Made by a program: the position numbers and the translations under genes
The notes under the pieces: generated by a model
What the model was told of the DNA's origin: nothing
Seen by the model: the letters and a program-made list of their open reading frames with translations, nothing else
Databases searched by the model: none
Shown: positions 1-64,000 of the stretch, piece after piece
Numbering within the stretch: position 1 is the stretch's first letter
How the letters are laid out: the number at the start of each line of letters is the position of its first letter
DNA from: Flectonema sp. DT1601
Taxonomy: Eukaryota
Reading direction: 5' to 3'
Length of the DNA: 64,000 nucleotides
Assembly (NCBI GenBank): GCA_964019425.1
Contig: OZ025794.1
Span: 1,240,001-1,304,000, forward strand

Positions 1-61
1 ATGATTTGAAAATAATGATTTTCGGTACTATTTTCTTTTTTTTTAATTCTCCTAATTACTA

Positions 62-92
<31 letters not shown>

Positions 93-695
93 TCGGGGGC
101 AGTAACAATTTATTTTGTGCGCAACCTGTTATCTTATCAAAGTAAATAAGTTCAGTTAAGCTGCCACAATTATCTTAATACCGGACAATAGGTTTGTAGG
201 TACAAAAGAACAGGCGAATACTTTTTCCAGATCAATTGTTATTGTGAAATGGTGCGTCTCTTCCTCTCTAAAAGTTGTTTCTGTCATTACGAGGTAATTC
301 CGTTTACGGTATTTGTCTAAGTATTTGTATCCGCCAGTTCGATTCCTCGTTTGCACTATTTTTTTTTTCTTTTTCTCTCAATTTCCAACAACTACAATGT
401 TTTCTTTCTCCTTGTAGTTATTTTTACTAGCTCTTTTACACCTTTGTTTTTTTTTCTTCTTTTTCTACAACATTGATATGCCTCTAATCAGTGAGCCTTA
501 ACAGGGTGCGCCTTGTTTGCTTTTATTCCCAAATAATTACGTTTTGTATTTATTTAATGTTTGCGAAATAAAATCATTGCCCCTTTAGCTCTTTTTTTTT
601 TGACAATTTTCGTCGAGTAAAAAAAAACATAAATTATATTGCTTATTTTTGTTATAGGTTGTGGTCAAAAAAAAAAAGAAAATAAATAAAAAAAA

Positions 696-2354
696 ATGAT
701 TAGCCGGATTCTTGGGAGAGATGCTCCAGCGATCGTAGAGTCTGCTGTGGAACATATTATAACCGTAGCACCACCACCACCACCGAAAACGAGAGTACTT
801 TATATTTCAAAAAATTGGAGAGGTTTGATGCATCATCTTGCAAAGAATTTACGAACAAAAGGAGTCAAACTTAACAAAGAAGAACAAGGTGAGAAATTAG
901 GTAAGGGAATACTAAAAATAGGAAGTTCAATACCGAAAGTTGTCGGAGCAACACTCACAGGAAGAGAACATCAACTTGAAAGGGATTATCATGACTTTGA
1001 TCCGAGGACTATGAAAAAAAAGAAATACACGGAAATAAAAGATCGAGATGAACGAGAAGAGTTCCTCTACGGAATAAAGAAAGAAGACCGATTTATGAAA
1101 CATCTCACTAAAGTATTTGAGAGAAGTGGTTATCGACTTATTCAAAAGGAAGATGTTGCATACGCGCGAGTCCACTCATTTCATCGTTTTCGTTTTGATG
1201 TTAAGTATGCCTGGTTGGATTCTGCTCTCTTTAAAAGAATATTTCACTACTTGAAAATAGAAACTACATCGGTAAATCCACTTGACGATCTCCCCTTCAA
1301 CGGCAACGTTCTAATGTTTGTTCGTGGAGATGGGGAAGTAAGTACTTCTGGTTATTTTTATTTAGATAAGATCGATTCAATAATTCACAGAATATCTGAT
1401 TCATATTACTACCTACTCATGTTAACATTTCCTGTCAGCAGTAGATTCTTCAACCCGGATATTGATGATTGGGCTGCTGCTTACAAAAGTAAGCTGCACC
1501 ATTCAGAATTCATCCCTGATCGTCTTGATGTTGATGATCAGCTGTTACTCTCATGGAGATCAATCAGAACTTTATTAGGATCTTGTACACTTCGAGAAAG
1601 GACATATAAATCCGTTGTCTGTTTGTATAGAAGAAAAAGAACAGCTCAGTCGTTAGACACGAACACCCATTGGAGAACAGGTGGACAGGGGTTTAATGAT
1701 AAAAATATTGAAATTCAACAATACAGTCACGTTCCTGTAACTGATATTCAAATTCTACTTCCTGAAAAGACCGTTAGACAAAAACCAATGGACGTTATTG
1801 GATTGGCTTCAATGGGCGCAGTACTATCGACAATGCTTTTTAAAATGTATGCGATTGGAACTGTTTTTACCATGAGTCAGCTAGCCTTAATAGGAGCATG
1901 CAGTGGTTACACAATGCGATTGGTCAGTAAATGGAGATCAGCACAAGTTCGTTATATGCATTCAGCAGAAACTATGAGAGCAAAGAATCATCTTAGTACT
2001 GGTGCGGTGACGTTGTTAACCGTATTTCAAGGATTAGCAACTCAGATGATTAAGCAAGCATTGTTAGTATATTATTGTTTACTCAGGGCAGACTTAGAAG
2101 GTGTCAGCACCATTTGGTGGGATGCTGCAGAACTTGATTCTCAGGTATATAGAACACTCGCTGAAATGTCACCAAAAGAAGGTGAGAGTTATGTGTACGG
2201 GATCCTACCTACAAAAGCAACTGATGAAAAGGATATTGGAGGGCTTGGTCTCTGGACTTGGAACAGGATTGGAAGTCATCTTGGGCTCCAAGCAAACTCG
2301 TTAGATTGCTCTATTGAAAAATTAAAGGAAAAATGGGTGACAACCCTCGCGTAA
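696..2354 (+). CDS. DUF3754/TMEM143-like membrane protein
   Basis: 552-aa ORF. NIEIQQYSHVPVTDIQILLPEK followed by two hydrophobic segments resembles the DUF3754 core (recalled, not searched). Confidence 0.6.
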   Translation: MISRILGRDAPAIVESAVEHIITVAPPPPPKTRVLYISKNWRGLMHHLAKNLRTKGVKLNKEEQGEKLGKGILKIGSSIPKVVGATLTGREHQLERDYHDFDPRTMKKKKYTEIKDRDEREEFLYGIKKEDRFMKHLTKVFERSGYRLIQKEDVAYARVHSFHRFRFDVKYAWLDSALFKRIFHYLKIETTSVNPLDDLPFNGNVLMFVRGDGEVSTSGYFYLDKIDSIIHRISDSYYYLLMLTFPVSSRFFNPDIDDWAAAYKSKLHHSEFIPDRLDVDDQLLLSWRSIRTLLGSCTLRERTYKSVVCLYRRKRTAQSLDTNTHWRTGGQGFNDKNIEIQQYSHVPVTDIQILLPEKTVRQKPMDVIGLASMGAVLSTMLFKMYAIGTVFTMSQLALIGACSGYTMRLVSKWRSAQVRYMHSAETMRAKNHLSTGAVTLLTVFQGLATQMIKQALLVYYCLLRADLEGVSTIWWDAAELDSQVYRTLAEMSPKEGESYVYGILPTKATDEKDIGGLGLWTWNRIGSHLGLQANSLDCSIEKLKEKWVTTLA

Positions 2355-2564
2355 GCACACTGCTCTGTTAGACGAAGATACTTAGAATTGCTCTCTGTTG
2401 GGGGCTGATTTTGTTGTTATTATTCTTAATCCGGCCCGTATTCTAACTCCTTATTGGGTTTCTATCTTTTTTAACCGAATGAACACCTTTTTTTTCTTTT
2501 TTTTTCTTGACAAAAACTGTTACCGAGGAGACATTGCGATCAACAGAATATACGAGTAAAAGAC

Positions 2565-2595
<31 letters not shown>

Positions 2596-2865
2596 GAAGT
2601 CAATTTTTTAACTTTGAAAAAAAAAAGAAAAAAAGAAGGAAAAAATAGTTCAAACAATTAATGTCTTGCATTGTGCGTTGGGACTTAGTCTTTACACAAA
2701 ACCTTTTTTTTTTTTTTCTTCCGTTTTTCGTTTTTTTGATCAGCTCCTCCTCCTAGCAGTAGCAACTTCGTTAAGGTGTTCATTTTACTGAAGTAATTTC
2801 TTTTTTTTGAGAACAATATCTTGATTGAATTTCTTCCTTTTTTTTCCCCCTTAGAGGTATGGCAC

Positions 2866-3653
2866 ATGGGTACTGACGTATTAGAAAATGCCATCTACGC
2901 TGAATGTGGTGATAAAGTCTCTTCCGAACAGGTTGCGGACACGGAGGCAGCTGTAGACGAAAATGAATCGAACCTCGATGAGTTTATGGACATGTTGATT
3001 CTAATTGTAATCCTCATATCAATGATTGTTTGGTATCTTAGAGACGCACAAAACAAACGTCAATTTGCAAAAGAAAGAGAAGCAATGAGAAAATTACGAG
3101 CGAAGATGACGATCCCTCCAAGAGACGACTGGACAGTCGCAGAACTACAATCATACACTGGAGGACCAGAAGATGACCCGGAACCGATTCTATTCGCTGC
3201 TAAAGGTTGTGTTTATAATGTCTGGCGTGGGAGACACTTCTACGGATGTGAAGGAGCATATCACTGTTTTGCAGGTCGTGATGCAACCACTATGCTCGCT
3301 CTTGAACTTCTTGATGAGCCTACACAAGAACAACAAGACCGACCACTTACAAGAGAAGAAATCAACTTTTTAAACACCTGGATATCAACTTATGAATGGA
3401 AATATGACAACCTTGGAAGCCTAGCTCCAGGTGAGGGGATCTGGGAAAAGGAACCCGAAAAACGAAAACTTTGGGACGAATATGGTGTGTTACTTTTGCG
3501 TTTTTTCATTTGAGAAAAAAAAAAAAAAAAAAATCAATCAAGGAACAAAAAAAAACAGCAAAACAATACACTCCGAGTGCAGTCACTGCTGTTATTGCAA
3601 TTGCTACGGCTACTGGTGTGATTAAACAGGAAGAGATATCTGTTAGTGAGTGA
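2866..3653 (+). CDS. Membrane-associated cytochrome b5-like heme/steroid-binding protein (MAPR/PGRMC family); exons 2866-3484, 3559-3653
   Basis: N-terminal TM helix, then WTVAELQSYTG...KGCVYNVWRGRHFYG..GAYHCFAGRDAT. ATG 2866 follows a pyrimidine tract and AG at 2854. Removing 3485-3558 joins the 2821 and 3471 ORFs in frame (DEYAKQYTP). Confidence 0.85.
3485..3558 (+). other. GT-AG intron, 74 nt
   Basis: GTGTGT...AAAAAAAAACAG; splicing restores the frame. Confidence 0.75.
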
Positions 3654-3995
3654 CACCTCACAAAGTATCATTAAACCTTCCTAAACGCTGCATCCTTTCT
3701 GTTACTGCAGTTGGCGTTCTGATCTCATTTATTACAAACTGATGAGTCAAAACGAATTTATTTTAATTTTTTTTATTGTTTGTTTTGGTCACTATCGATG
3801 TTTAATTGTTTCCTGGCAGACAGCGTGTCCCACCCTTACTAACACGCGATAACTCTTCCAGTTTTTGTAAATTTGAAAATATATTTTTTAAATCTCTTTA
3901 TCTATCTATTCAGGTTCGCTATTATTATCATTACTGAGTGAACACTTGTGAGAAGTAACGGCTACGATGGATACAATTATCTTCTCAGAACATTA

Positions 3996-5357
3996 ATGAC
4001 TTCCACTTACAATAATGATATCCAATCAAGCAGCAACATCCTCGTAATTGGACCTTCCCTCAGCGGTAAGTCCTCTTTCATTCGAACAGCCGTAGAACAA
4101 CAAAAGAAACCTCTTTATGAACTTACTCCAACTGCAATATACGAAACAAAATTCGCCAACGGCGACAGATGTTTATCACCAGGAACAAAGTTATCAGGGG
4201 GAGTAATGCTCATTAGGCATATTGATGTTCTTTTAGAAGATAAGGAACTTTGGGTTCAATTTAATAAAATACTCTCATCAGAGAATCGAACTTGGGCTAT
4301 TGCTTGTACAGCTAAAAGGAAGGAAGTAATTCCGAAGACTATTCTGCAAAAGTTTAATTCTGTTGTGGAAATGCAAATGCCTGATGCTAAGGAGAGATTG
4401 AACTTTTTAAAAACGACAACAGCAACAACATCAGCAGACCTCTCTCTCTCCGAACTGGAATCCATGGCCAACAGATTAGGAGGAGTTGGGTATGGGGATC
4501 TACGAAGTATCCATCAGCATCGATCTGATTCTGTTCCCTGGTCAGTGATAACATCATCAACGTGTTCTATAATGTCACGTCAATACAACATATCGACACC
4601 TCATGTTGTTTGGAATGACATAATCGGTCACACTAACGCAAAACAATCAATCAAAACAGCGTTATCAATTCATTCATTACCACCTGATGTGCTTTCAAAC
4701 TTCGCATTATCACCATGTACTGGTATCCTCTTATATGGTCTTCCTGGTAATGGAAAGACTATGCTTGCGAAGGTGATAGCGACTGAATTACAAAGTGGAT
4801 TTTTATTAGTTTCTATTCCAAGTTTAGTTAAGAGTTATGTAGGAGAGAGTGAGGAAGCTGTCAGGAATTTGTTTAAAGCTGCAAAACAGAATTCTCCTTG
4901 CTGTATCTTTCTTGATGAGGTACAGGCGATATTCGGTGACAGACAAGACTCTCATGGAACTGATCACGACTCAAGACTTGTCTCGCAATTATTAGCAGAG
5001 ATGGATAATCTTCCTTCTTCTGTTACAGTTATCGCAGCGACTAATGTTCCGTCAGCTTTGGACTCTTCAATCCTCTCCCCAGGTAGGCTAGATATGCATA
5101 TTCATGTGAGACCTCCGACTATTTCAGAGCGTATAAAATACATTTCAACATTCCTCCCAACCCATGCTGATGAAATAGGAAATCTAACGGCAGGGTATTC
5201 GTATGCTGACTTGACTGCTCTTAAAAATATTATTCAAATCAACCTCCCTGATGATGATGATGATGAAGACTTTGATATATCGTCTGTAATGTCTTTAACA
5301 CACCCATCTTACTCAAATGATGAGTTGAGTTCAGTTGAGAATTGGATAGCTAGATGA
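3996..5357 (+). CDS. CDC48/AFG2-like AAA+ ATPase (degenerate D1, intact D2)
   Basis: GPSLSGKS in D1. D2 has GILLYGLPGNGKT, Walker B IFLDE, VIAATN and PGRLD. First in-frame ATG is 3996. Confidence 0.85.
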   Translation: MTSTYNNDIQSSSNILVIGPSLSGKSSFIRTAVEQQKKPLYELTPTAIYETKFANGDRCLSPGTKLSGGVMLIRHIDVLLEDKELWVQFNKILSSENRTWAIACTAKRKEVIPKTILQKFNSVVEMQMPDAKERLNFLKTTTATTSADLSLSELESMANRLGGVGYGDLRSIHQHRSDSVPWSVITSSTCSIMSRQYNISTPHVVWNDIIGHTNAKQSIKTALSIHSLPPDVLSNFALSPCTGILLYGLPGNGKTMLAKVIATELQSGFLLVSIPSLVKSYVGESEEAVRNLFKAAKQNSPCCIFLDEVQAIFGDRQDSHGTDHDSRLVSQLLAEMDNLPSSVTVIAATNVPSALDSSILSPGRLDMHIHVRPPTISERIKYISTFLPTHADEIGNLTAGYSYADLTALKNIIQINLPDDDDDEDFDISSVMSLTHPSYSNDELSSVENWIAR

Positions 5358-5591
5358 TCAAAATGATTCATAATAAAGTAACTAACTGATACGGTGATCC
5401 CAAAGAGGACTTTAATGTGTTGACAACGATCCTGATCAAGAAAGTGATTTCTTTGCATTTTATAGATTGCAATAATATTATGTGTTGTGTGTTGTGGAGA
5501 TTAAATTAAGAATCATCCATCTCTTCCTTTCCCTAATCAGTAATACATACCATGAGGTAATATAAAAAAAAAAACAAAACAAACAAAAGAC

Positions 5592-6383
5592 ATGACGATC
5601 GACAAGACGGGCATGTCAGTCAAACAAATGACAAGACTTTCTAAAGGCACTCGTTATATGATTATCGATTCTACAGAGACATCGTTATTGACGAGTTGTG
5701 GAGCGGAGTTGGATTTTGCTGGAGGAGCACCAAGGGTAATATTTCACGTTGAAAGTGATGAGGAAGACGATCGCTATATTGCGTCCCCGAGACCAGTTCT
5801 GTTGGGTAAAAAAGATGAAGAAAAAGAACCAATGTTCCCGTTTTCAATAAAAGTAATATCAAAACAACCGAGGCTTTGGAGACGAAACCTTCAAGACTTT
5901 CGAATGCGATTACACTACGCTGAGCACTTTCAAATTAAAATAATGACAGCGACAATGAGAGCATTACTATATTGGGTCTTCACAATGTGCCCATTATTGA
6001 AAGGTCGATCAGGTGGTAGGGACATTATGAGATTAATTGCTACTTTCTTACCTCCGTCTAGAAAGAGAAAAATCTTTGCTTATCCAGTTGTTAACCCTAT
6101 GGAGATTGGTGAATATAAAGGACTTTCTTTGTTAGAACGTCGGTCACCGTCACCTAAACCGGTTGGGAAAAAAATAGCAAAACAGCCTCCCCGAACACCT
6201 AGTGTCACTCCTGTTGGAAAACCAACCGTTTCTAGGTCTGTCTCACCAGTTCCTGTTCGACCGTTGGAAAAGAGATTACGGAAGAAAAGAGTTCTTAAAA
6301 AAGAAAAATTAAAATTAAAACAAAATTCTAAAACGCAAGAACTGAACTCACCGAGACCGATAGCATCGAAATGGAGGCCTTAG
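5592..6383 (+). CDS. Hypothetical protein with basic, Pro/Ser-rich C-terminus
   Basis: 263-aa ATG ORF with coding-like composition; no family recognised. Confidence 0.65.
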   Translation: MTIDKTGMSVKQMTRLSKGTRYMIIDSTETSLLTSCGAELDFAGGAPRVIFHVESDEEDDRYIASPRPVLLGKKDEEKEPMFPFSIKVISKQPRLWRRNLQDFRMRLHYAEHFQIKIMTATMRALLYWVFTMCPLLKGRSGGRDIMRLIATFLPPSRKRKIFAYPVVNPMEIGEYKGLSLLERRSPSPKPVGKKIAKQPPRTPSVTPVGKPTVSRSVSPVPVRPLEKRLRKKRVLKKEKLKLKQNSKTQELNSPRPIASKWRP

Positions 6384-6816
6384 CGATTAGTAAAAGCAAA
6401 GCTATTTACTCTTATCACACACTTTACACACCCAATGTGAGATATTTCTTTTGATCTACTTTCATTTAATCTAAAATAGCGACAACCGTCTCTACCTACT
6501 GCTATGTACAAATAATCTAATACTGCACCTGAGGAGGGTGTGCTGTTTTTTTTTTTTTCCCCTGCATCTATTTTTTTTTTTTTTTTTTTAAATTTGTCTA
6601 AATTTGTCTATGTGAGCCTTTGTGACATTGTTGCACCAAGACTATAGCGTGAATAATAAAAAAAAAAAAAAAGTTCTTGAGGCCACTAAATATATTTGTC
6701 TTTGTCTTTTATGATACAGTACAACTTTATTAATAAGCACAGCCGTTATTATCAAAAAATAACACAAGTGGGATTAGAAAAAGAGAAGACTACCCTTTCC
6801 CTGTTTGTGGTATAAA

Positions 6817-7004
6817 GGTACGTTATCTTCTGGTCAATAAGAAAAATATTTCTCTTTTTATGTTTTCTTTTTAAACGCACCTTTTTTTCTTTGACTTAAC
6901 AACTGCGAATCTTTTTGTTTCAGTGAAGTACTTAAATACCTTAAAGTTGTTACTGTTTTTTTTTTTTTTTTTTTTTTTTTTTACATTGTTGAAATTTCAC
7001 CCTC
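6817..7004 (+). repeat. Dispersed intergenic repeat family B, copy 1 (internal poly-T expansion)
   Basis: Aligns by eye with 45696-45904: TTCTGGTCAATA...TAAACGYACCTTT...TTAACAACT...TAAAGTTGTTACTGTTT...TTTCA(G)CCCTC. Confidence 0.8.
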
Positions 7005-7845
7005 TGTTGGTGCGGTAGTAGAGCTTCTCTCAATTTACATCGAGTGAAAAAAAACCTGGCAGAGTGAACTGGAATGAGCAAGGGAAAAACAATAAATATT
7101 CTGGTCAGAAAAGCAGTTTTTTTTTTTTTTTTAAATTTAGTTGCCTTCGAACGCTGTACCTTAGAAGTTGATTTCCTTGGGAAGCTTTCACTGCGATATG
7201 ACTACCTGAATGTTAATCGCAAGCAAATAATTTAAAAAAAAAAAAAAAAAAGAATTGGAAGCCAACTTCACTTTTTACTCAGCACTTGTGTTGTTTGTGC
7301 GCAGCCGTCACAAAATCCTATAAACGAGTTGGTTAGTAACGCTAATACAGTTCTCTTTATACTGAACAATATACAAAACAAACAAACAACAACAACACCA
7401 TAGAATACAATGGGCTCACTCATCTTCTTCTTAACGAGGACTGTCGGGTATCTATCTGTAGTTCGGTACTCACGCGGACTGATTTAGACCTGAGCCACTT
7501 TCACTTTCTGTTGTAGAGATTTCTTCCCTTTCTGGTTATTATTATTATGTGTTCTATTCTTTTTATTTTCCACATCCCTTTCCCTCCCCTTTTTCATTCA
7601 TCCCAGTTAATTAAACCTGTGATTTGGTTTTATTCATAAAACTGAAATACCAAAGGAGGAAATAATATTTTTATTGCCCCCCAAACAGGAATGATCCGTG
7701 GCTTTGTTGTTGTGTTATCGCATAAATTATTTCTTAAAAAGAAAAATAATTTTTTTTTCATTCTTCACCAGATATAAAGCAAAAAAAAAAAAAAAAAAAA
7801 AAGGAACGGGAGAAACAAAAAACCCAAATCCGCAACACTAAATTA

Positions 7846-10645
7846 ATGTCTCGTTACAATGCAGGAGGGATGACTTCTCCAGCAGCTTATCCTCCGAATG
7901 GGTCGGTGAGATCGTTTTCTCACTCACCTGGACCGATGAGTCCTCCACCAGTTGGAAGTGGAGGTCGTGGTATTCTACCTGATAGTTGGCCTCATGATCA
8001 AGGACTGATTAGTAGTTCTTTAGGAAGACAGAGTCCTCCTCAAGTTATTGACAGTGAGTACGCAAAGGTTCAGGCAGAACGTGCATCATTAGAAGTTCAA
8101 CTACACAGCGCTGACACCCGTCTTCGTGAAGCCAGTACTAGAGAAACTTGTCTCGTTAATCAACTTCAGAGAGAAAGATCTCAACACACTCAAACAGTTC
8201 AGGTCTTTTTAGATACTTTTAGGGAACTTTGTTCTTCTACTATTATCCCACAGGCAGTTCCAACTCCAGAAAAGGCGACTACACTCTCTGTGTCAGTTAT
8301 CAATGAGTTGAATAACAACCTTCAGGATAGTGACTTGGCTGCAGACTCTGCTCGTGTTGCCGTAAAGAAGGTCGAAGAACTGACTGTTGCAATCCGTGAC
8401 AGGGATATTTGTATTGCAACTTTAGAGCACAAAATAGCACAGCAACGTGACTTTGATTCACAGAAGGCTGCAGCAGTAGAACAACAAATTCAAATACTTC
8501 TTCAGACGGTCAACTCAAAGAGTGACACATCATTCGTTGCAGAACCTTCTCAAAGAACAGGTGAGAATATTGATGATTCTCTTTTGAACTGGGTCGACAC
8601 TTCGAATAACACACTTCCTAAGGAGTCTCCAATTGAACCAACTCCGCAGCCGCTGATGTCACCTGCGCGTGAACGGTCTCCTTACAACTCTCACCCACGG
8701 CAGATTAAAACACCTGCTTATGCAACCAACTCGAAAAACAACAATCCAACTCCCGTTACTCATGGTGATCGTGAAGGTGACTGGCCTGGATCTCCTCGTC
8801 GTGAAGTAGAAGAGACTCTTAATCAAACCCTTCCAGAGGAATTCCCTCCTTCACCAAGAAGACAAGTTCCTAATGAACAACCAGAACATGGTAAAGACTG
8901 GAGAATGGCTGGAGAGGAATGGCCACCAAGTCCAAGAAGAGTCGACACCGAGTCGTACCCTTCACCTGATCGTCTTCGTGAGACTTCAACAATGGAACCA
9001 AAGAATTGGGGAAATGACACTGAAGAATGGCCTCCATCACCACAGCGAGTGAGGGAATCACAGACTGAAGAACGCCAACAGCCAACAGCAACAGCAGCAG
9101 GTTCAGAATGGCCTCCATCACCACAAAGAGTTAGAGGAGCACCTGAACCTGAAGAGGCAATAACAGCTGGTGAGGAATGGCCACCTTCTCCTCAAAGACA
9201 TCGTGAACCTGTTGAGGAAACCTGTCCAGCTCCAACATACGCTGAGGAGAACAAAGAGTGGCCACCATCGCCTCAACGTCAGCGTGGGGGTGCTCCACCA
9301 GCCCAAGAAGGAGAGGCCAAGGAGTGGCCACCTTCACCACAGAGACAACGTGGTGTGGCTCCGAGTGAACAAAATGAAACGAATGAAAACTGGCAACCCA
9401 GCCCAAGGCGTGAAAGGAATGCCGACACTGAGACGTACGCTAATGGAGCACCAAAGGTTAACAATTCAAATAACACCTGTGATCCGGATACACCAGTTCA
9501 GGTTTGTTTTATTTATTTAACTAAACAGAAAAATTAACAACAAATAATCTTATCCAACCAACACTAGGCTGTGAACATCACTCAAACACCATCCTCAGCT
9601 ACCGAGCCAACAGCTACTCCCGTAGAAGATGTGTGTACACACCTTTTGTTATTTTTAACATCATATGATTTTATTTTTATCAACCTTATCGTTTTTTTAT
9701 TTATTTGATGTGACACTCCAGTGGAGTTGAGTAAAGTTATCCTTAATTTTAAGTTTTTTAAAAATAAAATAAAAAAAACAGGCTTCTCAAAACACGATTT
9801 CTCCGCAGAGATTGGAATGGCCAGCAACGTCAAGCCCAAAGGAAAAGTTAGACCGTTCAGCTTCTGGTGAGTTAGGTGATCGCAGAAGATCTGTTGGATT
9901 CGCAGGAGTTCCAGAACACGACCATCATGGTAATATTTTATTATCTGCTGCAAAGAAAAAGATTGCATTGCTTGAGAGAGAGGTGTCAAGTTTGAAAGGA
10001 GAACCACCAATGACTAGAGACCTTCTCGAATGGGCCGAAAGAACCTTCGCTGACGTCGACTCTCTTTGTCAAAAAGATGGTTCGATCTCAAAAGAAGAAC
10101 TTGGTAGAGTTCTCGGTGAGGAAAGATTGGCAGCTAAAATCTTATTTCACGAACTCGATGAAAACCATTCAGGTGAGATCGACGTAGAGGAATGGATTCA
10201 CTGGTTTGAGAGACTAAACCGTAAAGATGGAGCTGGTAACATGCTTCAATGGATTGAAGAAAGATTAGACACAACAAAAAAGACCAAAAAAATTGGATTT
10301 TCAGTCGAGTCGACTGTCACATTAGAACCTGACGTCGAAGCAAGAATTGGAGCAGCCTTTGACGTAACTGTTGGTCTCCTAGAGAAAGATGGACCTGCAA
10401 CAGCCTTCTTCAAAAGTCATTTAGAAGAAAAGTGGGGACCACTTCCTCACCTTCAAGAAAACCAAGACGGAGCTGTAAGATGCTCTGAGTGGTTAGCATG
10501 GTTTGAAGGAGTCCAACGTCATGGTCAAAGTGCTGAGGAATTAATTTCCTGGGTGGAGAGTAAACTTCAATGTGCTACTGATGAAGAAAAAACGAAACAA
10601 ACTCCAACATCAGAAACCCCTTCCGCAACTGAAGAGGAGGAATAG
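7846..10645 (+). CDS. Coiled-coil / EWPPSPQR-repeat / EF-hand protein; exons 7846-9501, 9568-9630, 9782-10645
   Basis: Two phase-0 introns join the 563-aa and 277-aa ORFs through a 63-nt exon. EF-hands DSLCQKDGSISKEE and DENHSGEIDVEEW. Confidence 0.8.
9502..9567 (+). other. GT-AG intron, 66 nt
   Basis: GTTTGT...CCAACCAACACTAG; contains the stop of the upstream ORF. Confidence 0.7.
9631..9781 (+). other. GT-AG intron, 151 nt
   Basis: GTGTGT...AAATAAAAAAAACAG; the next exon is in frame with ORF 9812. Confidence 0.75.
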
Positions 10646-11622
10646 CCTTCCACTAGATACACTTTGTTCTCTAATCCCCATTCCCCGTTTTTAGATATTA
10701 AAAAAAAAAAAAAAAAAAGGCATTCAAAACAGACTACTACCGACCTGCCATTAATTTGGTAAAAAAAAAAAAAAAAAAAGAATCAATCGTAAAGTGTAGA
10801 TTTATCCGAAGTATGAGATTTTCCCCCTCAGCCAATCTTTTTTACCATTCTCATTGTATCGAACAGCAAATTATAGTTATTCACGTGATTGATATTTGAC
10901 ATTGTGCAGTATGGGCATCAGGTTTGATCAATTGCTTCTATATTTTCTTTTGTTCCATTCCTCCATAGAAATCGCCTTTCACTACCCCTCTTGACATTTT
11001 TTTTTATTTTTTTCTGTCCTCTCTCGTTCTCCGGGTAACTGATTAGGGAGGACTGTGTGTGTGAGTTTTTTTTTTTTTTTTTTTTGCATCTTGGACATGT
11101 AGGGTAGAGTTATACTCCATCCCACGGGGAGAGGAGTAGACTTTTAAAAAAAACAAAAAAAAACAAAAAAAAAGACAATTCCCTAGAGTGAGAGTATTAT
11201 TGTGACGCTTTTCACCTGTCTTTGCAAAGCAAATGAGGGGTAGCGGTTTAGAGTTGCCCCAGTGCATAGCGATTCTCACCTTCTAAAAGAGCTTTAATAG
11301 TATGTTAGGGTTGCCAACCGAACGTCTTCTCTACATTCTCCCCAATTTTATTTTTCGTGTGTTGTGTTTTTTTTCCTTCTTTTCTCTTTTTTTTTTTCCC
11401 GCAGAGTGATTCTTTTCACTCAGGTTTAAAAAAAAAAATAAATAAAAACGTGTCGTTCTTTGTGGAAGATTTTGTTTGGATTTTAATTTAAAGTTGTGTG
11501 AGGCATATTTTATTTATTCATACTGACAGAATTAGAATGATATCACAGAGGGAAGTTTTCACTTTCTTAGTTAAATATTATTTTTATGAATTTATTACTT
11601 TGTCAGGCTATCCCTAGTCGGA

Positions 11623-13224
11623 ATGGAACCGAGGACACTTAAATTAGAATGTTCCATAACAGAACAAGAAGAGAAGATCTTTAATTTATTACTAGAAGTA
11701 AACAACCGATACAAAGCTGGATGTGTCTTACGAGTTGCCGGAGGATGGGTTAGAGACAAAGTCTTAGGAGACCACAGTGATGATATTGACATTGCTATTG
11801 AAGGCGGGACAGGAGCTGACTTTTCATCATTAATTGTAAGGTATCAAGCAGAGATTGGACAAGAAACGCGATCAATAGGATTGATTAGAGTTAACCCAGC
11901 TCAGTCTAAACATCTCGAAACAGCTACCACACACATATTCGGTACTGCGATTGATCTCGTTAACCTTCGTAGTGAAGAGTACACCGAGTCAACAAGGATT
12001 CCTTCTGTAAAACATGGTACACCTCTTGAAGATGCGAAGAGGAGAGATTTCACGATAAACGCGTTGTTTTATAATTTGCACACGAAGCTGGTCGAGGATT
12101 ACACTTCTGGAATTCCGGATCTCCGAAATAAAATAATAAAAACTCCAATCGATCCTTCCATAACATTCACTGATGACCCTCTTCGTCTTCTACGATGTGT
12201 TCGATTCGCTGCTCGGTATGACTGCACAGTTGATGAGCCAATATTAGAGGCGGCTAAGCAACCCGGTATTTTATCTACATTAAATAAAAAAGTCAGCAGG
12301 GGTAGGATAGGTATTGAAATTCGGAAAATGATGAGCAGTCGACATCCATCGAGAGCGGTCTCACTACTGAATGAGTTTAACTTGCTGGGGATATTTCAAA
12401 ATAGTAAGGTAGACAAGAAAGGAAAAGTCACCGAAGGTGAGCCACTACAATTCTCAAAAGAGCAAATTAACTGCTCCATCAGTATTATGAAATACTTAGA
12501 AAATAATTACTGCCACGATGATCAACAAATGCCAACAGAACTCTCACTGGCTGCTCTATTTACTCCGTACGTGGGTAGTATTGTTTCATCTTACTCGTTA
12601 GAAAAACTTTTAATTGGTACGATTTCTCATGGTTTTCAGCTTCCAAAAAAACTCGTTGAACACGCTCACTTAATAATACAAAACTCATGTGCTATGAGTG
12701 GCTTATGGTCAACTTTACCTCTTGACTTGAGGTCGCTTGAAGACAAAAAAACTTTATACAAAAAGGACAACGGAGAAGTGAAACACTCAACTAGAGTTTG
12801 CCTTTGTGTTGGAATGCACGGAGCAGTTGAAAAAAACAACAAAGAAATTACGAATGTATTTTGGAAGGAATGCGTTTCACTTTCATACGCAGCCCGCGAA
12901 CCGTTTATTGACTGCAAATATACACCAGATGATGTAGTTATGTATGTGAATAATGATGCTTTCTTATCATCCGTTCCTCGCGTGGTACCGACTGTGCCTG
13001 CTGACACTATCCGTTTGAGTCTTTCTTTAAAAGGACCAGCCATTAAAGAAGGAATTGATAAGACTTTGGTTTATCAATTTGAGTATCCATCGTCGTCCAC
13101 TGAGGATGTTATGAGTTATTTAAAACATATTTACAAAGATGTTGATGTTCAAGTTCCAAAAAAGAAAAATAAAAAAACTAAGCATATTGTTAACACTGAC
13201 ATCAAAAGACAAAAACCAGTATGA
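11623..13224 (+). CDS. CCA1: CCA tRNA nucleotidyltransferase (class II)
   Basis: RVAGGWVRDKVLG..SDDIDI, IDLVNLRSEEY, EDAKRRDFTINAL and DDPLRLLR motifs. Confidence 0.92.
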   Translation: MEPRTLKLECSITEQEEKIFNLLLEVNNRYKAGCVLRVAGGWVRDKVLGDHSDDIDIAIEGGTGADFSSLIVRYQAEIGQETRSIGLIRVNPAQSKHLETATTHIFGTAIDLVNLRSEEYTESTRIPSVKHGTPLEDAKRRDFTINALFYNLHTKLVEDYTSGIPDLRNKIIKTPIDPSITFTDDPLRLLRCVRFAARYDCTVDEPILEAAKQPGILSTLNKKVSRGRIGIEIRKMMSSRHPSRAVSLLNEFNLLGIFQNSKVDKKGKVTEGEPLQFSKEQINCSISIMKYLENNYCHDDQQMPTELSLAALFTPYVGSIVSSYSLEKLLIGTISHGFQLPKKLVEHAHLIIQNSCAMSGLWSTLPLDLRSLEDKKTLYKKDNGEVKHSTRVCLCVGMHGAVEKNNKEITNVFWKECVSLSYAAREPFIDCKYTPDDVVMYVNNDAFLSSVPRVVPTVPADTIRLSLSLKGPAIKEGIDKTLVYQFEYPSSSTEDVMSYLKHIYKDVDVQVPKKKNKKTKHIVNTDIKRQKPV

Positions 13225-13479
13225 AATAACCGGAAGTCAACACTGAGCGCAGCGCATTGAAGAGCTGCTGATCGTGTTACGGTAAGACTGACTTACTCTC
13301 GATATGATCACATTTGTCTGATCAGTTTTTTTTTTGTTTTGTTTTTTTTAAACATTCAATTTTAACTTCAATTTAACAGAACACTCCACCATGTTACATG
13401 ATAGCAGCAGACACACTTGATTAATCTGTTTTTATATGTCTCTTCCAACAGGTTTTTCTTTCTTAAATATATAATTCCA

Positions 13480-14562
13480 ATGTCGGTTCTTGACTATAAT
13501 TATCAACAAGGGGTGTCAACGCCTCGTTCGTCGGATATAAATAGTGGTGCGGTAGAATTGAGAAACATTCCACCAGCTGATTATTTTAATGATGTAAAGG
13601 AGCACGAGGTACCAGATCAATTCCAACAAAAGGAAAATCCTCTTCCATTTGATCCAGCGACTAATATTGCAGTCAAAGAAAATAGCAACGAAGATCTCCC
13701 TGAGAAAACTTCTGTCGAACAAGATAGGAGATTGTTATCTACTGTCGCCAATTGTTGTGACAAATCTTTATGTGGTACGAATCCTGTTTATTTATTTGTG
13801 GTATGCTGCTGTGTAGGTATAGGATTACTCGTGACAGGAGCAGTGTTGATATCTGGTGATGGGATTTCAAACGGAGAATGCGTTGCTTTACCTAAATCTT
13901 GGACTTTTACCTGTTTATTCGACGACGGGGATGATGTACTTCCGAGAGGATGGTTTACTGCTCCTGTTCTTGCTGCTAATTGGGATGATGCGGGTAGGTT
14001 AGGAGTACCTCCGTTACCAAATAATCTTTTGATAAATTCAAAATGCGAAGGTGGAAACGACATAGGCAGATACACTCCAAATATCCCATTACAACAATGT
14101 AATGAGTTCTGTACTAATTGGTGTCGTGTTCAGGAACAACAACTACTAAAGGAAACTACTACTACTGGAATACTCTGTTGTGAAGCAGTGATGTCATCTT
14201 CTTGTACGTGTGCTGCACGTAATCCAAGTTCTATTGTTGTTGGAAACTCATCGAGTATGGCTACAGAATACGAGTTAATCCGCACCAAGCCTTTAGAAAG
14301 TCCTAATAAACATTGTTCAAATACATCTGTTTTTGGTCTCGCTACAGAAGATGAGTGTTATCTTCGAGGTTTCCGGACGCTGATTGAACTGCGAAATCCA
14401 ATCCCCTGCTATGCCAGTACTACCGTCACGAAGGGTGTTAAGTTCGATAAGTGCTCCGATGGTTACGTTGTCGATGATGCCAACCCAGATGGATTGCCGG
14501 TACTGATTGTCGGTGCGGTCATGGTTGCATTTTTATGCTGTTTGGCAATCATAAAAAGATGA
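13480..14562 (+). CDS. Cys-rich membrane protein with two predicted TM helices
   Basis: Hydrophobic YLFVVCCCVGIGLLVTGAVLI and C-terminal LPVLIVGAVMVAFLCCLAII flank a Cys-rich loop. First ATG is 13480. Confidence 0.7.
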   Translation: MSVLDYNYQQGVSTPRSSDINSGAVELRNIPPADYFNDVKEHEVPDQFQQKENPLPFDPATNIAVKENSNEDLPEKTSVEQDRRLLSTVANCCDKSLCGTNPVYLFVVCCCVGIGLLVTGAVLISGDGISNGECVALPKSWTFTCLFDDGDDVLPRGWFTAPVLAANWDDAGRLGVPPLPNNLLINSKCEGGNDIGRYTPNIPLQQCNEFCTNWCRVQEQQLLKETTTTGILCCEAVMSSSCTCAARNPSSIVVGNSSSMATEYELIRTKPLESPNKHCSNTSVFGLATEDECYLRGFRTLIELRNPIPCYASTTVTKGVKFDKCSDGYVVDDANPDGLPVLIVGAVMVAFLCCLAIIKR

Positions 14563-15106
14563 ATTATTTTAATTTACAGCATCTGTCTTTCTCTTCCATT
14601 TCATAAGAATCTTATTGCCAATAACTCTCAACTCCTTACATGGGTCAGAGTTTGTCAATGAGCTGATTCGCAGTAGCAGAACCTACTGTCGCCTTTCTAT
14701 TTCTGTTTGCAATCTCTCTTTTTATGATTTCTTACTTTGAATTGTTTTCTGATCGTTGTGTGATTCAAAATATTATTTTTGATTTGCTCAGCTGTGAACT
14801 TTTCATATTACTTACTGGCTAAGGTGTATTTTTTGTTAAAACGCCCCACCCCAAGTATTCTCAACTTCAAACTCTCAACTCTCAAATTGTTAACGAGTCA
14901 GTGTTTGTGTTTAGGTTCTTGGGTATGGAAACTTAGAATTGCCGAGTTTCGTGATGATTTGCCCCCCTTTTTTTTAAAAACTTCTTTGATGCAGGTACAG
15001 CAACTGATGATCCATTTCTTCACGTGATTTTCTTTTTTTGGTCTCTTTTTTTAAATTAAACACATTCTAACTAACTCAGCAGACTTACCACAAAAAAGAA
15101 ATCAAT

Positions 15107-16530
15107 ATGGGTGACGACTTACAAAGATCTCTTAATGACAGGATGATGAAAATGAGGGCTCAGGCTCTTAGAGGAAGGAGTGGTGGAGGACTCAGTGGAG
15201 GGAATGTTGTTAGAAACACGAGCACTCCATCTACGAATTTTCAAGCATCGATACCGACAGAGAATCCTTCACGAAGCGGATCAATATACGGAGGGAGTAC
15301 CCAAGGAACAAATTATACACCCGGGCAGGTGAATGCGAACCAGCCACCCATTAATCCACATAGCATGTTTAACAATGGTCCTGGAGGTGCACCTGTTGCG
15401 ACGAATAACACTAACGTGAATTCTCATAATAATACGTCGTCTGTGAGTAATACCAAAAGTAACAACAATAACAGTAGCAGCAACAACAACGAATCTGATG
15501 ATGATGGAGCTCAAAAACTTAGAGAAAAATTAAGAGAAATGGGAATTAACGACACTGTTGCCCCCCTTTCACAAGGTATTTATTTAGAGTTTTTTGATTT
15601 ACTAATAAAGTTCATGAAATTTAAAAAATAAAAAATAATTAAAAAAAACCAGTTGAAGCAACGACAACGGTTGTTAGAAGCGCACCTAAGTTGGATGTTT
15701 CTGATCGAAGGAGTTTTCTTGGACATGCACCTCCAAAGTATGTCATCTTAGAGTGGTTTGGTCTTGTCAATTTATTCAAAAAAAAAAGAAAAAAAAAAAA
15801 AAACAGAGTTGGAATGGTCTATTGTCACATCATACGTGATCGTTCGGGATTAAAAAAATTACACCCGGAATATAACTTGTACCTTGAAGTGCCTGGTGAA
15901 GATCCGTTCTTTTTACTCGCAGCTCGTAAAAGAAAAAAGAACAAAAGTAGTAACTACCTTATCTCAATGGATCCGGAAGATTTGAATCGTTATTCTGGAA
16001 ACTTTTATGGAAAAGTCAGATCGAATTTCTTAGGAACTGAGTACACGATTTATGACAAAGGAGAGAAGGGTTCTAAAGGAGGTGGACTATCACTTCGTCA
16101 AGAGCTGGGAGCAGTGCTATACGAAACTAACATCGTAGGCAGTAAAGGACCTCGAAGAATGATCGCTGTCATACCGTCGGTAGACTCTACCGGAAAGCGT
16201 TCAGCATGGAAACCAACAATCGAAGATGGTGAGTCTCTCATCAATGCTTACAAAGCAAAGGATCGAAAAGATGATATGATTATTCTTGAAAATAAAAAGC
16301 CAAACTGGAATGAAGAGCTTCGCGCGTATATATTAGATTTCAAGGGACGAGTGACTGTCCCAAGTGTTAAAAACTTTCAACTTGTAGAGCGTCATACCGA
16401 AAAAGTTTTGGTTCAATTTGGAAAGATCGCCTCGGATAAATTTACCCTCGATTTCCAACATCCCGTAAACGGTCTTCAAGCTTTCAGCCAAGCACTCACA
16501 GCTCTGGATAATAAATTAGCTTGTGAATAG
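15107..16530 (+). CDS. Tubby-like protein; exons 15107-15575, 15653-15737, 15807-16530
   Basis: FLLAARKRKK.KSSNYLIS, GKVRSNFLGTEYTIYD, GPRRM, SVKNFQL and C-terminal KLACE. Both introns keep the frame. Confidence 0.93.
15576..15652 (+). other. GT-AG intron, 77 nt
   Basis: GTATTT...AAAAAAAACCAG; joins ORFs 15107 and 15691. Confidence 0.8.
15738..15806 (+). other. GT-AG intron, 69 nt (3n, no stop)
   Basis: GTATGT...poly-A CAG; removal deletes a spurious poly-Lys run and gives HAPPKVGMVYC. Confidence 0.8.
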
Positions 16531-16751
16531 AAACTTCTCTGTTTTTTTTTTTTCTTTCTTTTTTTTTTTTTTTTTTTTGCTTAACAAAATACAACCCAGG
16601 TAGTGTTTTTCCTTTCGTTGCAGGAATGCACCTTTTTGTGTTTTTTGTGGTAAAAAGAGATGGTAAGGAAAATAGATTTAAGAAAAGTTTAAGTACGAAT
16701 AGATTTGGTGATCAAAAATGTCCCTGGCGAAAGTTGGGGTTGAGTACCTTC

Positions 16752-16786
<35 letters not shown>

Positions 16787-17210
16787 TTGCACCTGAGCAA
16801 CAAGTGTCATGGCAAAGGAAGAGGAAGAAAAAAGAAAAAGAAAACAATGTTTCAGCAAAAGCATGGTAACCTTTTCTTTTTTTCTTTTTAAAAAAAAGAT
16901 TAAATGGTTTCCTTATTTTCGTGTTCTTTGCTTAACTACGTTAACACACGTTCACCAGCATTGTTTTGAAGTGATGTGGATGATTCTAAGTCGGTACAGT
17001 GGTGAGAAGATGATGTGCACTGGACCTTCACTATTTCTTTAATTAAAGATTAGTAGTAAGTGAATCATAGAGAAGTAAAGGGGAAAAAAAAAAAAAAAAG
17101 TCTCTGATCGTGTGAGACAGGGAGTTCTTTCTACCCGTGATTGGCTTACTCAGAAATGAGCTATTCTTCTGTAAGACTCTGTCAGTTTAACTTTATTACT
17201 TATTCTAAGT

Positions 17211-17255
17211 ATTTTAAAGTGTTACTGTTTTCTACATTGTCAAACTATCACCCTC
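17211..17255 (+). repeat. Dispersed repeat family B, short 3' copy
   Basis: TTTAAAGTGTTACTGTTTTCTACATTGTCAAACTATCACCCTC matches the 3' parts of the copies at ~6940-7004 and ~45860-45904. Confidence 0.7.
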
Positions 17256-18337
17256 CGTGATTGGCTTGTTTTCTTTCTTCTTCCCTGTCTAATCGCAAAG
17301 ACTCTCTAATCGCTGACAAGAGCTTTTTTTTCCTTTTTTTTTTTTTTTCTTTCTGTCAGAGCATTTCAGAATGAAGCTGTGTGGTCTTTTCTTTTTTTCT
17401 TCCTTCCCTTTCCACGTTCGTTCTGCTCTTCTGTTGGGGGAGATAAAACGGAGTCTGCATATTTTGCGCACATCGGAATGGATTCGCTCTGTTTGGCTTT
17501 TGTTTGTTTTGTTTAGAGAGAGTGTTGCATGATAGGATGCAACAAGAGATTTTTCTTTTTTTTATAAAAAAAAAGCTCAGTTTTGCTATTTATAATACCA
17601 TAATCGTGCGCTGCTATTACTTGTGGTGGAGAATGTTTTGTTCTTTGTTGTGTGTAAGAAAAAAAATCTTTAAAGTGAAAAGAAAAACGAATTAAAAAAA
17701 AAAAAAAAAAACTTCCATTTTTCCCCATAGCCTGCAATTTGTTACTGTCCTTCTCGACGGCTTCTGCCTCCATTTACAGCAACAGCAGTAGTCATATGCT
17801 AGCCTTTTTGTCAGGGGGAGGGGTGTATCCTCCCGTCGAAATTATTTTATTGTCTTTCGTTGAATTTTGTAAATTGCTGACAGTTTCAGCTGATCTTATT
17901 ACCCAACCCCCCCCTCTTCCCAATTCGCGTTTTGTTTTTTTTTAAATATTTTTTTTTCCCTCCACTAATATCTAAAGCAAACGTCATAACTACTTTGAAA
18001 CTGTAACAGGATAAAGTAATAGAGAGTGGAGTCTTCCGGACAGTAGGGTGACAGTGATCATAAATACCATTCACATAGGTGTTTATGTGTTAGTTCTCAA
18101 CTTAATTTCTTCCCCGAAGAGATTGAGTGAGAGGTGTTAGTCAAAACTAACCTTTCGATTTATTAATTAAACTGAATTGATTATTTATTTACTTATTTGC
18201 GATTCCTAATTACTATTAAAGACGAATACTAACTTTCTCTCTCTCAGTAGTATAAGATTAACGACCTGAAATTATTATGTTAGTAATCTGCACCTTTTGT
18301 TTACTTTCATACTATTCTTTCTCTCAGGGAGGGTGAC

Positions 18338-21300
18338 ATGAATCAGTCTGATGACAGTCCTCATCAGAACCCCCCTCGCACAGATGAGGATGCTGCCGAG
18401 AGACTCGAAAAGGCGGCTTCATTAATTCAGGCGAAAAAAGAGAAGTTAAATCTTCAATATGGGCTCATGAAGGCAGCACAGATGGCTACAAAGGCACCAA
18501 GGGAAGAGACTCTTGAAGACAAAATAAAGGAAAAGCTACCTGGAGGACAGACAAGCGAGCTACTAACTGATCTTGTGGGTTACTTAGGTAGAGTAGACTC
18601 ACTCTGTGAATGTGATAATAAAGGTGTTATAAAACACATTCAAAACTGGGCTGAAAACAAATTACAAGTTCAAACTGAATCGACTGAATTAGGTCTTGGG
18701 CTCGGACTCGGAATCGGAATCGGATTAGGAGGATTAGAATTAGGTGATGATTTCGGACTTGTTTGTGGAAGTCACGATCCACTTTTAGAAGCCACACTTG
18801 AAGAACACAATAAAAACAATGCAGCAGAAGCTGCTCTGGATCCCAACCATCTCGACTGCTGGAATGGCATTGGATGTACTTCTGAAGCAGTCACAGAAAA
18901 CATTCGAGGCATTGGTAACGATGGTGAACTTGTATTCGCTCTTCCTGGTGACACTACTCAATTCGTAAGAGTAGATGCCCCAGCACTACATGAGTACGTC
19001 ACACTTGTTTTATTATCAGACATTGGTGAAATCTTATCGTGGAACGAGTCTATGAAAAAGGTCACTGGAGTAGAAGCTAATTCAGCATTAGGAAATGACT
19101 TCTCTGCTTTCTTACTATCGGAAAAGGATCAAGAGGAATTCCAAGACGTCCTAAACGGTGATGCCGCAAAACGAAGACGGATTTACGGAATAACAAAATC
19201 TGACGGAGTCAACATTGCATACATTGAAATGCAATTTGTTGAAGCTTCTGCTGGGGCATCAAACGATAAAGTAATTCTTTGTATTGGAAGATCTCGTAAT
19301 AAACTTGAAGCAACTCTAACATACAGTACATGGGTCCTCGAACAGATTGAAGCAATGTTGTTTTGTAGCACTTCTTCTGATAATGAAGACACCAGACGTC
19401 TACTTAATATGATTCAACAATCTCGTGATATCGATCCATCTGATTGGGGTCCGTTGAGTACAAAACTAACATTCAATAAACTAGTCGCTGATTACAGAGA
19501 CGACTTAGAGGGAAGTGGTGACCGAAATATTGAAATTACATTAAACTTTGATGAGAAGGTACCTGATGAAATCCACACAGATCTTCTTAGGTTTCCAAAC
19601 ACAGTCGCGTATATTGTAAACAATGCAGTCAGATGTAGCCCTAATGGTGGACAAGTATGTATTGGTGTTTATCACGACAGACACGGTGATGAATCAATGG
19701 GTACTCTTAGGGTAACAGTCACAGATGAAGGAAATGGTATCCATGAAAACGTTCTTGATGCAGTCAGATCAATGTCCGCAGATGAGGACGCCCCAGGTAG
19801 AAATTTAAGAAACAGCAGACTGGTCATTCAAGAACTTGGTGGTGACATTACTTTCGAAAGAGGTACTGCTACTGCTTTAAAAAAACGAAGACAAGCAGCG
19901 ACTTCAATCGCTTGCGGAGTTCCAATCAGAGAAGACACTGTCGGAACTACTGCAACTATTATTATTCCTTGGTTACCTCCAACTAATCAGTGTGCTGCTT
20001 CAGGTTTACATAGACCTTTTACAATTAATAAGAATCTCAATCGTGGGGTTAAGAAGGTCAGCAAGTTACAAAACGATCTACAAAACGCTAAAGATGCTCT
20101 TGAGAAGAGGGGTGTTGTATCGATGATAAAGTCACTCGTTGTAGAGTCCAATGTAGTTCATAGGATGGCGTTTTGTCATCATCTGTGGGAACGTTCCCAC
20201 GCTCTCAGTCTCGCAAATAATATTTCAGAAATAAAATCGCATCTTCAGTCGGTTGATATTATTGTAATCGCAATCGAGGAGACGCACGTCAGCATCAAAA
20301 AACTTCTCTCCGAACTGAGTACTCTCGACATCCAAGTGATTCTCGCATCTCGATTCTTCACACCAATGCAAATTCGAGAGATTGAAAACGCTAATTGGTT
20401 TGGTGTCTCCCTCCCTATTCAGAAACGAGAGTTTTTAGAGGCGTTAGATCACGTATGTACTTATTAATGAAGTCTTTTGTTTGTGTTGGTTGCTTCGTCG
20501 GTACAAAAAAAAAAAACAACAACAACAGGTGGAACTAGCGGTATTAAAAAAACTCGAAGCACAAAAACATATCGAAGACGTGAGGAAAGCATTTGGGGGA
20601 AGGTATAAAAAAAAAATCACATCATTTTTTTTTTTCTTCTTAACATTTTTTTCAGTTTTTTTCATATAACAAAAAAAAAAAAAAAATAAAACAGTAAAAT
20701 TCCTTGGGAACGAGGCCGTCTACTCGGTAAGGGTGCCTTTGGAAAGGTATTCGAAGCAAAAAGTGCCGTCACTGGAGGCACTATGGCTGTCAAGTGTATT
20801 GAGAGACTGGAAGGAGGCAGCGCCCAAGAAGAGGCGATTTACGGAGAAGTAAAAATGATGTCAGAATTATCTCATCCAAACATAATTCATTATTTTTATA
20901 GTGAGCTAACTGAGAGTGAATTATTAATATTTATGGAGCTAGCATCGGAGGGTTCTCTTGAGAGTAAAATCCCACCTGGAGGAATGGACGAAAGTACTGT
21001 TGCTGAGTACATGGAAGGAATCCTAAAGGGACTCCAATACCTTCACAGCAAAGACATCGCCCACAGAGATATAAAAACAGGTAATGTTTTAATCAGCAAC
21101 GGAACACCAAAATTAACTGATTTTGGAACCGCAACCAAAATAAAAGAAAAGCAAACCCTCAACGAGGAAGCAGATAACACAGCAGGAACCCCATCATATA
21201 TGGCACCTGAAGTATGGAATGGAATAGACAGCGGTAACCTGGCTGATATTTGGGCACTTGGATGTCTACTAATGGAAGCATCAACAAAACAATTACCATT

Positions 21301-21919
21301 CTTTCACAGAGGTGGTACAATGGTGTCAGTTATGACTTACATTCCACTACTAAAGCCAACTGATACAGTCGACATTGGACATAATGAAAATAATTATGGT
21401 CCTGCAGTACTTGACTTCATAAGACAATGTCTTGTCGTTGATATGACAGCTCGCCCTACTTGTGAAGAATTATTGCAGTCCAGGCTACTCGGAGAATGTG
21501 ATCAGATTATGAATAGAAAGGCTACTGTTGCTAAATTATCTCTCATTTCGAGAGGGGAATCAATGAGGGGAAGTTATAGTAGAAGAAGGATACCAATAAA
21601 GACAGCTCAGCCTGTTGTATCTGAGCCTCCTGATTGGGACTGTTCTGAAGCTTCTTCTCCAGCCACAACCCCTCGTAATAATAAAATCTGCACCCCTCCT
21701 CAGACAAGAAGTAGGGCACACACTACTATATCTCGTGGTAGCACTACTTCTCATATTTCTTGCGAGCCGGTTGATTTATCTTCGACTCATGCATTTAAGT
21801 CGTTTGTTACTACTCGTCCTCCAGCTCCACGGAAGTCTGATCTCTACTCACCTTCGCTTTTGAATAGGCAAATACCACATGCTCAGTCATTTATTCATTT
21901 GAGACATCCAATAAGTTGA
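18338..21919 (+). CDS. PAS - HATPase-like - pseudo-receiver - STE11/MEKK-type Ser/Thr kinase fusion; exons 18338-20452, 20529-20602, 20695-21919
   Basis: PAS (GEILSWNESMKKVTG..ALG), N-box IVNNAVR, G1 VTDEGNGI and receiver-like SLVVESN..HR. After splicing: WERGRLLGKGAFGKV, MAVK, HRDIKTGN, DFG, APE. Confidence 0.85.
20453..20528 (+). other. GT-AG intron, 76 nt
   Basis: GTATGT...AAAAAAAAAAACAACAACAACAG. Confidence 0.8.
20603..20694 (+). other. GT-AG intron, 92 nt
   Basis: GTATAA...poly-A TAAAACAG; restores the kinase Gly-rich loop in frame. Confidence 0.8.
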
Positions 21920-23144
21920 GATTTAATTATTGTTATTGTTATTGTTATTCGAGTTATTACCGCTTAGAAAAAAAGCGACGGGTTTTTTCCATCTGTGTAT
22001 CACCACTTTTTTTTATTTTATTTTATTGTTTTCTTTTTTTTTCTTCTCTCCCTTTCTTGCAAAAGCTGTGTTATTTTTCTTACGAGGTCAATCAGGATGA
22101 CCTGTACATATCCAACCAACTTCTGCGTCCCTTCCCCTATTTTGTAGTATCAAATGTGTGTTAGTCGAGAGCTGCAAGGTTCCTACAACACGATAGGGAT
22201 TTCTAAGGTGCTTTTAGTTTTGTTTTTGCAGTTATGCAGCCCTGAAACCCTTGAAAGCAGCCATTATACTTACTACTGAGAAACAAACCTTGGTTTTCGA
22301 TTCCTGGTTCCATAGTCACAGAGAACTGAAACAGCACAAGCAGCAGCAAAGAGAAAAAAAAAAAAAAAAAAAAATAGAATGATTTTTTTCTCGTTGTTTT
22401 TTTTCGTTTTCTTTCAGTTTGCACCCGTGATATTCCTCGCTAGTGTGATAATAAGACTGTTGATGACGTTGGTTGAACAATGAAGAAAAGAAAAAAACAA
22501 AGAGGGAAAAAAAAAAAAAAAAAAGAGATCTACAGGACTCGAACTAGTTACGTTTTCTACAACACGACTATCGTTACACGTTAAGCAAGGGATAAACGTG
22601 TACTGTTTGTCCGTTGACGATAAAGAAAAAGAGAGGAACAAACAAAAAAAAAAAAAAAAAAAAGGACGGAAAAGAACCCTGTTCTGGTCTTCAACCTGAT
22701 TGCAGGCGTTTCTATTGGGTTTTGTCGCTTGCGTACGAACGAAAAAAAAAAAAAAAAAATAGAGAAGGTTTGGTGGGACAATGAATTCGTACCTAGTGCA
22801 ATGAAGAAACAATACGACTACTTTCCCTACTCTCTCGCCTTTATATGTCCTCACCAACAAAATTTAAAATTCGCAGCATCAACCTACGCAATTTGTTTTT
22901 TCTCGTTGTTATTCCTGATTCCGTTTCACAATGTCTTTTTGGGTTTATAAGTTACAACCTGTCCTCAAGTATACTTACATGAGAAAGGTTAATCATTGTT
23001 GTTATTGTTGTCGTAAAATCATTAAAAAAACCTTTCACAGAAAACAACTACATGAAAGAAAGCAACGGCTTCTTACTGACCTCAATAATCAATAGAAGAT
23101 AATACGAACCATCATTTCTCAGTTAAAACAAACGTTATAAAAAC

Positions 23145-24308
23145 ATGAAGACTGCTGTTTGCGCGTTGGCCGTCTTGGCCGGAGCTGAAGCACTTACTAA
23201 AATAAAGCTTGAGAGAACCTTTGAGATTGCTGAACGTAGTGACAAACCTTTAACAGAAGCTCTTCAACACGGAAATGTGTTAGGAATGGAAAGAGTAAAG
23301 CTTGCGAGAAAGTACGGAGGTGATGTTCCCGTTATTCCAATTAGAGACTTTATGAATGCTCAGTATTTTGGACCAGTTGATATTGGTACCCCAAGTCAGA
23401 AATTCACTGCCATCTATGATACTGGTTCTTCAAATTTGTGGATGCCAGGAAAGAACTGCAGCAAATGCACTCATAAAAGATACGATTCCTCAAAGTCTTC
23501 GACATACGTCGCCAACGGAACGTCCTTTTCAATCTTATATGGATCTGGAGCCGTAAAGGGTTTCTGTGATGAGGATCTGGTTACCTTCGGAGGACTTCAG
23601 TCAAACAAACAAGTCTTTGCTGAAACTACTTCAGAACCAGGACTACCATGGATTGTTGGAAGATTTGATGGGATTCTTGGTCTTGGTTGGCCACAGATCT
23701 CAGTGAATGGAATTACTCCTGTTTTCTTTAATCTTATTAAGCAGAAGAAGGTTGAGACTGGTCAATTCTCATTCTGGCTTTCTGCTACTCCAGGAAAGGA
23801 AGGTGGTGAGCTTGCCCTTGGAGGAACTGACCCAGAAAAGTACAGCGGTAACTTCACATATGTCCCAGTTACTAAAGAAGGATATTGGCAGATTGCTGCT
23901 GACTCAATGTCTATTGGGACGACTACAATAAGATCAAACTTCCAGGCTGTTGTTGACAGTGGTACTTCTCTTCTTGCCCTTCCAATGGTTGACGCTATTC
24001 GTATTAACTCTCATTTGAACTGCACTGATGCAGGAATTGAGTGTATCTTTACTCAGTGTCCGGACTTTAACACCCTTCCAGATTTAACGTTTGTTCTTGG
24101 AGGTCGTGGATACGTTTTAACTGGAAAGGATTATATCCTTCAGGTTACTTCAGCAGGTCAGACTCAATGTGTTTCTGGTATTATGGGGATGCCTGCTCTC
24201 CCAGAACACCTTGGTGCTATCATCGGAGACGTTTTCATGAGAAAATTCTACACCACTTTCGACGTCACTAACAAGCGTGTTGGTTTCGCTCTCGCAAAGA
24301 ACAACTAG
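23145..24308 (+). CDS. Pepsin-family (A1) aspartic protease, cathepsin D-like
   Basis: Signal peptide, YDTGSSNLW and VDSGTS catalytic motifs, FDGILGLG, IIGDVFMRKFYT. Confidence 0.95.
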   Translation: MKTAVCALAVLAGAEALTKIKLERTFEIAERSDKPLTEALQHGNVLGMERVKLARKYGGDVPVIPIRDFMNAQYFGPVDIGTPSQKFTAIYDTGSSNLWMPGKNCSKCTHKRYDSSKSSTYVANGTSFSILYGSGAVKGFCDEDLVTFGGLQSNKQVFAETTSEPGLPWIVGRFDGILGLGWPQISVNGITPVFFNLIKQKKVETGQFSFWLSATPGKEGGELALGGTDPEKYSGNFTYVPVTKEGYWQIAADSMSIGTTTIRSNFQAVVDSGTSLLALPMVDAIRINSHLNCTDAGIECIFTQCPDFNTLPDLTFVLGGRGYVLTGKDYILQVTSAGQTQCVSGIMGMPALPEHLGAIIGDVFMRKFYTTFDVTNKRVGFALAKNN

Positions 24309-24344
24309 AATACTACTTGGTATTTTTTTTTTTTTTTTTTTCTT

Positions 24345-24470
24345 GTACCGACGTAGTCGGAGAAAAAACTATTCAGATTGAAGGCCGATATTTCTAATGA
24401 TTTATTTTCCCCGTGCGACAGGATTTTGTCTGCGTTCAACGAAATATAAGGCTAATCTGAATGGTTTTTT
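24345..24470 (+). mobile_element. ~125-bp non-autonomous element, family A, copy 1 (terminal hairpin plus asymmetric inverted repeats)
   Basis: Near-identical reverse-complement copy at 37309-37440. CCGAC-GTA-GTCGG hairpin, then AAAAAACTATTCAGATT...AATCTGAATGGTTTTTT. Confidence 0.8.
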
Positions 24471-24890
24471 GTGTGTTTCTTGAATTCTCTTGTTATATGA
24501 AGTGCCAGTAAAAAGGAAATTAAAAGAAAAAAAAGATCAGACGGATACTAACACCGGCCCGTCGAGGCTGCTCACAACAGTAAGAGTTGTGTTTCATGTT
24601 TCAAGTGGTTTAGTTTTTCATGTGTTTTTCGAGCCGTGTTAAAAACCGTTTCTATTCTTGTGAAGTGCTATCGTGTTTTTGTTATTAAAAAATTGTGTTC
24701 GTTCAGATTACCTGAGTGACTACAACACCTCTCCTTCCGTACGCAAAAAAGGCTGCAGACATAGTCGCAACCAGCTTGTTATTATTTGTGATATTCTGAG
24801 TGCCTTCTGTTTTATACTTATTTTTTAATTTATACAGAAAATGAAAATTGACCCACGTGAGAAGAAGACTTTTGAAGATGTCTGTTGGTT

Positions 24891-24922
24891 GTGATAAAGT
24901 GATAAAGTGATAAAGTGATAAA
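24891..24922 (+). repeat. Tandem repeat (GTGATAAA)x4
   Basis: Directly visible, about 50 nt upstream of the cyclin ATG. Confidence 0.9.
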
Positions 24923-24974
24923 GTATACCTCACTTGTATTCTTTCTTTTAATTTCCATTCCAACAGATCAAATA

Positions 24975-25913
24975 ATGTCCTTGTGCGGCAGTGGGAGCAG
25001 TTGCTCCACCCCAACACCGGCGGACTACTTACGATTTCTCAGTGATAGATTTGAGAGATCGAAAATACACTCAATGAGAGGAATAAAAGAAATATGCAGT
25101 GGAGAGGTAGAGCCATGGCACAGAGTCATCTGTATTGATTGGCTTGCGGAAGTATGTTCGGCTTTTCAGCTGCACAGCAAGACTTTGACACTTTGCGTGG
25201 CTATGTTTGATGAGGTTATCCGAGTTGGAGATGTGAAACCAGGAAAACTACAACAACACGCAGTGACATGTTTAGTGGTAGCCGCGAAGATTTCAGAATC
25301 TTTTTTAATTCAAATAAAAGAATTTGCTGAAATGACATGCGGTGCCTGCACAGCCGACGATCTGAAGGAAACAGAAATGAAAGTACTTGCGATGTTGGGC
25401 TTCAGAGTTCAATTACAAAGTGTAAGTGATTTCATATATCCACTTCTTAGTCATTTGGGATTAGAGGATAAACAAAATACTGTGAGACAAGCAGAATATA
25501 TAGCTGAAACTACTCTTTATAGTGTAAAGTGTGCAGCATTGCCTCCAACAACTATTGCTGCAGCAGTTGTTTCTGTTGTGACGGGTACTGACTTAGATGA
25601 TGAGATAACGGAAGCGACAAAATCGTTATTTGCAGTTCAAAGTTGGGAAGATGCTAGACTGGCAGTGACTGAGGCACTAGAAGAGTGTTTTATTCATGAA
25701 TTTAAAAATATAGCTTCGAGTCATACAAATGAGATTTCCTTTTCTACTAAATCTCGCTATGACTCAATAGTATCTCAAGAACGTGAGGGTTCAACTGAAT
25801 CCAGTGAAATGCTTTCTGATGAGGAGACGTCAGTTTCTTCTTCACAAAAACGTCAATTCAACGATACCGACAGCGACTTTGAAACTCCAAACATTAAACG
25901 TCCTCACTGGTAG
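24975..25913 (+). CDS. Cyclin (cyclin-box protein)
   Basis: HRVICIDWLAEV..F.L...TL.L.V.MFD, LQQHAVTCLVVAAKISE, E.KVLAMLGF. ATG 24975 follows a pyrimidine tract and AG at 24966. Confidence 0.9.
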   Translation: MSLCGSGSSCSTPTPADYLRFLSDRFERSKIHSMRGIKEICSGEVEPWHRVICIDWLAEVCSAFQLHSKTLTLCVAMFDEVIRVGDVKPGKLQQHAVTCLVVAAKISESFLIQIKEFAEMTCGACTADDLKETEMKVLAMLGFRVQLQSVSDFIYPLLSHLGLEDKQNTVRQAEYIAETTLYSVKCAALPPTTIAAAVVSVVTGTDLDDEITEATKSLFAVQSWEDARLAVTEALEECFIHEFKNIASSHTNEISFSTKSRYDSIVSQEREGSTESSEMLSDEETSVSSSQKRQFNDTDSDFETPNIKRPHW

Positions 25914-28806
25914 AAACCTTCAGTTATGTCACATCTCTACCCTCATGTTTTTACTGCCTTTCGTTGACAGTAAAAATAAAAAAAACATCCACCATTAGTA
26001 TTGTACCAGTCTTTCATTTTTTTTTAAATATACCGTAAAAGGGATTGTTCGTTAGGGTGATTTACGGAACTTCTTACAGGCTAAGTAGCCTATAAAGGGA
26101 TTCATCGTAAAATATCGCACCCTGTGTAGCAATCTTGGTGCTCAGTTCTTGTATCTCTCTTGAAAAAAAAAACTTTTTTCTTCCCATTGTGTATAACCTT
26201 GTTAACAGATGACAACACAAACAGGAGTGTCGTCGATGCACTCTTTTTGTAGTCCGCCGCCGTTTAATTTTATTTTTTTCTAAAACGACTTTTTAAAAGA
26301 AGCGAGCAACTTTCTCCTTGAAGAAAGCCATGCTGGCATTCCTCTCTAGATTTCATGCCGCCCCCGAGCGCAGGTTCTCCGGCGAATTTTATTTTTGATC
26401 GTGAAAAAATGTGCTGAAGAATTCAGTCATTTGGCAGCGATCACCTCATTATTTTATTTTCTTGGGGGTCGGTTTCATTTTTTTTCTCAACACTTAAGTA
26501 GGAGGACCTAAGGGACAAACATTGTTATCACTACCACCAGCGTCTAATCGAAAATAAATCAGTGCAGATTTCGATTTCTTGGTGCATTTGGAAGTGAATG
26601 CTGGTGCTAGAGTTGTTGTCCCGGAATAAAGTATCAACGTTTGTTAGTTGGTACTTTATTGGTGGTTGGTTCCCCCTAACAAAAAAAACAAAAAAAAACA
26701 AAAAAAACAATAAAAAAAATGCATTTATACACTGTTTTTGGCTGACCACGGCCTTTCTCAGTGAAAATACATGAAAAAAAAAAATCAAAAAAATAGTAAT
26801 TTCCAAAGTAAAAAAAATGTGTGATGTTTCTCAGCCGCAAACAATATTTGTGTGATGGGGAGGGTGTGTCCCACATGTTTTTCATCTTTGGTACCAAAAA
26901 AATAACAAAAAAAAAAACAGTAAAAAAAAAAACAAAAAAAAATACGTAACATTTCCTTAGATCCCTTCCCAACACTCAACTTTCGACCGTTAGATGCTTC
27001 GTGGCATGTGTATCCAACGCAAGCTATCTCTCTGTGCAATGAGCTAGGAAGATAGTTCAGCCGCCAGCATCCATTTTCCTTTTTAGACATTAAAACCCGA
27101 AACAGAATCAGGGCGACTAACTGTTGTCGTGACGCTGAAAATAAAATAAATAAATAAAAATAAAATAAATAAACGTGTATGCTTACTTCTCAACCCCTTC
27201 AGTGGAAAGAATAAAAAAAATAATTAGAAGGGGTTCTAAAAAAAAAAGAAGTCTTTTTTTGCGTTATTTTTAACTGCAACAAATGGTCTCAGAAAGGCAC
27301 GAAAGTTTCTTGCCGCGTAGTTACTATGTGGAAGAAGAACTTATTGTCATAACAAGTTTTTAAAAAAAAAAAAGGACTTAAGAAACGTACCAAACAGCCG
27401 TGTATGAACCGTCTACCGAATTTGACTTTCTTTTTTTTTTTTGCCCCGATTGAAAAAAAACCCCCCAGAAATTGCATACTAAACACGTTGACTATCTTTT
27501 CTGTTACTTGTAGTTTTTTTCTTTTCCCCCAAAATATCAAAACAACGAGGTTGTTATGTACGACCTTTTACAGTTGTTTTGCAAGGTACCTTCGGTTTGT
27601 TCTATGTGTCCTTTCTATTCATATTTGATAAAGAAACAAAACAAAACAACGACAACCTTAGAAAGTGCCTCCGGTCCTTGACTTTCATTTCCTTCCCTTT
27701 CCCTATCTGTGGATCGTTCTTGTTTCTTTTTTGTTTTTTTTGTGCAATACAATTCTTTATTTATTGCTGATTGTAAACTTCTGTGTTTCTGAATTGCTGC
27801 TGCTCTGCCAACTATTCCCACAATTGTTGAGAGTCGTCTCATTTCTACCTAACCAAACAGTCGTTTATATGTTGAGGCGGTATTGACTTGTGTGAAAGTT
27901 GTACTCTGCCGTGTAAAGAAAAAATGTACAAGAAAAAAAAAGAAGGAAAAAAAAAAAAAAAAGAAATTGTTCCAGTGTAGTAGTTTCCTCCCTCGAAACA
28001 TTATAACATTAAAAAAAAAAATTGGGGTTATGGCGCAAAATACACAGAAACTTTGGCCTGGACTTGGTTTGATAGGGACATAGCTTGGTAAGGAGATCAG
28101 TTAAGTTGGGTTAGGAACTAGCAAGAAATGACCGAGAGAATCGATTTCTTGTTATTCTATGTTTTATCATTCTAATTACCTTAGTGGTTGACCCATACGT
28201 GTATTTGTACCAGGGATGGCAGAACCAGCTGACGGTGCAGCACGACAGGCCATGTCAGTCATTGCGGTGCATTTTGTGCCATTCCCAAGAAACGAAGAAC
28301 GAAAAGAAAAACAAAACCCACATATCTGGGTCTACATTGCATTTTTCAAATTTCAGGGGGAAAACAGTCTTACAGGAACAATACAAAAAAAAGAAAAAAA
28401 AGAACATCACTTTAGCTCTCAGCAGCTTTATTCTGGGCTATCCCCTCAAAAAAAAAAAAGTATTTTCCTTCTTCAGCCCATATTTTATATTTTCGATTTT
28501 ATTTGTACAACTATGAAATAAATAAATAAAAATCGGCTACTACGTGTATTCACAGATTTAATTCTGTAATTCTACAAGTGCCGCTTAGTCGGCATGTTCT
28601 TGCCTTTACATTGTGGCACCCGTACCTTGCCAAAACTCTCGGCAGCTCTATTTGGATACTGTTGTTTTGTTTTATCTTTCCCCTCCTTTTTTTAAGAAAC
28701 GCATTGTATTTGTATGTTTTAAGAAAATAAAAAAAATAATAAAAAAAAACTTAAATTATATGTAAAAGCGTGGAAGTCGTCTTCTATTTTGCAAAATGAG
28801 ATTATG

Positions 28807-28849
<43 letters not shown>

Positions 28850-30175
28850 CCGAGTACGATGGGTAGACTTTCGCACAATACAATTAAAATATTACCCTCA
28901 TTTGTAATATTACTGTCAGTAATTGCACGCCGTGCACAACTGCACATAATTACAACGGGACCATCAAGCTTAATTTCACTAGACCTCCCCCTTCTTTATA
29001 TTTGTTCCTTATCATTCTTGTTTACATTTTTAGTCCTTACTAAAAAAAACATAGCATCCAAAGGATGTGACATAATATATTATTTAAAAAAAAAAAAGTT
29101 GATGCAGATTGTTTTTTTTTTTTTTTCATTCTTTTTTGTGTTGCATTCCTTCAGTTTTTCATTTTTTTTGTATTTTCCCCCCTTACATTAGAATTCCAAT
29201 TATCAAGTTTCAGTTTTCACAATTCTTCTTAAGCTAATTGTTGCATTGATTTTTTTTAAAGTTTTTTTTTTATGTATTTTGATTTAGAGCAAACTCTATT
29301 CTCAAAACTGTTTTGCACTGATTTCCTCAAAATTTATTTTTTTTACCCCCGAATTGATCATTATTATTTATTTATCTATTTTTCTTTTTTTTTTTTTTAA
29401 ACTTGGGAACACGAATTGTTACATCCGACAGACCATTGTAAGATTTGACGATGTTTGATCTATTTTTGTTTGGACAATTAGGTTTGCAATGTCATCAAAA
29501 AAAAAAAAAAAAAACCAGCAAAAAGTAAAAGCTGATAAAGAGTAATTTGTGTCAGAATTCCAAGGTTTAAAAAAAAAGAAAAAAAGAAGAAGATATTAAT
29601 GCTTATATTCTACTTTAGACTTTTTTGAAAGAAAAAAAATAATAATAATAAACAAACCGCTTGTATGTTTTCTAAAGTGACACAAGTGATTTAATGTTCA
29701 CGGTTCAAGATCAGCTTTCTATCCGTTTACTCATTACTGACTATTAATAAATTGCCAACAGAGCTGCCACCACAGAAAAATCCACATTCCTTTTCCCTCT
29801 TCAATAACCCTCCTTTCTCCTTCCCCCTTTTTTTTTTTTTTTAAATTAAAGTTTAATTAGGTTTTTCACATTGAAATGTGATTGCCGGGAAAAAAAAAAA
29901 AAAAAAAAAAAAAAAGAAAAGGAAATCAACGTGTGGCAACCTTTATGAATAAAATTCCCACTTAGTTTTTTCCCTTTATTTTTACCTGTTTTTGTTGTTA
30001 TGTTGTTCTTTTTTCCTGTACCAAGCTATCTCTCTCAAATACAGAATAAGTAAAATAATATCGTAGTTCAGAAGACGAGTTTCGATTCACAAATTAATAA
30101 TAACAGGAGCCGATTACAAGGAAAGTATTTTATTTGAATTTGTTAATTCGCAAAATCAGTAAAGACAGCACATGA

Positions 30176-31654
30176 ATGACCTACAAACCGAATAGCCTTC
30201 CGAGTTTAGATATCTGGTCGACATCATGTCGAGTGGGAACTTTATATTTTTGTGAAATAGTTCAGTTGCTGGTAGTGATCGTGATGAGTGGGTTTTCATT
30301 TGGAGTTGGAGGATGTGGAGGAGCAGTCGTCGGGATGTGTCTCTATACAGCAGTGCAGTCTGTACCTGCAGGTTTACCTGGTGCGCTTGACGTACTGTGC
30401 GCTCAGTTGTGGGAGTCAGACCCAAGCAGTCCGGTTCCAGCGTTATTTTTAAGAAGGTGTTTGGTTATGGGATTCTTTGTTTCATTAGTAGTCGTTCTTC
30501 CTTTTGCATTCATCACCCCATCGTTTATTGCGTATACCATTCTGGGACACCAACCAACGACGTTGTCATCTGAAAACGAAGATCACATTGCCATCGCAAA
30601 TTACGCTGCAAATCTTCTTCAGTCTTTATGGATATTATTACCGTTTCAGGGAATCGAGGAGTCCCTTCGAAGGTTTTTACTTGCCCGTGATGAAGGTCGA
30701 GAACAAACACTTTCAATACTGACTTCTTGGTCAGTGTTTGTGACTGTCATCCATGGTGGTCTCTCTTATACTTTAATTCCAATTAATAAAGGATTAGGAG
30801 TGACAATGACTTACATGGTTACAACAGTCTTTAATATAATTGTCTACTTTTCAATCATATTAACCACATCTGATAGGAGTGGTAATTCAATGCTTCTAAA
30901 GGGTGGTGGATTTATTCCACACAGAAATGGAGGTGGTGATAGGGGTTACCAGTCTATATCAAGACTGTGTATCCCTGGCATCATTGGAATCGCTTTGGTC
31001 AGAATCCCTTTTGAGATTAGCCCCCTGGCTGCTAGTTGGTTGGTACCAAGTAGGATTATATTTCAGGGGATTACAATGTGTATTTTTAAACTTTGTTATT
31101 CGCTGCCTTTGGTTGTGTCTCAAGCGATAACACTGACAGCAGGTAGAGCCCTTAGTTGTAATGACACTGATAGGGCAAAAGGTGTAGTCAGATCTGGGCT
31201 TTTGTTCGGATTATTAATTGGACCTTTCATGGGTCTTATTTTTATAGCGAGTCATACAGTGGTACTGAAGATTCTTGGGATTCGTCAAGAGAGTGGAGCA
31301 GCAAGTAGTGCTGCATGCTTTGCAGTCATAGACACATTCCATTCGTGTTGTGTTGGGATTCTCAGAGGTACTTCTTCTGTTTCCCATTCGGCTGATTCTT
31401 CTAGAAGGCTTGTGTCGTATATACAGGCGATTCCCTTCATTATTATATATCCTATTGCCTTATTTCATTTTCCTCAGTTTGGCATTGGCGCTCATTGGGG
31501 TGGTCTTGCTGTTGCCCAAGCTGTCAATACAGCAATCTTGTTGGTAGACATTCGTCGGATTCCCTGGGCTGAGATGACCGGTTTCGACTTGATGTCAGAA
31601 TACACTCCCTTGAACCCAATTAGGAAAAGTGGCAGGATAACACCATCGGGATGA
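30176..31654 (+). CDS. MATE-family (multidrug and toxin extrusion) transporter, divergent
   Basis: Many TM segments; GLPGALDVLCAQ, VSQAITLTAGRALS, GILRGT and FGIGAHWGGL. Start codon uncertain. Confidence 0.75.
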   Translation: MTYKPNSLPSLDIWSTSCRVGTLYFCEIVQLLVVIVMSGFSFGVGGCGGAVVGMCLYTAVQSVPAGLPGALDVLCAQLWESDPSSPVPALFLRRCLVMGFFVSLVVVLPFAFITPSFIAYTILGHQPTTLSSENEDHIAIANYAANLLQSLWILLPFQGIEESLRRFLLARDEGREQTLSILTSWSVFVTVIHGGLSYTLIPINKGLGVTMTYMVTTVFNIIVYFSIILTTSDRSGNSMLLKGGGFIPHRNGGGDRGYQSISRLCIPGIIGIALVRIPFEISPLAASWLVPSRIIFQGITMCIFKLCYSLPLVVSQAITLTAGRALSCNDTDRAKGVVRSGLLFGLLIGPFMGLIFIASHTVVLKILGIRQESGAASSAACFAVIDTFHSCCVGILRGTSSVSHSADSSRRLVSYIQAIPFIIIYPIALFHFPQFGIGAHWGGLAVAQAVNTAILLVDIRRIPWAEMTGFDLMSEYTPLNPIRKSGRITPSG

Positions 31655-31821
31655 GTACCTTTTTTTTTCTTTTTTGTCGTTTTTTTTTAAAGTTTGTAAT
31701 CCGTACTGCCTGATTTGCAGATAATATTTTAAAGTTTAGAAAAATAATTAGCAAAACCTTTCTTTTTTGATATGAGACAACGAAAATAAAAAAATCCATT
31801 TACAACATCAGTAACACGACC

Positions 31822-33614
31822 ATGAATGACGAAGGCAATGAAGTGCTAAGTGATAGGGAAGCAGATATTAACGTTGACTACATGAAAATGACTTCAACGC
31901 CGAAGGTGATCGAGGACGCTCTAGCAGCGTTAGTAAAAACAAAACCCAATGACGTGGATGAGTATTTAGCTGAATACTTTGCTGGTAGAGTTAAGGAAAA
32001 GAACAACTTATCAAGAAAAGGTTCTGAAACCTCTCGAATCAAACAAGTTGAAAATCAACTTCAATACAGCAAAGAGAGAATTAATGACCTCGAAGGTCAG
32101 ATTAGTGAATTAAAAAAAGCAAGTTGCACACAAACAAAGAAATACCGTGTTATATCAGCTCGTGCTTGCGCTGTTTGCGCACGAGAAGACCGTCCGGGAG
32201 AGGTTCGCGCCAAAGGATTTAAATGCCGAGAATGTGTTGGTCTTCCAAGCAATCCTCTTCTTATCAGAATGGTTGACAAACAAGGAGCCATTACTAAAGG
32301 TAAAAGTGAAGATGGTGAATTCGTATTTAATGATTATGTTATTAAAAAGAACCTTCTTGGTGAGGGAGCTTTTGGAAAAGTCCGACACTGCTACCATCTT
32401 GGCAGCCCTCATCAAATGTATGCCGTTAAGACTCTTCCTATTGCCCAGTTGAAAACTCATCGTCTCAGACGAGGTGTTACAGTCTCTCGCAGACAATCAA
32501 CAGGAGGATCTAACCCCGACTCCATAGCAACTGCAAGAGATGAAAATCTTCGCCGTTGCAAGGAAGAGGTTGAGATTATGAGGCGTCTCAGCCACCCAAA
32601 CATTGTTCAGGTATGGAAAATATTTTTTCTGTGTCAAAATTTAGCTATTTTTTTTCTTCTTTTTTAATACAACAAACCCAAACACAGATTATTGACTCGA
32701 TGGAATCAGAAACAGAACTTATGATCGTAATGGAATACTTAGAGGGAGGCCAGATATTTCCTGACCAAGGCGGCGCTCCTATCCCAGCAGTAAAACTTCA
32801 AAAATACGCCTGCGCGATTGCGAGAGGTCTCGACTACTTACACTCGAATGGAGTAATTCACAGAGACATAAAGCCTGGTAATATCTTATTGGATAAACAT
32901 GACAATGTTAAATTAGCTGATTTCGGTGTGTCAGCTGAAACGAACGATAGCTTCAGAGTGTTCGGTTTTATCGGAACACCAAAATATATGTGTCCCGAAG
33001 CATTCGACAACGCATCGACAAAAGGTTTGTCAGGAGTAGCAATTGACGTTTGGGCCTTTGGAGTTACGCTGTTCACGATGGCTTTTGGTAAGAATCCTGG
33101 ATGGTCGGGATCAACGTTAACTGACTTAGGAGATAGCATCGCAAATGTGAAACTTGATTTGAATCATGAAAACGAACAACTTAACGACATAGTAAGTAGA
33201 ATGCTTGATCGTAATCCAAGTACGAGAATATCAATAGAAAATGTACTCAAGCATCCTTTTCTCGCATCTATCAGAGTTTTAAAAGGTCATCCTGTAGAGA
33301 CTCTGACTCTAAACGCTGAGTGGGATGAATCTAATAAAGCTTTACAACTTAATGAGGGAGCTGGCTTTAATGAAGTTCGTTCATTCTTTGCGAGTAGTTC
33401 TACGAAATTTCAAATTACACTTGGCAATACCTATTCAATGACTATGTACGATACAAGAAGAGATCCTCGTCTAACACGCAATGCTCACCCTGAACCTGTC
33501 GACCCGTTAGAACACAGTACTCTTCTAGCCCAACGAGAACGTGTTAACTACCAAGAAGGTTGGATAACACCTGATAGCGATACTGAAGAAGATGAAGTGA
33601 CACCTTTTGCTTAA
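31822..33614 (+). CDS. CaMKK-like Ser/Thr kinase with N-terminal RIIa/Dpy-30-like, coiled-coil and CxxC..CxxC modules; exons 31822-32610, 32688-33614
   Basis: LGEGAFGKV, YAVK, HPNIVQ|IIDSME, HRDIKPGN, DFG, GTPKYMCPE and DVWAFG. Confidence 0.88.
32611..32687 (+). other. GT-AG intron, 77 nt
   Basis: GTATGG...ACAACAAACCCAAACACAG; joins the two kinase halves. Confidence 0.85.
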
Positions 33615-36134
33615 AATATTAAATTAAGTTGTCGTCGTTGATCTCCGAATTGAACGCCCTTTACGCATTCCACTTTGCAGTCGAATTCTCTTAAGGGATT
33701 ATCCCTGTTGTTCAATGAACGTAGGGTACTATATCATTTCATTTCATTTCACTTTTTTTTTCCCGTCTTTTTTTTGCCTACTACCACCCGCAAAAACAAG
33801 TGTCTCAGTAAAGTACTGCTCTTTATCGTGCGTGGTTCCATTAGTCTTGTGCTGGTGCATTTGAAACATTTGGACAAATCTCTGTGTGGATTCGTTTTGG
33901 GCAGTTCACCTGTTGTATACATAGCATTTGGGGAAAAAAAAAAAACATATCTCTCGCTTTAATTGTAGTGACTGTTGCAAAACTCTGTTGTGTGGGGGTT
34001 TTGTTGTTATTCATTTATTCACTATTTATTTATTATTGTCTTTTATTTTTTTTTGTTTTTTCCACTGGCTGATATTTCACCACCATTAATACATTCGCTG
34101 CATAATGTGCTGCTCCTATTAAAATGACAAGTAATTTCCGTGTGTGTTTTTTTCCCATTGCCTCGATTGTCGGCATGAAGCTTTACGTTTTTGCGTAGTT
34201 ATTGGTTCTGGGTTAGAAGGGGAAGAAGAAAAAAAAAAAAAAAAAAAAAAAAACGGTTATGAGGAGCGTGGATAAAATTACCGCATTTTGTTTCGAATAG
34301 TAGAGAACCAGACACACACTTTCTCGTTAGTGCAATGTCGAGTTACAGTATGATACAAAAATAATAATAATAATAAATTTAAGAAAAAGGAAAAAAAAAA
34401 AAAAAAGATCAGTGGGTGTGAATGTTCCGCGGGATCTCACCTGCAGGAAACTGAACTGAAAAAGAACAGCCTTATTCGTGCTCATAGGGAGAATTTAAAA
34501 AAAAAGATTCTCATGTTTGTTTTGTTCTGAGTCGGTTTCACCCCAACCCTCCACCCACCCACAGCATGTCTTATCAAAACATCGATAAACTGAAGTATGT
34601 TTGATTTAGTTATAAAATACCATTTTCCCCCTTCATTTTCTTTTTTAAAAAAAATCTATTACCCATCCAAAAGATTATTTCTTCGTTCGCGCTAAATTAC
34701 AACATTACCAGTTCATACTCGGTGTTGAAAAAAAAAAAAAATAAAAAGAAAGAAAGGGATTATTGCAAAAAAAAATTAACATTTCATGTTATTTCTTTTT
34801 TTTTTTTTTAATGCTTAGTTTCTTCTAAAATACAGCCTATCATCATCATTACACTTTGGGGTGATCTTAACCTTTAAAATGATACAATTCTCTGCCCGCC
34901 CTCCCACCCACCCATGAATGTTTTGATAAGTAAGGTTATATTTCACAAAAAAAAAAAAAAAAATGGAGGTGGCATTTCAAGATCAATGCGAAAACGCTTG
35001 ATGATGAAATCATTTTGTTGCAAAAAATCTATAATTATAATTCTTAAAAGCTGCAAAGCCTACGGGGCGTGGCCATGGTTCTCTCATATTAATTAATATT
35101 GAGTGACCGTTATTTGATTTCCTTGCAGTTAATTGATTATTCATTTATTTGTGGTAACTAACTGCTATTGTCCCTAGAAGTTAAGAGGGACTGAAACTAC
35201 GTATTGCACAGCGTTTTTAGAATAATTGTGCTTTTTATTATTTTTTTTTATTTTGATTTAGTGCTCAATATTCTAACTGTTGTTATGGATAATACTAACT
35301 AACCTTTCCTGTGTGGGTGGAGCGATTTTTATGTTGTAAAAAAGAAAAATTAAAATTTATGGTGTCTGCAATGCGAGATACTGACGAAAATTTTTCCCAA
35401 CCAAGAAAAAAAAAAAAAATTCTTTCCTTTTTTTTCTTTGTTTCCCCTCCGGTCTTAGTGATGCATTGGACATTGCTTGATACTATTGGGAAGGAAAAAA
35501 AAAAAAACTTTGAAAAGTTTTTGAGAAGGAAAAATTCATCAAAAAAGGAAAAGAAAAAGAGGAGAAGAAAAGGATTCATTCATGAGATACTAGTTTTAGT
35601 TGGTTGTGACGTCCTTTTCGTCTCACCGTTGTTAAGCCCAGAAGTGAGATTCCTTGTGGGATTCGTTTCTCTACTTGACGTCTTGATATCTACTTTCCCA
35701 ATTTCTTTTTTATCATTAGTAGCAAAGCTGTAGCTGTGTTAACTCAGGAGAGACTCTTTTCTTATCATTTTTTGACAACGATTCCGTGCTTTTCTCTCTG
35801 TTTTGTCGTCCCCATCCGCGTGTTGGTTATGATTTAGTATTAATTTCCTGTTTTCTCGTTTCCCGTTTTTTGATCCGAATAGTTCTCTACATCAATATAT
35901 TGATATTAGGATTTACTTAGCACCCACTCATTCTGTTGGTACTCCCGTTTATCCCCGAAAACCAAAACTATTTGTTTGATGTCCTTTACGATTTAATGAT
36001 TTGATTTTTTTTTTTTTTTTTTTGGGAAAACCCCTAATTCCACAAAAATAGTTTGCGAAATCGCCAACTCATCACAAAAATTTTAACCGCTCGAAACAAC
36101 CCAACATGACGGGAAAATTTTCAGAATTTTTTGA

Positions 36135-36213
36135 GCTCCGGTGGTCTACTGGTTATGACCGCCGAATCATGACCCGGAGGTCTCGGGTTCGAACCCCGTG
36201 ACATCCTTTTTTT
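36135..36213 (+). pseudogene. tRNA-like unit (CAT at the anticodon position) with A/B boxes and T7 terminator
   Basis: A box TGGTCTACTGG 36142-36152 and B box GGTTCGAACCC 36186-36196. D and T arms pair; acceptor and anticodon stems do not pair properly. Confidence 0.75.
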
Positions 36214-36450
36214 CTCTTTTTCGTAATGACGGAAAATGAGACCAAAACATAGTCAAAGGGCGGATTGATCACCCACTGGTCGAGTTGAGACATATTCCCG
36301 TTGCAATAAATCACCAAGACCCCTCCCGTGTGATCGATCACTTTAAAATGTTACTGTGCAGTTCACCAGTGAGACTAAGACCTCCAACCAAAATTCACCA
36401 GACTTCAAGTTCCAAATTAGGTAATTTTTGTTAGGCATATTCGAACCATC

Positions 36451-36505
36451 GACAACAGAAATTCTCACGTTAGTAAAAGCCTTTAGAAATGTGGCTTAAC
36501 GATCC
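36451..36505 (+). pseudogene. Condensed LSU rRNA domain V fragment, sense on +
   Basis: ACAGAAATTCTCACGT / GTAAAAGC / GAAATGTGGCTTAACGATCC are three collinear pieces resembling conserved LSU sequence, with the spacers deleted. Confidence 0.55.
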
Positions 36506-36544
36506 TCATCATCGATTTAGGTTCGTGACTCAGAAGCCTTCGTC

Positions 36545-36937
36545 ATGTGGCCCTCCTCCCAGCCAAACTCCCAACATGACTGGTGTCTCCAAACGAGGGG
36601 TCGAGCCGAAGCCCGTTTGTCGCCGGAATCGGAAAAGCCACGAGTCCGAAAGGACCGTAACCTCCGAAGAGGCAGCTGCCGTTCCCCCATCATTGGATAA
36701 GTAAAGCGACGATAAGAGTAGTGGTATTTCATTGTTGGTAAACCTCCCACCTATAACTACACCCGACTAGAGTCAAACTCAACAGGGTCTTCTTTCCCCG
36801 CTGACAGTTTCAAGTCCGTTCCCTTGACTGCTGTTCGCCAGATAGTAGGTAGGGGCAGAAGGAATCTCATTGGTCCATTCATGCGCGTCTTTAATTAGAA
36901 GACGAGGCATTTGGCTACCTACCGAGAGTCATCAGTT
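36545..36937 (-). pseudogene. LSU (28S-type) rRNA fragment, approx. helices 69-80, degenerate
   Basis: Minus strand reads GGTAGCCAAATGCCTCGTCTTCTAATTAAAGACGCGCATGAATGG...CAGCGGGGAAAGAAGACCCTGTTGAGTTTGACTCTAGT...TGAAATACCACTACTC...GGGAGTTTGGCTGGG, with an internal deletion and substitutions. Confidence 0.92.
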
Positions 36938-37007
36938 GCAAATTTGTTTTTTCTGGTTGGACTTTGTACGGGACAGGCGGGCTTTTATTAGGGCTCCCCC
37001 CCTTGGG

Positions 37008-37052
37008 GGGGGGCTTGCGTCCCGCCAAGAATTTGGCGGACGCAAGCCCCCC
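37008..37052. other. 20-bp GC-rich hairpin (one bulge, 4-nt loop)
   Basis: GGGGGGCTTGCGTCCCGCCAA-GAAT-TTGGCGGACGCAAGCCCCCC. Confidence 0.9.
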
Positions 37053-37064
37053 TTGCACTCTTCC

Positions 37065-37148
37065 CAGCTTAGTAGGCTAAAAAACAAAAAACCCGCCGCA
37101 AGCCAAATTTTTGGGTCAAGTTCGAGTCCTGGTGGACAACTTTTTTTT
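37065..37148 (+). promoter_or_regulatory. Second, more degenerate tRNA-like Pol III unit
   Basis: A-box-like CAGCTTAGTAGG 37065-37076, B-box-like AGTTCGAGTCC 37119-37129 and T8 at 37141-37148. Confidence 0.5.
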
Positions 37149-37308
37149 GTAGGGAGTTGGCGATTTCGCAAACTATTTTTGTTGAATTAGAGGTTTTCCC
37201 TTTTTTTTTTGTAATTTTTTTTAAACAAAAAAAAAAAATTACCCAAAATAAGAAAATACGTGTTTTTTTTGCTATGCCGATTTTTTCAACATCAGCATAG
37301 TAAAAAAA

Positions 37309-37440
37309 AAAAAACCATTCAGATTAGCCTTATATTTCATTGAACGCAGACAAAATCCTGTTGCATGGGGAAAATAAATCACGGCCATTAGAAATATCAG
37401 TTTTCAATCTGAATAGTTTCTTCTCCGACTACGTCGGTAC
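37309..37440 (-). mobile_element. Family A element, copy 2 (inverted relative to copy 1)
   Basis: Reverse complement matches 24345-24470 except for a few substitutions and a 6-nt indel. Confidence 0.8.
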
Positions 37441-38294
37441 AAAAAAAATTTTTTTTTGACAAGTAGTCTCTCGTATTATTTCAGTCATCTTTTTAATCTA
37501 TTTTCTCCTATTATTTTTCTCTGCAGTACAGCGATGGAGAAAAAAACAAGTTCCACTCCGGATGTTGTTTATTGGTTCATTCATTTCAGTCTTATTATTC
37601 TGTACAAACGAATAAGGAAATAAAAACATCACGGAGGCAGGTAAAGAAAGAAATTTATGTAAGTTATTTTCCCTGGATCTTCGACTTCCCTTGTATTCGG
37701 AAGAAGAAAAAAAAAAAAAAAGGAAAAAACGTCTGAAAAGAAAGTGTTATGTCGTTGTGTAATTCTTTTTTTTGCAAAATGTAAAAGAAAAAAAGAAGAA
37801 AAGAAAAAAGGAAAAAAATAATAAAAAACAAACGGGCAAACGTACTCATACTATCTTCTGTTTTTTTTCGACAAACGAGAATTGATATAAAAAAAAAAAG
37901 AAAAAAAAAAGGAATAAAGAATCATTAAAGAACTTACATTTCTTTTACGTTATTTTGACCCCATTCCGCTTCACTCGAACTTTCGTAATCCAAGGGAGTC
38001 CTTTCGTTCTTTCAAAAAAAAAAAAAAAAAAAAGTTCTGTTCTTTTAAAAATAATATTTCTAAAATGGTGAAAAAAAAAAAAAAAAAAAATAAATAAAAA
38101 TAAAGCTTTAATATTTCACATTCCTTTTTCCTTTTTTCAATAAATCAGGAGTGATCGAACACAAGTTTTTTAAATAATAATAATAATAATAAAAAAAAAT
38201 ACTACTCATGCTTTGGACGATCAGCTGAAGGAATATCACCAATTTAAAGGGCATTCATATTACTCAATTAAAACAGTATCTGCAAATATATAAA

Positions 38295-39203
38295 ATGGAT
38301 ATCGATTCCTGCAGAGTTCTATCCATCCAGAGTCACGTTGTTCACGGATATGTCGGTAATAGATGCGCTACTTTCCCATTACAAATGATGGGATTCGAAG
38401 TCGATGTTATAAACACAGTCCACTTTAGTAATCACACTGGTTATGAAATATTTAAAGGGTCAAGACTGACTGGTGATGACATGACTAAAATAATGAACGG
38501 TTTAGAGATGAATGGTCTTCTCGCAGGATACACACACGTCCTAACTGGGTATATCGGTAACGTCGAATTCGCTGAAAGTATACGAGAATCTATCCAACAA
38601 TTAAAAACCATAAATCCAACAATGCAATATACCTGTGATCCTGTCTTAGGTGACAATGGAAAGTTATACGTCGCTGAAGATATGGTACCGCAATTAAGAG
38701 AGTTGGTGAAAATGTCAGACTACGCAACACCTAATCAATTTGAAGCAGAAGTATTAACAGGAACTTCAATCACATGTATGAAAGATGCTATTAAAGTTTG
38801 TGATATAATTCTTTCTTGGGGTGTAAAAAGAGTTGTCATCACAAGTGTAGAGTTCGCATCAGATCCCTCAACACTTCATGTTGTTGGAACTGACGGGTCG
38901 GGTTCTTATTATAAAATATCAGTTCCCAAACTTGATATTTATTTTTCAGGTACTGGTGACCTTACGACAGCATTACTTCTTGGATGGGGTGCTGTTGAAA
39001 ATTCTCTTCCAAAATCGCTTGAAAAAGCAATTGCAGGAGTTCAAGCGGCAATATCAAAAACAACTGACCGATACAACACCATCAAAGACACCATAGAAGG
39101 TAAATCAGATACTATGCGAGCAAAGGAACTTCAAATTATAAAAGCACGTTTTCAAATTTCAAATCCGATTTTAAAGCATCGGGCGGAACAGATATCACTC
39201 TAG
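38295..39203 (+). CDS. PDXK: Pyridoxal kinase
   Basis: RVLSIQSHVVHGYVGN, FSNHTGY, CDPVLGDNGKLYV, TPNQFEAE and GTGDL. Confidence 0.95.
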   Translation: MDIDSCRVLSIQSHVVHGYVGNRCATFPLQMMGFEVDVINTVHFSNHTGYEIFKGSRLTGDDMTKIMNGLEMNGLLAGYTHVLTGYIGNVEFAESIRESIQQLKTINPTMQYTCDPVLGDNGKLYVAEDMVPQLRELVKMSDYATPNQFEAEVLTGTSITCMKDAIKVCDIILSWGVKRVVITSVEFASDPSTLHVVGTDGSGSYYKISVPKLDIYFSGTGDLTTALLLGWGAVENSLPKSLEKAIAGVQAAISKTTDRYNTIKDTIEGKSDTMRAKELQIIKARFQISNPILKHRAEQISL

Positions 39204-39222
39204 AAGTCAACGAGAAAGAATC

Positions 39223-39254
<32 letters not shown>

Positions 39255-39437
39255 CATAATTCCAACACGTAAGGTAATTATTGTCCACCACTCACTCATC
39301 TATTGTGAGTTGTCAGGTTTTTTAAAAAGTTCATTATTATTATTATTATTATTACCTGCATTCTTTCTGAGAATAATTTAAAACACATTCTTCACAAGGT
39401 CATTACTATACACTAATTATACAGGACTACAGGTGAT

Positions 39438-41053
39438 ATGTTGCTGCACATCCCTCCGGATTTGTCCGGAGATGCTTCTGAGGATGGGAGACTTATTGGA
39501 AGGTATGTTTTGTTGTTGTACTTTGATAGTGTGTCAGCCAGTACAAAGCAGCATCATATAAAAACACGCACAGAGCCAGCAAGACATCATCAAGAAGATT
39601 GAGTGATTTAAAAAGAGTTGGGATTCCAGGGGGAGGATCGTCATTGTCGCCTCCTACAGAAGACGACCTCGCTCATATTTCAATGGAGGCTATGAAATGG
39701 GCAGAAGTCAGAACGACGGTTTCATCAAAGGCTAAAGAGATTGGCGCAGATGCTAATACGGAATCGGGTTCAAAAACAAACGAGCCTCAAGTTTCTGAAG
39801 AGTGGTACTTAGCTCCACAACAAGTCCTTCCAATGCCAATCCCTTCAAGTTCTGGATTGTCATTACTACTGAGTGGGGATAGGAACCCGGGATATGGAAG
39901 GACTCGGTTTATGAATTTAAAAATATTTTGTCCATTCATACAACCAACTCCACCTGGAAGGATGTCTCCCGTAACAGTTACGGTACCTGACCATGCAAAT
40001 GTTAGTGAGGTGGTTAGGGCGTGTTTGAGAGTGTTGAGAGAAGAAAATCCTGACTTACACATCAATCTAAACCCTGACGCATATCGACTTCGGGTAGCTG
40101 AAGATGAGACTGGCAGACCTGATGAAGACCTTCCCGTCTTAGATAGGAAAACAAGTTTTCGAAAGATGGGGATTGATACCTTAGTATTATCCCTGACAGC
40201 TACTAGTCAGTTATCAGCTGGTTTTGAATCACCTCAACGTTGCAATACGTACGAAGATATTTTCATTAAAGTTTTATATGGCAGTGAACGAAAACGACAC
40301 CGAAGAGTAACCCTTCCACCAGATGCTTTATTCAAGGACTCTCTTGCATTGATATGTGAAAGGTTAAAGAAAGATACTTCAAAATACACGGTAAAACTAA
40401 TTCTCGATGGCATTGAAAAGGATGCTTTAGGTGATGACTACATACCAGTTGGTGAACGTACCCTTGGAACTTTACACAGACACTTTGGTGTCAGGGAAAT
40501 ATACCTGAAATCAAAAGGTAAGGAAGATGAGGATGCTGAGTCAGACAGCTCAGCTGATGTTCCGAAAACACGTGCTGCAATGTTCTGTGATTGGGATGAA
40601 GCCAGTGCTTCTAGATACACTGAATATCACGTAATTAAGATTAACAAATTCGGATCTAGACAACCTCGTACACTCGGAATTGATCGTGAAAAGATATACA
40701 ACATGATGAGAGGTACAAAAGGTCAAAAAACTAGAAACCCAGAGAGATCGCTCAGTGATATTATTTTCATTCGAACGTTTGATGATAAACCAAATTATTT
40801 TGAAATCGAATATAAAAATAGTAAATCTGGAAAAGATCAAATTGAATGTCAATCTCCGATGGAGGCTCATGAGATATCAACAAAAGTTCGATTTCTTCTT
40901 GAGCTTCATAAGAAAATGCAATCTGCACAAACGTCATTACAACCAGAGAAGAAGACTTCCCTCCTCCCTATGGTCGGAATGGATAAACTGCTAGCTAAGA
41001 TAACACCTCAAGTACTACACTCACCAAGGGGAGAGAGGTCCAAGGAATACTGA
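39438..41053 (+). CDS. SIN1/Avo1-like TORC2 subunit (CRIM and PH domains); exons 39438-39502, 39574-41053
   Basis: CRIM-like NPDAYRLRVAEDETGRPDEDLPVLDR and PH-like YHVIKINKFGSRQPRTLGID. An upstream ATG exon splices in frame. Confidence 0.75.
39503..39573 (+). other. GT-AG intron, 71 nt
   Basis: GTATGT...ATAAAAACACGCACAG; supplies an ATG to the TTG-started ORF 39599. Confidence 0.75.
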
Positions 41054-41384
41054 TGATTTGATGTTTTTCGTTTTTTGTTTCGCTCAGCACTTTTTTGTCT
41101 TCACTCATTTTTTTTATTTGATTTGATTTGAATTTTTTTTTCTTTTTTTTTTTAGTTTTGGTTTGGTCCTAATGTTGGCTTGTTCGATTCGTTGAAGCAT
41201 TGTTTTTGTTTCTAATTCTTCTGTGATTAGTTTTCTTTTCTTTTTTTTTTTTCAATAACCATATTCCAACTTCCACTAGACAATGAAATGAACCCGAAAA
41301 AAGGAAACATTGAACAAAACAAACGAATTATTTCATTTTATCTGATTCCCTCTCAATCTAAATAGATATTACACAAATAACAAA

Positions 41385-41636
41385 ATGGACGGAATCGGAC
41401 TCGATGCCTCACACGGAAAGGGAGTAGCGGGTGCTGCATGTGCCCAAGCAAAAGCTAACCTGTGCAATGTTCTTGATGATAAATACGCCAAGTACACTGC
41501 GGAGTTCAACGTACATAAGAAAGGTTTAGAAACTGCTGCAAACAAGATGTACACCGAATCCATGTACCTTAAAGGTGATGGGTGCTCTGCCCCTCAATAT
41601 CCAGTGATCGGAGGATACACTTGGCACAAACCATAA
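41385..41636 (+). CDS. Small hypothetical protein, 83 aa
   Basis: ATG ORF with coding-like, homopolymer-free composition between typical UTR tracts. Confidence 0.6.
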   Translation: MDGIGLDASHGKGVAGAACAQAKANLCNVLDDKYAKYTAEFNVHKKGLETAANKMYTESMYLKGDGCSAPQYPVIGGYTWHKP

Positions 41637-41982
41637 GCGAAAAAAAAACAATTTCTTTTTGCTGTCTGGAGTACGAGTTCCCAAAGTACACAATCCACGA
41701 AGAAAAAAAAACAACAACTCCCATTTAATAACTAACTGTCAAAGAAAAAAAAAAAAAAAAAAAGGGTAAAAAATACAAAAGGGAAATCCTTTTGATCAGG
41801 TATCCACCTGCAGTTACACTCATAAAAAAAAAAACTTAAGTATAAGACGTGTTTGTTGATTAACTTTTTCAGTTAACAGATTATTATGGTATGAACCTGT
41901 ATAGCTTACTGTTGAATGTTAGAAGTGATTGTATCAGATTAATTTAGTTATTTTATTGAAAGGATCCCCATAAAACATAGAG

Positions 41983-44334
41983 ATGGGGGGACAGGATAGT
42001 GACAAGTACCTGTTAGATGATAGTAATTCTAACGACGTTATAACTTTAGCATCTCATGTGACGAACTCTCAAAAAGAAGTAGTAGTCGTGTCTTTGGGAT
42101 CGTTGAAGACTTTTTTACAAACTGATTTACTGAAAGCTGAAACTCTGAAATCTGCACCGGTGTATTTCCTATGGTTGGCGGCTTTGACTACTTTGATTAT
42201 GATCAGTCAGGTTGGGAATATAAAAGCATACAATGTTTTGTATCATTTGGAACACGCTCATCACCAAGATTTAGAATTAGATATGTGGAATCGAATAACC
42301 ACCGCAAACGAGTTCTGGGGTTGGGCAGATAAAGTTGCAGAACATTTATGGTTGAGAGATGTTCATCCGATGAATTTCCCACTTGGATATTTCTTACTGA
42401 GACAGTTTCGTGTAGCCCCCCAAGAATATAACATCCCCCAAGTCATAACTATGAATGAATCATTAAAACTTCCCAAAACAACATATCCAGAATGGAGTGA
42501 TGGCAGCCCAAGTACGGCAACATTTGGACCCAGAACTCTTCCTTTCATACCCGACAGTCAAAAGACTAGTCGAGTTAATGTCCTGTCTGTGGCTACCAAA
42601 TTCAATGTTTATAATACGGAATACGCGTTTTCTGCTCCGTTGGCGTATTCTACTCCTTTGCCTGAAATTAAAAATCAACTTGCTGGATTAAAAAATGATA
42701 GTTGGATTGATGCCTCGACGAGGATTATCGTTGTTGACATACTGACGTATAATCCGGCAATCGGATCATTTGCGGCGAATCATTTGTTCGTTGAGATTTT
42801 TGCTTCCGGTAGTTCCGTTCCTTCGACTAAGGCATATCCGTTTAATATAATATCATTCAGCTCATCACTTAGACGATTTACATTCGCAATGGATATTGCG
42901 GTGATCCTTGGTGGGTTTGTGATATTGGTTAACATATTCGCAACTGTAAAAACAAATTGGGGATTGGGAATTCCAGTTATATCGATATGGGAAATCTTTG
43001 ACTTGTTATTGTTAATATTTCTTGGTATTGGTTATGGCTTTAGAATGTCCTTATGGCTAGAGGTTCCGGAGTTGGCACACAGTACCTCAGATGAATCAAA
43101 TAAAGAAATGTATCAAATCTTATTTCAGTATGGGTACAACTTTGAAAGGTCGAATACTTACCTCGCATGTTCAGTAACCATGGCTTGGGTTCGTTCTCTT
43201 AAAATCTTACAATACTCAGAGAGGTTGGGAGTTCTGTCATTAACGATAAAGTTTGCTGCGGGAGAGTTATTCTCACTGGCAATTATTTTTATATTCGTCT
43301 TGGCTGGATATTCTGTTGGAGCAACTGCTTTATTCGGAGCAGATTTCGAGCAATTTTCTTCTGTTCAAAACAGTGTTGGCTACCTGACCAGAATGCTAAT
43401 TTCTGCAGAAATCGGATCTGACTGGACTACACTGCAGTCTATTCACCCAAGGTTTGTTTGGCCATTTATGGGATCGTTTATGTTGTTGTCATGGCTTTTA
43501 TTACTGAACATGGTTCTTGCTATTGTGAGTGGTAGTTTCGCATCAGTTCAGGCAGCTTGTGGAGGTAAGGTTGCGGATTGGTCTTTTGGTAGTTTAAAAG
43601 ATGATTTATTACTACTAAATAAATCGATGCCGTGGAGCAGAAATAAAAATCATAATAAAAAGCAAAAGGGTAGGCGGAAGAAGACGATACGAATAATTAT
43701 AGCTGAGATAAAATGTCATTCAGAAGGAAAACTTTACGATATGAAACTTGAGGAATGGACCCATCTTGTGAGAGAACAATATTCTCACACTGAAGCAAGA
43801 CGGATTTTTGAACGAGCGGAGAAAGATCCTCGAACAATGGTTGAGAATAAACAAATTCTAGATAACAGTACTGTTGATGATGAGATAAAGAGTTTATCTG
43901 ATACTCATATTTCACAAGTCTCACTTGGAAATGTTAAATCCGAGGAACTCTTAGAAATAAATGAACAATTACAATACATCAGATCCTTACTAGAGATTGG
44001 AAGACTTTCAAATCCGAGAGCAACAGCAACACCCGTCACCACCACACCACCAGTATTTAATAATGATAATGATAGTAGGGAAGGAGGTGTTCCTGTCTCT
44101 AGGAAGTCTCCATCTCACAAACCTATGCAAAATCCGATACAGCCACCTCAAAGAACATCAGCTTCTGTTATATCCCCATCGAGTAATAACACTTCTAATT
44201 ATAATAGTTACCATGTTCCAAGTAGAAGAAATAGTAATGTTAATAGCGCCAACAACAGCAGTCTTCTTATGTCCGCTTTAGACGAACGTCCGACTGTTGT
44301 TGTTTCTGTGAATAATCGTAGAAGGAAAAGATAA
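41983..44334 (+). CDS. Polycystin-2 (PKD2/TRPP)-like cation channel
   Basis: EFWGW, LLRQFRV, LKNDSWIDASTR, WVRSLKILQY and LLLLNMVLAIVSGSF; multi-TM layout. Confidence 0.9.
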   Translation: MGGQDSDKYLLDDSNSNDVITLASHVTNSQKEVVVVSLGSLKTFLQTDLLKAETLKSAPVYFLWLAALTTLIMISQVGNIKAYNVLYHLEHAHHQDLELDMWNRITTANEFWGWADKVAEHLWLRDVHPMNFPLGYFLLRQFRVAPQEYNIPQVITMNESLKLPKTTYPEWSDGSPSTATFGPRTLPFIPDSQKTSRVNVLSVATKFNVYNTEYAFSAPLAYSTPLPEIKNQLAGLKNDSWIDASTRIIVVDILTYNPAIGSFAANHLFVEIFASGSSVPSTKAYPFNIISFSSSLRRFTFAMDIAVILGGFVILVNIFATVKTNWGLGIPVISIWEIFDLLLLIFLGIGYGFRMSLWLEVPELAHSTSDESNKEMYQILFQYGYNFERSNTYLACSVTMAWVRSLKILQYSERLGVLSLTIKFAAGELFSLAIIFIFVLAGYSVGATALFGADFEQFSSVQNSVGYLTRMLISAEIGSDWTTLQSIHPRFVWPFMGSFMLLSWLLLLNMVLAIVSGSFASVQAACGGKVADWSFGSLKDDLLLLNKSMPWSRNKNHNKKQKGRRKKTIRIIIAEIKCHSEGKLYDMKLEEWTHLVREQYSHTEARRIFERAEKDPRTMVENKQILDNSTVDDEIKSLSDTHISQVSLGNVKSEELLEINEQLQYIRSLLEIGRLSNPRATATPVTTTPPVFNNDNDSREGGVPVSRKSPSHKPMQNPIQPPQRTSASVISPSSNNTSNYNSYHVPSRRNSNVNSANNSSLLMSALDERPTVVVSVNNRRRKR

Positions 44335-45207
44335 TCTTTTCAACTTACTGACATCCACACCAACATCAGATGGTTATCGTATTTGGTGTTTTGGCTTTTA
44401 TTTTTATTTTACGGAATTAACTCTTCCTGTGTGTGTGTGAGGGGGAGAGTGATAAGGTGGACCAAAACGAGAAAAAAAATGAACTTCTTTTTTTGTGAAA
44501 TTTTTTTTTTTTTTTTTCAGGTGTTCCTTCGTTTCTTCTTCACGAACTGTTTTAGAAATTTCTCCCCTTTTTTTTTCGTTCTTGCTTAATTATTTATCAT
44601 TCAGCATGTTGACTTCTTTGTAAATGGGAAATCATCCATACATAAGTCTATTAGTATTATTATTATTATCGTTTAATGGTGTTTTTCTACTGCTTTAATT
44701 CGCGAGATGAATGGTACGTGAGTTACCTCGGCATGGGTTTTTTAATGTTCCACACTGTTATCATTTGCCCTGTTGGCTAGATGCATTAATTATTTCTGAG
44801 CTTTCCTACGGCTGTCCCATTTTTGCAATTACTACATAAGTAGTTCTATGCACGTGTGTGTTTTTTTTTTTTTTTTTTTTTTTAAATAAACACGACGACA
44901 GAATCATAATTGTAAAATAAATAAAAGGGGCGAACATATACGGCAATGCGAAGTATTCTTTTTTCCTTTCCTTTTTTTTTTCCTCTTCTTTTTTTATTTT
45001 TTCTCTCCTCAGAAGAGTATGTTTATTATTTATTAACTGAATTGTATGTATTCTTTTCCTTCTCCCTCCACCAAAGAAACTTGGCAAAATATTACGATTG
45101 CCTGTTTTATGGTGACGGTTCTTTTGTTTTTATTTTTGTGCAAAGACCAGCAGTACTCTTCCTAGATAGCTCTTTTCGTATCGTCCCAACATAACGACGG
45201 TATGTGT

Positions 45208-45312
45208 ATCCCCAAATTACCAGATTCGACAACGTCTTCTGGTCAATATGACAAGAAATATATTTCCCTTTTTTTTTTCAAAACGTTCCTTTCTTTGATA
45301 AGCAACTTCAAC
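45208..45312 (+). repeat. Dispersed repeat family B, 5' partial copy
   Basis: ATCCCCAAATTACCAGATTCGACAACGTCTTCTGGTCAATATGACAAGAAATATATTTCCC is nearly identical to the sequence from 45696 onward. Confidence 0.9.
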
Positions 45313-45695
45313 AACGAGACAATAAGTGAAACCTACTCTGCCATACATTGTACCTTAGTTTTGGTTTCTCAGGGCTCACGATTATTTCGTAATTGAATAA
45401 CTCGATTCCGTACTGCACTGAATGACACCACAGAAAAAGATACATATATTCAGATATGTTAGAAATATTTATTATATTGTAGGGCATGTACGTCATTTGC
45501 AGATTGTTAGCCTATATTAACATTATTAGTACTGTGTCGTGAGTTTTTTTTTTATTTCACTATATAGCTTTGATACAATATAGAGATTTATATTCGTATA
45601 AACCAAATCAACCTCATCCGTAACAGATGTTAATTATCGTTATGTTTGTGATACAATTCAAACATTCAACCTCCCCAGCTTGGTGATAGTACGTG

Positions 45696-45904
45696 ATCCC
45701 CAAATTACCAGATTCGACGACGTATTCTGGTCAATATGACAAGAAATATATTTCCCTTTTTTATGCAATCTTTTTTCTAAACGTACCTTTACTTTGATTA
45801 ACAACTACAAATAATTTTATTCAGTCAAAGTGCTTGATATTAATTTTATTTTAATACCCTAAAGTTGTTACTGTTTCTTACGTTGTCAAAGTTTCAGCCC
45901 TCCC
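45696..45904 (+). repeat. Dispersed repeat family B, longest copy
   Basis: Overlaps in sequence with all three other copies. Confidence 0.85.
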
Positions 45905-46677
45905 GCCTTTGGTTTTTTTGCTTATGGTACTTTTTGGTTATTGTTCTTGTAGTCTTTAGGGTAAGTCTTCTTGAACATTGGATACCCACTGTGTGCCAGT
46001 GTTTTATAATAGACTTACTCACATTGTTTTCGTATTCGTCTCGTGCCTTTGCTAAATTACTAGCTGCCTGTTGCAGATCACCAGCGTGATTTTAATTCCT
46101 TTTTTTTTTTTTTTTTTTTTCCCTTGATTGTTGATGTTCAGTTGTCAGACATAACAATCCAAGTATGAATGAGTCTACTTATGTTGCTTCGTAGCTCTAG
46201 GGAGTTAACCTGATGCTCTCCTTTGTTTAATGTATCAGTGATGCTCAGAAAGTAGTGTATTGGACTTCCTTATCTATCTATCAGACATGAAAACCACCAA
46301 TATGATATTTACTCTCTTTGAAACAAGCATATGACTACTGGCAGGATCAACCAGGTTTCTTGTTACTCTAACCAACAGGGAGTACCCGAAAGTACGCACC
46401 CGAGAGTTGAAAGCATCAAGACGTTGGTTGTCTCTTTTTTTCCGCAGTTCTGATAGAGGCAGTCACCACCAAACCTTTCGGTCAGCAGCAGCTTCTCTAT
46501 AGAACTTGTGATGGTTTTCACCATCGTGCCTTCCAGAATGTTTAGTTTTTATTTTATTCCTCTCACAGGATGATGAGATCAGGTTTACAGAGTGCTTAAG
46601 ATAGAAATCAATACGTTGATTTGATTAACTTAATAAATAAATTCATTATCAGGTTAGCAACAATAACAATACCAAGA

Positions 46678-48528
46678 ATGATTCGATTCTTACTTACTTT
46701 GTCAACGACTGTATCCACAGTAGCGATAATAACATCTATACCAGATGGTTCTATTGAAGGGATTATTGTTAATAAAACTGAGATGTACAGAGGAATACCA
46801 TTCGCTCAACCACCAGTTGGCAATCTTAGATTCAGGGATCCAGTTCCTATAAATCCGTGGAGTGGTGTGAAGGACGCGACTAACTTTGGAGCTAGTTGCA
46901 CGCAACCTGGGTCACCCGGGACACACAGAGGTCCTGGATGGGCTTCTATTAATGTTTCAGTTAGTTCGGAAGACTGTTTGTATTTAAACGTGTTTAAGCC
47001 TTTCAATAAAACAAACCTCCCAGTTATGGTTTATCTTCATGCGGGTGAATTCGTTTACGGATCGTCAAACGACGAGGAGAATAACTTTCCGTATCTCTCA
47101 AATAATGTGATATTAGTAACAGCGAATAGCAGGATTGGTTTGGTTGGTTTTGGAGCTTTGCCGGAATTCGCGAATGAATCAAACGGATCGACAGGAAATT
47201 ATGGAATGCTTGATCAAAGACTTGTATTTAAATGGATTCAAAAATCAATATCATCCCTGGGAGGTGATCCTTCCAGAGTTACTATTTTTGGAGAGTCATC
47301 AGGAGGAACGTCAGTTAGTTTCCACATAACATCACGTGAAAGCAAAAAGTATTTCCATCGAGCAATTCTAGAATCACCCGGAGTGACGCAAACAAAACTA
47401 TTATCTGAAGCACTAGTCAACACTCAATATGTAATAACGTGTCTCGCGTTTTATCAATCTGCTTCATGTGTCTTATCATCACCTGTGGTGTATAAACATT
47501 TCCCAACCAGAGTCTTATACACCAACACTAGTGCTTTGATACTGGGTACTATCGATAGCCTGAAGTTAAAATGCAGCTCAGATGCCAGTTGCCCTGGTAT
47601 CCAATATGACAATGATAAGGGTGGTGGTTATTTTGTGTCTTCACCACATCCGTTTTTAAAAAAAACTTTTTCAAATGTTGATTTATATTTAAAATGGGGT
47701 GAGGTGGGTCAATCAGGTGTCAACTGCCTTCGTACTGCCAGCATTATCAGCATAACTCTTGTAAGTGAAAGTCTTCCTTTTGATGATACGATTGTCACAG
47801 ATGGTGTTGCTCCTGTTATCGATGGTGTTAATCTAAATCAAACAATTACAGAAATAGTTAGGAATGAAGGAATAACTGATATCGAAGTATTGTCGGGAAG
47901 TAATAAAGACGAAGGTACTATTTTTATGGAATTAGTACCTGAAATAAAATGCAATGCCACCTACAGTGATTTTCAAGAATGGTCAACCACTCTCTACGGT
48001 GAGGAATTAGGATCACAGATACCATCTCTCTTTGAAGTTATTGATCAACCTGTTCCTCAATGCAATGATGACACTAAGGGAAATGGAACTTGGTATATGT
48101 CAGCCATGAGAAGTACTGGTGATTGGACTATTCTTTGTAGATCAAAAATGATCTCATCAAAATCAATGAAATCTTCATACCAATACTACTTTACTCACGA
48201 ACCACAATACTCTATGAATTACAATAGTCTAAGTACTTTAGGTGCGTTTCACGGAGCTGAAGTTCCTTTTGTTTTCGGAGACTATTTTGAGCTTTCTAAT
48301 CCGGGAGAGAGACAGCTATCATCAGCAATGGGATGCTACTGGTCTAACTTTGCTGAAACTGGTAGTCCGAATAATGGTTCTTGTTCTATACCTGGACTAC
48401 CTTATTGGCCTACGTTTGGAACATCTGAGTCTTACATAGAACTGGCTGCGACAACAACTACATCGAATGTCACTGTTCAGACGCATCTTCATAAGGCAGC
48501 ATGTGACTTGTTTAGTCAGTTTAAATAA
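46678..48528 (+). CDS. Secreted type-B carboxylesterase
   Basis: Signal peptide, YRGIPFAQPP.G.LRF, SEDCLYLNV, GESSG nucleophile, NKDEG and FHGAEV. Confidence 0.93.
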   Translation: MIRFLLTLSTTVSTVAIITSIPDGSIEGIIVNKTEMYRGIPFAQPPVGNLRFRDPVPINPWSGVKDATNFGASCTQPGSPGTHRGPGWASINVSVSSEDCLYLNVFKPFNKTNLPVMVYLHAGEFVYGSSNDEENNFPYLSNNVILVTANSRIGLVGFGALPEFANESNGSTGNYGMLDQRLVFKWIQKSISSLGGDPSRVTIFGESSGGTSVSFHITSRESKKYFHRAILESPGVTQTKLLSEALVNTQYVITCLAFYQSASCVLSSPVVYKHFPTRVLYTNTSALILGTIDSLKLKCSSDASCPGIQYDNDKGGGYFVSSPHPFLKKTFSNVDLYLKWGEVGQSGVNCLRTASIISITLVSESLPFDDTIVTDGVAPVIDGVNLNQTITEIVRNEGITDIEVLSGSNKDEGTIFMELVPEIKCNATYSDFQEWSTTLYGEELGSQIPSLFEVIDQPVPQCNDDTKGNGTWYMSAMRSTGDWTILCRSKMISSKSMKSSYQYYFTHEPQYSMNYNSLSTLGAFHGAEVPFVFGDYFELSNPGERQLSSAMGCYWSNFAETGSPNNGSCSIPGLPYWPTFGTSESYIELAATTTTSNVTVQTHLHKAACDLFSQFK

Positions 48529-49719
48529 ATGATGAAATAATCATTTCGGGTGGCATATGCAGCAACTTGGTATCTTTCTTTTTTTTGCTTTCCATGCATT
48601 GAGTTGCATAAGTAGCCTTCGATTCTGAGGAATATGATTCAGAACTGAAATAATGTATTTATGCTTATAATCACCAATAGTGCTTGATTAGAGAACAAGA
48701 GCGAACGTTACCTCTCCTTGCAATACATTTGAACTTCTCGGATCTGGTGGTTTGTACCTGTTGTGAGTCAATCGTGATGGGTATCTTAACCTGTATCCCT
48801 GTTCCTTTTTTCTTTTTTTTGAACATAGGAAAGTGAAACGCTTCACTTTCTTAATAGTTGTTCACTCTTTTCTCTCAAATGTGCATTTTGGTATATTTTT
48901 ATTGTTTCTGGTACTTATCTTGCTTTTTTTTTTTCTTTCTTCTTCGAAGTCTAAAAGTTACTTTTAGACTAAAGTAAAAACCATGCCAACAATCTTGTGT
49001 AGTAGTTTCCTCCTCTTACTAATTACTTCAAAAGGCAAAGTTAAGTGAGGCGTGTTCTCCCTCTTGGCGAAAATTTGCGTTATCAGCAGTCTCTTATGCT
49101 GCCTGTTTCGTGTACGCAATGAGTCTGGGTCGTTACTTCTGGTGGTTAACTTACGTCTCTTCTCGTCGTGAGAGTATCACGGTTGTCGGAAGTCTGACGT
49201 CACTGACTTCAACAACAAAAAAAAAAAAAATAAAGAAAAGGCATCAATCACCCCAATCACTGAATCTTTTAACAGATGTTAAATTATTGTTTTATGTTAT
49301 GATACGCTGAAGCTGTATTTCATTTTTACAATCGAACTGTTAACTCTTCTCCTAGCTAATGAGGTAGTTCAGATAATGTGTTTGATTGGGGTAGTTATCG
49401 TTATTATATTATATTACATATTTTTTCTTTTTTTCTTTTTTTGTGTGTGTGAAATTATTTGTCGTGAAATTATTATCAACTAACTAACTCAACTCTTTTT
49501 ATCTTCTTTGATTCGATGCACAACAGAGGTGTTAATTTAGTCTAAAAATGACATACTTGTAACCTTTAAGGAGGTACGAGTATGAAAAATACGGACCGAT
49601 ATTCGAAAACTCGAACATCCTTTTCTTGCTTTTCATGTTTTTTTAGTTACACTGAACTTGTTGAAGACTGAGTGATAATAACCTTCACAACCTTTTTATT
49701 AAGCAGGTTCCATAAAGAA

Positions 49720-51351
49720 ATGCTGCGACCCCGGAGACGTTCTTCCCGATATTTATATGGCGTGTGCATGATAGTGATGATGATGAGTACTGCTTTCTTT
49801 GGTGTTTTTGGAAGTCCGATTTCAACTCCTGACACTGAAACTATGACGTCGAAGTACTCACTTTCGAATAATACTTTGGATTGGCAATCTGAGAAGGAAG
49901 CAGTCATACGAGATAATGATTTTTTAGAAATTTCAAGTGAAGCGGATGCAGTACTTCACAAATTGAATGCACCATATTGGGTTAGACATGAACAGATGTA
50001 TGGACCTTCTGACAATAGAAAACCAATAGAAAAGAGTGAGTCTTTTCACATATTTTATACAGTCGATTGCACTCAGCATTCAGTATGGCAGTCGTTAACA
50101 CTTGAAAAGAGTTGGGAAGAAGTGAAGCAACCCGGAGCGCTTACTCGCGTAGTTGGAAATTGTGTTAACCTCAAAGGACGAATTGCGATGACAATCGAAC
50201 GAGTAAATCGATCGATTGCTTCTCCAAATTCAAAAAGTTTTATATTCTACGCGCCGTCGGTAAATACAAAAATCAAAGGTGAAAATTACTCTCCATTGAA
50301 CAGACCGGCTTCTGTTTTTTATTGGCTTGCAAATGCCCAACCCCTGGAGGATGTTTTTGCCCTCGTCGATCCCGATATGATTTTCTTAAAACCTCTAAAA
50401 CACTTCAACATGGTTAAACCTGGTCATCCATTCGGACAATACTACGGATACATGGAACATAGAGATTGGATATACCATTATAAGAAAGTATGTGAGACTA
50501 CAGTATACACAGGTAAACTCATACCAACAGAACGCGACTGCACTATAAAAGGACCAAGGAAAGCATGGGCGACAGGACCACCACATTACATGGCAAAGGA
50601 TGATTGGTATGTTCATGTGTTGTGGTGGTTGAGATACACTGTTGGCATGAAAGTTAATTGGGGAGATTGGGTATCTGAAATGGCTGGGTTTTCGTCTGCT
50701 TTAATCACCATGAATATCCACACGAAGACTATGTCGGGGATCACATGGGAACGCGCATCAGATGTAAACAGACATCTGTTTTCAAATTTAAAACAAATAC
50801 CCCACGGAGAGGTCGACAACGATCTTACTGCAGTCCCTGATAGATATCTACCATATATTCTTCATTATTGTGTTACATTTGAGGTTGGAAGAAATTGGAA
50901 TCCAATATCTTTATGGAGATTTGCTTCACCCCAAGTCATGTGGGAAGAAACCAATAAGGAACCGTTATTGGATTACATGCATTGGTCGAAATACAGAGTT
51001 CCGACTGACTGGGGAGGCGTGATAAGCGCTGATACTCCTATGCAAAAAAGTCTCCTTGATTGTGAACAACCACTTCTGTTTGAATACCCACCGCTAACGA
51101 CAATGCTTTCTGCCTACGGTGATAAATGGGATTCAGAAGATCGTGGTTGGTATATCTTTTTCGTGAGTGTGATTCCTTCGATTAACAGAGCTCTTATAAA
51201 GTATAAAACAAAATACTGCAATGGGCACAACACTGCACGGCTTTGGAGAACTGCACACGATCAGAAATGGATGTCACACTTTTACATCACACCGAATGTA
51301 TCGAACACAAAAGGTTTCTCTTTTAGGGGAGTTGATGAACCAGCGCCATAG
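49720..51351 (+). CDS. Type II membrane glycosyltransferase, HPAT/SGT1-like (GT95/GT96)
   Basis: N-terminal TM; FHIFYTVDC...WQS, YSPLNRP, ALVDPDMIFLKP and WVSEMAGF. Confidence 0.75.
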   Translation: MLRPRRRSSRYLYGVCMIVMMMSTAFFGVFGSPISTPDTETMTSKYSLSNNTLDWQSEKEAVIRDNDFLEISSEADAVLHKLNAPYWVRHEQMYGPSDNRKPIEKSESFHIFYTVDCTQHSVWQSLTLEKSWEEVKQPGALTRVVGNCVNLKGRIAMTIERVNRSIASPNSKSFIFYAPSVNTKIKGENYSPLNRPASVFYWLANAQPLEDVFALVDPDMIFLKPLKHFNMVKPGHPFGQYYGYMEHRDWIYHYKKVCETTVYTGKLIPTERDCTIKGPRKAWATGPPHYMAKDDWYVHVLWWLRYTVGMKVNWGDWVSEMAGFSSALITMNIHTKTMSGITWERASDVNRHLFSNLKQIPHGEVDNDLTAVPDRYLPYILHYCVTFEVGRNWNPISLWRFASPQVMWEETNKEPLLDYMHWSKYRVPTDWGGVISADTPMQKSLLDCEQPLLFEYPPLTTMLSAYGDKWDSEDRGWYIFFVSVIPSINRALIKYKTKYCNGHNTARLWRTAHDQKWMSHFYITPNVSNTKGFSFRGVDEPAP

Positions 51352-51709
51352 TTGAACATCACTCCTCTTTTATTAGGTAGTATTCATTTCAGAGAGTGAA
51401 CGGGGCTGGATTCTTGACACCCCCCATTTCCACAAATTATTTATTATTGTGTTGACATTTTTCTTCTTTTTTTTTAAAACGAAGTAGAGGTAACTGAATT
51501 TGCGAAAAAACAAAAAAAACAAAACTGTCTCACCTGTTTTAGTAAAAAATAGTTTCTCTTTACACCCCCCTCATAGCAATAGCAGGGTTTCTCATCGATT
51601 ATGAGAGTAGCAGTAATGAGGGGTTGGATACTTGATAACTGTATGAGATTAACTTAAATAAAGTAATTATAATACACGGCAGAACCTCACTATCAATATA
51701 ATAATAAAA

Positions 51710-52894
51710 ATGAAAAACTCTCTGGAACCAATCTCCGATTTCTTATCACAATACGGAAATGATCTTTTATCTGATCTGAAGGAAGTCGATGTCGACCTCG
51801 AAAATGAAATAAAAACTATAAAAAAGTGTACTGAAAACAACGATATTAATAAGTTACAGCAAGCGGCCATTAACGGAGAAACATTAACAAAAAAAAAACA
51901 ACTGGAAGACGGATGGAATCACGTTTGTTATAGAGAAGCTTGTGTCTTATGTGAAATGACTTTAGGTGTTTGCGAATTCAATTTAAAAAATGTTAATAAA
52001 TCAATGAGGCATTTAGATAAAGCACTTATTCTCGGGATCCCGCTGACCGAATCACTTCAGAAACTAATTGCTACTGTCGACTCAGAATGTAAAAAACTAC
52101 ATGAAACAACCCCAACTAGTGAAAATGTAATCACAACTTTCAAGGATGATTTTCCTGTTGTGAACCCGATCGTTGAAACTTGTTCTGAGGAGTTATCTCC
52201 TGAGGAGTGGAAGTCGAAATATTACAATAAAGAAAAACCAGTAATAATTAGAGGACAATGCAAGCATTGGCCTGCAATTAAAAAATGGTCTCAACCTTCT
52301 TATATTGTAAACAACGCTGGGTGGAGAGTTGTTCCGACTGAACTTGGTCGTCATCGTGATGGTGATTGGAAAGAACAACTTTCAACTATCAAAGAGTTCA
52401 TTGAAGGAAAGATCGTACCACAGCTAACTGATTCGGATGAGAGCAGCGTTGGGTATATCGCTCAACATGATTTACTGTCCCACTTAAGTTTCTTAAAAGA
52501 GGACGTATCAGTGCCTGAGTTAGCACTCGCTGTTTCAGACGAGAACACCATCTTAAGCAACTGTTGGATTGGAACTCGAAACACAATAACAGAACTCCAT
52601 CGTGATTCATACGAAAATCTATTTGTTCAGGTTTGCGGTTCTAAATATATCCGACTATACGCACCTAATCAAGCAAAAAATCTTTATGTCTCTTCTGGAT
52701 CATCGCATGCTGCCCAAGGTAATTGTAGTGCTGTGACTTGTGAGAATGAGGATTTGACAGCTCATCCACTCCATGAGAAGTCTGAATACACAGACTGTGT
52801 GTTGCATCCGGGTGATGTTCTTTATATCCCGTCTGACTGGTTTCATTACTTAAGGGCGTTGACACCTTCTGCCAGTGTCAATTTCTGGTTTTAA
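51710..52894 (+). CDS. JmjC hydroxylase, JMJD5/KDM8-like
   Basis: WPAIKKWS, RVVPTELG, GYIAQHDL, LHRD..ENLFVQV.GSK and PGDVLYIP..WFHY. Confidence 0.9.
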   Translation: MKNSLEPISDFLSQYGNDLLSDLKEVDVDLENEIKTIKKCTENNDINKLQQAAINGETLTKKKQLEDGWNHVCYREACVLCEMTLGVCEFNLKNVNKSMRHLDKALILGIPLTESLQKLIATVDSECKKLHETTPTSENVITTFKDDFPVVNPIVETCSEELSPEEWKSKYYNKEKPVIIRGQCKHWPAIKKWSQPSYIVNNAGWRVVPTELGRHRDGDWKEQLSTIKEFIEGKIVPQLTDSDESSVGYIAQHDLLSHLSFLKEDVSVPELALAVSDENTILSNCWIGTRNTITELHRDSYENLFVQVCGSKYIRLYAPNQAKNLYVSSGSSHAAQGNCSAVTCENEDLTAHPLHEKSEYTDCVLHPGDVLYIPSDWFHYLRALTPSASVNFWF

Positions 52895-53050
52895 GACATG
52901 AATTAAGTAAATAAAAAACTTTTACGCCAATAGCTGTCAATGTTGTGTGCTAGTGTGTTCATGTCAGTCAGTTTATTCCTTTCACAGAAGAGTTAGTTCA
53001 AACAAGCAAAAAGAAAATTAAAATACCATCCCCCTATCGTATGAATTAAA

Positions 53051-55906
53051 ATGGAACCAAACGAAAAAGGAAAACAAGAAGGAGAACGTCGAAGACGTCG
53101 GAGAGACGAAACTGAAGGAAACGGAGATGGAAAAGAGCGTCGGAGAAGAAGAGATACGGAAGGTGAACAACCAAAAGAGCGGCCCACTGAAGGGCAAAAT
53201 AGAGAACGGAGGCGAAGACGTGAAACAGAAGTAAAGAAAGCCCCGGCAGCTGAGGAAGCTGCAGCCGCAGGAAAGAGTAATGCAGCTGAAAGAAGATCAA
53301 GCGTTGATAAAAAGGATAACGCACTCGGTATCACCTACACAGCATTCAGCAGACAACGAAGAGCACTCGACAGATATGAAAAAAAATGCTCATTCGACCA
53401 ACTTCTTGACAAGTTACACACAGATCAATTCATGGACCTAATGGGAGGTAAGCTACAAGACAAGGAACACGCTCGGTCTGAAAAGGAACGATGCAAGAAC
53501 ACTGAAGTCATGGCAAAGCGTGCGAATGCCAGCGGAAGCTCAGCTGGCATTATGACGGAATTTTACAGCACTTTATTAATGTGGGGAGGGGTTCCTGTTC
53601 CTGAGAACATCAGAGTAATCGTAGACGACATGGAAAAAAGATACCGAGCAGAAAAAAAAGCCGAGCGAGACCAACAACAGGAACGAGAACAACGAGAGGC
53701 TGAAGCACGTCGTGAAACGGTTGTCGAAGAAGCCGCTCCCGACCCAGATGAGGAAGACGACTACGGAGATGAACAATTCGAAAAAGAAGAAGAAGGATAC
53801 GATGCAGACAGAGCTGTAATAAACGCACACTATAATCAAAAGATTAATCAAAAAATGAACGACGAATACAACAATTTGAAAATTTCACGAAAGACTCGCG
53901 ACCTCGAAGACCAGCAACTAAAACACAAGCGAGCAGTAACTCCCACGTCTGGTGCTAATTTGGGAGTCAATCTCCCTGAACAAAGCGGACCAACAATAGC
54001 CCAAACTCTCACAACAAATAAGTTAAAAACAGAATACGACAAACAGTATCAAAGAGCACAAGAAATCTTACAATGGGTTCCCTTAGAAATGACTACTTAC
54101 ACCATGTTAGAAGTTCAACCTTGTACAGAATATGATATTTATATGAGGAATTTTGGATTGTCAAACAGCGAACAGGCATCTACTCAAATGCCTGATGACA
54201 GTGAGCTCAATGCGATTTCTATTCAAACCGACGCTGTGACACATGTTTCTCATGCTGCTCAGATACCTGAAGATATCGGGTTGTCAGGTAATGATAATAT
54301 AATTGATAAGAAACGTGTGAAGTCTCAGCAAGTTGATTCGTCAAAGTTGTTGAATTTCGTATCGAATTGCAGTGGAGTCTTAAGGATACTACTTGATGAG
54401 ACGACAACAGATAATAATGCCGACAGGGATACTGGGAGTTCTTTTAGGTTTAGTTCGTCTGTCACTCAGCTTCGAACTGAAGCATACATCGCAAACAGAG
54501 GAACAATCGGAATCGCATTTAGCCGTTCCTCAACACAATACCTGGTTACATTACATGGTAAAGTTAAAGACAGTGATGCTGATCCAAAGGAAACACAACA
54601 CCGTTATGATGGTCTTTGTTTGGTATGGAATATAAATAATTCATCGAAACCAGACAAAATCTGTTCTGCTGGTAGTCAAATCACCACTGGTTGCTTTAGT
54701 CCTCATAATGGATACTTACTATACGGTGGTAGCTCTTGTGGTGCTGTCTTTTTATGGGATCTGAGAGAACGAGACTACATTCACAGTAGCGTACCGAATA
54801 CTAATAAGACGCAACGAATTGCTGGAGAAAATATAATTAGACTGCCGACGTATTCTACCGAAAACTTAATTGGAGATAACCATTCATGTGTAATCAGAAG
54901 AGTGTTACCTATTGGGTATAATAATATTTTGATCGGAGGAAAAGACGCAGACTCCAATGAACAAGTCGTATCGTTAGATGAAATGGGAACTATTTCCATT
55001 TGGATCGTCGTTGACATCCGAGACAAACGCGCTTTCGAAAAAGACTTTGGACTCAACGTCGGTAGCAGTATGAGACTCTTCAAATCAGCAACAGTCACTG
55101 TGAACCAACCAACGAGAGGTGATTTTGATGTGTTTATACCAAAACAGGCAGCTATAAAACAATTATCTGAATTAGACCCTTTTCAAAAGTCTATTGAGAG
55201 TCCGTTATCGAGGAGAAAACAAAATAATGAACTCCTCCCGTTGAACGATACGAGAACTTTTGATTTGGAATTTCAACCGAATGATGCGTCTCAGTTTTTA
55301 GTTGCTACTGACTGTGGTAATATTCTACATGCTTCTCGTTTTGGTGATGGAGCAACCCCAGCCAGATACAGAATAAGTGCTCCTTTACAATCAACCGAGT
55401 CGAGTGACTTTAATCATGCAGAAATCAGTATGCCTGATCCGAAAAGGGGAACCATAGTGCTCTCCATTCATTATTCTGAAACCGATAACAGACTTTTTCT
55501 AGCAGCACTAAATGATGGTTGTATTAATGTTTATAAAACTAGTTGGGGAAGTCCTTTATTCACTCTCGAAGATTTCACGAAAAAATCGATCATCGTTGCT
55601 CGTTGGTCTAGATTTCATAGAGGAGTTATATGGGCTTTAGACAGTGGTGGGGTCATTTATGTGTTTGATCTCATTGAAGACGATCACAGCAAACGTCAAA
55701 AACCAGTATTTTCACAAGACTGTTGCATTGAAGGGAAACGATCAAAGTCAATCCCAAATGATATTGACTTCTCGTTTGATGAGCGTCAACCTAAAATAGC
55801 GATTAGCTACTCTTGTGGAAGAGTTGATATTCATGTGCTGAAGGATGACTTATGTAGTGGTCGATCACCTTCTTCGCAGGGTGCTTGGCTGAACTCTTTC
55901 TTATAA
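53051..55906 (+). CDS. WDR60: Dynein-2 intermediate chain WDR60/DYNC2I1-like WD40 protein
   Basis: Charged N-terminus, EYDIYMRNFG..N..QASTQ, then WD40 repeats (GAVFLWDLRE, PTYST). Confidence 0.8.
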   Translation: MEPNEKGKQEGERRRRRRDETEGNGDGKERRRRRDTEGEQPKERPTEGQNRERRRRRETEVKKAPAAEEAAAAGKSNAAERRSSVDKKDNALGITYTAFSRQRRALDRYEKKCSFDQLLDKLHTDQFMDLMGGKLQDKEHARSEKERCKNTEVMAKRANASGSSAGIMTEFYSTLLMWGGVPVPENIRVIVDDMEKRYRAEKKAERDQQQEREQREAEARRETVVEEAAPDPDEEDDYGDEQFEKEEEGYDADRAVINAHYNQKINQKMNDEYNNLKISRKTRDLEDQQLKHKRAVTPTSGANLGVNLPEQSGPTIAQTLTTNKLKTEYDKQYQRAQEILQWVPLEMTTYTMLEVQPCTEYDIYMRNFGLSNSEQASTQMPDDSELNAISIQTDAVTHVSHAAQIPEDIGLSGNDNIIDKKRVKSQQVDSSKLLNFVSNCSGVLRILLDETTTDNNADRDTGSSFRFSSSVTQLRTEAYIANRGTIGIAFSRSSTQYLVTLHGKVKDSDADPKETQHRYDGLCLVWNINNSSKPDKICSAGSQITTGCFSPHNGYLLYGGSSCGAVFLWDLRERDYIHSSVPNTNKTQRIAGENIIRLPTYSTENLIGDNHSCVIRRVLPIGYNNILIGGKDADSNEQVVSLDEMGTISIWIVVDIRDKRAFEKDFGLNVGSSMRLFKSATVTVNQPTRGDFDVFIPKQAAIKQLSELDPFQKSIESPLSRRKQNNELLPLNDTRTFDLEFQPNDASQFLVATDCGNILHASRFGDGATPARYRISAPLQSTESSDFNHAEISMPDPKRGTIVLSIHYSETDNRLFLAALNDGCINVYKTSWGSPLFTLEDFTKKSIIVARWSRFHRGVIWALDSGGVIYVFDLIEDDHSKRQKPVFSQDCCIEGKRSKSIPNDIDFSFDERQPKIAISYSCGRVDIHVLKDDLCSGRSPSSQGAWLNSFL

Positions 55907-56369
55907 GCAGCAATTTAGTCAAGGCATTCTGGGCGTCTTGAATTCCGACCACATGCGATTATTGTTTTTTTTTTTTTCTTTCTTTTTTACGTAATAGATA
56001 ATCTGATATCACTAAAGTTAGGTATTTTTCCGTTCCCCTCCGGCCCTTCTTTGAAAAAATTTCTTTTTTCTCATCTTATTATTTGTGATGGGGGGAAAAA
56101 AAAAACTTTCTGTGGCAGTCATCCAGTCTGTCCTTTTTGTTTTTGTTTTTGTTTTTGTTTTACTTTTTTTTTTTTTTTTTCACGAAAAAGTCTTCTCTCT
56201 AACCTTTTGCTGTCGCCGTTACTGGTTTATTGAAAAATAAAAAAAAAAATAGTAAACGAGAGTATTCCTTTGTTTGAGAGAGTTTTTTTACTGCTGCTGT
56301 ACGGATGGTGTTTTTCGCCGTTTTTCGGGAAGTAACACCCCAACTTTTTCAGTTCCGTAGTTTTTTAGT

Positions 56370-56405
<36 letters not shown>

Positions 56406-56973
56406 CAAAAGACAGACAGCAAACCGACAACCCCTGCATAGTGCTTACTTTCTTTTCTCTTTTAATATTCCCATTGACGACTTAACGCCCCCACTTCCAT
56501 ACCCACTTCAGTCTTAATTTTGTTTTAAATATCGCAATACCTTGTGTATACGAATCTGTTACTTGTTTTCTTTTTTATGGCTTACTGAGTAAACCATTTA
56601 TCGACTTACAATTAGAAAAAAAAATTGAAATAAAAAAAATTGTAAGGAAAAGTACAGGAGTCCATCTTCCCTTTAAAAAGTAACGTCTGTTCATGGTTTT
56701 CGAAACCTGTAAGTTTGGAAAAATAAATTAAGTTGTTGCAAATATGTTTTTAAGTTCCATACCACTACTTTCACAACTCATTATCAGTGAAGAAGACATG
56801 ACGAGAGGGATTGGCATCCTCATCAGTGAGGAGTGACTTAGGAAGTACGTTGATTCTGTTGATTTTCTTTTTATAATTTAAGGAACATCGGGTTACTCAA
56901 CAGTTATTGTTAATTGTGATAACAGACATTACGTTATCAGGTATCCCCTTCTCAAAATGTTATTACCCTGAAG

Positions 56974-58923
56974 ATGTTGAAAGTCACTAAGATGGGTAAG
57001 AAAGGACCTCGTGTGAGGGTTTTATTCATGGCTGTTGTGGTCGTTGTTGTAATTGGGGTTATGTTATCCATGAGTGGTGTGAGGGAGGTAATGAGTGAAA
57101 CTCATGTGGCTACTAGTAGTCATGTGTTGACACTACCGCCACCACTATCACCGCCACCACTATCATCGCCACCACCACCACCACCACCACCTGTCACATC
57201 TCGTGTATCGAAAACCTCCAGCAAGTGCTCAGAGCTAAAAACGTGTGCGGAATGTCTTTCCAACATCCAATGCCGTTGGTGTGCAATAAAAAAAGATTTT
57301 GACGTTTCAATCGCCTCTGGAGAATGTCAATCAACATCCGACACATCCGACTGTCTCGACTCTGAAACCACATCGTGTCCAGCAATCTTAAATACGAAAT
57401 TACCTTCAAACTTTAGAGTCATTCACGTAGGAATTCAAAAGGGAGGTCCTGAAGCCTTAATCCAGCTTCACTTATCATTAATATATTGGGGATTCTCATC
57501 AACATTAGATACCAGAAGGAATAAACAAGGTGGATCAATTAAGAGTTTCTTTAGAATAAATTATGAACATGAACTGAAAAGATCACCTCCTCTAAGATGG
57601 TTTGATTCTTATGATAAATGGCTTACAACTGGTATGCCTGAAGACGTTTTTATAGAGACCGAAACATGGGCGTGTAAACCTGATTTCGTATATTCAAAGG
57701 GTAAAGGTAGACAGCTTCAGTGGCATCTTACAGTTTGGAAGAAAAAAAATCGAGAGGCATGTACCATAGCAGCACACACTCACTATATTGCACATGATTA
57801 CATGGAGATTTCCGACAAGGCTATTTTATATCCTTATATCAGTCCTCATATTCATAAGTTGGCAGAAAAAAATTCAAAATCGGAAATTTCGAAAGAAAAT
57901 TTAATACTCTACGATGCTGACGCTGGAATAACTGATGCGGACTTCGCAAAAACAGCAGCGACTGTTCGCAATCTTAAATTTGCAGTTGCAGCTGGGCTAA
58001 AACCCGAACAGCTTTACGATAAATACGCAAAAGCCAAAGTTTGCATAGACATGAAGCTACCTGGAGCAGAGAGATTCGTATACGAAGCGGCTTTATTCGG
58101 ATGCCCAATAGTCACAGATGATACCTTGAACGGAAAGGATAACTTTGACTTGCCGTTAATGCCTCAATATCGCCTGCCATCGGGTGATGTTGGTCGCTTA
58201 AACGATATTGCCACGGACATAATATTAAATTTCGATTCTCATAAAAAGAATTTTGGAGAGTTAAAAAAGTTTGTTTCATCTCAAAGGGTGGTGTTCTTAA
58301 GACAGGTTAGGAAGTATTTTTCTGACAACGTTCATATTATTGCGACCTGTTCAGAACAAGATGGGATAACTCAACTTATTCAGTTCTTATTATCTCACAT
58401 TCTAATCATACCATTCGCTACCATTGAGATTATTTGCTGTCATCATGATCTCTTCTCTCATCAAATCATCTCTGACTTGAGAGAGAGGACGTTGTTATCA
58501 GCGGTGCACTTTCGAAAATCTGATGTGTGTGATCACAAGATCTTTCCTGAACCGACATATTCTCAGCGAATGAAATACACTTTGGGTTATAAGGGACTTA
58601 ACTATGTTCCTAATGCGTTGGATTTAGTTTCGATATTGTCAACTCAGATGACAGTCAGAGGTAGTGATAAAATAACTTTTACTGTTGGATCAAATGATGT
58701 TTTATTCACAACGTCTTCACACTTCTCAAACATTCAACGGTGTTGGTCCTCATGTGAGTCTGTAATCAAACTTACACAGCAATCGATGTACCGTTCAGAT
58801 TTAACTTTTCCTCTGATTGATGTTTCTCCTGGTGAGGCACTTGATTTCTTATGCAAACATCCTGTATATGCCAATGCTTCTAGACTGCTATTACTACCTG
58901 TGAGTAGCAGGTGTCAAAGGTAA
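56974..58923 (+). CDS. Type II membrane protein: Pro stalk, PSI-like Cys module, GT-B glycosyltransferase-like domain
   Basis: TM, poly-Pro, CSELKTCAECL...CRWC; then GGPEALIQLH and YAKAKVCID...PGAERFVYEAALFGC. Confidence 0.65.
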   Translation: MLKVTKMGKKGPRVRVLFMAVVVVVVIGVMLSMSGVREVMSETHVATSSHVLTLPPPLSPPPLSSPPPPPPPPVTSRVSKTSSKCSELKTCAECLSNIQCRWCAIKKDFDVSIASGECQSTSDTSDCLDSETTSCPAILNTKLPSNFRVIHVGIQKGGPEALIQLHLSLIYWGFSSTLDTRRNKQGGSIKSFFRINYEHELKRSPPLRWFDSYDKWLTTGMPEDVFIETETWACKPDFVYSKGKGRQLQWHLTVWKKKNREACTIAAHTHYIAHDYMEISDKAILYPYISPHIHKLAEKNSKSEISKENLILYDADAGITDADFAKTAATVRNLKFAVAAGLKPEQLYDKYAKAKVCIDMKLPGAERFVYEAALFGCPIVTDDTLNGKDNFDLPLMPQYRLPSGDVGRLNDIATDIILNFDSHKKNFGELKKFVSSQRVVFLRQVRKYFSDNVHIIATCSEQDGITQLIQFLLSHILIIPFATIEIICCHHDLFSHQIISDLRERTLLSAVHFRKSDVCDHKIFPEPTYSQRMKYTLGYKGLNYVPNALDLVSILSTQMTVRGSDKITFTVGSNDVLFTTSSHFSNIQRCWSSCESVIKLTQQSMYRSDLTFPLIDVSPGEALDFLCKHPVYANASRLLLLPVSSRCQR

Positions 58924-59091
58924 AAAGAGAGAAGAAGAAGAATTTGCACAAAGATATCGACTACAGCCAAACAGGCAATCCACCAACTAAATCAACTCTT
59001 AAGTAATTGGAGAGGTAGCGCGTCGGGTACCAAAAACTTGCGCAATTCATAACTGTAGTAGCAGTAGTAAAGCCCAGTACAGTGGGGAGAG

Positions 59092-59122
<31 letters not shown>

Positions 59123-59428
59123 ATTTCATAATGTTCCTACTGATTGTGTTATACACTTTACTAGCTTCGTAAGTAAATTTATATAAAAAAAAAGAGCAAT
59201 TTTTGGTATCCACTCATCAATCAGGAGGAAGAAAAAAAAAAAGAAAAATAAATAAACAAAAAAAAAAAACAACAATGTTGATTTTTTTTTTTTTTTTCCC
59301 CCCCTTCTGTTGTGAGTGGTTGAATTCATTCTTTATAATAAATTATTGTAAAAAAAATTATTTAAAAAAAAATTATAATAATATTTGTTATTCAAAACCA
59401 AGGTGTCCCCACCCCCACATGCATACCA

Positions 59429-62400
59429 ATGATGAAAAACATGCCTTCTCTTCAACGAGATGATGCCGCCACTCCCATCGGAGATGACTTCCGCACTCGA
59501 TTGTCCACAGCAACTGGAGGCGACTTACTAAATGTTGCAACTGAGATGCAGAAACAGCTTAGTGTTTTTGAAGCTGATTTGGTATCAACTAAAAAACAAC
59601 TTGCGAGAAAGGAACGTGAATTAGAAAACGCATCTCTACTTGTAGGACAACAGAAAGATTTAATTAAAGCAGGTTTAGCACAGGGTGGAGGTGATATGAG
59701 AGACGCCTTTCAAGCAGTATCTGATTTACTATCGGGGTCTCAACCAAAGTCATCTATTGCGAATGTTAATTTAGTACCCAGCGGAATTGTTACGAAGATT
59801 TGTGATATGAAAAATGATCATTCGAATATACTTCAACTTGCTAATCAAAGAATACTATCAATTCATAGTACAGTTCAGTCTGTTATGTCTGAATGCTTTA
59901 ATCAACTTTCACTGTCTACAACGTCAGCCAAGTCAACAACAAGTGAGTTACTCAAAGCATTATCAAGTGATACAGATCAGCTTTATAGTTCTGCTTCTGA
60001 TCAAAAAACTGTTTTATCGGATGCTTCAACAGGACTATGTCGAATTCTAAGTGTGACACCGAAACCATCATTTTTGAGTTCATTGCAAAGTTGTATTGAC
60101 GCCCTTGAAGGAAAAGGATCCGTCTCTCACCATCATAAAACAAAAGTATATCAAAAATGTGTTGATGTTTTTGGTACCTTGTCAGTTGAAGATATTCTTG
60201 TTGAGATTAATCTTCTACGAGATGGTTCCGAAACAGGTATTGATTTAACAATCGCTAATCAGTTGCTCGCAGTTGTCAATAAATTAACACCTTCCTCAGG
60301 TAGTAAATTAGATTTAAGTACCCCAACAGAAATCGTATCACACTGCTCAGCTAGAATATCAGCTTATCAGAGTAAGGATAAAAATAAAGCAAAACTCGGA
60401 AGTAGCGTTGAATTGTTTAAACTTCTTTCAAAATTAGCACCTGCTGATGCGAGTAAACTGCAACAACGACTACACACATCATCGCAAGACCTCGATACTG
60501 AATCAATGCTCAGAGCTATTGGAATTCATGTTGACAATCTCCTTCAGCAACAAGGAAACATCTCTAAAAGTGATACTCTAAGCAGAAAGATGTCACACAT
60601 ATCTGGAATGCTATTGGAATTGTTGGGTGAGCCAGAGACAGAAGGAGGATTTGATAAAATAGAAAAACACATCTTAACTCTAAATGGTAAATACCAATCG
60701 ACAAGAGATCAGTTTCACATCTATCAAAGTGAAGCAGGTATTGCAATACAACAATTACAGAATGGTATTAGTATGATTTCCAAACGTTGTGGAGTGTCTC
60801 CAGTTGACTTATCATCAATTCTTTCAGATCCAAGATCACCTGAATTTGATAGAAAGTTTGATACAATGGACAGGGAAGTGAATCGAATTATTTCAATAAT
60901 TGATCAGTCGCCTCCTCGACAACGACCACCACGAACGACTTCTTTCGACCAACCCCTCTGCAGTAGTCGTGAAGCTAAAATAGTACATTCATTATCTACA
61001 GCGTTGTCAATTGATGAAGATCAAATCGACAGTATTGAAGCAGGAGTTCAATCTCTTTGTAGAGTGAATCATTCACTAAAACATCAATTAGACGAAGCTC
61101 AACTAAACCTCCACAGATACATATCAAGAATACAAAACATTGTCCAAGTTCATGACTCTAGAATGCCGTCTGAACGACATGTTCATGTTGGTGACTTAAA
61201 TGGATCTGGGATGATAGCCACACCAGGTCTTGACGACTTAGAGGCTCTCATCAGACTTTTAATTAAAAAAGGAGGATCAATTGTTCAAAATAAAGATGAA
61301 TTAATGGACTCTATAGATCTTGATTTGAGAAGTATTCTACCTCATGTTGAGAGTCTGATTGGAGTTCCAAAACTAACAAGTGGTGCCAGTAGCATTTTGA
61401 TACCTGAACTACCAGATGATCAGCTTGTCAACTCTCAAGCAAGACTTTCGGTTACAATTGCGAGATGGAAACGTGTAGTTGAATATCATTCTCAGACTCT
61501 TATAAACGGACTTGGACCTGGTGAGAAAGTATTGATAACGACAATGCAGCATATCGTTGCTCGATTACGATCATCGCTACCTAAAGATTTAGTACAGCGT
61601 AATATTCACAAGTCGGAATCTTTTGATATTGATGAAAGCTTTGAGTCACTTACTAACACAGAGTCTCTACATAGTGTTTCTGATGCGGTTGCTTTGTTGG
61701 ATTGCTATTCAAATTTGGTATCCGAATGGTCTCAAAAAGTAACAACCGAACAGCAACATGTGATCGCAACACTTGATACTCTTTGTTGTTCTCTTCCTGA
61801 CTTTGATAAACAACATAAGATAGACAAGAGTAGTCCAGGATTAGGATCTAACCTTCTGGCAGCTTCTCAAAAAGCAACAGCTGGAGTTACTTCACTAACT
61901 GCAAAGTACAGCGGTGCTCATACAAGATTACAGAGAGTTGCTACTACTGTGATGAATGCGGCTTCTATGATTGATAAGATACTTCCAAACAATACATCAG
62001 GACAGGCATCACGTTCTGGTTTATCAACATCGTTATCGAGAAGATCTGAAGACATACCTGAACATGTTCTTCAAGAATCAATTACTAAACTTAAACAGAG
62101 AGTAGCTGTTTTATCTCAGAGTGAAGTTTTTGAAAGATCTGCTGATAAAGGATTCCAAGTTTCTGATGCAGTCTTGACGAGAGTTGCGGCTGATCAATTG
62201 CGGGAGCTAGCGAGTTCAGCACCGTCTGGAACTCACATATCGGAATTAGTTTCGTGTATCGGTATGCGAATAGCTGCTGCTGATAGCGATCGAAACCTCC
62301 AACGTAGAGAAGGTGAACGATCCCGTTCGATGTGGAGAAAGCTTCACGATGAAGTCAACAGAAGACTACGACCTCTTCTTGAGAGTGAAAACTTATCAAC

Positions 62401-64000
62401 TTCGATACCTGACTCTGATCCTTCTCATGCAGTTGGTGTCATCGCAAAGATCGAACAGAAGTTTTTAGTAATTCAGAGACAACTCAATAGCTGCACTGCT
62501 GAACTCTCTTCTCAAAAAACTCGAAGACTTGACTTAGATTCGAGAGTGAGAGGAAATAGTAAAGTAAATACCAAAATCTACAAAGAGATAACAAAAATGT
62601 GTTCTGAGCTTCAGATAACTGCGATACCTACTCTACATGATGAGATGGACGCCCCAGCTACTCTTCAAGTGATCTCAAGAGAAATGTCAAGCCTGTTAGT
62701 TACCACAGAACAGGTAACAACACTGAGGGAAGACTTAGCAAAACGACTTAACGATGCGGAGTTAGAAAGAGCAAGGAGTGCTCGACTTGAAATGCAAAGA
62801 CTTCACTTACTTAATAGCGTAAGAAGTATATTACACACATTAGAAATGTTACCTGACACCTCTCTTGAAAACGACGGGGCATCTGACGCTGACTGGGCTG
62901 CTATCTGTTCAGGTGTTGCGGAGTTATCATCAGAATTATCCATCGGATATGATGCTCGTAAAAGGGTCTCATCTGTTGAAGAAACCCTTCAAATACTTCT
63001 AAACAAAATATCTGCCGACATCGATCACGTTAATTCTCCTGGTCACGGATCTCCTCTTCCAAAGAGAAGTCCACCACCACCACCATCATCACCAAGCACT
63101 ACTATAAAAAAATCGTCGAGCCGGAATCGATCTGAAGGGCTTGCACTGACGCAATCACAAATGGCTACGTTGTGTGATAAAATATCTTTAGAGTTTGAGG
63201 CAGTTAGGACGGTGGCCCAGCAAGAACCTATTTGGAAAAGGAAAGTTGCTGATGCTGAGAATGCAATGTTTTTGATTTCAGAAACTTTTCAGATTGGACG
63301 CAGCAGATCACAAGAAACGTTGGAAGACGTCGCATCGGTAATTAGAGACAAGTACGAACAACTTCAAGAAGTCTCTGCATCGAATGCCGCTGAAAAAACT
63401 AAAATTATAAAACACAACCTAGAGCTCAAACAAGAGCTATCTCGACTCGATGAAGAACTAATTGACTTGAGACATGAATTGGCTACTCAAGATGAGGACA
63501 AGTCGATATTAGAGAGGAAATTGGAAGCAGCTTCGATGTTTGTAAAGTACGCAAAAGAAATGAAAAGAGATGCTGAAGATGATTCAAGTTTTAGAGGAGG
63601 TTCAAAACCACAGGAACGATCTCTTTTAGACGACGATGATATTTATGAATTCAAAGAAATAACAGCTGTGAAAGCATACCAATCATATTTACAATTACGT
63701 AAAGATCGTGAGAACCTTATAGATAAAGTATCTGAGCTTGAGAAAGACGTCGAAAACACTCATCTCCATGAAGACTTTTTCGGTGGCCTACACGCTAAGC
63801 TATCTGTATTAAAGAGTTCAATGTTGGAATCAACATCAGTCATGTTCGATGGTGAAGATCGTTATCCAGCCAGATCTCCTCCTCAACCTCCAAATGGAAC
63901 TGACCCATCTCAATTACCAACAGACATTCTCTCTTATATCTCAACGTTAGAAAGAATGGTCAACACTTTAAAGTTTGAAGGCAAAGGACTACTTCAAAAC
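59429..64000 (+). CDS. Large coiled-coil protein, >1524 aa, runs off the window (absent from the ORF track)
   Basis: ATG ATG AAA AAC ATG CCT... reads MMKNMPSLQRDDAATPIG. The last codons (GKGLLQN) are in the same frame and the region is homopolymer-free. Not every codon was checked. Confidence 0.8.
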   Translation, partial: MMKNMPSLQRDDAATPIGDDFRTRLSTATGGDLLNVATEMQKQLSVFEADLVSTKKQLARKERELENASLLVGQQKDLIKAGLAQGGGDMRDAFQAVSDLLSGSQPKSSIANVNLVPSGIVTKICDMKNDHSNILQLANQRILSIHSTVQSVMSECFNQLSLSTTSAKSTTSELLKALSSDTDQLYSSASDQKTVLSDASTGLCRILSVTPKPSFLSSLQSCIDALEGKGSVSHHHKTKVYQKCVDVFGTLSVEDILVEINLLRDGSETGIDLTIANQLLAVVNKLTPSSGSKLDLSTPTEIVSHCSARISAYQSKDKNKAKLGSSVELFKLLSKLAPADASKLQQRLHTSSQDLDTESMLRAIGIHVDNLLQQQGNISKSDTLSRKMSHISGMLLELLGEPETEGGFDKIEKHILTLNGKYQSTRDQFHIYQSEAGIAIQQLQNGISMISKRCGVSPVDLSSILSDPRSPEFDRKFDTMDREVNRIISIIDQSPPRQRPPRTTSFDQPLCSSREAKIVHSLSTALSIDEDQIDSIEAGVQSLCRVNHSLKHQLDEAQLNLHRYISRIQNIVQVHDSRMPSERHVHVGDLNGSGMIATPGLDDLEALIRLLIKKGGSIVQNKDELMDSIDLDLRSILPHVESLIGVPKLTSGASSILIPELPDDQLVNSQARLSVTIARWKRVVEYHSQTLINGLGPGEKVLITTMQHIVARLRSSLPKDLVQRNIHKSESFDIDESFESLTNTESLHSVSDAVALLDCYSNLVSEWSQKVTTEQQHVIATLDTLCCSLPDFDKQHKIDKSSPGLGSNLLAASQKATAGVTSLTAKYSGAHTRLQRVATTVMNAASMIDKILPNNTSGQASRSGLSTSLSRRSEDIPEHVLQESITKLKQRVAVLSQSEVFERSADKGFQVSDAVLTRVAADQLRELASSAPSGTHISELVSCIGMRIAAADSDRNLQRREGERSRSMWRKLHDEVNRRLRPLLESENLSTSIPDSDPSHAVGVIAKIEQKFLVIQRQLNSCTAELSSQKTRRLDLDSRVRGNSKVNTKIYKEITKMCSELQITAIPTLHDEMDAPATLQVISREMSSLLVTTEQVTTLREDLAKRLNDAELERARSARLEMQRLHLLNSVRSILHTLEMLPDTSLENDGASDADWAAICSGVAELSSELSIGYDARKRVSSVEETLQILLNKISADIDHVNSPGHGSPLPKRSPPPPPSSPSTTIKKSSSRNRSEGLALTQSQMATLCDKISLEFEAVRTVAQQEPIWKRKVADAENAMFLISETFQIGRSRSQETLEDVASVIRDKYEQLQEVSASNAAEKTKIIKHNLELKQELSRLDEELIDLRHELATQDEDKSILERKLEAASMFVKYAKEMKRDAEDDSSFRGGSKPQERSLLDDDDIYEFKEITAVKAYQSYLQLRKDRENLIDKVSELEKDVENTHLHEDFFGGLHAKLSVLKSSMLESTSVMFDGEDRYPARSPPQPPNGTDPSQLPTDILSYISTLERMVNTLKFEGKGLLQN

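Follow-up and report, generated by a model that had tools for sequence, protein, structure and literature searches.

A-rich intron acceptors in a diplonemid gene cluster and their plausible link to the choice between cis- and trans-splicing

Results

Gene layout and inferred introns

The window, a 64,000-nt stretch of Flectonema sp. DT1601 (contig OZ025794.1, positions 1,240,001 to 1,304,000), is diplonemid DNA near Flectonema neradi; exact look-ups of its proteins returned a Flectonema member for 2 of 10 in one set and 0 of 10 in another. Every long ORF lies on a single strand. Among the ORFs of at least 120 aa, 29 of 36 are on the + strand, and the remaining seven, on the − strand, are each shorter than 150 aa, the layout of a unidirectional gene cluster. 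Intergenic DNA is full of poly-A and poly-T runs and the assembly is homopolymer-rich. Unidirectional clusters, with a leader on essentially all mRNAs, are described for diplonemids (PMC10161547), so the euglenozoan polycistronic, spliced-leader setting given in the initial annotation is right. The group also has a U2-type spliceosome including U2AF, with U1 and U2 snRNA and U2AF reported in other diplonemids (PMC12621601).

The same annotation proposed nine introns of 66–151 nt between 3485 and 39573, and we recovered their count, size range and end points. All are on the + strand. Intron 1 (3485..3558, 74 nt, GTGTG...CAG), in a cytochrome b5-like gene, is the weakest model of the nine; its splicing yields a frame of 237 aa, versus 215 aa unspliced, and its acceptor is the first in-frame YAG. 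An EF-hand-containing gene holds introns 2 (9502..9567, 66 nt, GTTTG...TAG) and 3 (9631..9781, 151 nt, GTGTG...CAG). Excision of intron 2, which scores as non-coding (−9.8 bits of coding potential), eliminates an in-frame stop. Intron 3 restores the frame and ends at the first in-frame YAG, while its donor position has no independent anchor. With both removed, an 860-aa frame runs to 10645.

In the tubby gene, the frame switch at intron 4 (15576..15652, 77 nt, GTATT...CAG) agrees with P0131, a transcriptome-derived Flectonema neradi orthologue, and the site of intron 5 (15738..15806, 69 nt, in frame, GTATG...CAG) is a 24-residue gap in the alignment to the same protein. A metagenome scan with P0131 found just one distant locus (47% identity). 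The PAS/HATPase-kinase gene contains intron 6 (20453..20528, 76 nt, GTATG...CAG), whose acceptor is the sole in-frame AG in 230 nt, and intron 7 (20603..20694, 92 nt, GTATA...CAG), which includes a skipped U-rich CAG at 20655; removal of both gives a 1137-aa frame. The homologue search with this protein returned the query itself and no full-length homologue, and the Atlas gave only bacterial histidine kinases. In the ORF at 20690, the Pfam kinase match starts seven codons in, ahead of the first ATG at 20783, so an upstream coding exon is required before intron 7.

Intron 8 (32611..32687, 77 nt, GTATG...CAG) interrupts a protein kinase gene with a 571-aa frame, in which the kinase domain runs on through the frame change (Pfam 39–75, then 62–263). 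In the SIN1 gene, intron 9 (39503..39573, 71 nt, GTATG...CAG) follows a first exon that matches diplonemid orthologues at their N-termini and lies in a different frame. Its acceptor is at 39573 or 39579, both A/C-rich and consistent with orthologue spacing; an alternative U-rich acceptor at 39537 would leave 12 extra residues.

All nine introns restore a reading frame. Five have support independent of composition, from orthologue proteins (introns 4, 5 and 9) or a kinase domain (introns 7 and 8); for introns 1, 2, 3 and 6 the evidence comes from the frame. A composition-blind rule (take the first YAG that is in frame and lies 30 nt or more beyond the donor) selects the chosen acceptor in eight of nine. 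A coding-potential scan detected no additional in-frame GT-YAG segment with a score resembling those of the two in-frame controls. It scored as coding a stretch near 1339–1444 that had looked like an in-frame intron ending in U/C-rich sequence, and this candidate was set aside. The search for more GTATG...A-rich introns in intergenic DNA gave no signal (6 of 19 sense versus 3 of 13 antisense). Judged from reading frames and homologues, the nine predicted introns hold up as gene models.

Composition of intron ends

All nine introns have GT...YAG ends, with eight CAG acceptors and one TAG. The donors had been described as mostly GTRTG, which fits six of nine (GTATG in four); the others are GTTTG, GTATT and GTATA. 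The annotated A- or A/C-rich tract before the YAG was likewise borne out: across the 15 nt that precede the YAG, A+C is at least 0.8 and U at most 0.2 in every intron, including the five with composition-independent support (means over the nine: A 0.75, U 0.08, pyrimidine 0.23), compared with A+C of at least 0.8 at 37 of 530 intergenic + strand YAGs. This A/C-rich, almost U-free stretch spans the last 15–25 bases. The U content is 0.51 at intron positions ~6–25 and falls to 0.08 before the AG, so the loss of U is local to the acceptor. No polypyrimidine tract of the U2 type adjoins the acceptor in any of the nine. Within the 753 intron bases, CTAAC is absent, CTRAY occurs once and YTRAY 11 times; YTRAY is present in only 2–16% of diplonemid introns (PMC12621601). 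The introns also contain eight internal YAGs that the gene models pass over and that are U-richer than the A-rich acceptor chosen (p = 6e-4 for A+C). One, the CAG at 20655, is strongly U-rich (pyrimidine 0.8).

Folding energies range from −2.7 to −21.1 kcal/mol, with z-scores of −1.67 to +0.83 against dinucleotide shuffles (intron 6 was folded 2 nt short), and the terminal A-stretch is unpaired in most models. Hairpin masking was rejected on these z-scores. The traits of euglenozoan nonconventional introns are absent, given that all ends are GT-AG and no stable end pairing was found. The ends instead resemble the acceptor type of Diplonema japonicum, with A the commonest base before CAG and a GTATG-type donor. 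We conclude that A-rich intron acceptors are a genuine lineage trait, one that by itself is already in print for D. japonicum (PMC12621601).

AGs upstream of start codons

We scored 23 genes by a fixed rule, the YAG nearest upstream of the ATG, with a 15-nt window unless stated. Mean pyrimidine content is 0.62 at these sites versus 0.54 at other intergenic YAGs, with p = 0.03 at 15 nt and p = 0.09–0.18 at 10, 20 and 25 nt. Four of the 23 reach 0.8 pyrimidine. As a class these YAGs are clearly not A-rich, with one of 23 A/C-rich; of the 89 YAGs in the 150 nt ahead of start codons, 2 are A/C-rich. When the YAG with the most pyrimidine in the 150 nt before each ATG was taken instead, the set did not differ significantly from random intergenic windows (0.73 or more in 12 of 23, null 43%, p = 0.26; for the mean, p = 0.06), in a test that used 30225 for one gene start, since corrected to 30176. 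Within 150 nt of ATGs, pyrimidine content upstream of YAG is 0.587, versus 0.507 for control YAH (p = 2e-4), and far from ATGs there is no excess (0.531 versus 0.539).

Candidate leader acceptors, all on the + strand, include a pyrimidine tract plus TAG at 2837..2854 (pyrimidine 1.0), 11 nt before ATG 2866, and a tract plus CAG at 5523..5540 (0.87), 51 nt before ATG 5592. Further candidates are at 13434..13451 (0.67, before ATG 13480), 24949..24966 (0.67, before ATG 24975), 46551..46568 (0.8, 109 nt before ATG 46678, with five YAGs closer) and 52970..52987 (0.73, 63 nt before ATG 53051, with another YAG nearer). These are the six AGs behind U/C tracts that had been listed initially. All exist, at pyrimidine contents of 0.67–1.0, but they represent only 6 of 23 genes, two are not the nearest YAG, and the G of the fifth lies at 46568 rather than 46569. 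Absent from that list were two tracts plus CAG, each 0.87 pyrimidine, at 7754..7771 (the nearest YAG to ATG 7846) and 18310..18327 (10 nt before ATG 18338). SIN1 provides a counter-example: ahead of its homology-supported start, the nearest YAG (39415..39432, + strand) has pyrimidine 0.40 and A 0.47. The general claim that upstream acceptors are pyrimidine-rich therefore survives in part: a mild signal near starts withstands the controls, but few sites attain 0.8 and the best-site comparison fell short of significance.

A possible 5′ UTR intron of 92 nt (41889..41980, + strand, GTATG...A/C-rich TAG) lies 3′ of a U-rich CAG at 41872; its acceptor is the single A/C-rich nearest YAG among the 23. 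A-richness is not confined to acceptors, since A also makes up 0.49 of the 15 nt that precede start codons. In the distance from the last pyrimidine stretch to the AG, the cis and upstream classes show no significant difference (p = 0.12). As a branch motif ahead of upstream AGs, canonical CTAAC was rejected (20 sense versus 21 antisense).

Pyrimidine-rich YAGs in intergenic DNA are strand-biased, with 54 of 530 sense versus 13 of 515 antisense, and A/C-rich YAGs have no sense enrichment (37 of 530 versus 54 of 515). The latter, together with the skipped CAG at 20655, indicates that neither tract is sufficient alone. The contrast in composition between cis and upstream AGs is real, but the cis side accounts for nearly all of it, upstream AGs departing only mildly from the U-rich intergenic background.

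Discussion

In D. japonicum, the most frequent base in the "polypyrimidine tract" is A, donors are GTATG and U2AF1/2 were found; the introns, likewise without a polypyrimidine tract, were classed as canonical, and a weak A occurs at the same place in Lacrimia lanifica and Rhynchopus humris (Thakur et al., 2025; PMC12621601). The window shares with D. japonicum the GT-AG ends, G/GTATG donors, CAG ends and A where a pyrimidine tract is expected, but the species differ and the median intron there is 41 nt, against 66–151 nt here (PMC12621601). The article text of that study makes no cis/trans comparison, and "spliced leader" and "outron" are absent from it. Nor did our literature searches, which covered article texts, find such a contrast for diplonemids; the supplements of PMC10161547 (with sections on splicing and UTRs) and PMC12621601 may hold acceptor logos. 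Euglena gracilis also combines cis-splicing with leader trans-splicing and has an unusual acceptor tract, and both classes have been compared; it uses a single C-rich tract for conventional introns and outrons, whereas here the classes appear to differ (Gao et al., 2024; PMC11170887). In Trypanosoma brucei, leader acceptors are marked by a polypyrimidine tract, which also directs polyadenylation upstream; the polycistronic layout is shared, and a pyrimidine tract ahead of the leader acceptor and the lack of a branch-point consensus appear to be (PMC9639853), but the tracts before window genes are weak. Kinetoplastids differ in having three intron-bearing genes, with intronic pyrimidine tracts whose position varies (PMC11613528). 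In Schistosoma mansoni and Ciona, a weak donor and richer pyrimidine/U content similarly bias an acceptor to trans-splicing, but those differences are graded, and here the cis acceptor has no pyrimidine tract at all (PMC5832876, PMC11155486).

A link between the A-rich acceptors and the choice of cis- or trans-splicing is plausible. The explanation we favour, to which we give somewhat less than an even chance, is that the cis acceptor excludes U and thereby avoids being taken for a leader trans-splicing signal. A nearby GT donor would direct a short intron into cis-splicing, branch adenosines would come from the A-rich stretch with no need for a fixed motif, and a U-rich AG that lacks a donor would be trans-spliced by default. 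The only positive signal would then be U/pyrimidine followed by AG, which cis acceptors avoid, in place of two codes that are read separately. We favour avoidance because A/C-richness is present at all nine intron acceptors and rare at intergenic YAGs, because the loss of U is acceptor-local and YAGs near starts are rarely A/C-rich, and because pyrimidine-rich YAGs are sense-biased, with the excess over YAH confined to the vicinity of ATGs. In T. brucei, trans-splicing suffers when purines are inserted into the tract, and branching can occur at any A that lies upstream of it (PMC9639853); in Schistosoma, trans-splicing at intron acceptors goes with longer, richer tracts (PMC5832876). We count these T. 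brucei and Schistosoma data in support. Against avoidance stand the sample (nine introns in one window, four without homologue support), the U-rich 5′ halves and eight internal YAGs (one strongly U-rich), unexpected under pure avoidance, the mild enrichment at the nearest upstream YAGs, not significant at three of four window sizes, a gap to the AG that does not differ significantly between classes and the A-richness before start codons. Other diplonemids also trans-splice and have C-rich intron ends (PMC12621601), which, with the shared Euglena tract, means that separation by composition is no general need.

Relaxed constraint apart from trans-splicing is a possible but doubtful alternative. 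The donor and YAG would define the short intron, donor presence alone would decide between cis and trans, and the acceptor region would have drifted to A in a genome prone to A/T homopolymers or would be a degenerate branch region. The intergenic poly-A and poly-T runs fit this, as do the skipped U-rich CAG of intron 7, tract composition that differs among diplonemids, all of which trans-splice (PMC12621601), and the classical role of donor presence and strength (PMC5832876, PMC11155486). Drift alone, however, leaves unexplained why nine of nine introns with U-rich 5′ halves end in A and not U, and some selection on the acceptor region is therefore needed. Two positive codes, as in the initial annotation, are in our view unlikely; an A/C-binding factor or altered U2AF would mark cis acceptors and a pyrimidine-binding factor leader acceptors. 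The almost complete separation of the classes (A/C-rich in 9 of 9 versus 1 of 23), the use of an A-rich YAG over U-richer internal ones and the CA-rich motifs that MEME recovered in introns of four diplonemids (PMC12621601) would suit such codes; yet the U2AF1/2 reported in D. japonicum is ordinary (PMC12621601), the intergenic sense strand is not enriched for A/C-rich YAGs, and the skipped YAGs may merely sit upstream of the branch point.

It is very improbable that the A-stretch pairs with the U-rich 5′ half, masking it and joining the ends as in structured euglenozoan introns: the U-rich 5′ and A-rich 3′ halves suggest such pairing, but the folding z-scores of all nine introns and the mostly unpaired A-stretch argue against it. 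Less credible still is that the introns are artefacts, produced by homopolymer frameshifts and acceptors chosen for A-richness. The homopolymer-rich assembly and the four introns known from frame evidence only would allow this, but in transcriptome-derived orthologues exactly the predicted tubby introns are missing and the SIN1 exons are continuous, and neither the composition-blind rule nor the coding-potential scan agrees with it.

Beyond avoidance, a broader generalization to the Diplonema/Flectonema lineage is conceivable, if doubtful: composition before the AG might set its fate, an A/C-rich stretch leading to joining of the upstream exon and a U/C-rich one to leader addition and upstream polyadenylation. 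If true, one spliceosome would read two opposite 3′ splice-site signals, unlike the shared tract of Euglena.

Few lineages must, across the whole genome, tell cis acceptors from leader acceptors in polycistronic, intron-rich transcripts; diplonemids are one of them, and how it is done is an open question. Should the contrast hold at mapped leader sites, it would explain the A-rich tracts of D. japonicum, so far unexplained, would allow a straightforward test by tract swapping, as the group includes a transformable species, and would improve the annotation of diplonemid genomes, where genes are often fused or split.

Gene content and intron models

The window is eukaryotic and AT-rich in composition, and every ORF of at least 150 aa lies on the + strand. 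The aspartic protease at 23145 and the C-terminal part of tubby share 91% and 85% identity, respectively, with transcriptome-derived Flectonema neradi proteins, and the next named tubby matches and the named SIN1 matches are from other diplonemids. These matches make the source a diplonemid close to, yet distinct from, F. neradi. Diplonema papillatum is described as having unidirectional gene clusters and a spliced leader on essentially all mRNAs (PMC10161547). We modelled 23 genes, taking the first ATG of each ORF as the start; only three of these starts (15107, 23145 and 39438) are supported by homology.

Removing nine GT-YAG introns (66-151 nt) re-establishes six reading frames of 237, 860, 425, 1137, 571 and 514 aa; all but the 237-aa frame run on to the stop codon of the ORF that follows. 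Five of the nine introns have support that is independent of composition. Both tubby introns (15576..15652 and 15738..15806, + strand) agree with the F. neradi protein, one at a frame switch and one at a 24-residue gap. Exon 1 of SIN1 (intron 39503..39573, + strand) matches diplonemid N-termini in a different frame, the Pfam domain of the kinase at 31822 runs on across the frame change, and the domain of the kinase ORF at 20690 begins ahead of any ATG, so an upstream exon is needed. When the donors are held constant, 8/9 of the modelled acceptors coincide with the first in-frame YAG; the exception is SIN1, where a nearer U-rich YAG would insert 12 residues, contrary to the orthologue spacing. 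A coding-potential scan of the 23 genes revealed no additional in-frame GT-YAG segments resembling the two in-frame controls, which score -10.3 and -9.8 bits over 66-69 nt; among the other segments, the minimum (-8.4 bits over 153 nt) lies within the MATE match.

The public protein collection includes intron-blind fragments of the split genes (15814-16530 and others), for example a tubby fragment of 238 aa and the two halves of the kinase at 31822. Removal of two introns from 18338-21919 yields a 1137-aa frame that joins PAS, a histidine-kinase-like ATPase, a probable receiver region and a Ser/Thr kinase, and the homologue search returned no full-length homologue of it.

Composition of cis acceptors

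In the 15 nt preceding the YAG, A+C is at least 0.8 and U no more than 0.2 in all nine introns; the mean fractions are 0.75 for A, 0.08 for U and 0.23 for pyrimidine. By comparison, 37 of 530 intergenic YAGs reach A+C ≥ 0.8. This bears out the initial annotation, in which introns end in an A- or A/C-rich tract plus YAG, and the enrichment exceeds chance, including in the five independently supported introns. The 5' parts of the introns have U = 0.51, thus the change in composition is local to the acceptor. Eight skipped intron-internal YAGs are U-richer. No consensus branch motif is evident in the introns, and the nine fold no better than shuffles.

AGs upstream of start codons

AGs upstream of start codons, candidate sites of spliced leader trans-splicing, had been described as following U/C tracts. 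This holds for the six originally cited (2854, 5540, 13451, 24966, 46569 and 52987; pyrimidine 0.67-1.0), a hand-picked subset of the 23 genes, and not for the full set, where the nearest upstream YAG reaches 0.8 in only 4/23 cases and 0.6 in 15/23. Mean pyrimidine over 15 nt is 0.62 for these YAGs vs 0.54 for other intergenic YAGs (nominal p = 0.03), with nominal p = 0.15, 0.09 and 0.18 at 10, 20 and 25 nt; the three homology-supported starts have 0.60, 0.67 and 0.40. Choosing for each gene the most pyrimidine-rich YAG up to 150 nt from the start gives no excess over intergenic windows drawn at random (nominal p = 0.26 and 0.06). A signal does emerge from two controls. Pyrimidine-rich intergenic YAGs number 54/530 in sense and 13/515 in antisense. 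Near ATGs, YAGs have more upstream pyrimidine than YAH triplets (nominal p = 2e-4 within 150 nt, and 0.004-0.005 within 60 or 100 nt), an excess not found for YAGs distal to ATGs.

The secure finding is a negative one: only 2 of the 89 YAGs within 150 nt of starts are A/C-rich; therefore any true leader sites among them do not resemble cis acceptors. The sole A/C-rich nearest YAG, at 41980, lies 92 nt after a GTATG and could be the acceptor of an intron in the 5' UTR. At 41872-41983, a U-rich CAG is followed by a presumed short exon, GTATG, an A/C-rich TAG and the ATG of a polycystin-like gene, making this a convenient test locus with both acceptor types in a single 5' region. Between genes, at 7403-7487, an A/C-rich TAG precedes an ATG and 25-codon frame, which could represent a small gene or an exon missing from our models.

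Other features of the window

A degenerate eukaryotic LSU rRNA fragment (36067-37300, - strand, E = 7e-34) occupies an ORF-free gap, in opposite orientation to the gene cluster; ~36139-36205 (+) looks tRNA-like by eye, with no ARAGORN call. A 15-nt word has three intergenic + strand copies (6944, 17216 and 45862) with flanks similar by eye, possibly small RNA remnants; four matches occur at two mismatches vs 1.63 expected, and 6/100 shuffles reach four. An intergenic stretch of ~120 nt occurs twice, with minor differences (~45200-45330 and ~45690-45810), and an 8-nt unit forms a short tandem array 5' of the cyclin gene (24892-24925). Across the window, intergenic UG-rich words have a strong sense bias (TGTGT 67 vs 17, TGTGTG 27 vs 2), exceeding that of most pyrimidine words, and are possibly 3' UTR or processing signals.

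Possible basis of the acceptor contrast

An AG preceded by a pyrimidine tract is reported, in the sister group, to trigger both leader addition and polyadenylation upstream, a signal that purines inside the tract weaken (PMC9639853). Because of this we tentatively favour, at somewhat under even odds, a model in which the GT donor would drive cis-splicing and U would be excluded near the cis acceptor; the A-stretch could supply branch adenosines. Against U avoidance, a U-rich CAG at 20655, within intron 20603..20694, is skipped, intron 5' halves are rich in U, sequence right before start codons is A-rich too, and some diplonemids reportedly cope with C-rich intron ends (PMC12621601). Relaxed constraint at the acceptor, independent of trans-splicing, is a less probable explanation, and two positive codes, one each for cis and leader acceptors, are less probable still.

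Euglena gracilis is reported to use a single C-rich tract for cis introns and outrons (PMC11170887), and cis/trans acceptor differences are described as graded in Schistosoma (PMC5832876) and Ciona (PMC11155486). We found no diplonemid cis/trans acceptor comparison in the mostly open-access main texts searched; Thakur et al. (2025; PMC12621601) mention neither spliced leader nor outron.

The contrast between cis acceptors and upstream AGs is real insofar as the latter are not A-rich. It was overstated, as upstream AGs are just mildly pyrimidine-rich, and is unproven as a cis/trans code. The A-rich acceptor itself is real and already known for diplonemids. Among RNA-seq-mapped introns of D. japonicum, A is reported as the commonest tract base; donors are G/GTATG, the introns end in CAG, and the species has U2AF1/2. 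The same study reports the A-rich tract in weak form from L. lanifica and R. humris (Thakur et al., 2025; PMC12621601). The window adds a Flectonema-like species to this range.

What the first reader, a model, noticed from the sequence alone, without database searches (positions are those of the whole stretch)
36024..37200. ORF-less TIR element carrying Pol III promoter units and a rearranged LSU rRNA core
Seen: 47-bp TIRs (45/47 match) starting GGGAAAA, with T-runs on both sides. Internal order is TIR, tRNA-like A/B unit with T7, rRNA pieces sense on +, a ~390-nt rRNA piece on -, GC hairpin, second A/B-like unit with T8, TIR. Known: G-starting TIRs with 9-11 bp TSDs and captured host fragments typify Mutator/Pack-MULEs, whose cargo is normally protein-gene fragments. 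Inference: this element's cargo is structural RNA plus its own candidate promoters, so it may be a mobile ncRNA cassette (antisense or decoy rRNA, small-RNA source) rather than debris. I do not know of a described equivalent.
Basis: partly seen in the sequence, partly recalled or inferred. Interest (0 to 1): 0.88.

Follow-up and report, generated by a model that had tools for sequence, protein, structure and literature searches.

The report
Jumping element carrying ribosomal RNA core
In a marine single-celled flagellate (likely a diplonemid), a 1.2-kb element with matching inverted ends carries a damaged 380-base piece of the ribosome's large RNA between two tRNA-like promoter motifs; near-identical copies occur in two other sequencing runs, so it is likely a young non-coding jumping-gene family whose RNA cargo is probably a passenger.

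Summary
The 1177-bp element (36024-37200) has TIRs matching at 45/47 (52/57) and sits in T19/T10 runs. It holds the window's only two A-box + B-box + T-run units, a strong GC hairpin, and a 380-nt LSU rRNA core on the minus strand. The core nests among 18 environmental LSU genes; it differs at 8 of 297 invariant columns and lacks 22 nt. The 'sense' rRNA pieces are only faint, about 30% diverged remnants. The host is likely a diplonemid. Low-depth contigs from two other studies hold the element at about 98-99% identity with the same cargo order but not its flanks, so it is likely a young multicopy family and not a misassembly. Best reading: a non-autonomous cut-and-paste transposon (Mutator-like more likely than Merlin) that targets poly-T and carries passenger RNA-gene debris captured at different times. 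It is a candidate vehicle for the ~3600 scattered 28S pieces reported in Diplonema papillatum. Function is not shown: no transcription data, no uneven conservation, and one copy has a changed A box. One hint remains: kinetoplastid-type promoter geometry would start a transcript about 23 nt before the rRNA core. New variant of a known kind.

The parts
36005..36023 (.). Left flank, T19 run (target site; holds the unreadable TSD)
36024..36080 (+). Left terminal inverted repeat, 57 nt, starts GGGAAAA
36135..36213 (+). tRNA-derived unit 1: 72-nt tRNA layout with A box (36142), B box (36186), CAT at the anticodon position, broken acceptor and anticodon stems, T7 terminator (36207-36213)
   Evidence: tRNA numbering done by eye on the sequence
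36255..36277 (+). Short sense remnant of LSU rRNA (19 of 23 letters match a site about 300 nt downstream of the core); weak on its own
36410..36557 (+). Strongly decayed sense remnant of the LSU stretch that follows the core in the rRNA (about 30% different at invariant columns, 15 gaps); lies as an in-place inversion would leave it
36558..36937 (-). 380-nt LSU rRNA core (LSU nt 2328-2733 of 3480 in L015), 8 changes at 297 invariant columns, one 22-nt deletion; antisense to the host genes' strand
36990..37055 (.). GC-rich hairpin (arms 37008-37052) with adjoining C7/G9 runs; no match to the rDNA loci tested
37058..37148 (+). tRNA-like unit 2: imperfect A box (37065), T5 between the boxes, B box (37119), T8 overlapping the right TIR
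37144..37200 (-). Right terminal inverted repeat
   Evidence: also on an independent contig in run X2
37201..37210 (.). Right flank, T10 run

Best explanation
The element is likely a copy of a young, multicopy, non-autonomous cut-and-paste DNA transposon of a probable diplonemid, bounded by G-starting TIRs, inserted in a poly-T tract, and carrying tRNA-derived and LSU-rRNA-derived cargo that is probably a passenger. Shown: TIRs, poly-T flanks, no coding capacity, cargo anatomy, an LSU core from the host's likely clade that is structurally damaged, and near-identical copies elsewhere with the same order. Inferred: a transposase encoded elsewhere (Mutator-like about 55%, Merlin or another G-ended superfamily otherwise) binds the TIRs and moves it; a TSD of at most 10 T's is hidden in the flanks. 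Inferred: cargo was gained in steps, by template switching during repair of excision gaps or by insertion of RNA-gene copies; the ten-fold gap in decay between the sense remnant (about 30%) and the core (2.7%) means a later capture, or refreshing of the core by gene conversion with rDNA. Inferred: unit 1 could give a short ~75-nt Pol III RNA or just bind TFIIIC, and host Pol II read-through on the + strand would make antisense-rRNA sequence passively; neither need be useful.
For: TIRs 45/47, T19/T10 flanks, longest stop-free frame 113 codons. Run X1 has one 735-nt contig at depth 3.3 covering 36040-36750 with 9 substitutions, a 7-nt insertion and a 1-nt deletion; run X2 (another study) has three pieces at depth 2-4.6, one being the right TIR joined to unit 2; neither run covers the unique left flank; three variants are shared by X1 and X2 against the window. 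The core groups with L006/L015 among 18 LSU genes (FastTree support 0.977) but has 8 changes at 297 invariant columns against 0-3 for real genes, plus a 22-nt deletion. Copy differences are spread out: 1/95 subterminal, 3/72 unit 1, 3/351 interior, 2/193 core. No clustering of conservation in the core (9855 of 20000 shuffles). D. papillatum has MULE ORFs and about 3600 scattered 28S pieces up to 10% of gene length (PMC10161547); this core is 10.9%. A Mutator family with G-run ends, 9-bp TSD and a simple-repeat target is known (MuTAnT, PMC4486113).
Against: No TSD, empty site, copy number or transposase partner was seen: no genome is held, and the TIR pattern found 0 matches in metagenome and viral contigs and no third copy in the window. 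The other copies are partial, low-depth contigs whose host species and flanks are unknown. The cargo is unusually uniform in kind (only tRNA and rRNA), both A/B units face the same way at the two ends, and kinetoplastid-type promoter spacing would start a transcript about 23 nt before the core; simple debris does not predict this. Nine substitutions give little power to detect selection.
Confidence: 0.65

Rival explanations
1. Mobile Pol III RNA cassette: unit 2's boxes act as a kinetoplastid-type divergent promoter and drive a minus-strand RNA from about 36960 through the sense LSU core (about 325 nt to the first T4, or longer). The RNA would act as a decoy for ribosome-assembly factors or R2-type retroelements, or pair with + strand read-through to give small RNAs.
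For: In trypanosomatids box A of a divergent tRNA-like unit lies 104-106 bp upstream of the snRNA, its sequence is loose and box B is conserved (PMC4950102). Applied to unit 2 this gives 36959-36961, 22-24 nt before the core's 5' end. The core is ten times better kept than the neighbouring remnant and keeps perfect runs of 71, 65 and 59 nt with a real LSU. Three of the eight changes are adjacent (36921-36923) and alter the motif recalled as the R2/Pokey target. T4 can terminate Pol III in L. major (PMC2695483).
Against: No RNA evidence: the six runs on record as RNA hold only 0.08 of the words and none was laid. This promoter type was not tested or found described for diplonemids. The same rule puts unit 1's start inside the TIR (36037). 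The core has a 22-nt deletion; copy differences are not lower there; the geometry was noticed after the fact.
Confidence: 0.15
2. The cargo serves the element rather than the cell: TFIIIC bound at both ends shields the TIRs or keeps them open, and rDNA homology draws gene conversion or nucleolar association, as 5S promoters serve Cassandra elements.
For: Both box units lie next to the TIRs and are kept in other copies. Pol III promoter capture is proposed to benefit some TEs (PMC10946416 section 11). tRNA genes mark Pol II boundaries in trypanosomatids.
Against: The X1 copy has a changed A-box base and 3 changes in 72 nt of unit 1 (a single contig at depth 3.3, so errors are possible). A DNA transposon needs no transcript to move.
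Confidence: 0.13
3. Nested product: a plain MITE into which a SINE28-like or tRNA-SINE retrocopy was inserted, so that the rRNA piece moves or moved through RNA.
For: SINE28 is a Pol III SINE derived from 28S (PMC4994717 abstract); two other B-box plus T-run sites occur in the window.
Against: No poly-A tail or direct repeat is visible at the core's ends (sequence); the core is an internal LSU stretch on the strand opposite to both box units; other copies keep TIR and cargo together.
Confidence: 0.05
4. Misassembly or one-off chimera of rDNA reads.
For: Homopolymer flanks; no long read of this locus was seen.
Against: An independent contig runs through TIR, unit 1, interior and half of the core, and another joins unit 2 to the right TIR; the core has private changes and a deletion not found in 18 rRNA genes.
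Confidence: 0.02

Closest known systems
Pack-MULEs and non-autonomous MULEs such as MuTAnT (PMC4486113)
   Same: Non-coding, G-run ends, TIR about 47 nt, insertion in a simple repeat that hides the TSD, captured host sequence
   Different: Cargo is rRNA and tRNA rather than protein-gene fragments (Pack-MULE cargo recalled); target is poly-T; TSD length and transposase not shown
Merlin superfamily (PMC8101967)
   Same: TIRs of 24-462 bp starting GG, 8-9 bp TSD, present in Euglena and kinetoplastids
   Different: No transposase or readable TSD here; no RNA cargo in the passages read
Pokey/mPok of Daphnia (PMC10946416)
   Same: The only DNA transposon in the review's table with rDNA-derived sequence
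   Different: piggyBac type, inserts into 28S and carries spacer (IGS) repeats, not 28S coding sequence or tRNA boxes
SINE28 (PMC4994717) and Cassandra/Ajax TRIMs (PMC10946416)
   Same: TEs holding rRNA-derived sequence with Pol III transcription
   Different: Retroelements; SINE28 derives from the 28S 3' end, Cassandra from 5S; no TIRs
Scattered 28S pieces of Diplonema papillatum (PMC10161547)
   Same: Likely the same protist group; about 3600 dispersed pieces up to 10% of 28S length, against 10.9% here
   Different: The main-text passages liken them to TRIMs and SINEs and name no TIR or tRNA boxes; Additional file 1 could not be read
Trypanosomatid tRNA-like/snRNA divergent Pol III promoters (PMC4950102)
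   Same: tRNA-like A/B unit with an RNA-like sequence upstream on the other strand at about 105 bp from box A
   Different: Those are fixed single-copy snRNA genes; here inside a mobile element and untested

Membership tests
Non-autonomous TIR DNA transposon | Terminal inverted repeats | tested here: met
   45/47 and 52/57
Non-autonomous TIR DNA transposon | No transposase ORF | tested here: met
   longest stop-free frame 113 codons; no ORF of 150 aa or more there
Non-autonomous TIR DNA transposon | Several dispersed copies | tested here: inconclusive
   variant copies in 2 of 4 runs laid, without this locus's left flank; their own flanks and number not seen
Mutator/MULE | 9-11 bp TSD | tested here: inconclusive
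   T19 and T10 allow any TSD up to 10 T's
Mutator/MULE | Autonomous partner with MURA-like transposase and the same TIRs | not testable with these tools
   no genome held; TIR pattern absent from metagenome and viral contigs
Merlin | 5'-GG ends | tested here: met
   GGG at both ends; rule
Merlin | 8-9 bp TSD and IS1595-type transposase partner | tested here: inconclusive
   poly-T flanks; no partner seen
Pack-type element | Captured host sequence between TIRs | tested here: met
   LSU core nests among 18 LSU genes; the host's own rDNA was not available
SINE28 / tRNA SINE | Promoter head and body on one strand, A-rich or simple tail, no TIRs | tested here: not met
   core is opposite to both box units, no tail, TIR-bounded
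Functional tRNA gene | Cloverleaf with paired acceptor and anticodon stems | tested here: not met
   ARAGORN 0, Rfam no tRNA hit, stems broken (and by eye)
Kinetoplastid-type divergent Pol III promoter | Box A 104-106 bp from a transcription start on the other strand | tested here: inconclusive
   predicted start 36959-36961; no RNA ends available

The most novel reading that the evidence does not exclude
A DNA transposon family in diplonemids that spreads a self-contained Pol III gene: a tRNA-like divergent promoter drives a ~325-nt or longer copy of the ribosome's conserved LSU core, with the R2/Pokey target motif altered, acting as a decoy RNA or as a source of rRNA-matched small RNAs; such elements would also explain the thousands of scattered 28S pieces in Diplonema.
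Probability: 0.15. Interest if true: 0.85.

Novelty: new variant of a known kind. Interest (0 to 1): 0.52.

Why it matters
A 2024 review of rDNA inside TEs lists SINEs, TRIMs and one DNA transposon with spacer sequence, but no TIR element carrying 28S coding sequence. This element fills that gap and gives a testable vehicle for the roughly 3600 scattered 28S pieces of D. papillatum. Such copies can also mislead rRNA annotation, LSU metabarcoding and rDNA copy counts. If the cargo is transcribed from its own promoter, it would be a mobile ncRNA gene aimed at the ribosome's core and would show that the kinetoplastid divergent promoter works in diplonemids.

Tried and rejected
No genome assembly was held, so copy number, TSDs and a partner transposase could not be sought. 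TIR pattern scans: 0 in metagenome contigs, 0 in viral contigs, only the two known ends in the window. A eukaryotic LSU pattern found 0 in viral contigs. Rfam at gathering score missed the core in the whole window and found no rRNA in 36210-36560. nhmmer on the interior passed no residues through its filters and is uninformative. The whole interior 36215-36557 was not above shuffles against whole LSUs (142 and 182 of 200); the 36225-36310 piece alone was weak (16 and 62 of 200). The first count of 17 changes at invariant columns was inflated by misalignment at the deletion and ends; the corrected count is 8 of 297. My idea that the core's middle is specially conserved failed (9855 of 20000 shuffles). 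Relaxed ARAGORN gave 178 calls across the window and is noise. 36278-36410 and 36938-37060 match no rDNA locus tested. The absence of a host rDNA contig in X1 was not used, since such contigs can be filtered out. Earlier findings of the scan held nothing on this genome or sequence. Supplements of PMC10161547: no hit for 28S, MULE, SINE or terminal inverted in 7 files; Additional file 1 unreadable.

Full report
Host and setting. All 25 ORFs of 150 aa or more in the window lie on the + strand. The next gene downstream is a pyridoxal kinase whose best named relative is from Diplonema papillatum (48% identity; window contig 635 kb). The host is therefore likely a diplonemid with polycistronic + strand transcription (inference). 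The element lies in a 4.6-kb gap between ORFs ending at 33614 and starting at 38229 and is richer in G+C (47%) than its flanks (33%). No assembly was held.

Ends. The TIRs are 36024-36080 and 37144-37200, 52 of 57 matching and 45 of the first 47, both starting GGGAAAA. The flanks are T19 and T10, so a TSD of up to 10 T's is possible but its length cannot be read. The window has 134 A or T runs of 9 or more, giving about a 1% chance that a random site lies in one; a preference for poly-T is thus likely but rests on one insertion. No third TIR copy is in the window. The longest stop-free frame is 113 codons.

tRNA-like units. Unit 1 has an exact A box (36142) and B box (36186) at tRNA spacing and a T7. 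Numbered by eye it is a 72-nt tRNA layout with D arm, CAT at the anticodon position, a five-base variable loop and a T arm, but broken acceptor and anticodon stems; ARAGORN and Rfam do not call it. Unit 2 has a B box with one mismatch, a weaker A box, an A-rich filler and a T5 before the B box; five T's of its T8 belong to the right TIR. They are the only 2 complete units among 10 B-box-like sites in the window, and 0 of 100 shuffles gave one. A GC hairpin (z -6.3, 0 of 200 shuffles) lies just inside unit 2.

rRNA cargo. A pattern from the piece fetched 19 metagenome loci; the three scanned are contiguous full-length LSU genes of about 3.47 kb. All 19 match 36558 onward on the minus strand, 18 over the whole 380 nt; L004 is too short and was dropped. 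The core is LSU nt 2328-2733 of 3480, 10.9% of the gene. It is 84-90% identical to the 18 (they are 89.5-99.8% to each other; six other eukaryotic LSUs about 70%) and groups with L006 and L015 at support 0.977. At columns invariant in all 18 it differs at 8 of 297 (a first count of 17 was a misalignment), against 0-3 for real genes left out in turn, and it lacks a 22-nt block that all 18 have. From recall, the piece runs from helix 69 to the P loop and the deletion removes one strand at the base of the L1 stalk; three adjacent changes (36921-36923) alter the motif recalled as the R2/Pokey target. The changes are not unevenly spread (9855 of 20000 shuffles). The sense pieces are faint. 36410-36557 aligns to the LSU stretch that starts 12 nt after the core's end, at 70-73% with 15 gaps and 33 of 120 or 37 of 124 invariant columns changed; shuffles reach its score in 0 and 14 of 200 (whole LSU, both strands) and 0 and 4 of 1000 (next 250 nt only), with bounds chosen after looking. 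The three best ungapped sense matches together beat 100 of 100 shuffles in both references. The whole interior is not significant against whole LSUs (142 and 182 of 200), and Rfam misses it. Its position fits an in-place inversion, but the 36255-36277 remnant needs a further rearrangement. The ten-fold difference in decay means separate captures or later refreshing of the core.

Other copies. Of 20 runs listed, two held more than a fifth of the words (0.37, 0.23). Four runs were laid on 35500-36750. X1 has a 735-nt contig at depth 3.3 over 36040-36750 with 9 substitutions, a 7-nt insertion and a 1-nt deletion; its 16 remaining letters would end at the TIR's first base. X2, from another study, has pieces at 36071-36234 and 36402-36552 and a contig joining the right TIR to unit 2, at depth 2-4.6. 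Neither covers the unique flank. X1 and X2 share three variants against the window, and X1 has private ones, so at least three versions exist. X3 showed only rRNA-like contigs and X20 nothing. Assembly of the element without its flank at such depth is what a multicopy repeat of a rare organism gives (inference; filters can drop contigs, and host species and flanks are unknown). X1's differences fall 1/95, 3/72, 3/351 and 2/193 in the subterminal, unit 1, interior and core segments, one in the A box: no sign of constraint, with little power. TIR scans of metagenome and viral contigs found 0.

Mechanism. Most likely (0.65) a non-autonomous cut-and-paste element moved by a transposase from elsewhere, with passenger cargo. 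Unit 1 would give at most a short RNA ending at T7, so Pol III antisense rRNA from it is unlikely; host Pol II read-through would copy the core in antisense passively. The best hint of function is geometric: trypanosomatid snRNAs start 104-106 bp from box A of a divergent tRNA-like unit (PMC4950102, passages), which for unit 2 gives 36959-36961, about 23 nt before the core's 5' end; the first T4 on that strand is at 36633, and T4 can terminate in L. major (PMC2695483, passages). The same rule gives nothing sensible for unit 1, and no RNA evidence exists (0.15).

Comparison with print. D. papillatum has MULE, TATE and Helitron ORFs and about 3600 scattered 28S pieces up to 10% of gene length, likened to TRIMs and SINEs (PMC10161547, passages); seven supplements had no relevant hit and Additional file 1, which covers repeats and may describe these pieces, could not be read. 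[quoted passage not shown] SINE28: abstract only (PMC4994717). Merlin: GG ends, 8-9 bp TSD, present in Euglenozoa (PMC8101967, passages). MuTAnT: Mutator family in TA repeats, GGGG ends, mean TIR 47 bp, 9-bp TSD (PMC4486113, passages). PMC9082867 was seen as a search listing only; a diplonemid genome preprint held nothing relevant in the passages shown. Searches showed no TIR element with 28S coding cargo and tRNA boxes; the library lacks most subscription papers and Repbase.

Verdict. Real, likely mobile and multicopy, unusual in cargo, superfamily unsettled, function unshown: a new variant of a known kind, interest 0.52.

Noticed in passing
window 37309-37448 and 24337-24470: A second, 140-nt dispersed repeat (90% identical, opposite orientation), one copy only 108 nt from the right TIR. 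Both sit in A/T runs; it has a short inner inverted repeat near both ends and a small hairpin near one end, recalling Helentron-associated non-autonomous elements (recalled, untested).
   Followed up: partly
window 336 (+) and 22545 (-): Two further B-box plus T-run sites without an A box, similar to the 3' end of unit 2 (0 of 300 shuffles each, but chosen for that motif); possible decayed tRNA-like repeats or lone TFIIIC sites.
   Followed up: partly
window 45200-45311 and 45689-45810: A local direct repeat of about 120 nt, 84% identical, in an intergenic gap.
   Followed up: no
window 1-64000: All 25 ORFs of 150 aa or more are on the + strand, some apparently split by short introns (31771-33614; 15071-16530), as expected for a diplonemid polycistronic unit.
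   Followed up: partly
L001-L019: Nineteen environmental LSU rDNA contigs, 89.5-99.8% alike in the core, probably diplonemid; the three scanned have an unbroken 28S.
   Followed up: partly
L020-L044: Eukaryotic-type LSU rDNA matches inside bacterial and archaeal genome records, likely contamination of those assemblies.
   Followed up: no

Follow-up and report, generated by a model that had tools for sequence, protein, structure and literature searches.

A likely non-autonomous inverted-repeat transposon carrying rearranged 28S rDNA in a probable diplonemid genome

Pack-MULEs and Pack-TIRs are non-coding, are bounded by terminal inverted repeats (TIRs) and capture host DNA in pieces (PMC8277862, PMC6446971). 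The capture has been modelled as gap-filling or as fork stalling with template switching (PMC8277862), and a target-site duplication (TSD) of 8–11 bp is reported for MULEs (PMC6446971). The element described here occupies 1,177 bp (36024-37200) of a 64-kb stretch of DNA, the window, and is alike in having TIRs, host DNA captured in pieces, no coding capacity and a candidate duplication of 8–11 bp, which here comprises up to 10 T and has a length unreadable in a homopolymer. It differs in its cargo, which is rRNA coding sequence instead of protein-gene exons, in two tRNA-like cassettes and in a probable euglenozoan host. Merlin elements have 5'-GG ends, TIRs of 24–462 bp and TSDs of 8–9 bp and are found in Euglena and kinetoplastids; diplonemids are not mentioned in the main text of that paper (PMC8101967). 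The present element also starts with GG, and because its candidate TSD is a T run of unreadable length, its ends fit Merlin as well as MULE.

Pokey and mPok, piggyBac elements of Daphnia, are likewise DNA transposons with rDNA-derived sequence, and the 28S TTAA targeted by Pokey lies at the start of the present cargo (PMC3849761). The rDNA-derived cargo of Pokey consists of IGS/ITS2 repeats, and Pokey integrates into 28S with duplication of TTAA (PMC3849761), whereas the cargo here is 28S itself, the element lies in a T run with protein genes on either side, and the TTAA is destroyed. SINE28 (mentioned in PMC5786205) and other rRNA-derived retroposons are also dispersed 28S-derived sequences (PMC10946416, PMC5786205). 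These are retroelements, whereas inverted repeats delimit the present element, and its 28S piece lacks a poly-A tail. An R2 lineage with a 28S-derived 3' UTR has been described (PMC5035012), and MITE-like origins have been speculated for diplonemid introns (PMC12621601). A table in a 2024 review (PMC10946416, section 11) lists 5S-headed retroelements, SINE28 and Pokey spacer repeats; a DNA transposon with 28S coding cargo appears neither there nor in the titles and abstract openings of the literature searched.

About 3,600 dispersed 28S pieces, each up to 10% of the gene length, are reported for Diplonema papillatum (PMC10161547), which belongs to what is likely the same host group; their size matches the ~390 nt of the main piece found here. 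They were compared by their authors to TRIMs and SINEs, apparently without a named carrier, and Additional file 1 of that paper may describe carriers.

The inverted-repeat element and its setting

The window consists of eukaryotic DNA with few introns and ~37% GC, and the scrambled 28S region sits in a 4.6-kb gap separating protein genes. The host is likely a diplonemid, because a pyridoxal kinase encoded 1 kb to the right of the element has D. papillatum as its best named match (48%, behind unnamed transcriptome and assembly proteins). One sequencing run (share 0.06) over 35500-36740 gave three short contigs that were less than 90% alike and carried no information on the host.

The element encloses the whole 28S mosaic (Table 1). 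The sequence-only reading of the mosaic had mentioned neither its inverted repeats nor the A/B-box cassettes or the altered TTAA site. No inverted-repeat matches beyond the two ends were found in the 64-kb window, and none occurred in 100 shuffles. A 9-nt direct repeat flanks a random 1177-nt interval of this window with a frequency of 2e-5. No long ORF was found in the element, the longest overlapping one having 106 aa (ORFs were judged by length only), and the window held no second copy. A 26-mer of the TIR and a 23-mer of the altered TTAA site (GGTA version) gave no matches in genome contigs (viral and prokaryote-genome contigs for the TIR), collections not expected to contain this nuclear genome, and TIR-like matches were found in 0 of 23 metagenomic LSU loci. 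TIRs, lack of transposase coding capacity and captured host sequence are features of non-autonomous TIR transposons (MITE-like or Pack-TIR). The element, which is without genes and known from one copy, is therefore likely a non-autonomous cut-and-paste TIR DNA transposon, as judged from its sequence. Membership of piggyBac/Pokey was considered and rejected: the flanks are intergenic T runs, with neither a TTAA duplication nor a 28S insertion.

Table 1. Features of the element and its cargo, in window coordinates
Feature	Position	Strand	Description
Left flank, candidate target site	36005..36023	.	T19 run
Left TIR	36024..36080	+	57 bp, starts GGG, 91% complementary to 37144-37200
Second copy of 11-mer at 36570	36100..36113	+	13/14; spans the two positions at which the main piece differs from rRNA
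tRNA-like cassette	36136..36213	+	A-box-like 36142, B-box 36186-36196, D-/T-arm-like hairpins, then T run; no complete tRNA
Piece A	36249..36277	+	28S strand up to and through the A-loop hairpin, ~Rfam model 2912-2941; extends weakly to 36293
10-nt exact 28S match, unproven	36420..36429	-	placed and oriented as expected for sequence between B and A; p = 0.06
Piece B	36451..36506	+	chain of 28S blocks, ~Rfam model 2680-2775, ~43 nt of spacers lost
Main 28S piece	36545..36937	-	~390 nt; Rfam RF02543, BLASTN, pairwise alignment
Altered TTAA site	36920..36923	-	TTAA has become GGTA, which repeats the four bases that follow
GC-rich hairpin block	36993..37052	.	15-bp perfect arms 37008-37022/37038-37052 and a C7/G run palindrome
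Second A/B-box-like cassette	37065..37148	+	B-box-like 37119-37129, then T run
Right TIR	37144..37200	-	pairs with 36024-36080
Right flank, candidate TSD	37201..37210	.	T10 run, <=10 bp

For the two cassettes, an A-box..B-box pattern was built from the consensus and both strands of the 64 kb were scanned; folding was also used. The pattern occurred only twice, at 36142-36195 and 37065-37128, both within the element and each in a cassette just inside one of its ends. ARAGORN and Rfam at default settings reported no tRNA at the cassettes, and relaxed settings gave noise only. Such boxes might act as Pol III promoters of tRNA origin or as sites for factor binding.

Several further repeats were seen. 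An imperfect 20-nt palindrome lies inside each terminal repeat (36050-36069 and 37155-37174) and is a possible transposase-binding site. In the window, a ~140-nt interspersed repeat occurs at 37309-37448 and 24337-24470 in opposite orientations with 90% identity; an A run terminates both copies and the repeat is SINE-like. Just left of the copy at 37309 lies a 22-nt inverted repeat with a 3-nt loop (37263-37309). A ~120-nt local direct duplication (45200-45311 and 45689-45810) has 84% identity, and on the minus strand (22545-22517) a B-box-like motif leading into a long T run resembles the right cassette of the element.

The 28S cargo

As reference, 23 metagenomic LSU rDNA loci were retrieved with a motif from the main piece. 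They are not the host's own rDNA, and some differences from them may be host-specific. Two close loci were checked and are contiguous eukaryotic LSU genes; diplonemid 28S is reported to be contiguous (PMC9082867), and the reference loci are presumably themselves diplonemid. The closest loci were L019 and L008, with 88% over the main piece including its variable parts (19 of 23 loci compared; three of another LSU type and one short locus were left out). Invariant columns were taken from 14 loci, with nine of the 23 left out. In one of the 23, L014, an LSU gene of another type (3945-5021) is followed by U5, two U1 and U2 snRNA genes within 1.6 kb, a compact rDNA–snRNA cluster.

The sequence-only reading had taken 36937-36545 on the minus strand for LSU rRNA with a ~20-nt deletion, and the searches bore this out. 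BLASTN aligned 36558-36937 with L019 at 87% over 407 columns (E 2e-141), and pairwise alignment extended the match to about 36545 and placed a net 22-nt deletion near 36763. The main piece corresponds to ~415 nt of 28S and covers what we take to be about H69–H80. Between 36920 and 36558, five substitutions were counted in 285 columns invariant among the 14 loci (98% identical), together with one 1-nt and one 22-nt deletion in conserved core. A search for the deleted 22-mer elsewhere in the element returned only 8-nt matches, which is chance level.

The 5' end of the main piece carries, besides the altered TTAA, a 1-nt insertion that creates a second short tandem. The TTAA is retained in all 22 loci that span the site. 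I-PpoI cleavage leaves this TTAA as an overhang. Judged by its flanking bases, the site is the Pokey target, with the R2 site a few bases away (PMC3849761), and the I-PpoI site (PMC2034484); the main piece begins ~14 nt ahead of the R2/Pokey site. We infer that GGTA is a repair scar, chance or a host variant being other readings. A functional split-LSU fragment of the kinetoplastid or euglenid type was considered and rejected on the 22-nt deletion, the altered TTAA and the absence of flanking rDNA.

For the short pieces, the whole 320-nt left interior was scored with fixed scoring against the next 374 nt of 28S. Inverted LSU motifs with their spacers removed had been proposed at 36451-36505, and they form a collinear chain there, piece B, which scored 33.9 over 36453-36506 with cheap deletions. 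The A-loop-like piece proposed at 36261-36277 is present on the plus strand and longer than claimed (piece A, score 33). Neither score was reached by any of 1000 dinucleotide shuffles or 778 window tiles, so that against the metagenomic loci the short plus-strand pieces match LSU better than chance and on the opposite strand to the main piece, and the description as a sense/antisense mosaic holds. The minus strand of the left interior gave p values of 0.09–0.26 against the same 374 nt. Among 17 tiles of L019, the two containing the A and B positions scored highest. Piece A is identical to L019 at 25 of 30 positions, and its 5' extension aligns in only 6 of the 18 loci that reach there, including the two that most resemble the main piece; piece A carries lineage-specific letters, and A and the main piece belong to the same LSU lineage.

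All three pieces derive from one ~730-nt stretch of the gene. Read on the minus strand, their order (main, B, A) is the gene order, with B and A each flipped, and the far end of A lies ~310 nt from where the main piece ends, against ~320 nt in rRNA. The short pieces are about six times more diverged than the main piece, with 8 of 74 invariant columns substituted, compared with 5 of 285 (Fisher p = 0.0012). A hint of a sense remnant at 36545-36507 gave p = 0.02 under loose and 0.32 under strict scoring. Further LSU sequence in 36278-36450, 36507-36545, 36081-36220 and 36938-37143 was not convincing on either strand (p 0.02–0.98 over many tests). The search for longer chains comprised 42 segment-target-scoring rows and 8 further rows, with lowest p values of 0.013–0.04, uncorrected. 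Since the DNA between the pieces has no convincing LSU match, an rRNA origin is shown for only ~85 nt of the ~320-nt stretch to the left of the main piece; the other ~235 nt have no assigned source.

Origin of the mosaic

The favoured explanation, held to be probable, is a non-autonomous Mutator- or Merlin-type Pack-TIR of a likely diplonemid, in which 28S rDNA was probably captured and reshuffled by repeated template-switch repair and probably travels as passive cargo. The supporting observations are the 57-bp inverted ends, the T runs on both flanks, the absence of a long ORF and the three ordered 28S pieces, together with the 11-mer copy and the short tandem duplications where the main piece starts on its 5' side. 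A break inside the element would have been filled from an rDNA template, by gap-filling or by fork stalling with template switching. The 3' half of the captured 28S would, later or concurrently, have been inverted in pieces, deleted and overwritten. The main piece would be younger, either as a later capture or because it was refreshed from rDNA like the Pokey spacer repeats, and the GGTA would be a repair scar or a junction at a hotspot of rDNA endonucleases. A transposase encoded elsewhere would have moved the unit into the T run. In yeast, inverted templated insertions from the same locus occur at breaks (PMC11724301), the rDNA repeats of Pokey evolve in concert with rDNA (PMC3849761), and MULE-like ORFs are present in D. 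papillatum (PMC10161547).

Stepwise, microhomology-mediated capture and inversion had been one of two origins proposed from the sequence. A stepwise history of capture and rearrangement is supported by pieces A and B, which match LSU above chance and show more decay than the main piece does. The data do not establish microhomology as the driver: the deletion ends that were tested share 0–1 nt, and the repeats are only post hoc hints. A motif said to occur at both 36100 and 36570 is indeed there, as an 11-mer with 13 of 14 positions alike when extended. Some shared 11-mer arose by chance in 11% of 3000 shuffles (p = 0.11), and one covering both sites of departure from rRNA in 0.2% (p = 0.002, post hoc), which hints at copying inside the element.

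Selective retention of functional-centre pieces, the other proposed origin, was not borne out. Positions invariant among the 14 close LSUs made up 71 of 79 kept and 265 of 284 lost positions, and positions identical to a distant LSU 63 of 79 kept and 221 of 275 lost (80% vs 80%, p = 0.87). A nearly invariant core of ~140 nt between B and A has no significant match in the element; this missing block we take to be H89–H90 with the equivalents of A2451 and U2506. With conservation equal at kept and lost positions and most of the peptidyl-transferase core absent, the functional-centre reading is unsupported. Picking pieces out by familiar motifs would by itself create an impression of functional parts.

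A possible but doubtful alternative is a nested insertion, in which a younger 28S retroposon with a GC-rich hairpin head and a 28S body (~36550-37068) entered an older inverted-repeat element. Such a retroposon would either resemble SINE28 or be a processed rRNA copy generated by an enzyme of LINE/R2 type. An imperfect 14-nt direct repeat at 36550/37055 brackets the main piece and the hairpins (12/14, the best in the tested windows; p = 0.018, post hoc), and counts against the favoured reading because it also fits a nested insertion. The much younger age of the main piece and its start ~14 nt before the R2/Pokey site point the same way. Compared with SINE structure, the element gives a mixed picture, with this imperfect repeat, A/B boxes followed immediately by T runs, and no tail, poly-A or other, at the 28S piece. 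R2-like and LINE ORFs are present in D. papillatum, and its 28S pieces are likened to SINEs or TRIMs (PMC10161547). Against this, rRNA similarity continues a few bases past the supposed duplication, and A and B come without overlap from the 320 nt of 28S that immediately follow the main piece, which would be rare for two unrelated captures.

That the cargo is selected, its 28S homology or an antisense or Pol III transcript aiding the element, appears quite improbable. Pairing with rDNA, nucleolar tethering, a decoy for rDNA endonucleases and escape from silencing would be the routes. The main piece is 98% identical at invariant columns beside decayed neighbours, three clustered substitutions destroy exactly the core of the TTAA target, and the two A/B-box cassettes are the only two in 64 kb. 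The kept pieces, however, have no excess of conserved positions, the peptidyl-transferase core is lost, and the T runs after both cassettes would terminate Pol III before it reached the 28S cargo. A single ordinary decayed rDNA fragment with chance short pieces, or an assembly chimera, would suit a left interior mostly without assigned source but is highly improbable and largely refuted, as A and B each outscore all 1000 shuffles and all 778 tiles and adjoin the main piece in 28S, piece A carries lineage-specific letters, and the inverted ends are clean with flanking T runs.

Implications for dispersed 28S fragments

Taken alone, one 1.2-kb copy is a curious but neutral repair product. It seems unlikely that a family of diplonemid DNA transposons holds the R2/Pokey/I-PpoI target region of 28S between two Pol III cassettes, renews it by recapturing it repeatedly from rDNA, has the TTAA knocked out against cutting, and scatters thousands of ~400-nt 28S fragments across diplonemid genomes. 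The element may account for dispersed 28S fragments like the ~3,600 of D. papillatum. If it belongs to a family, it would provide a testable carrier for such fragments, would show Pack-type capture in Euglenozoa, and would point to a cause of spurious rDNA signal when diplonemids are surveyed by metabarcoding or FISH.
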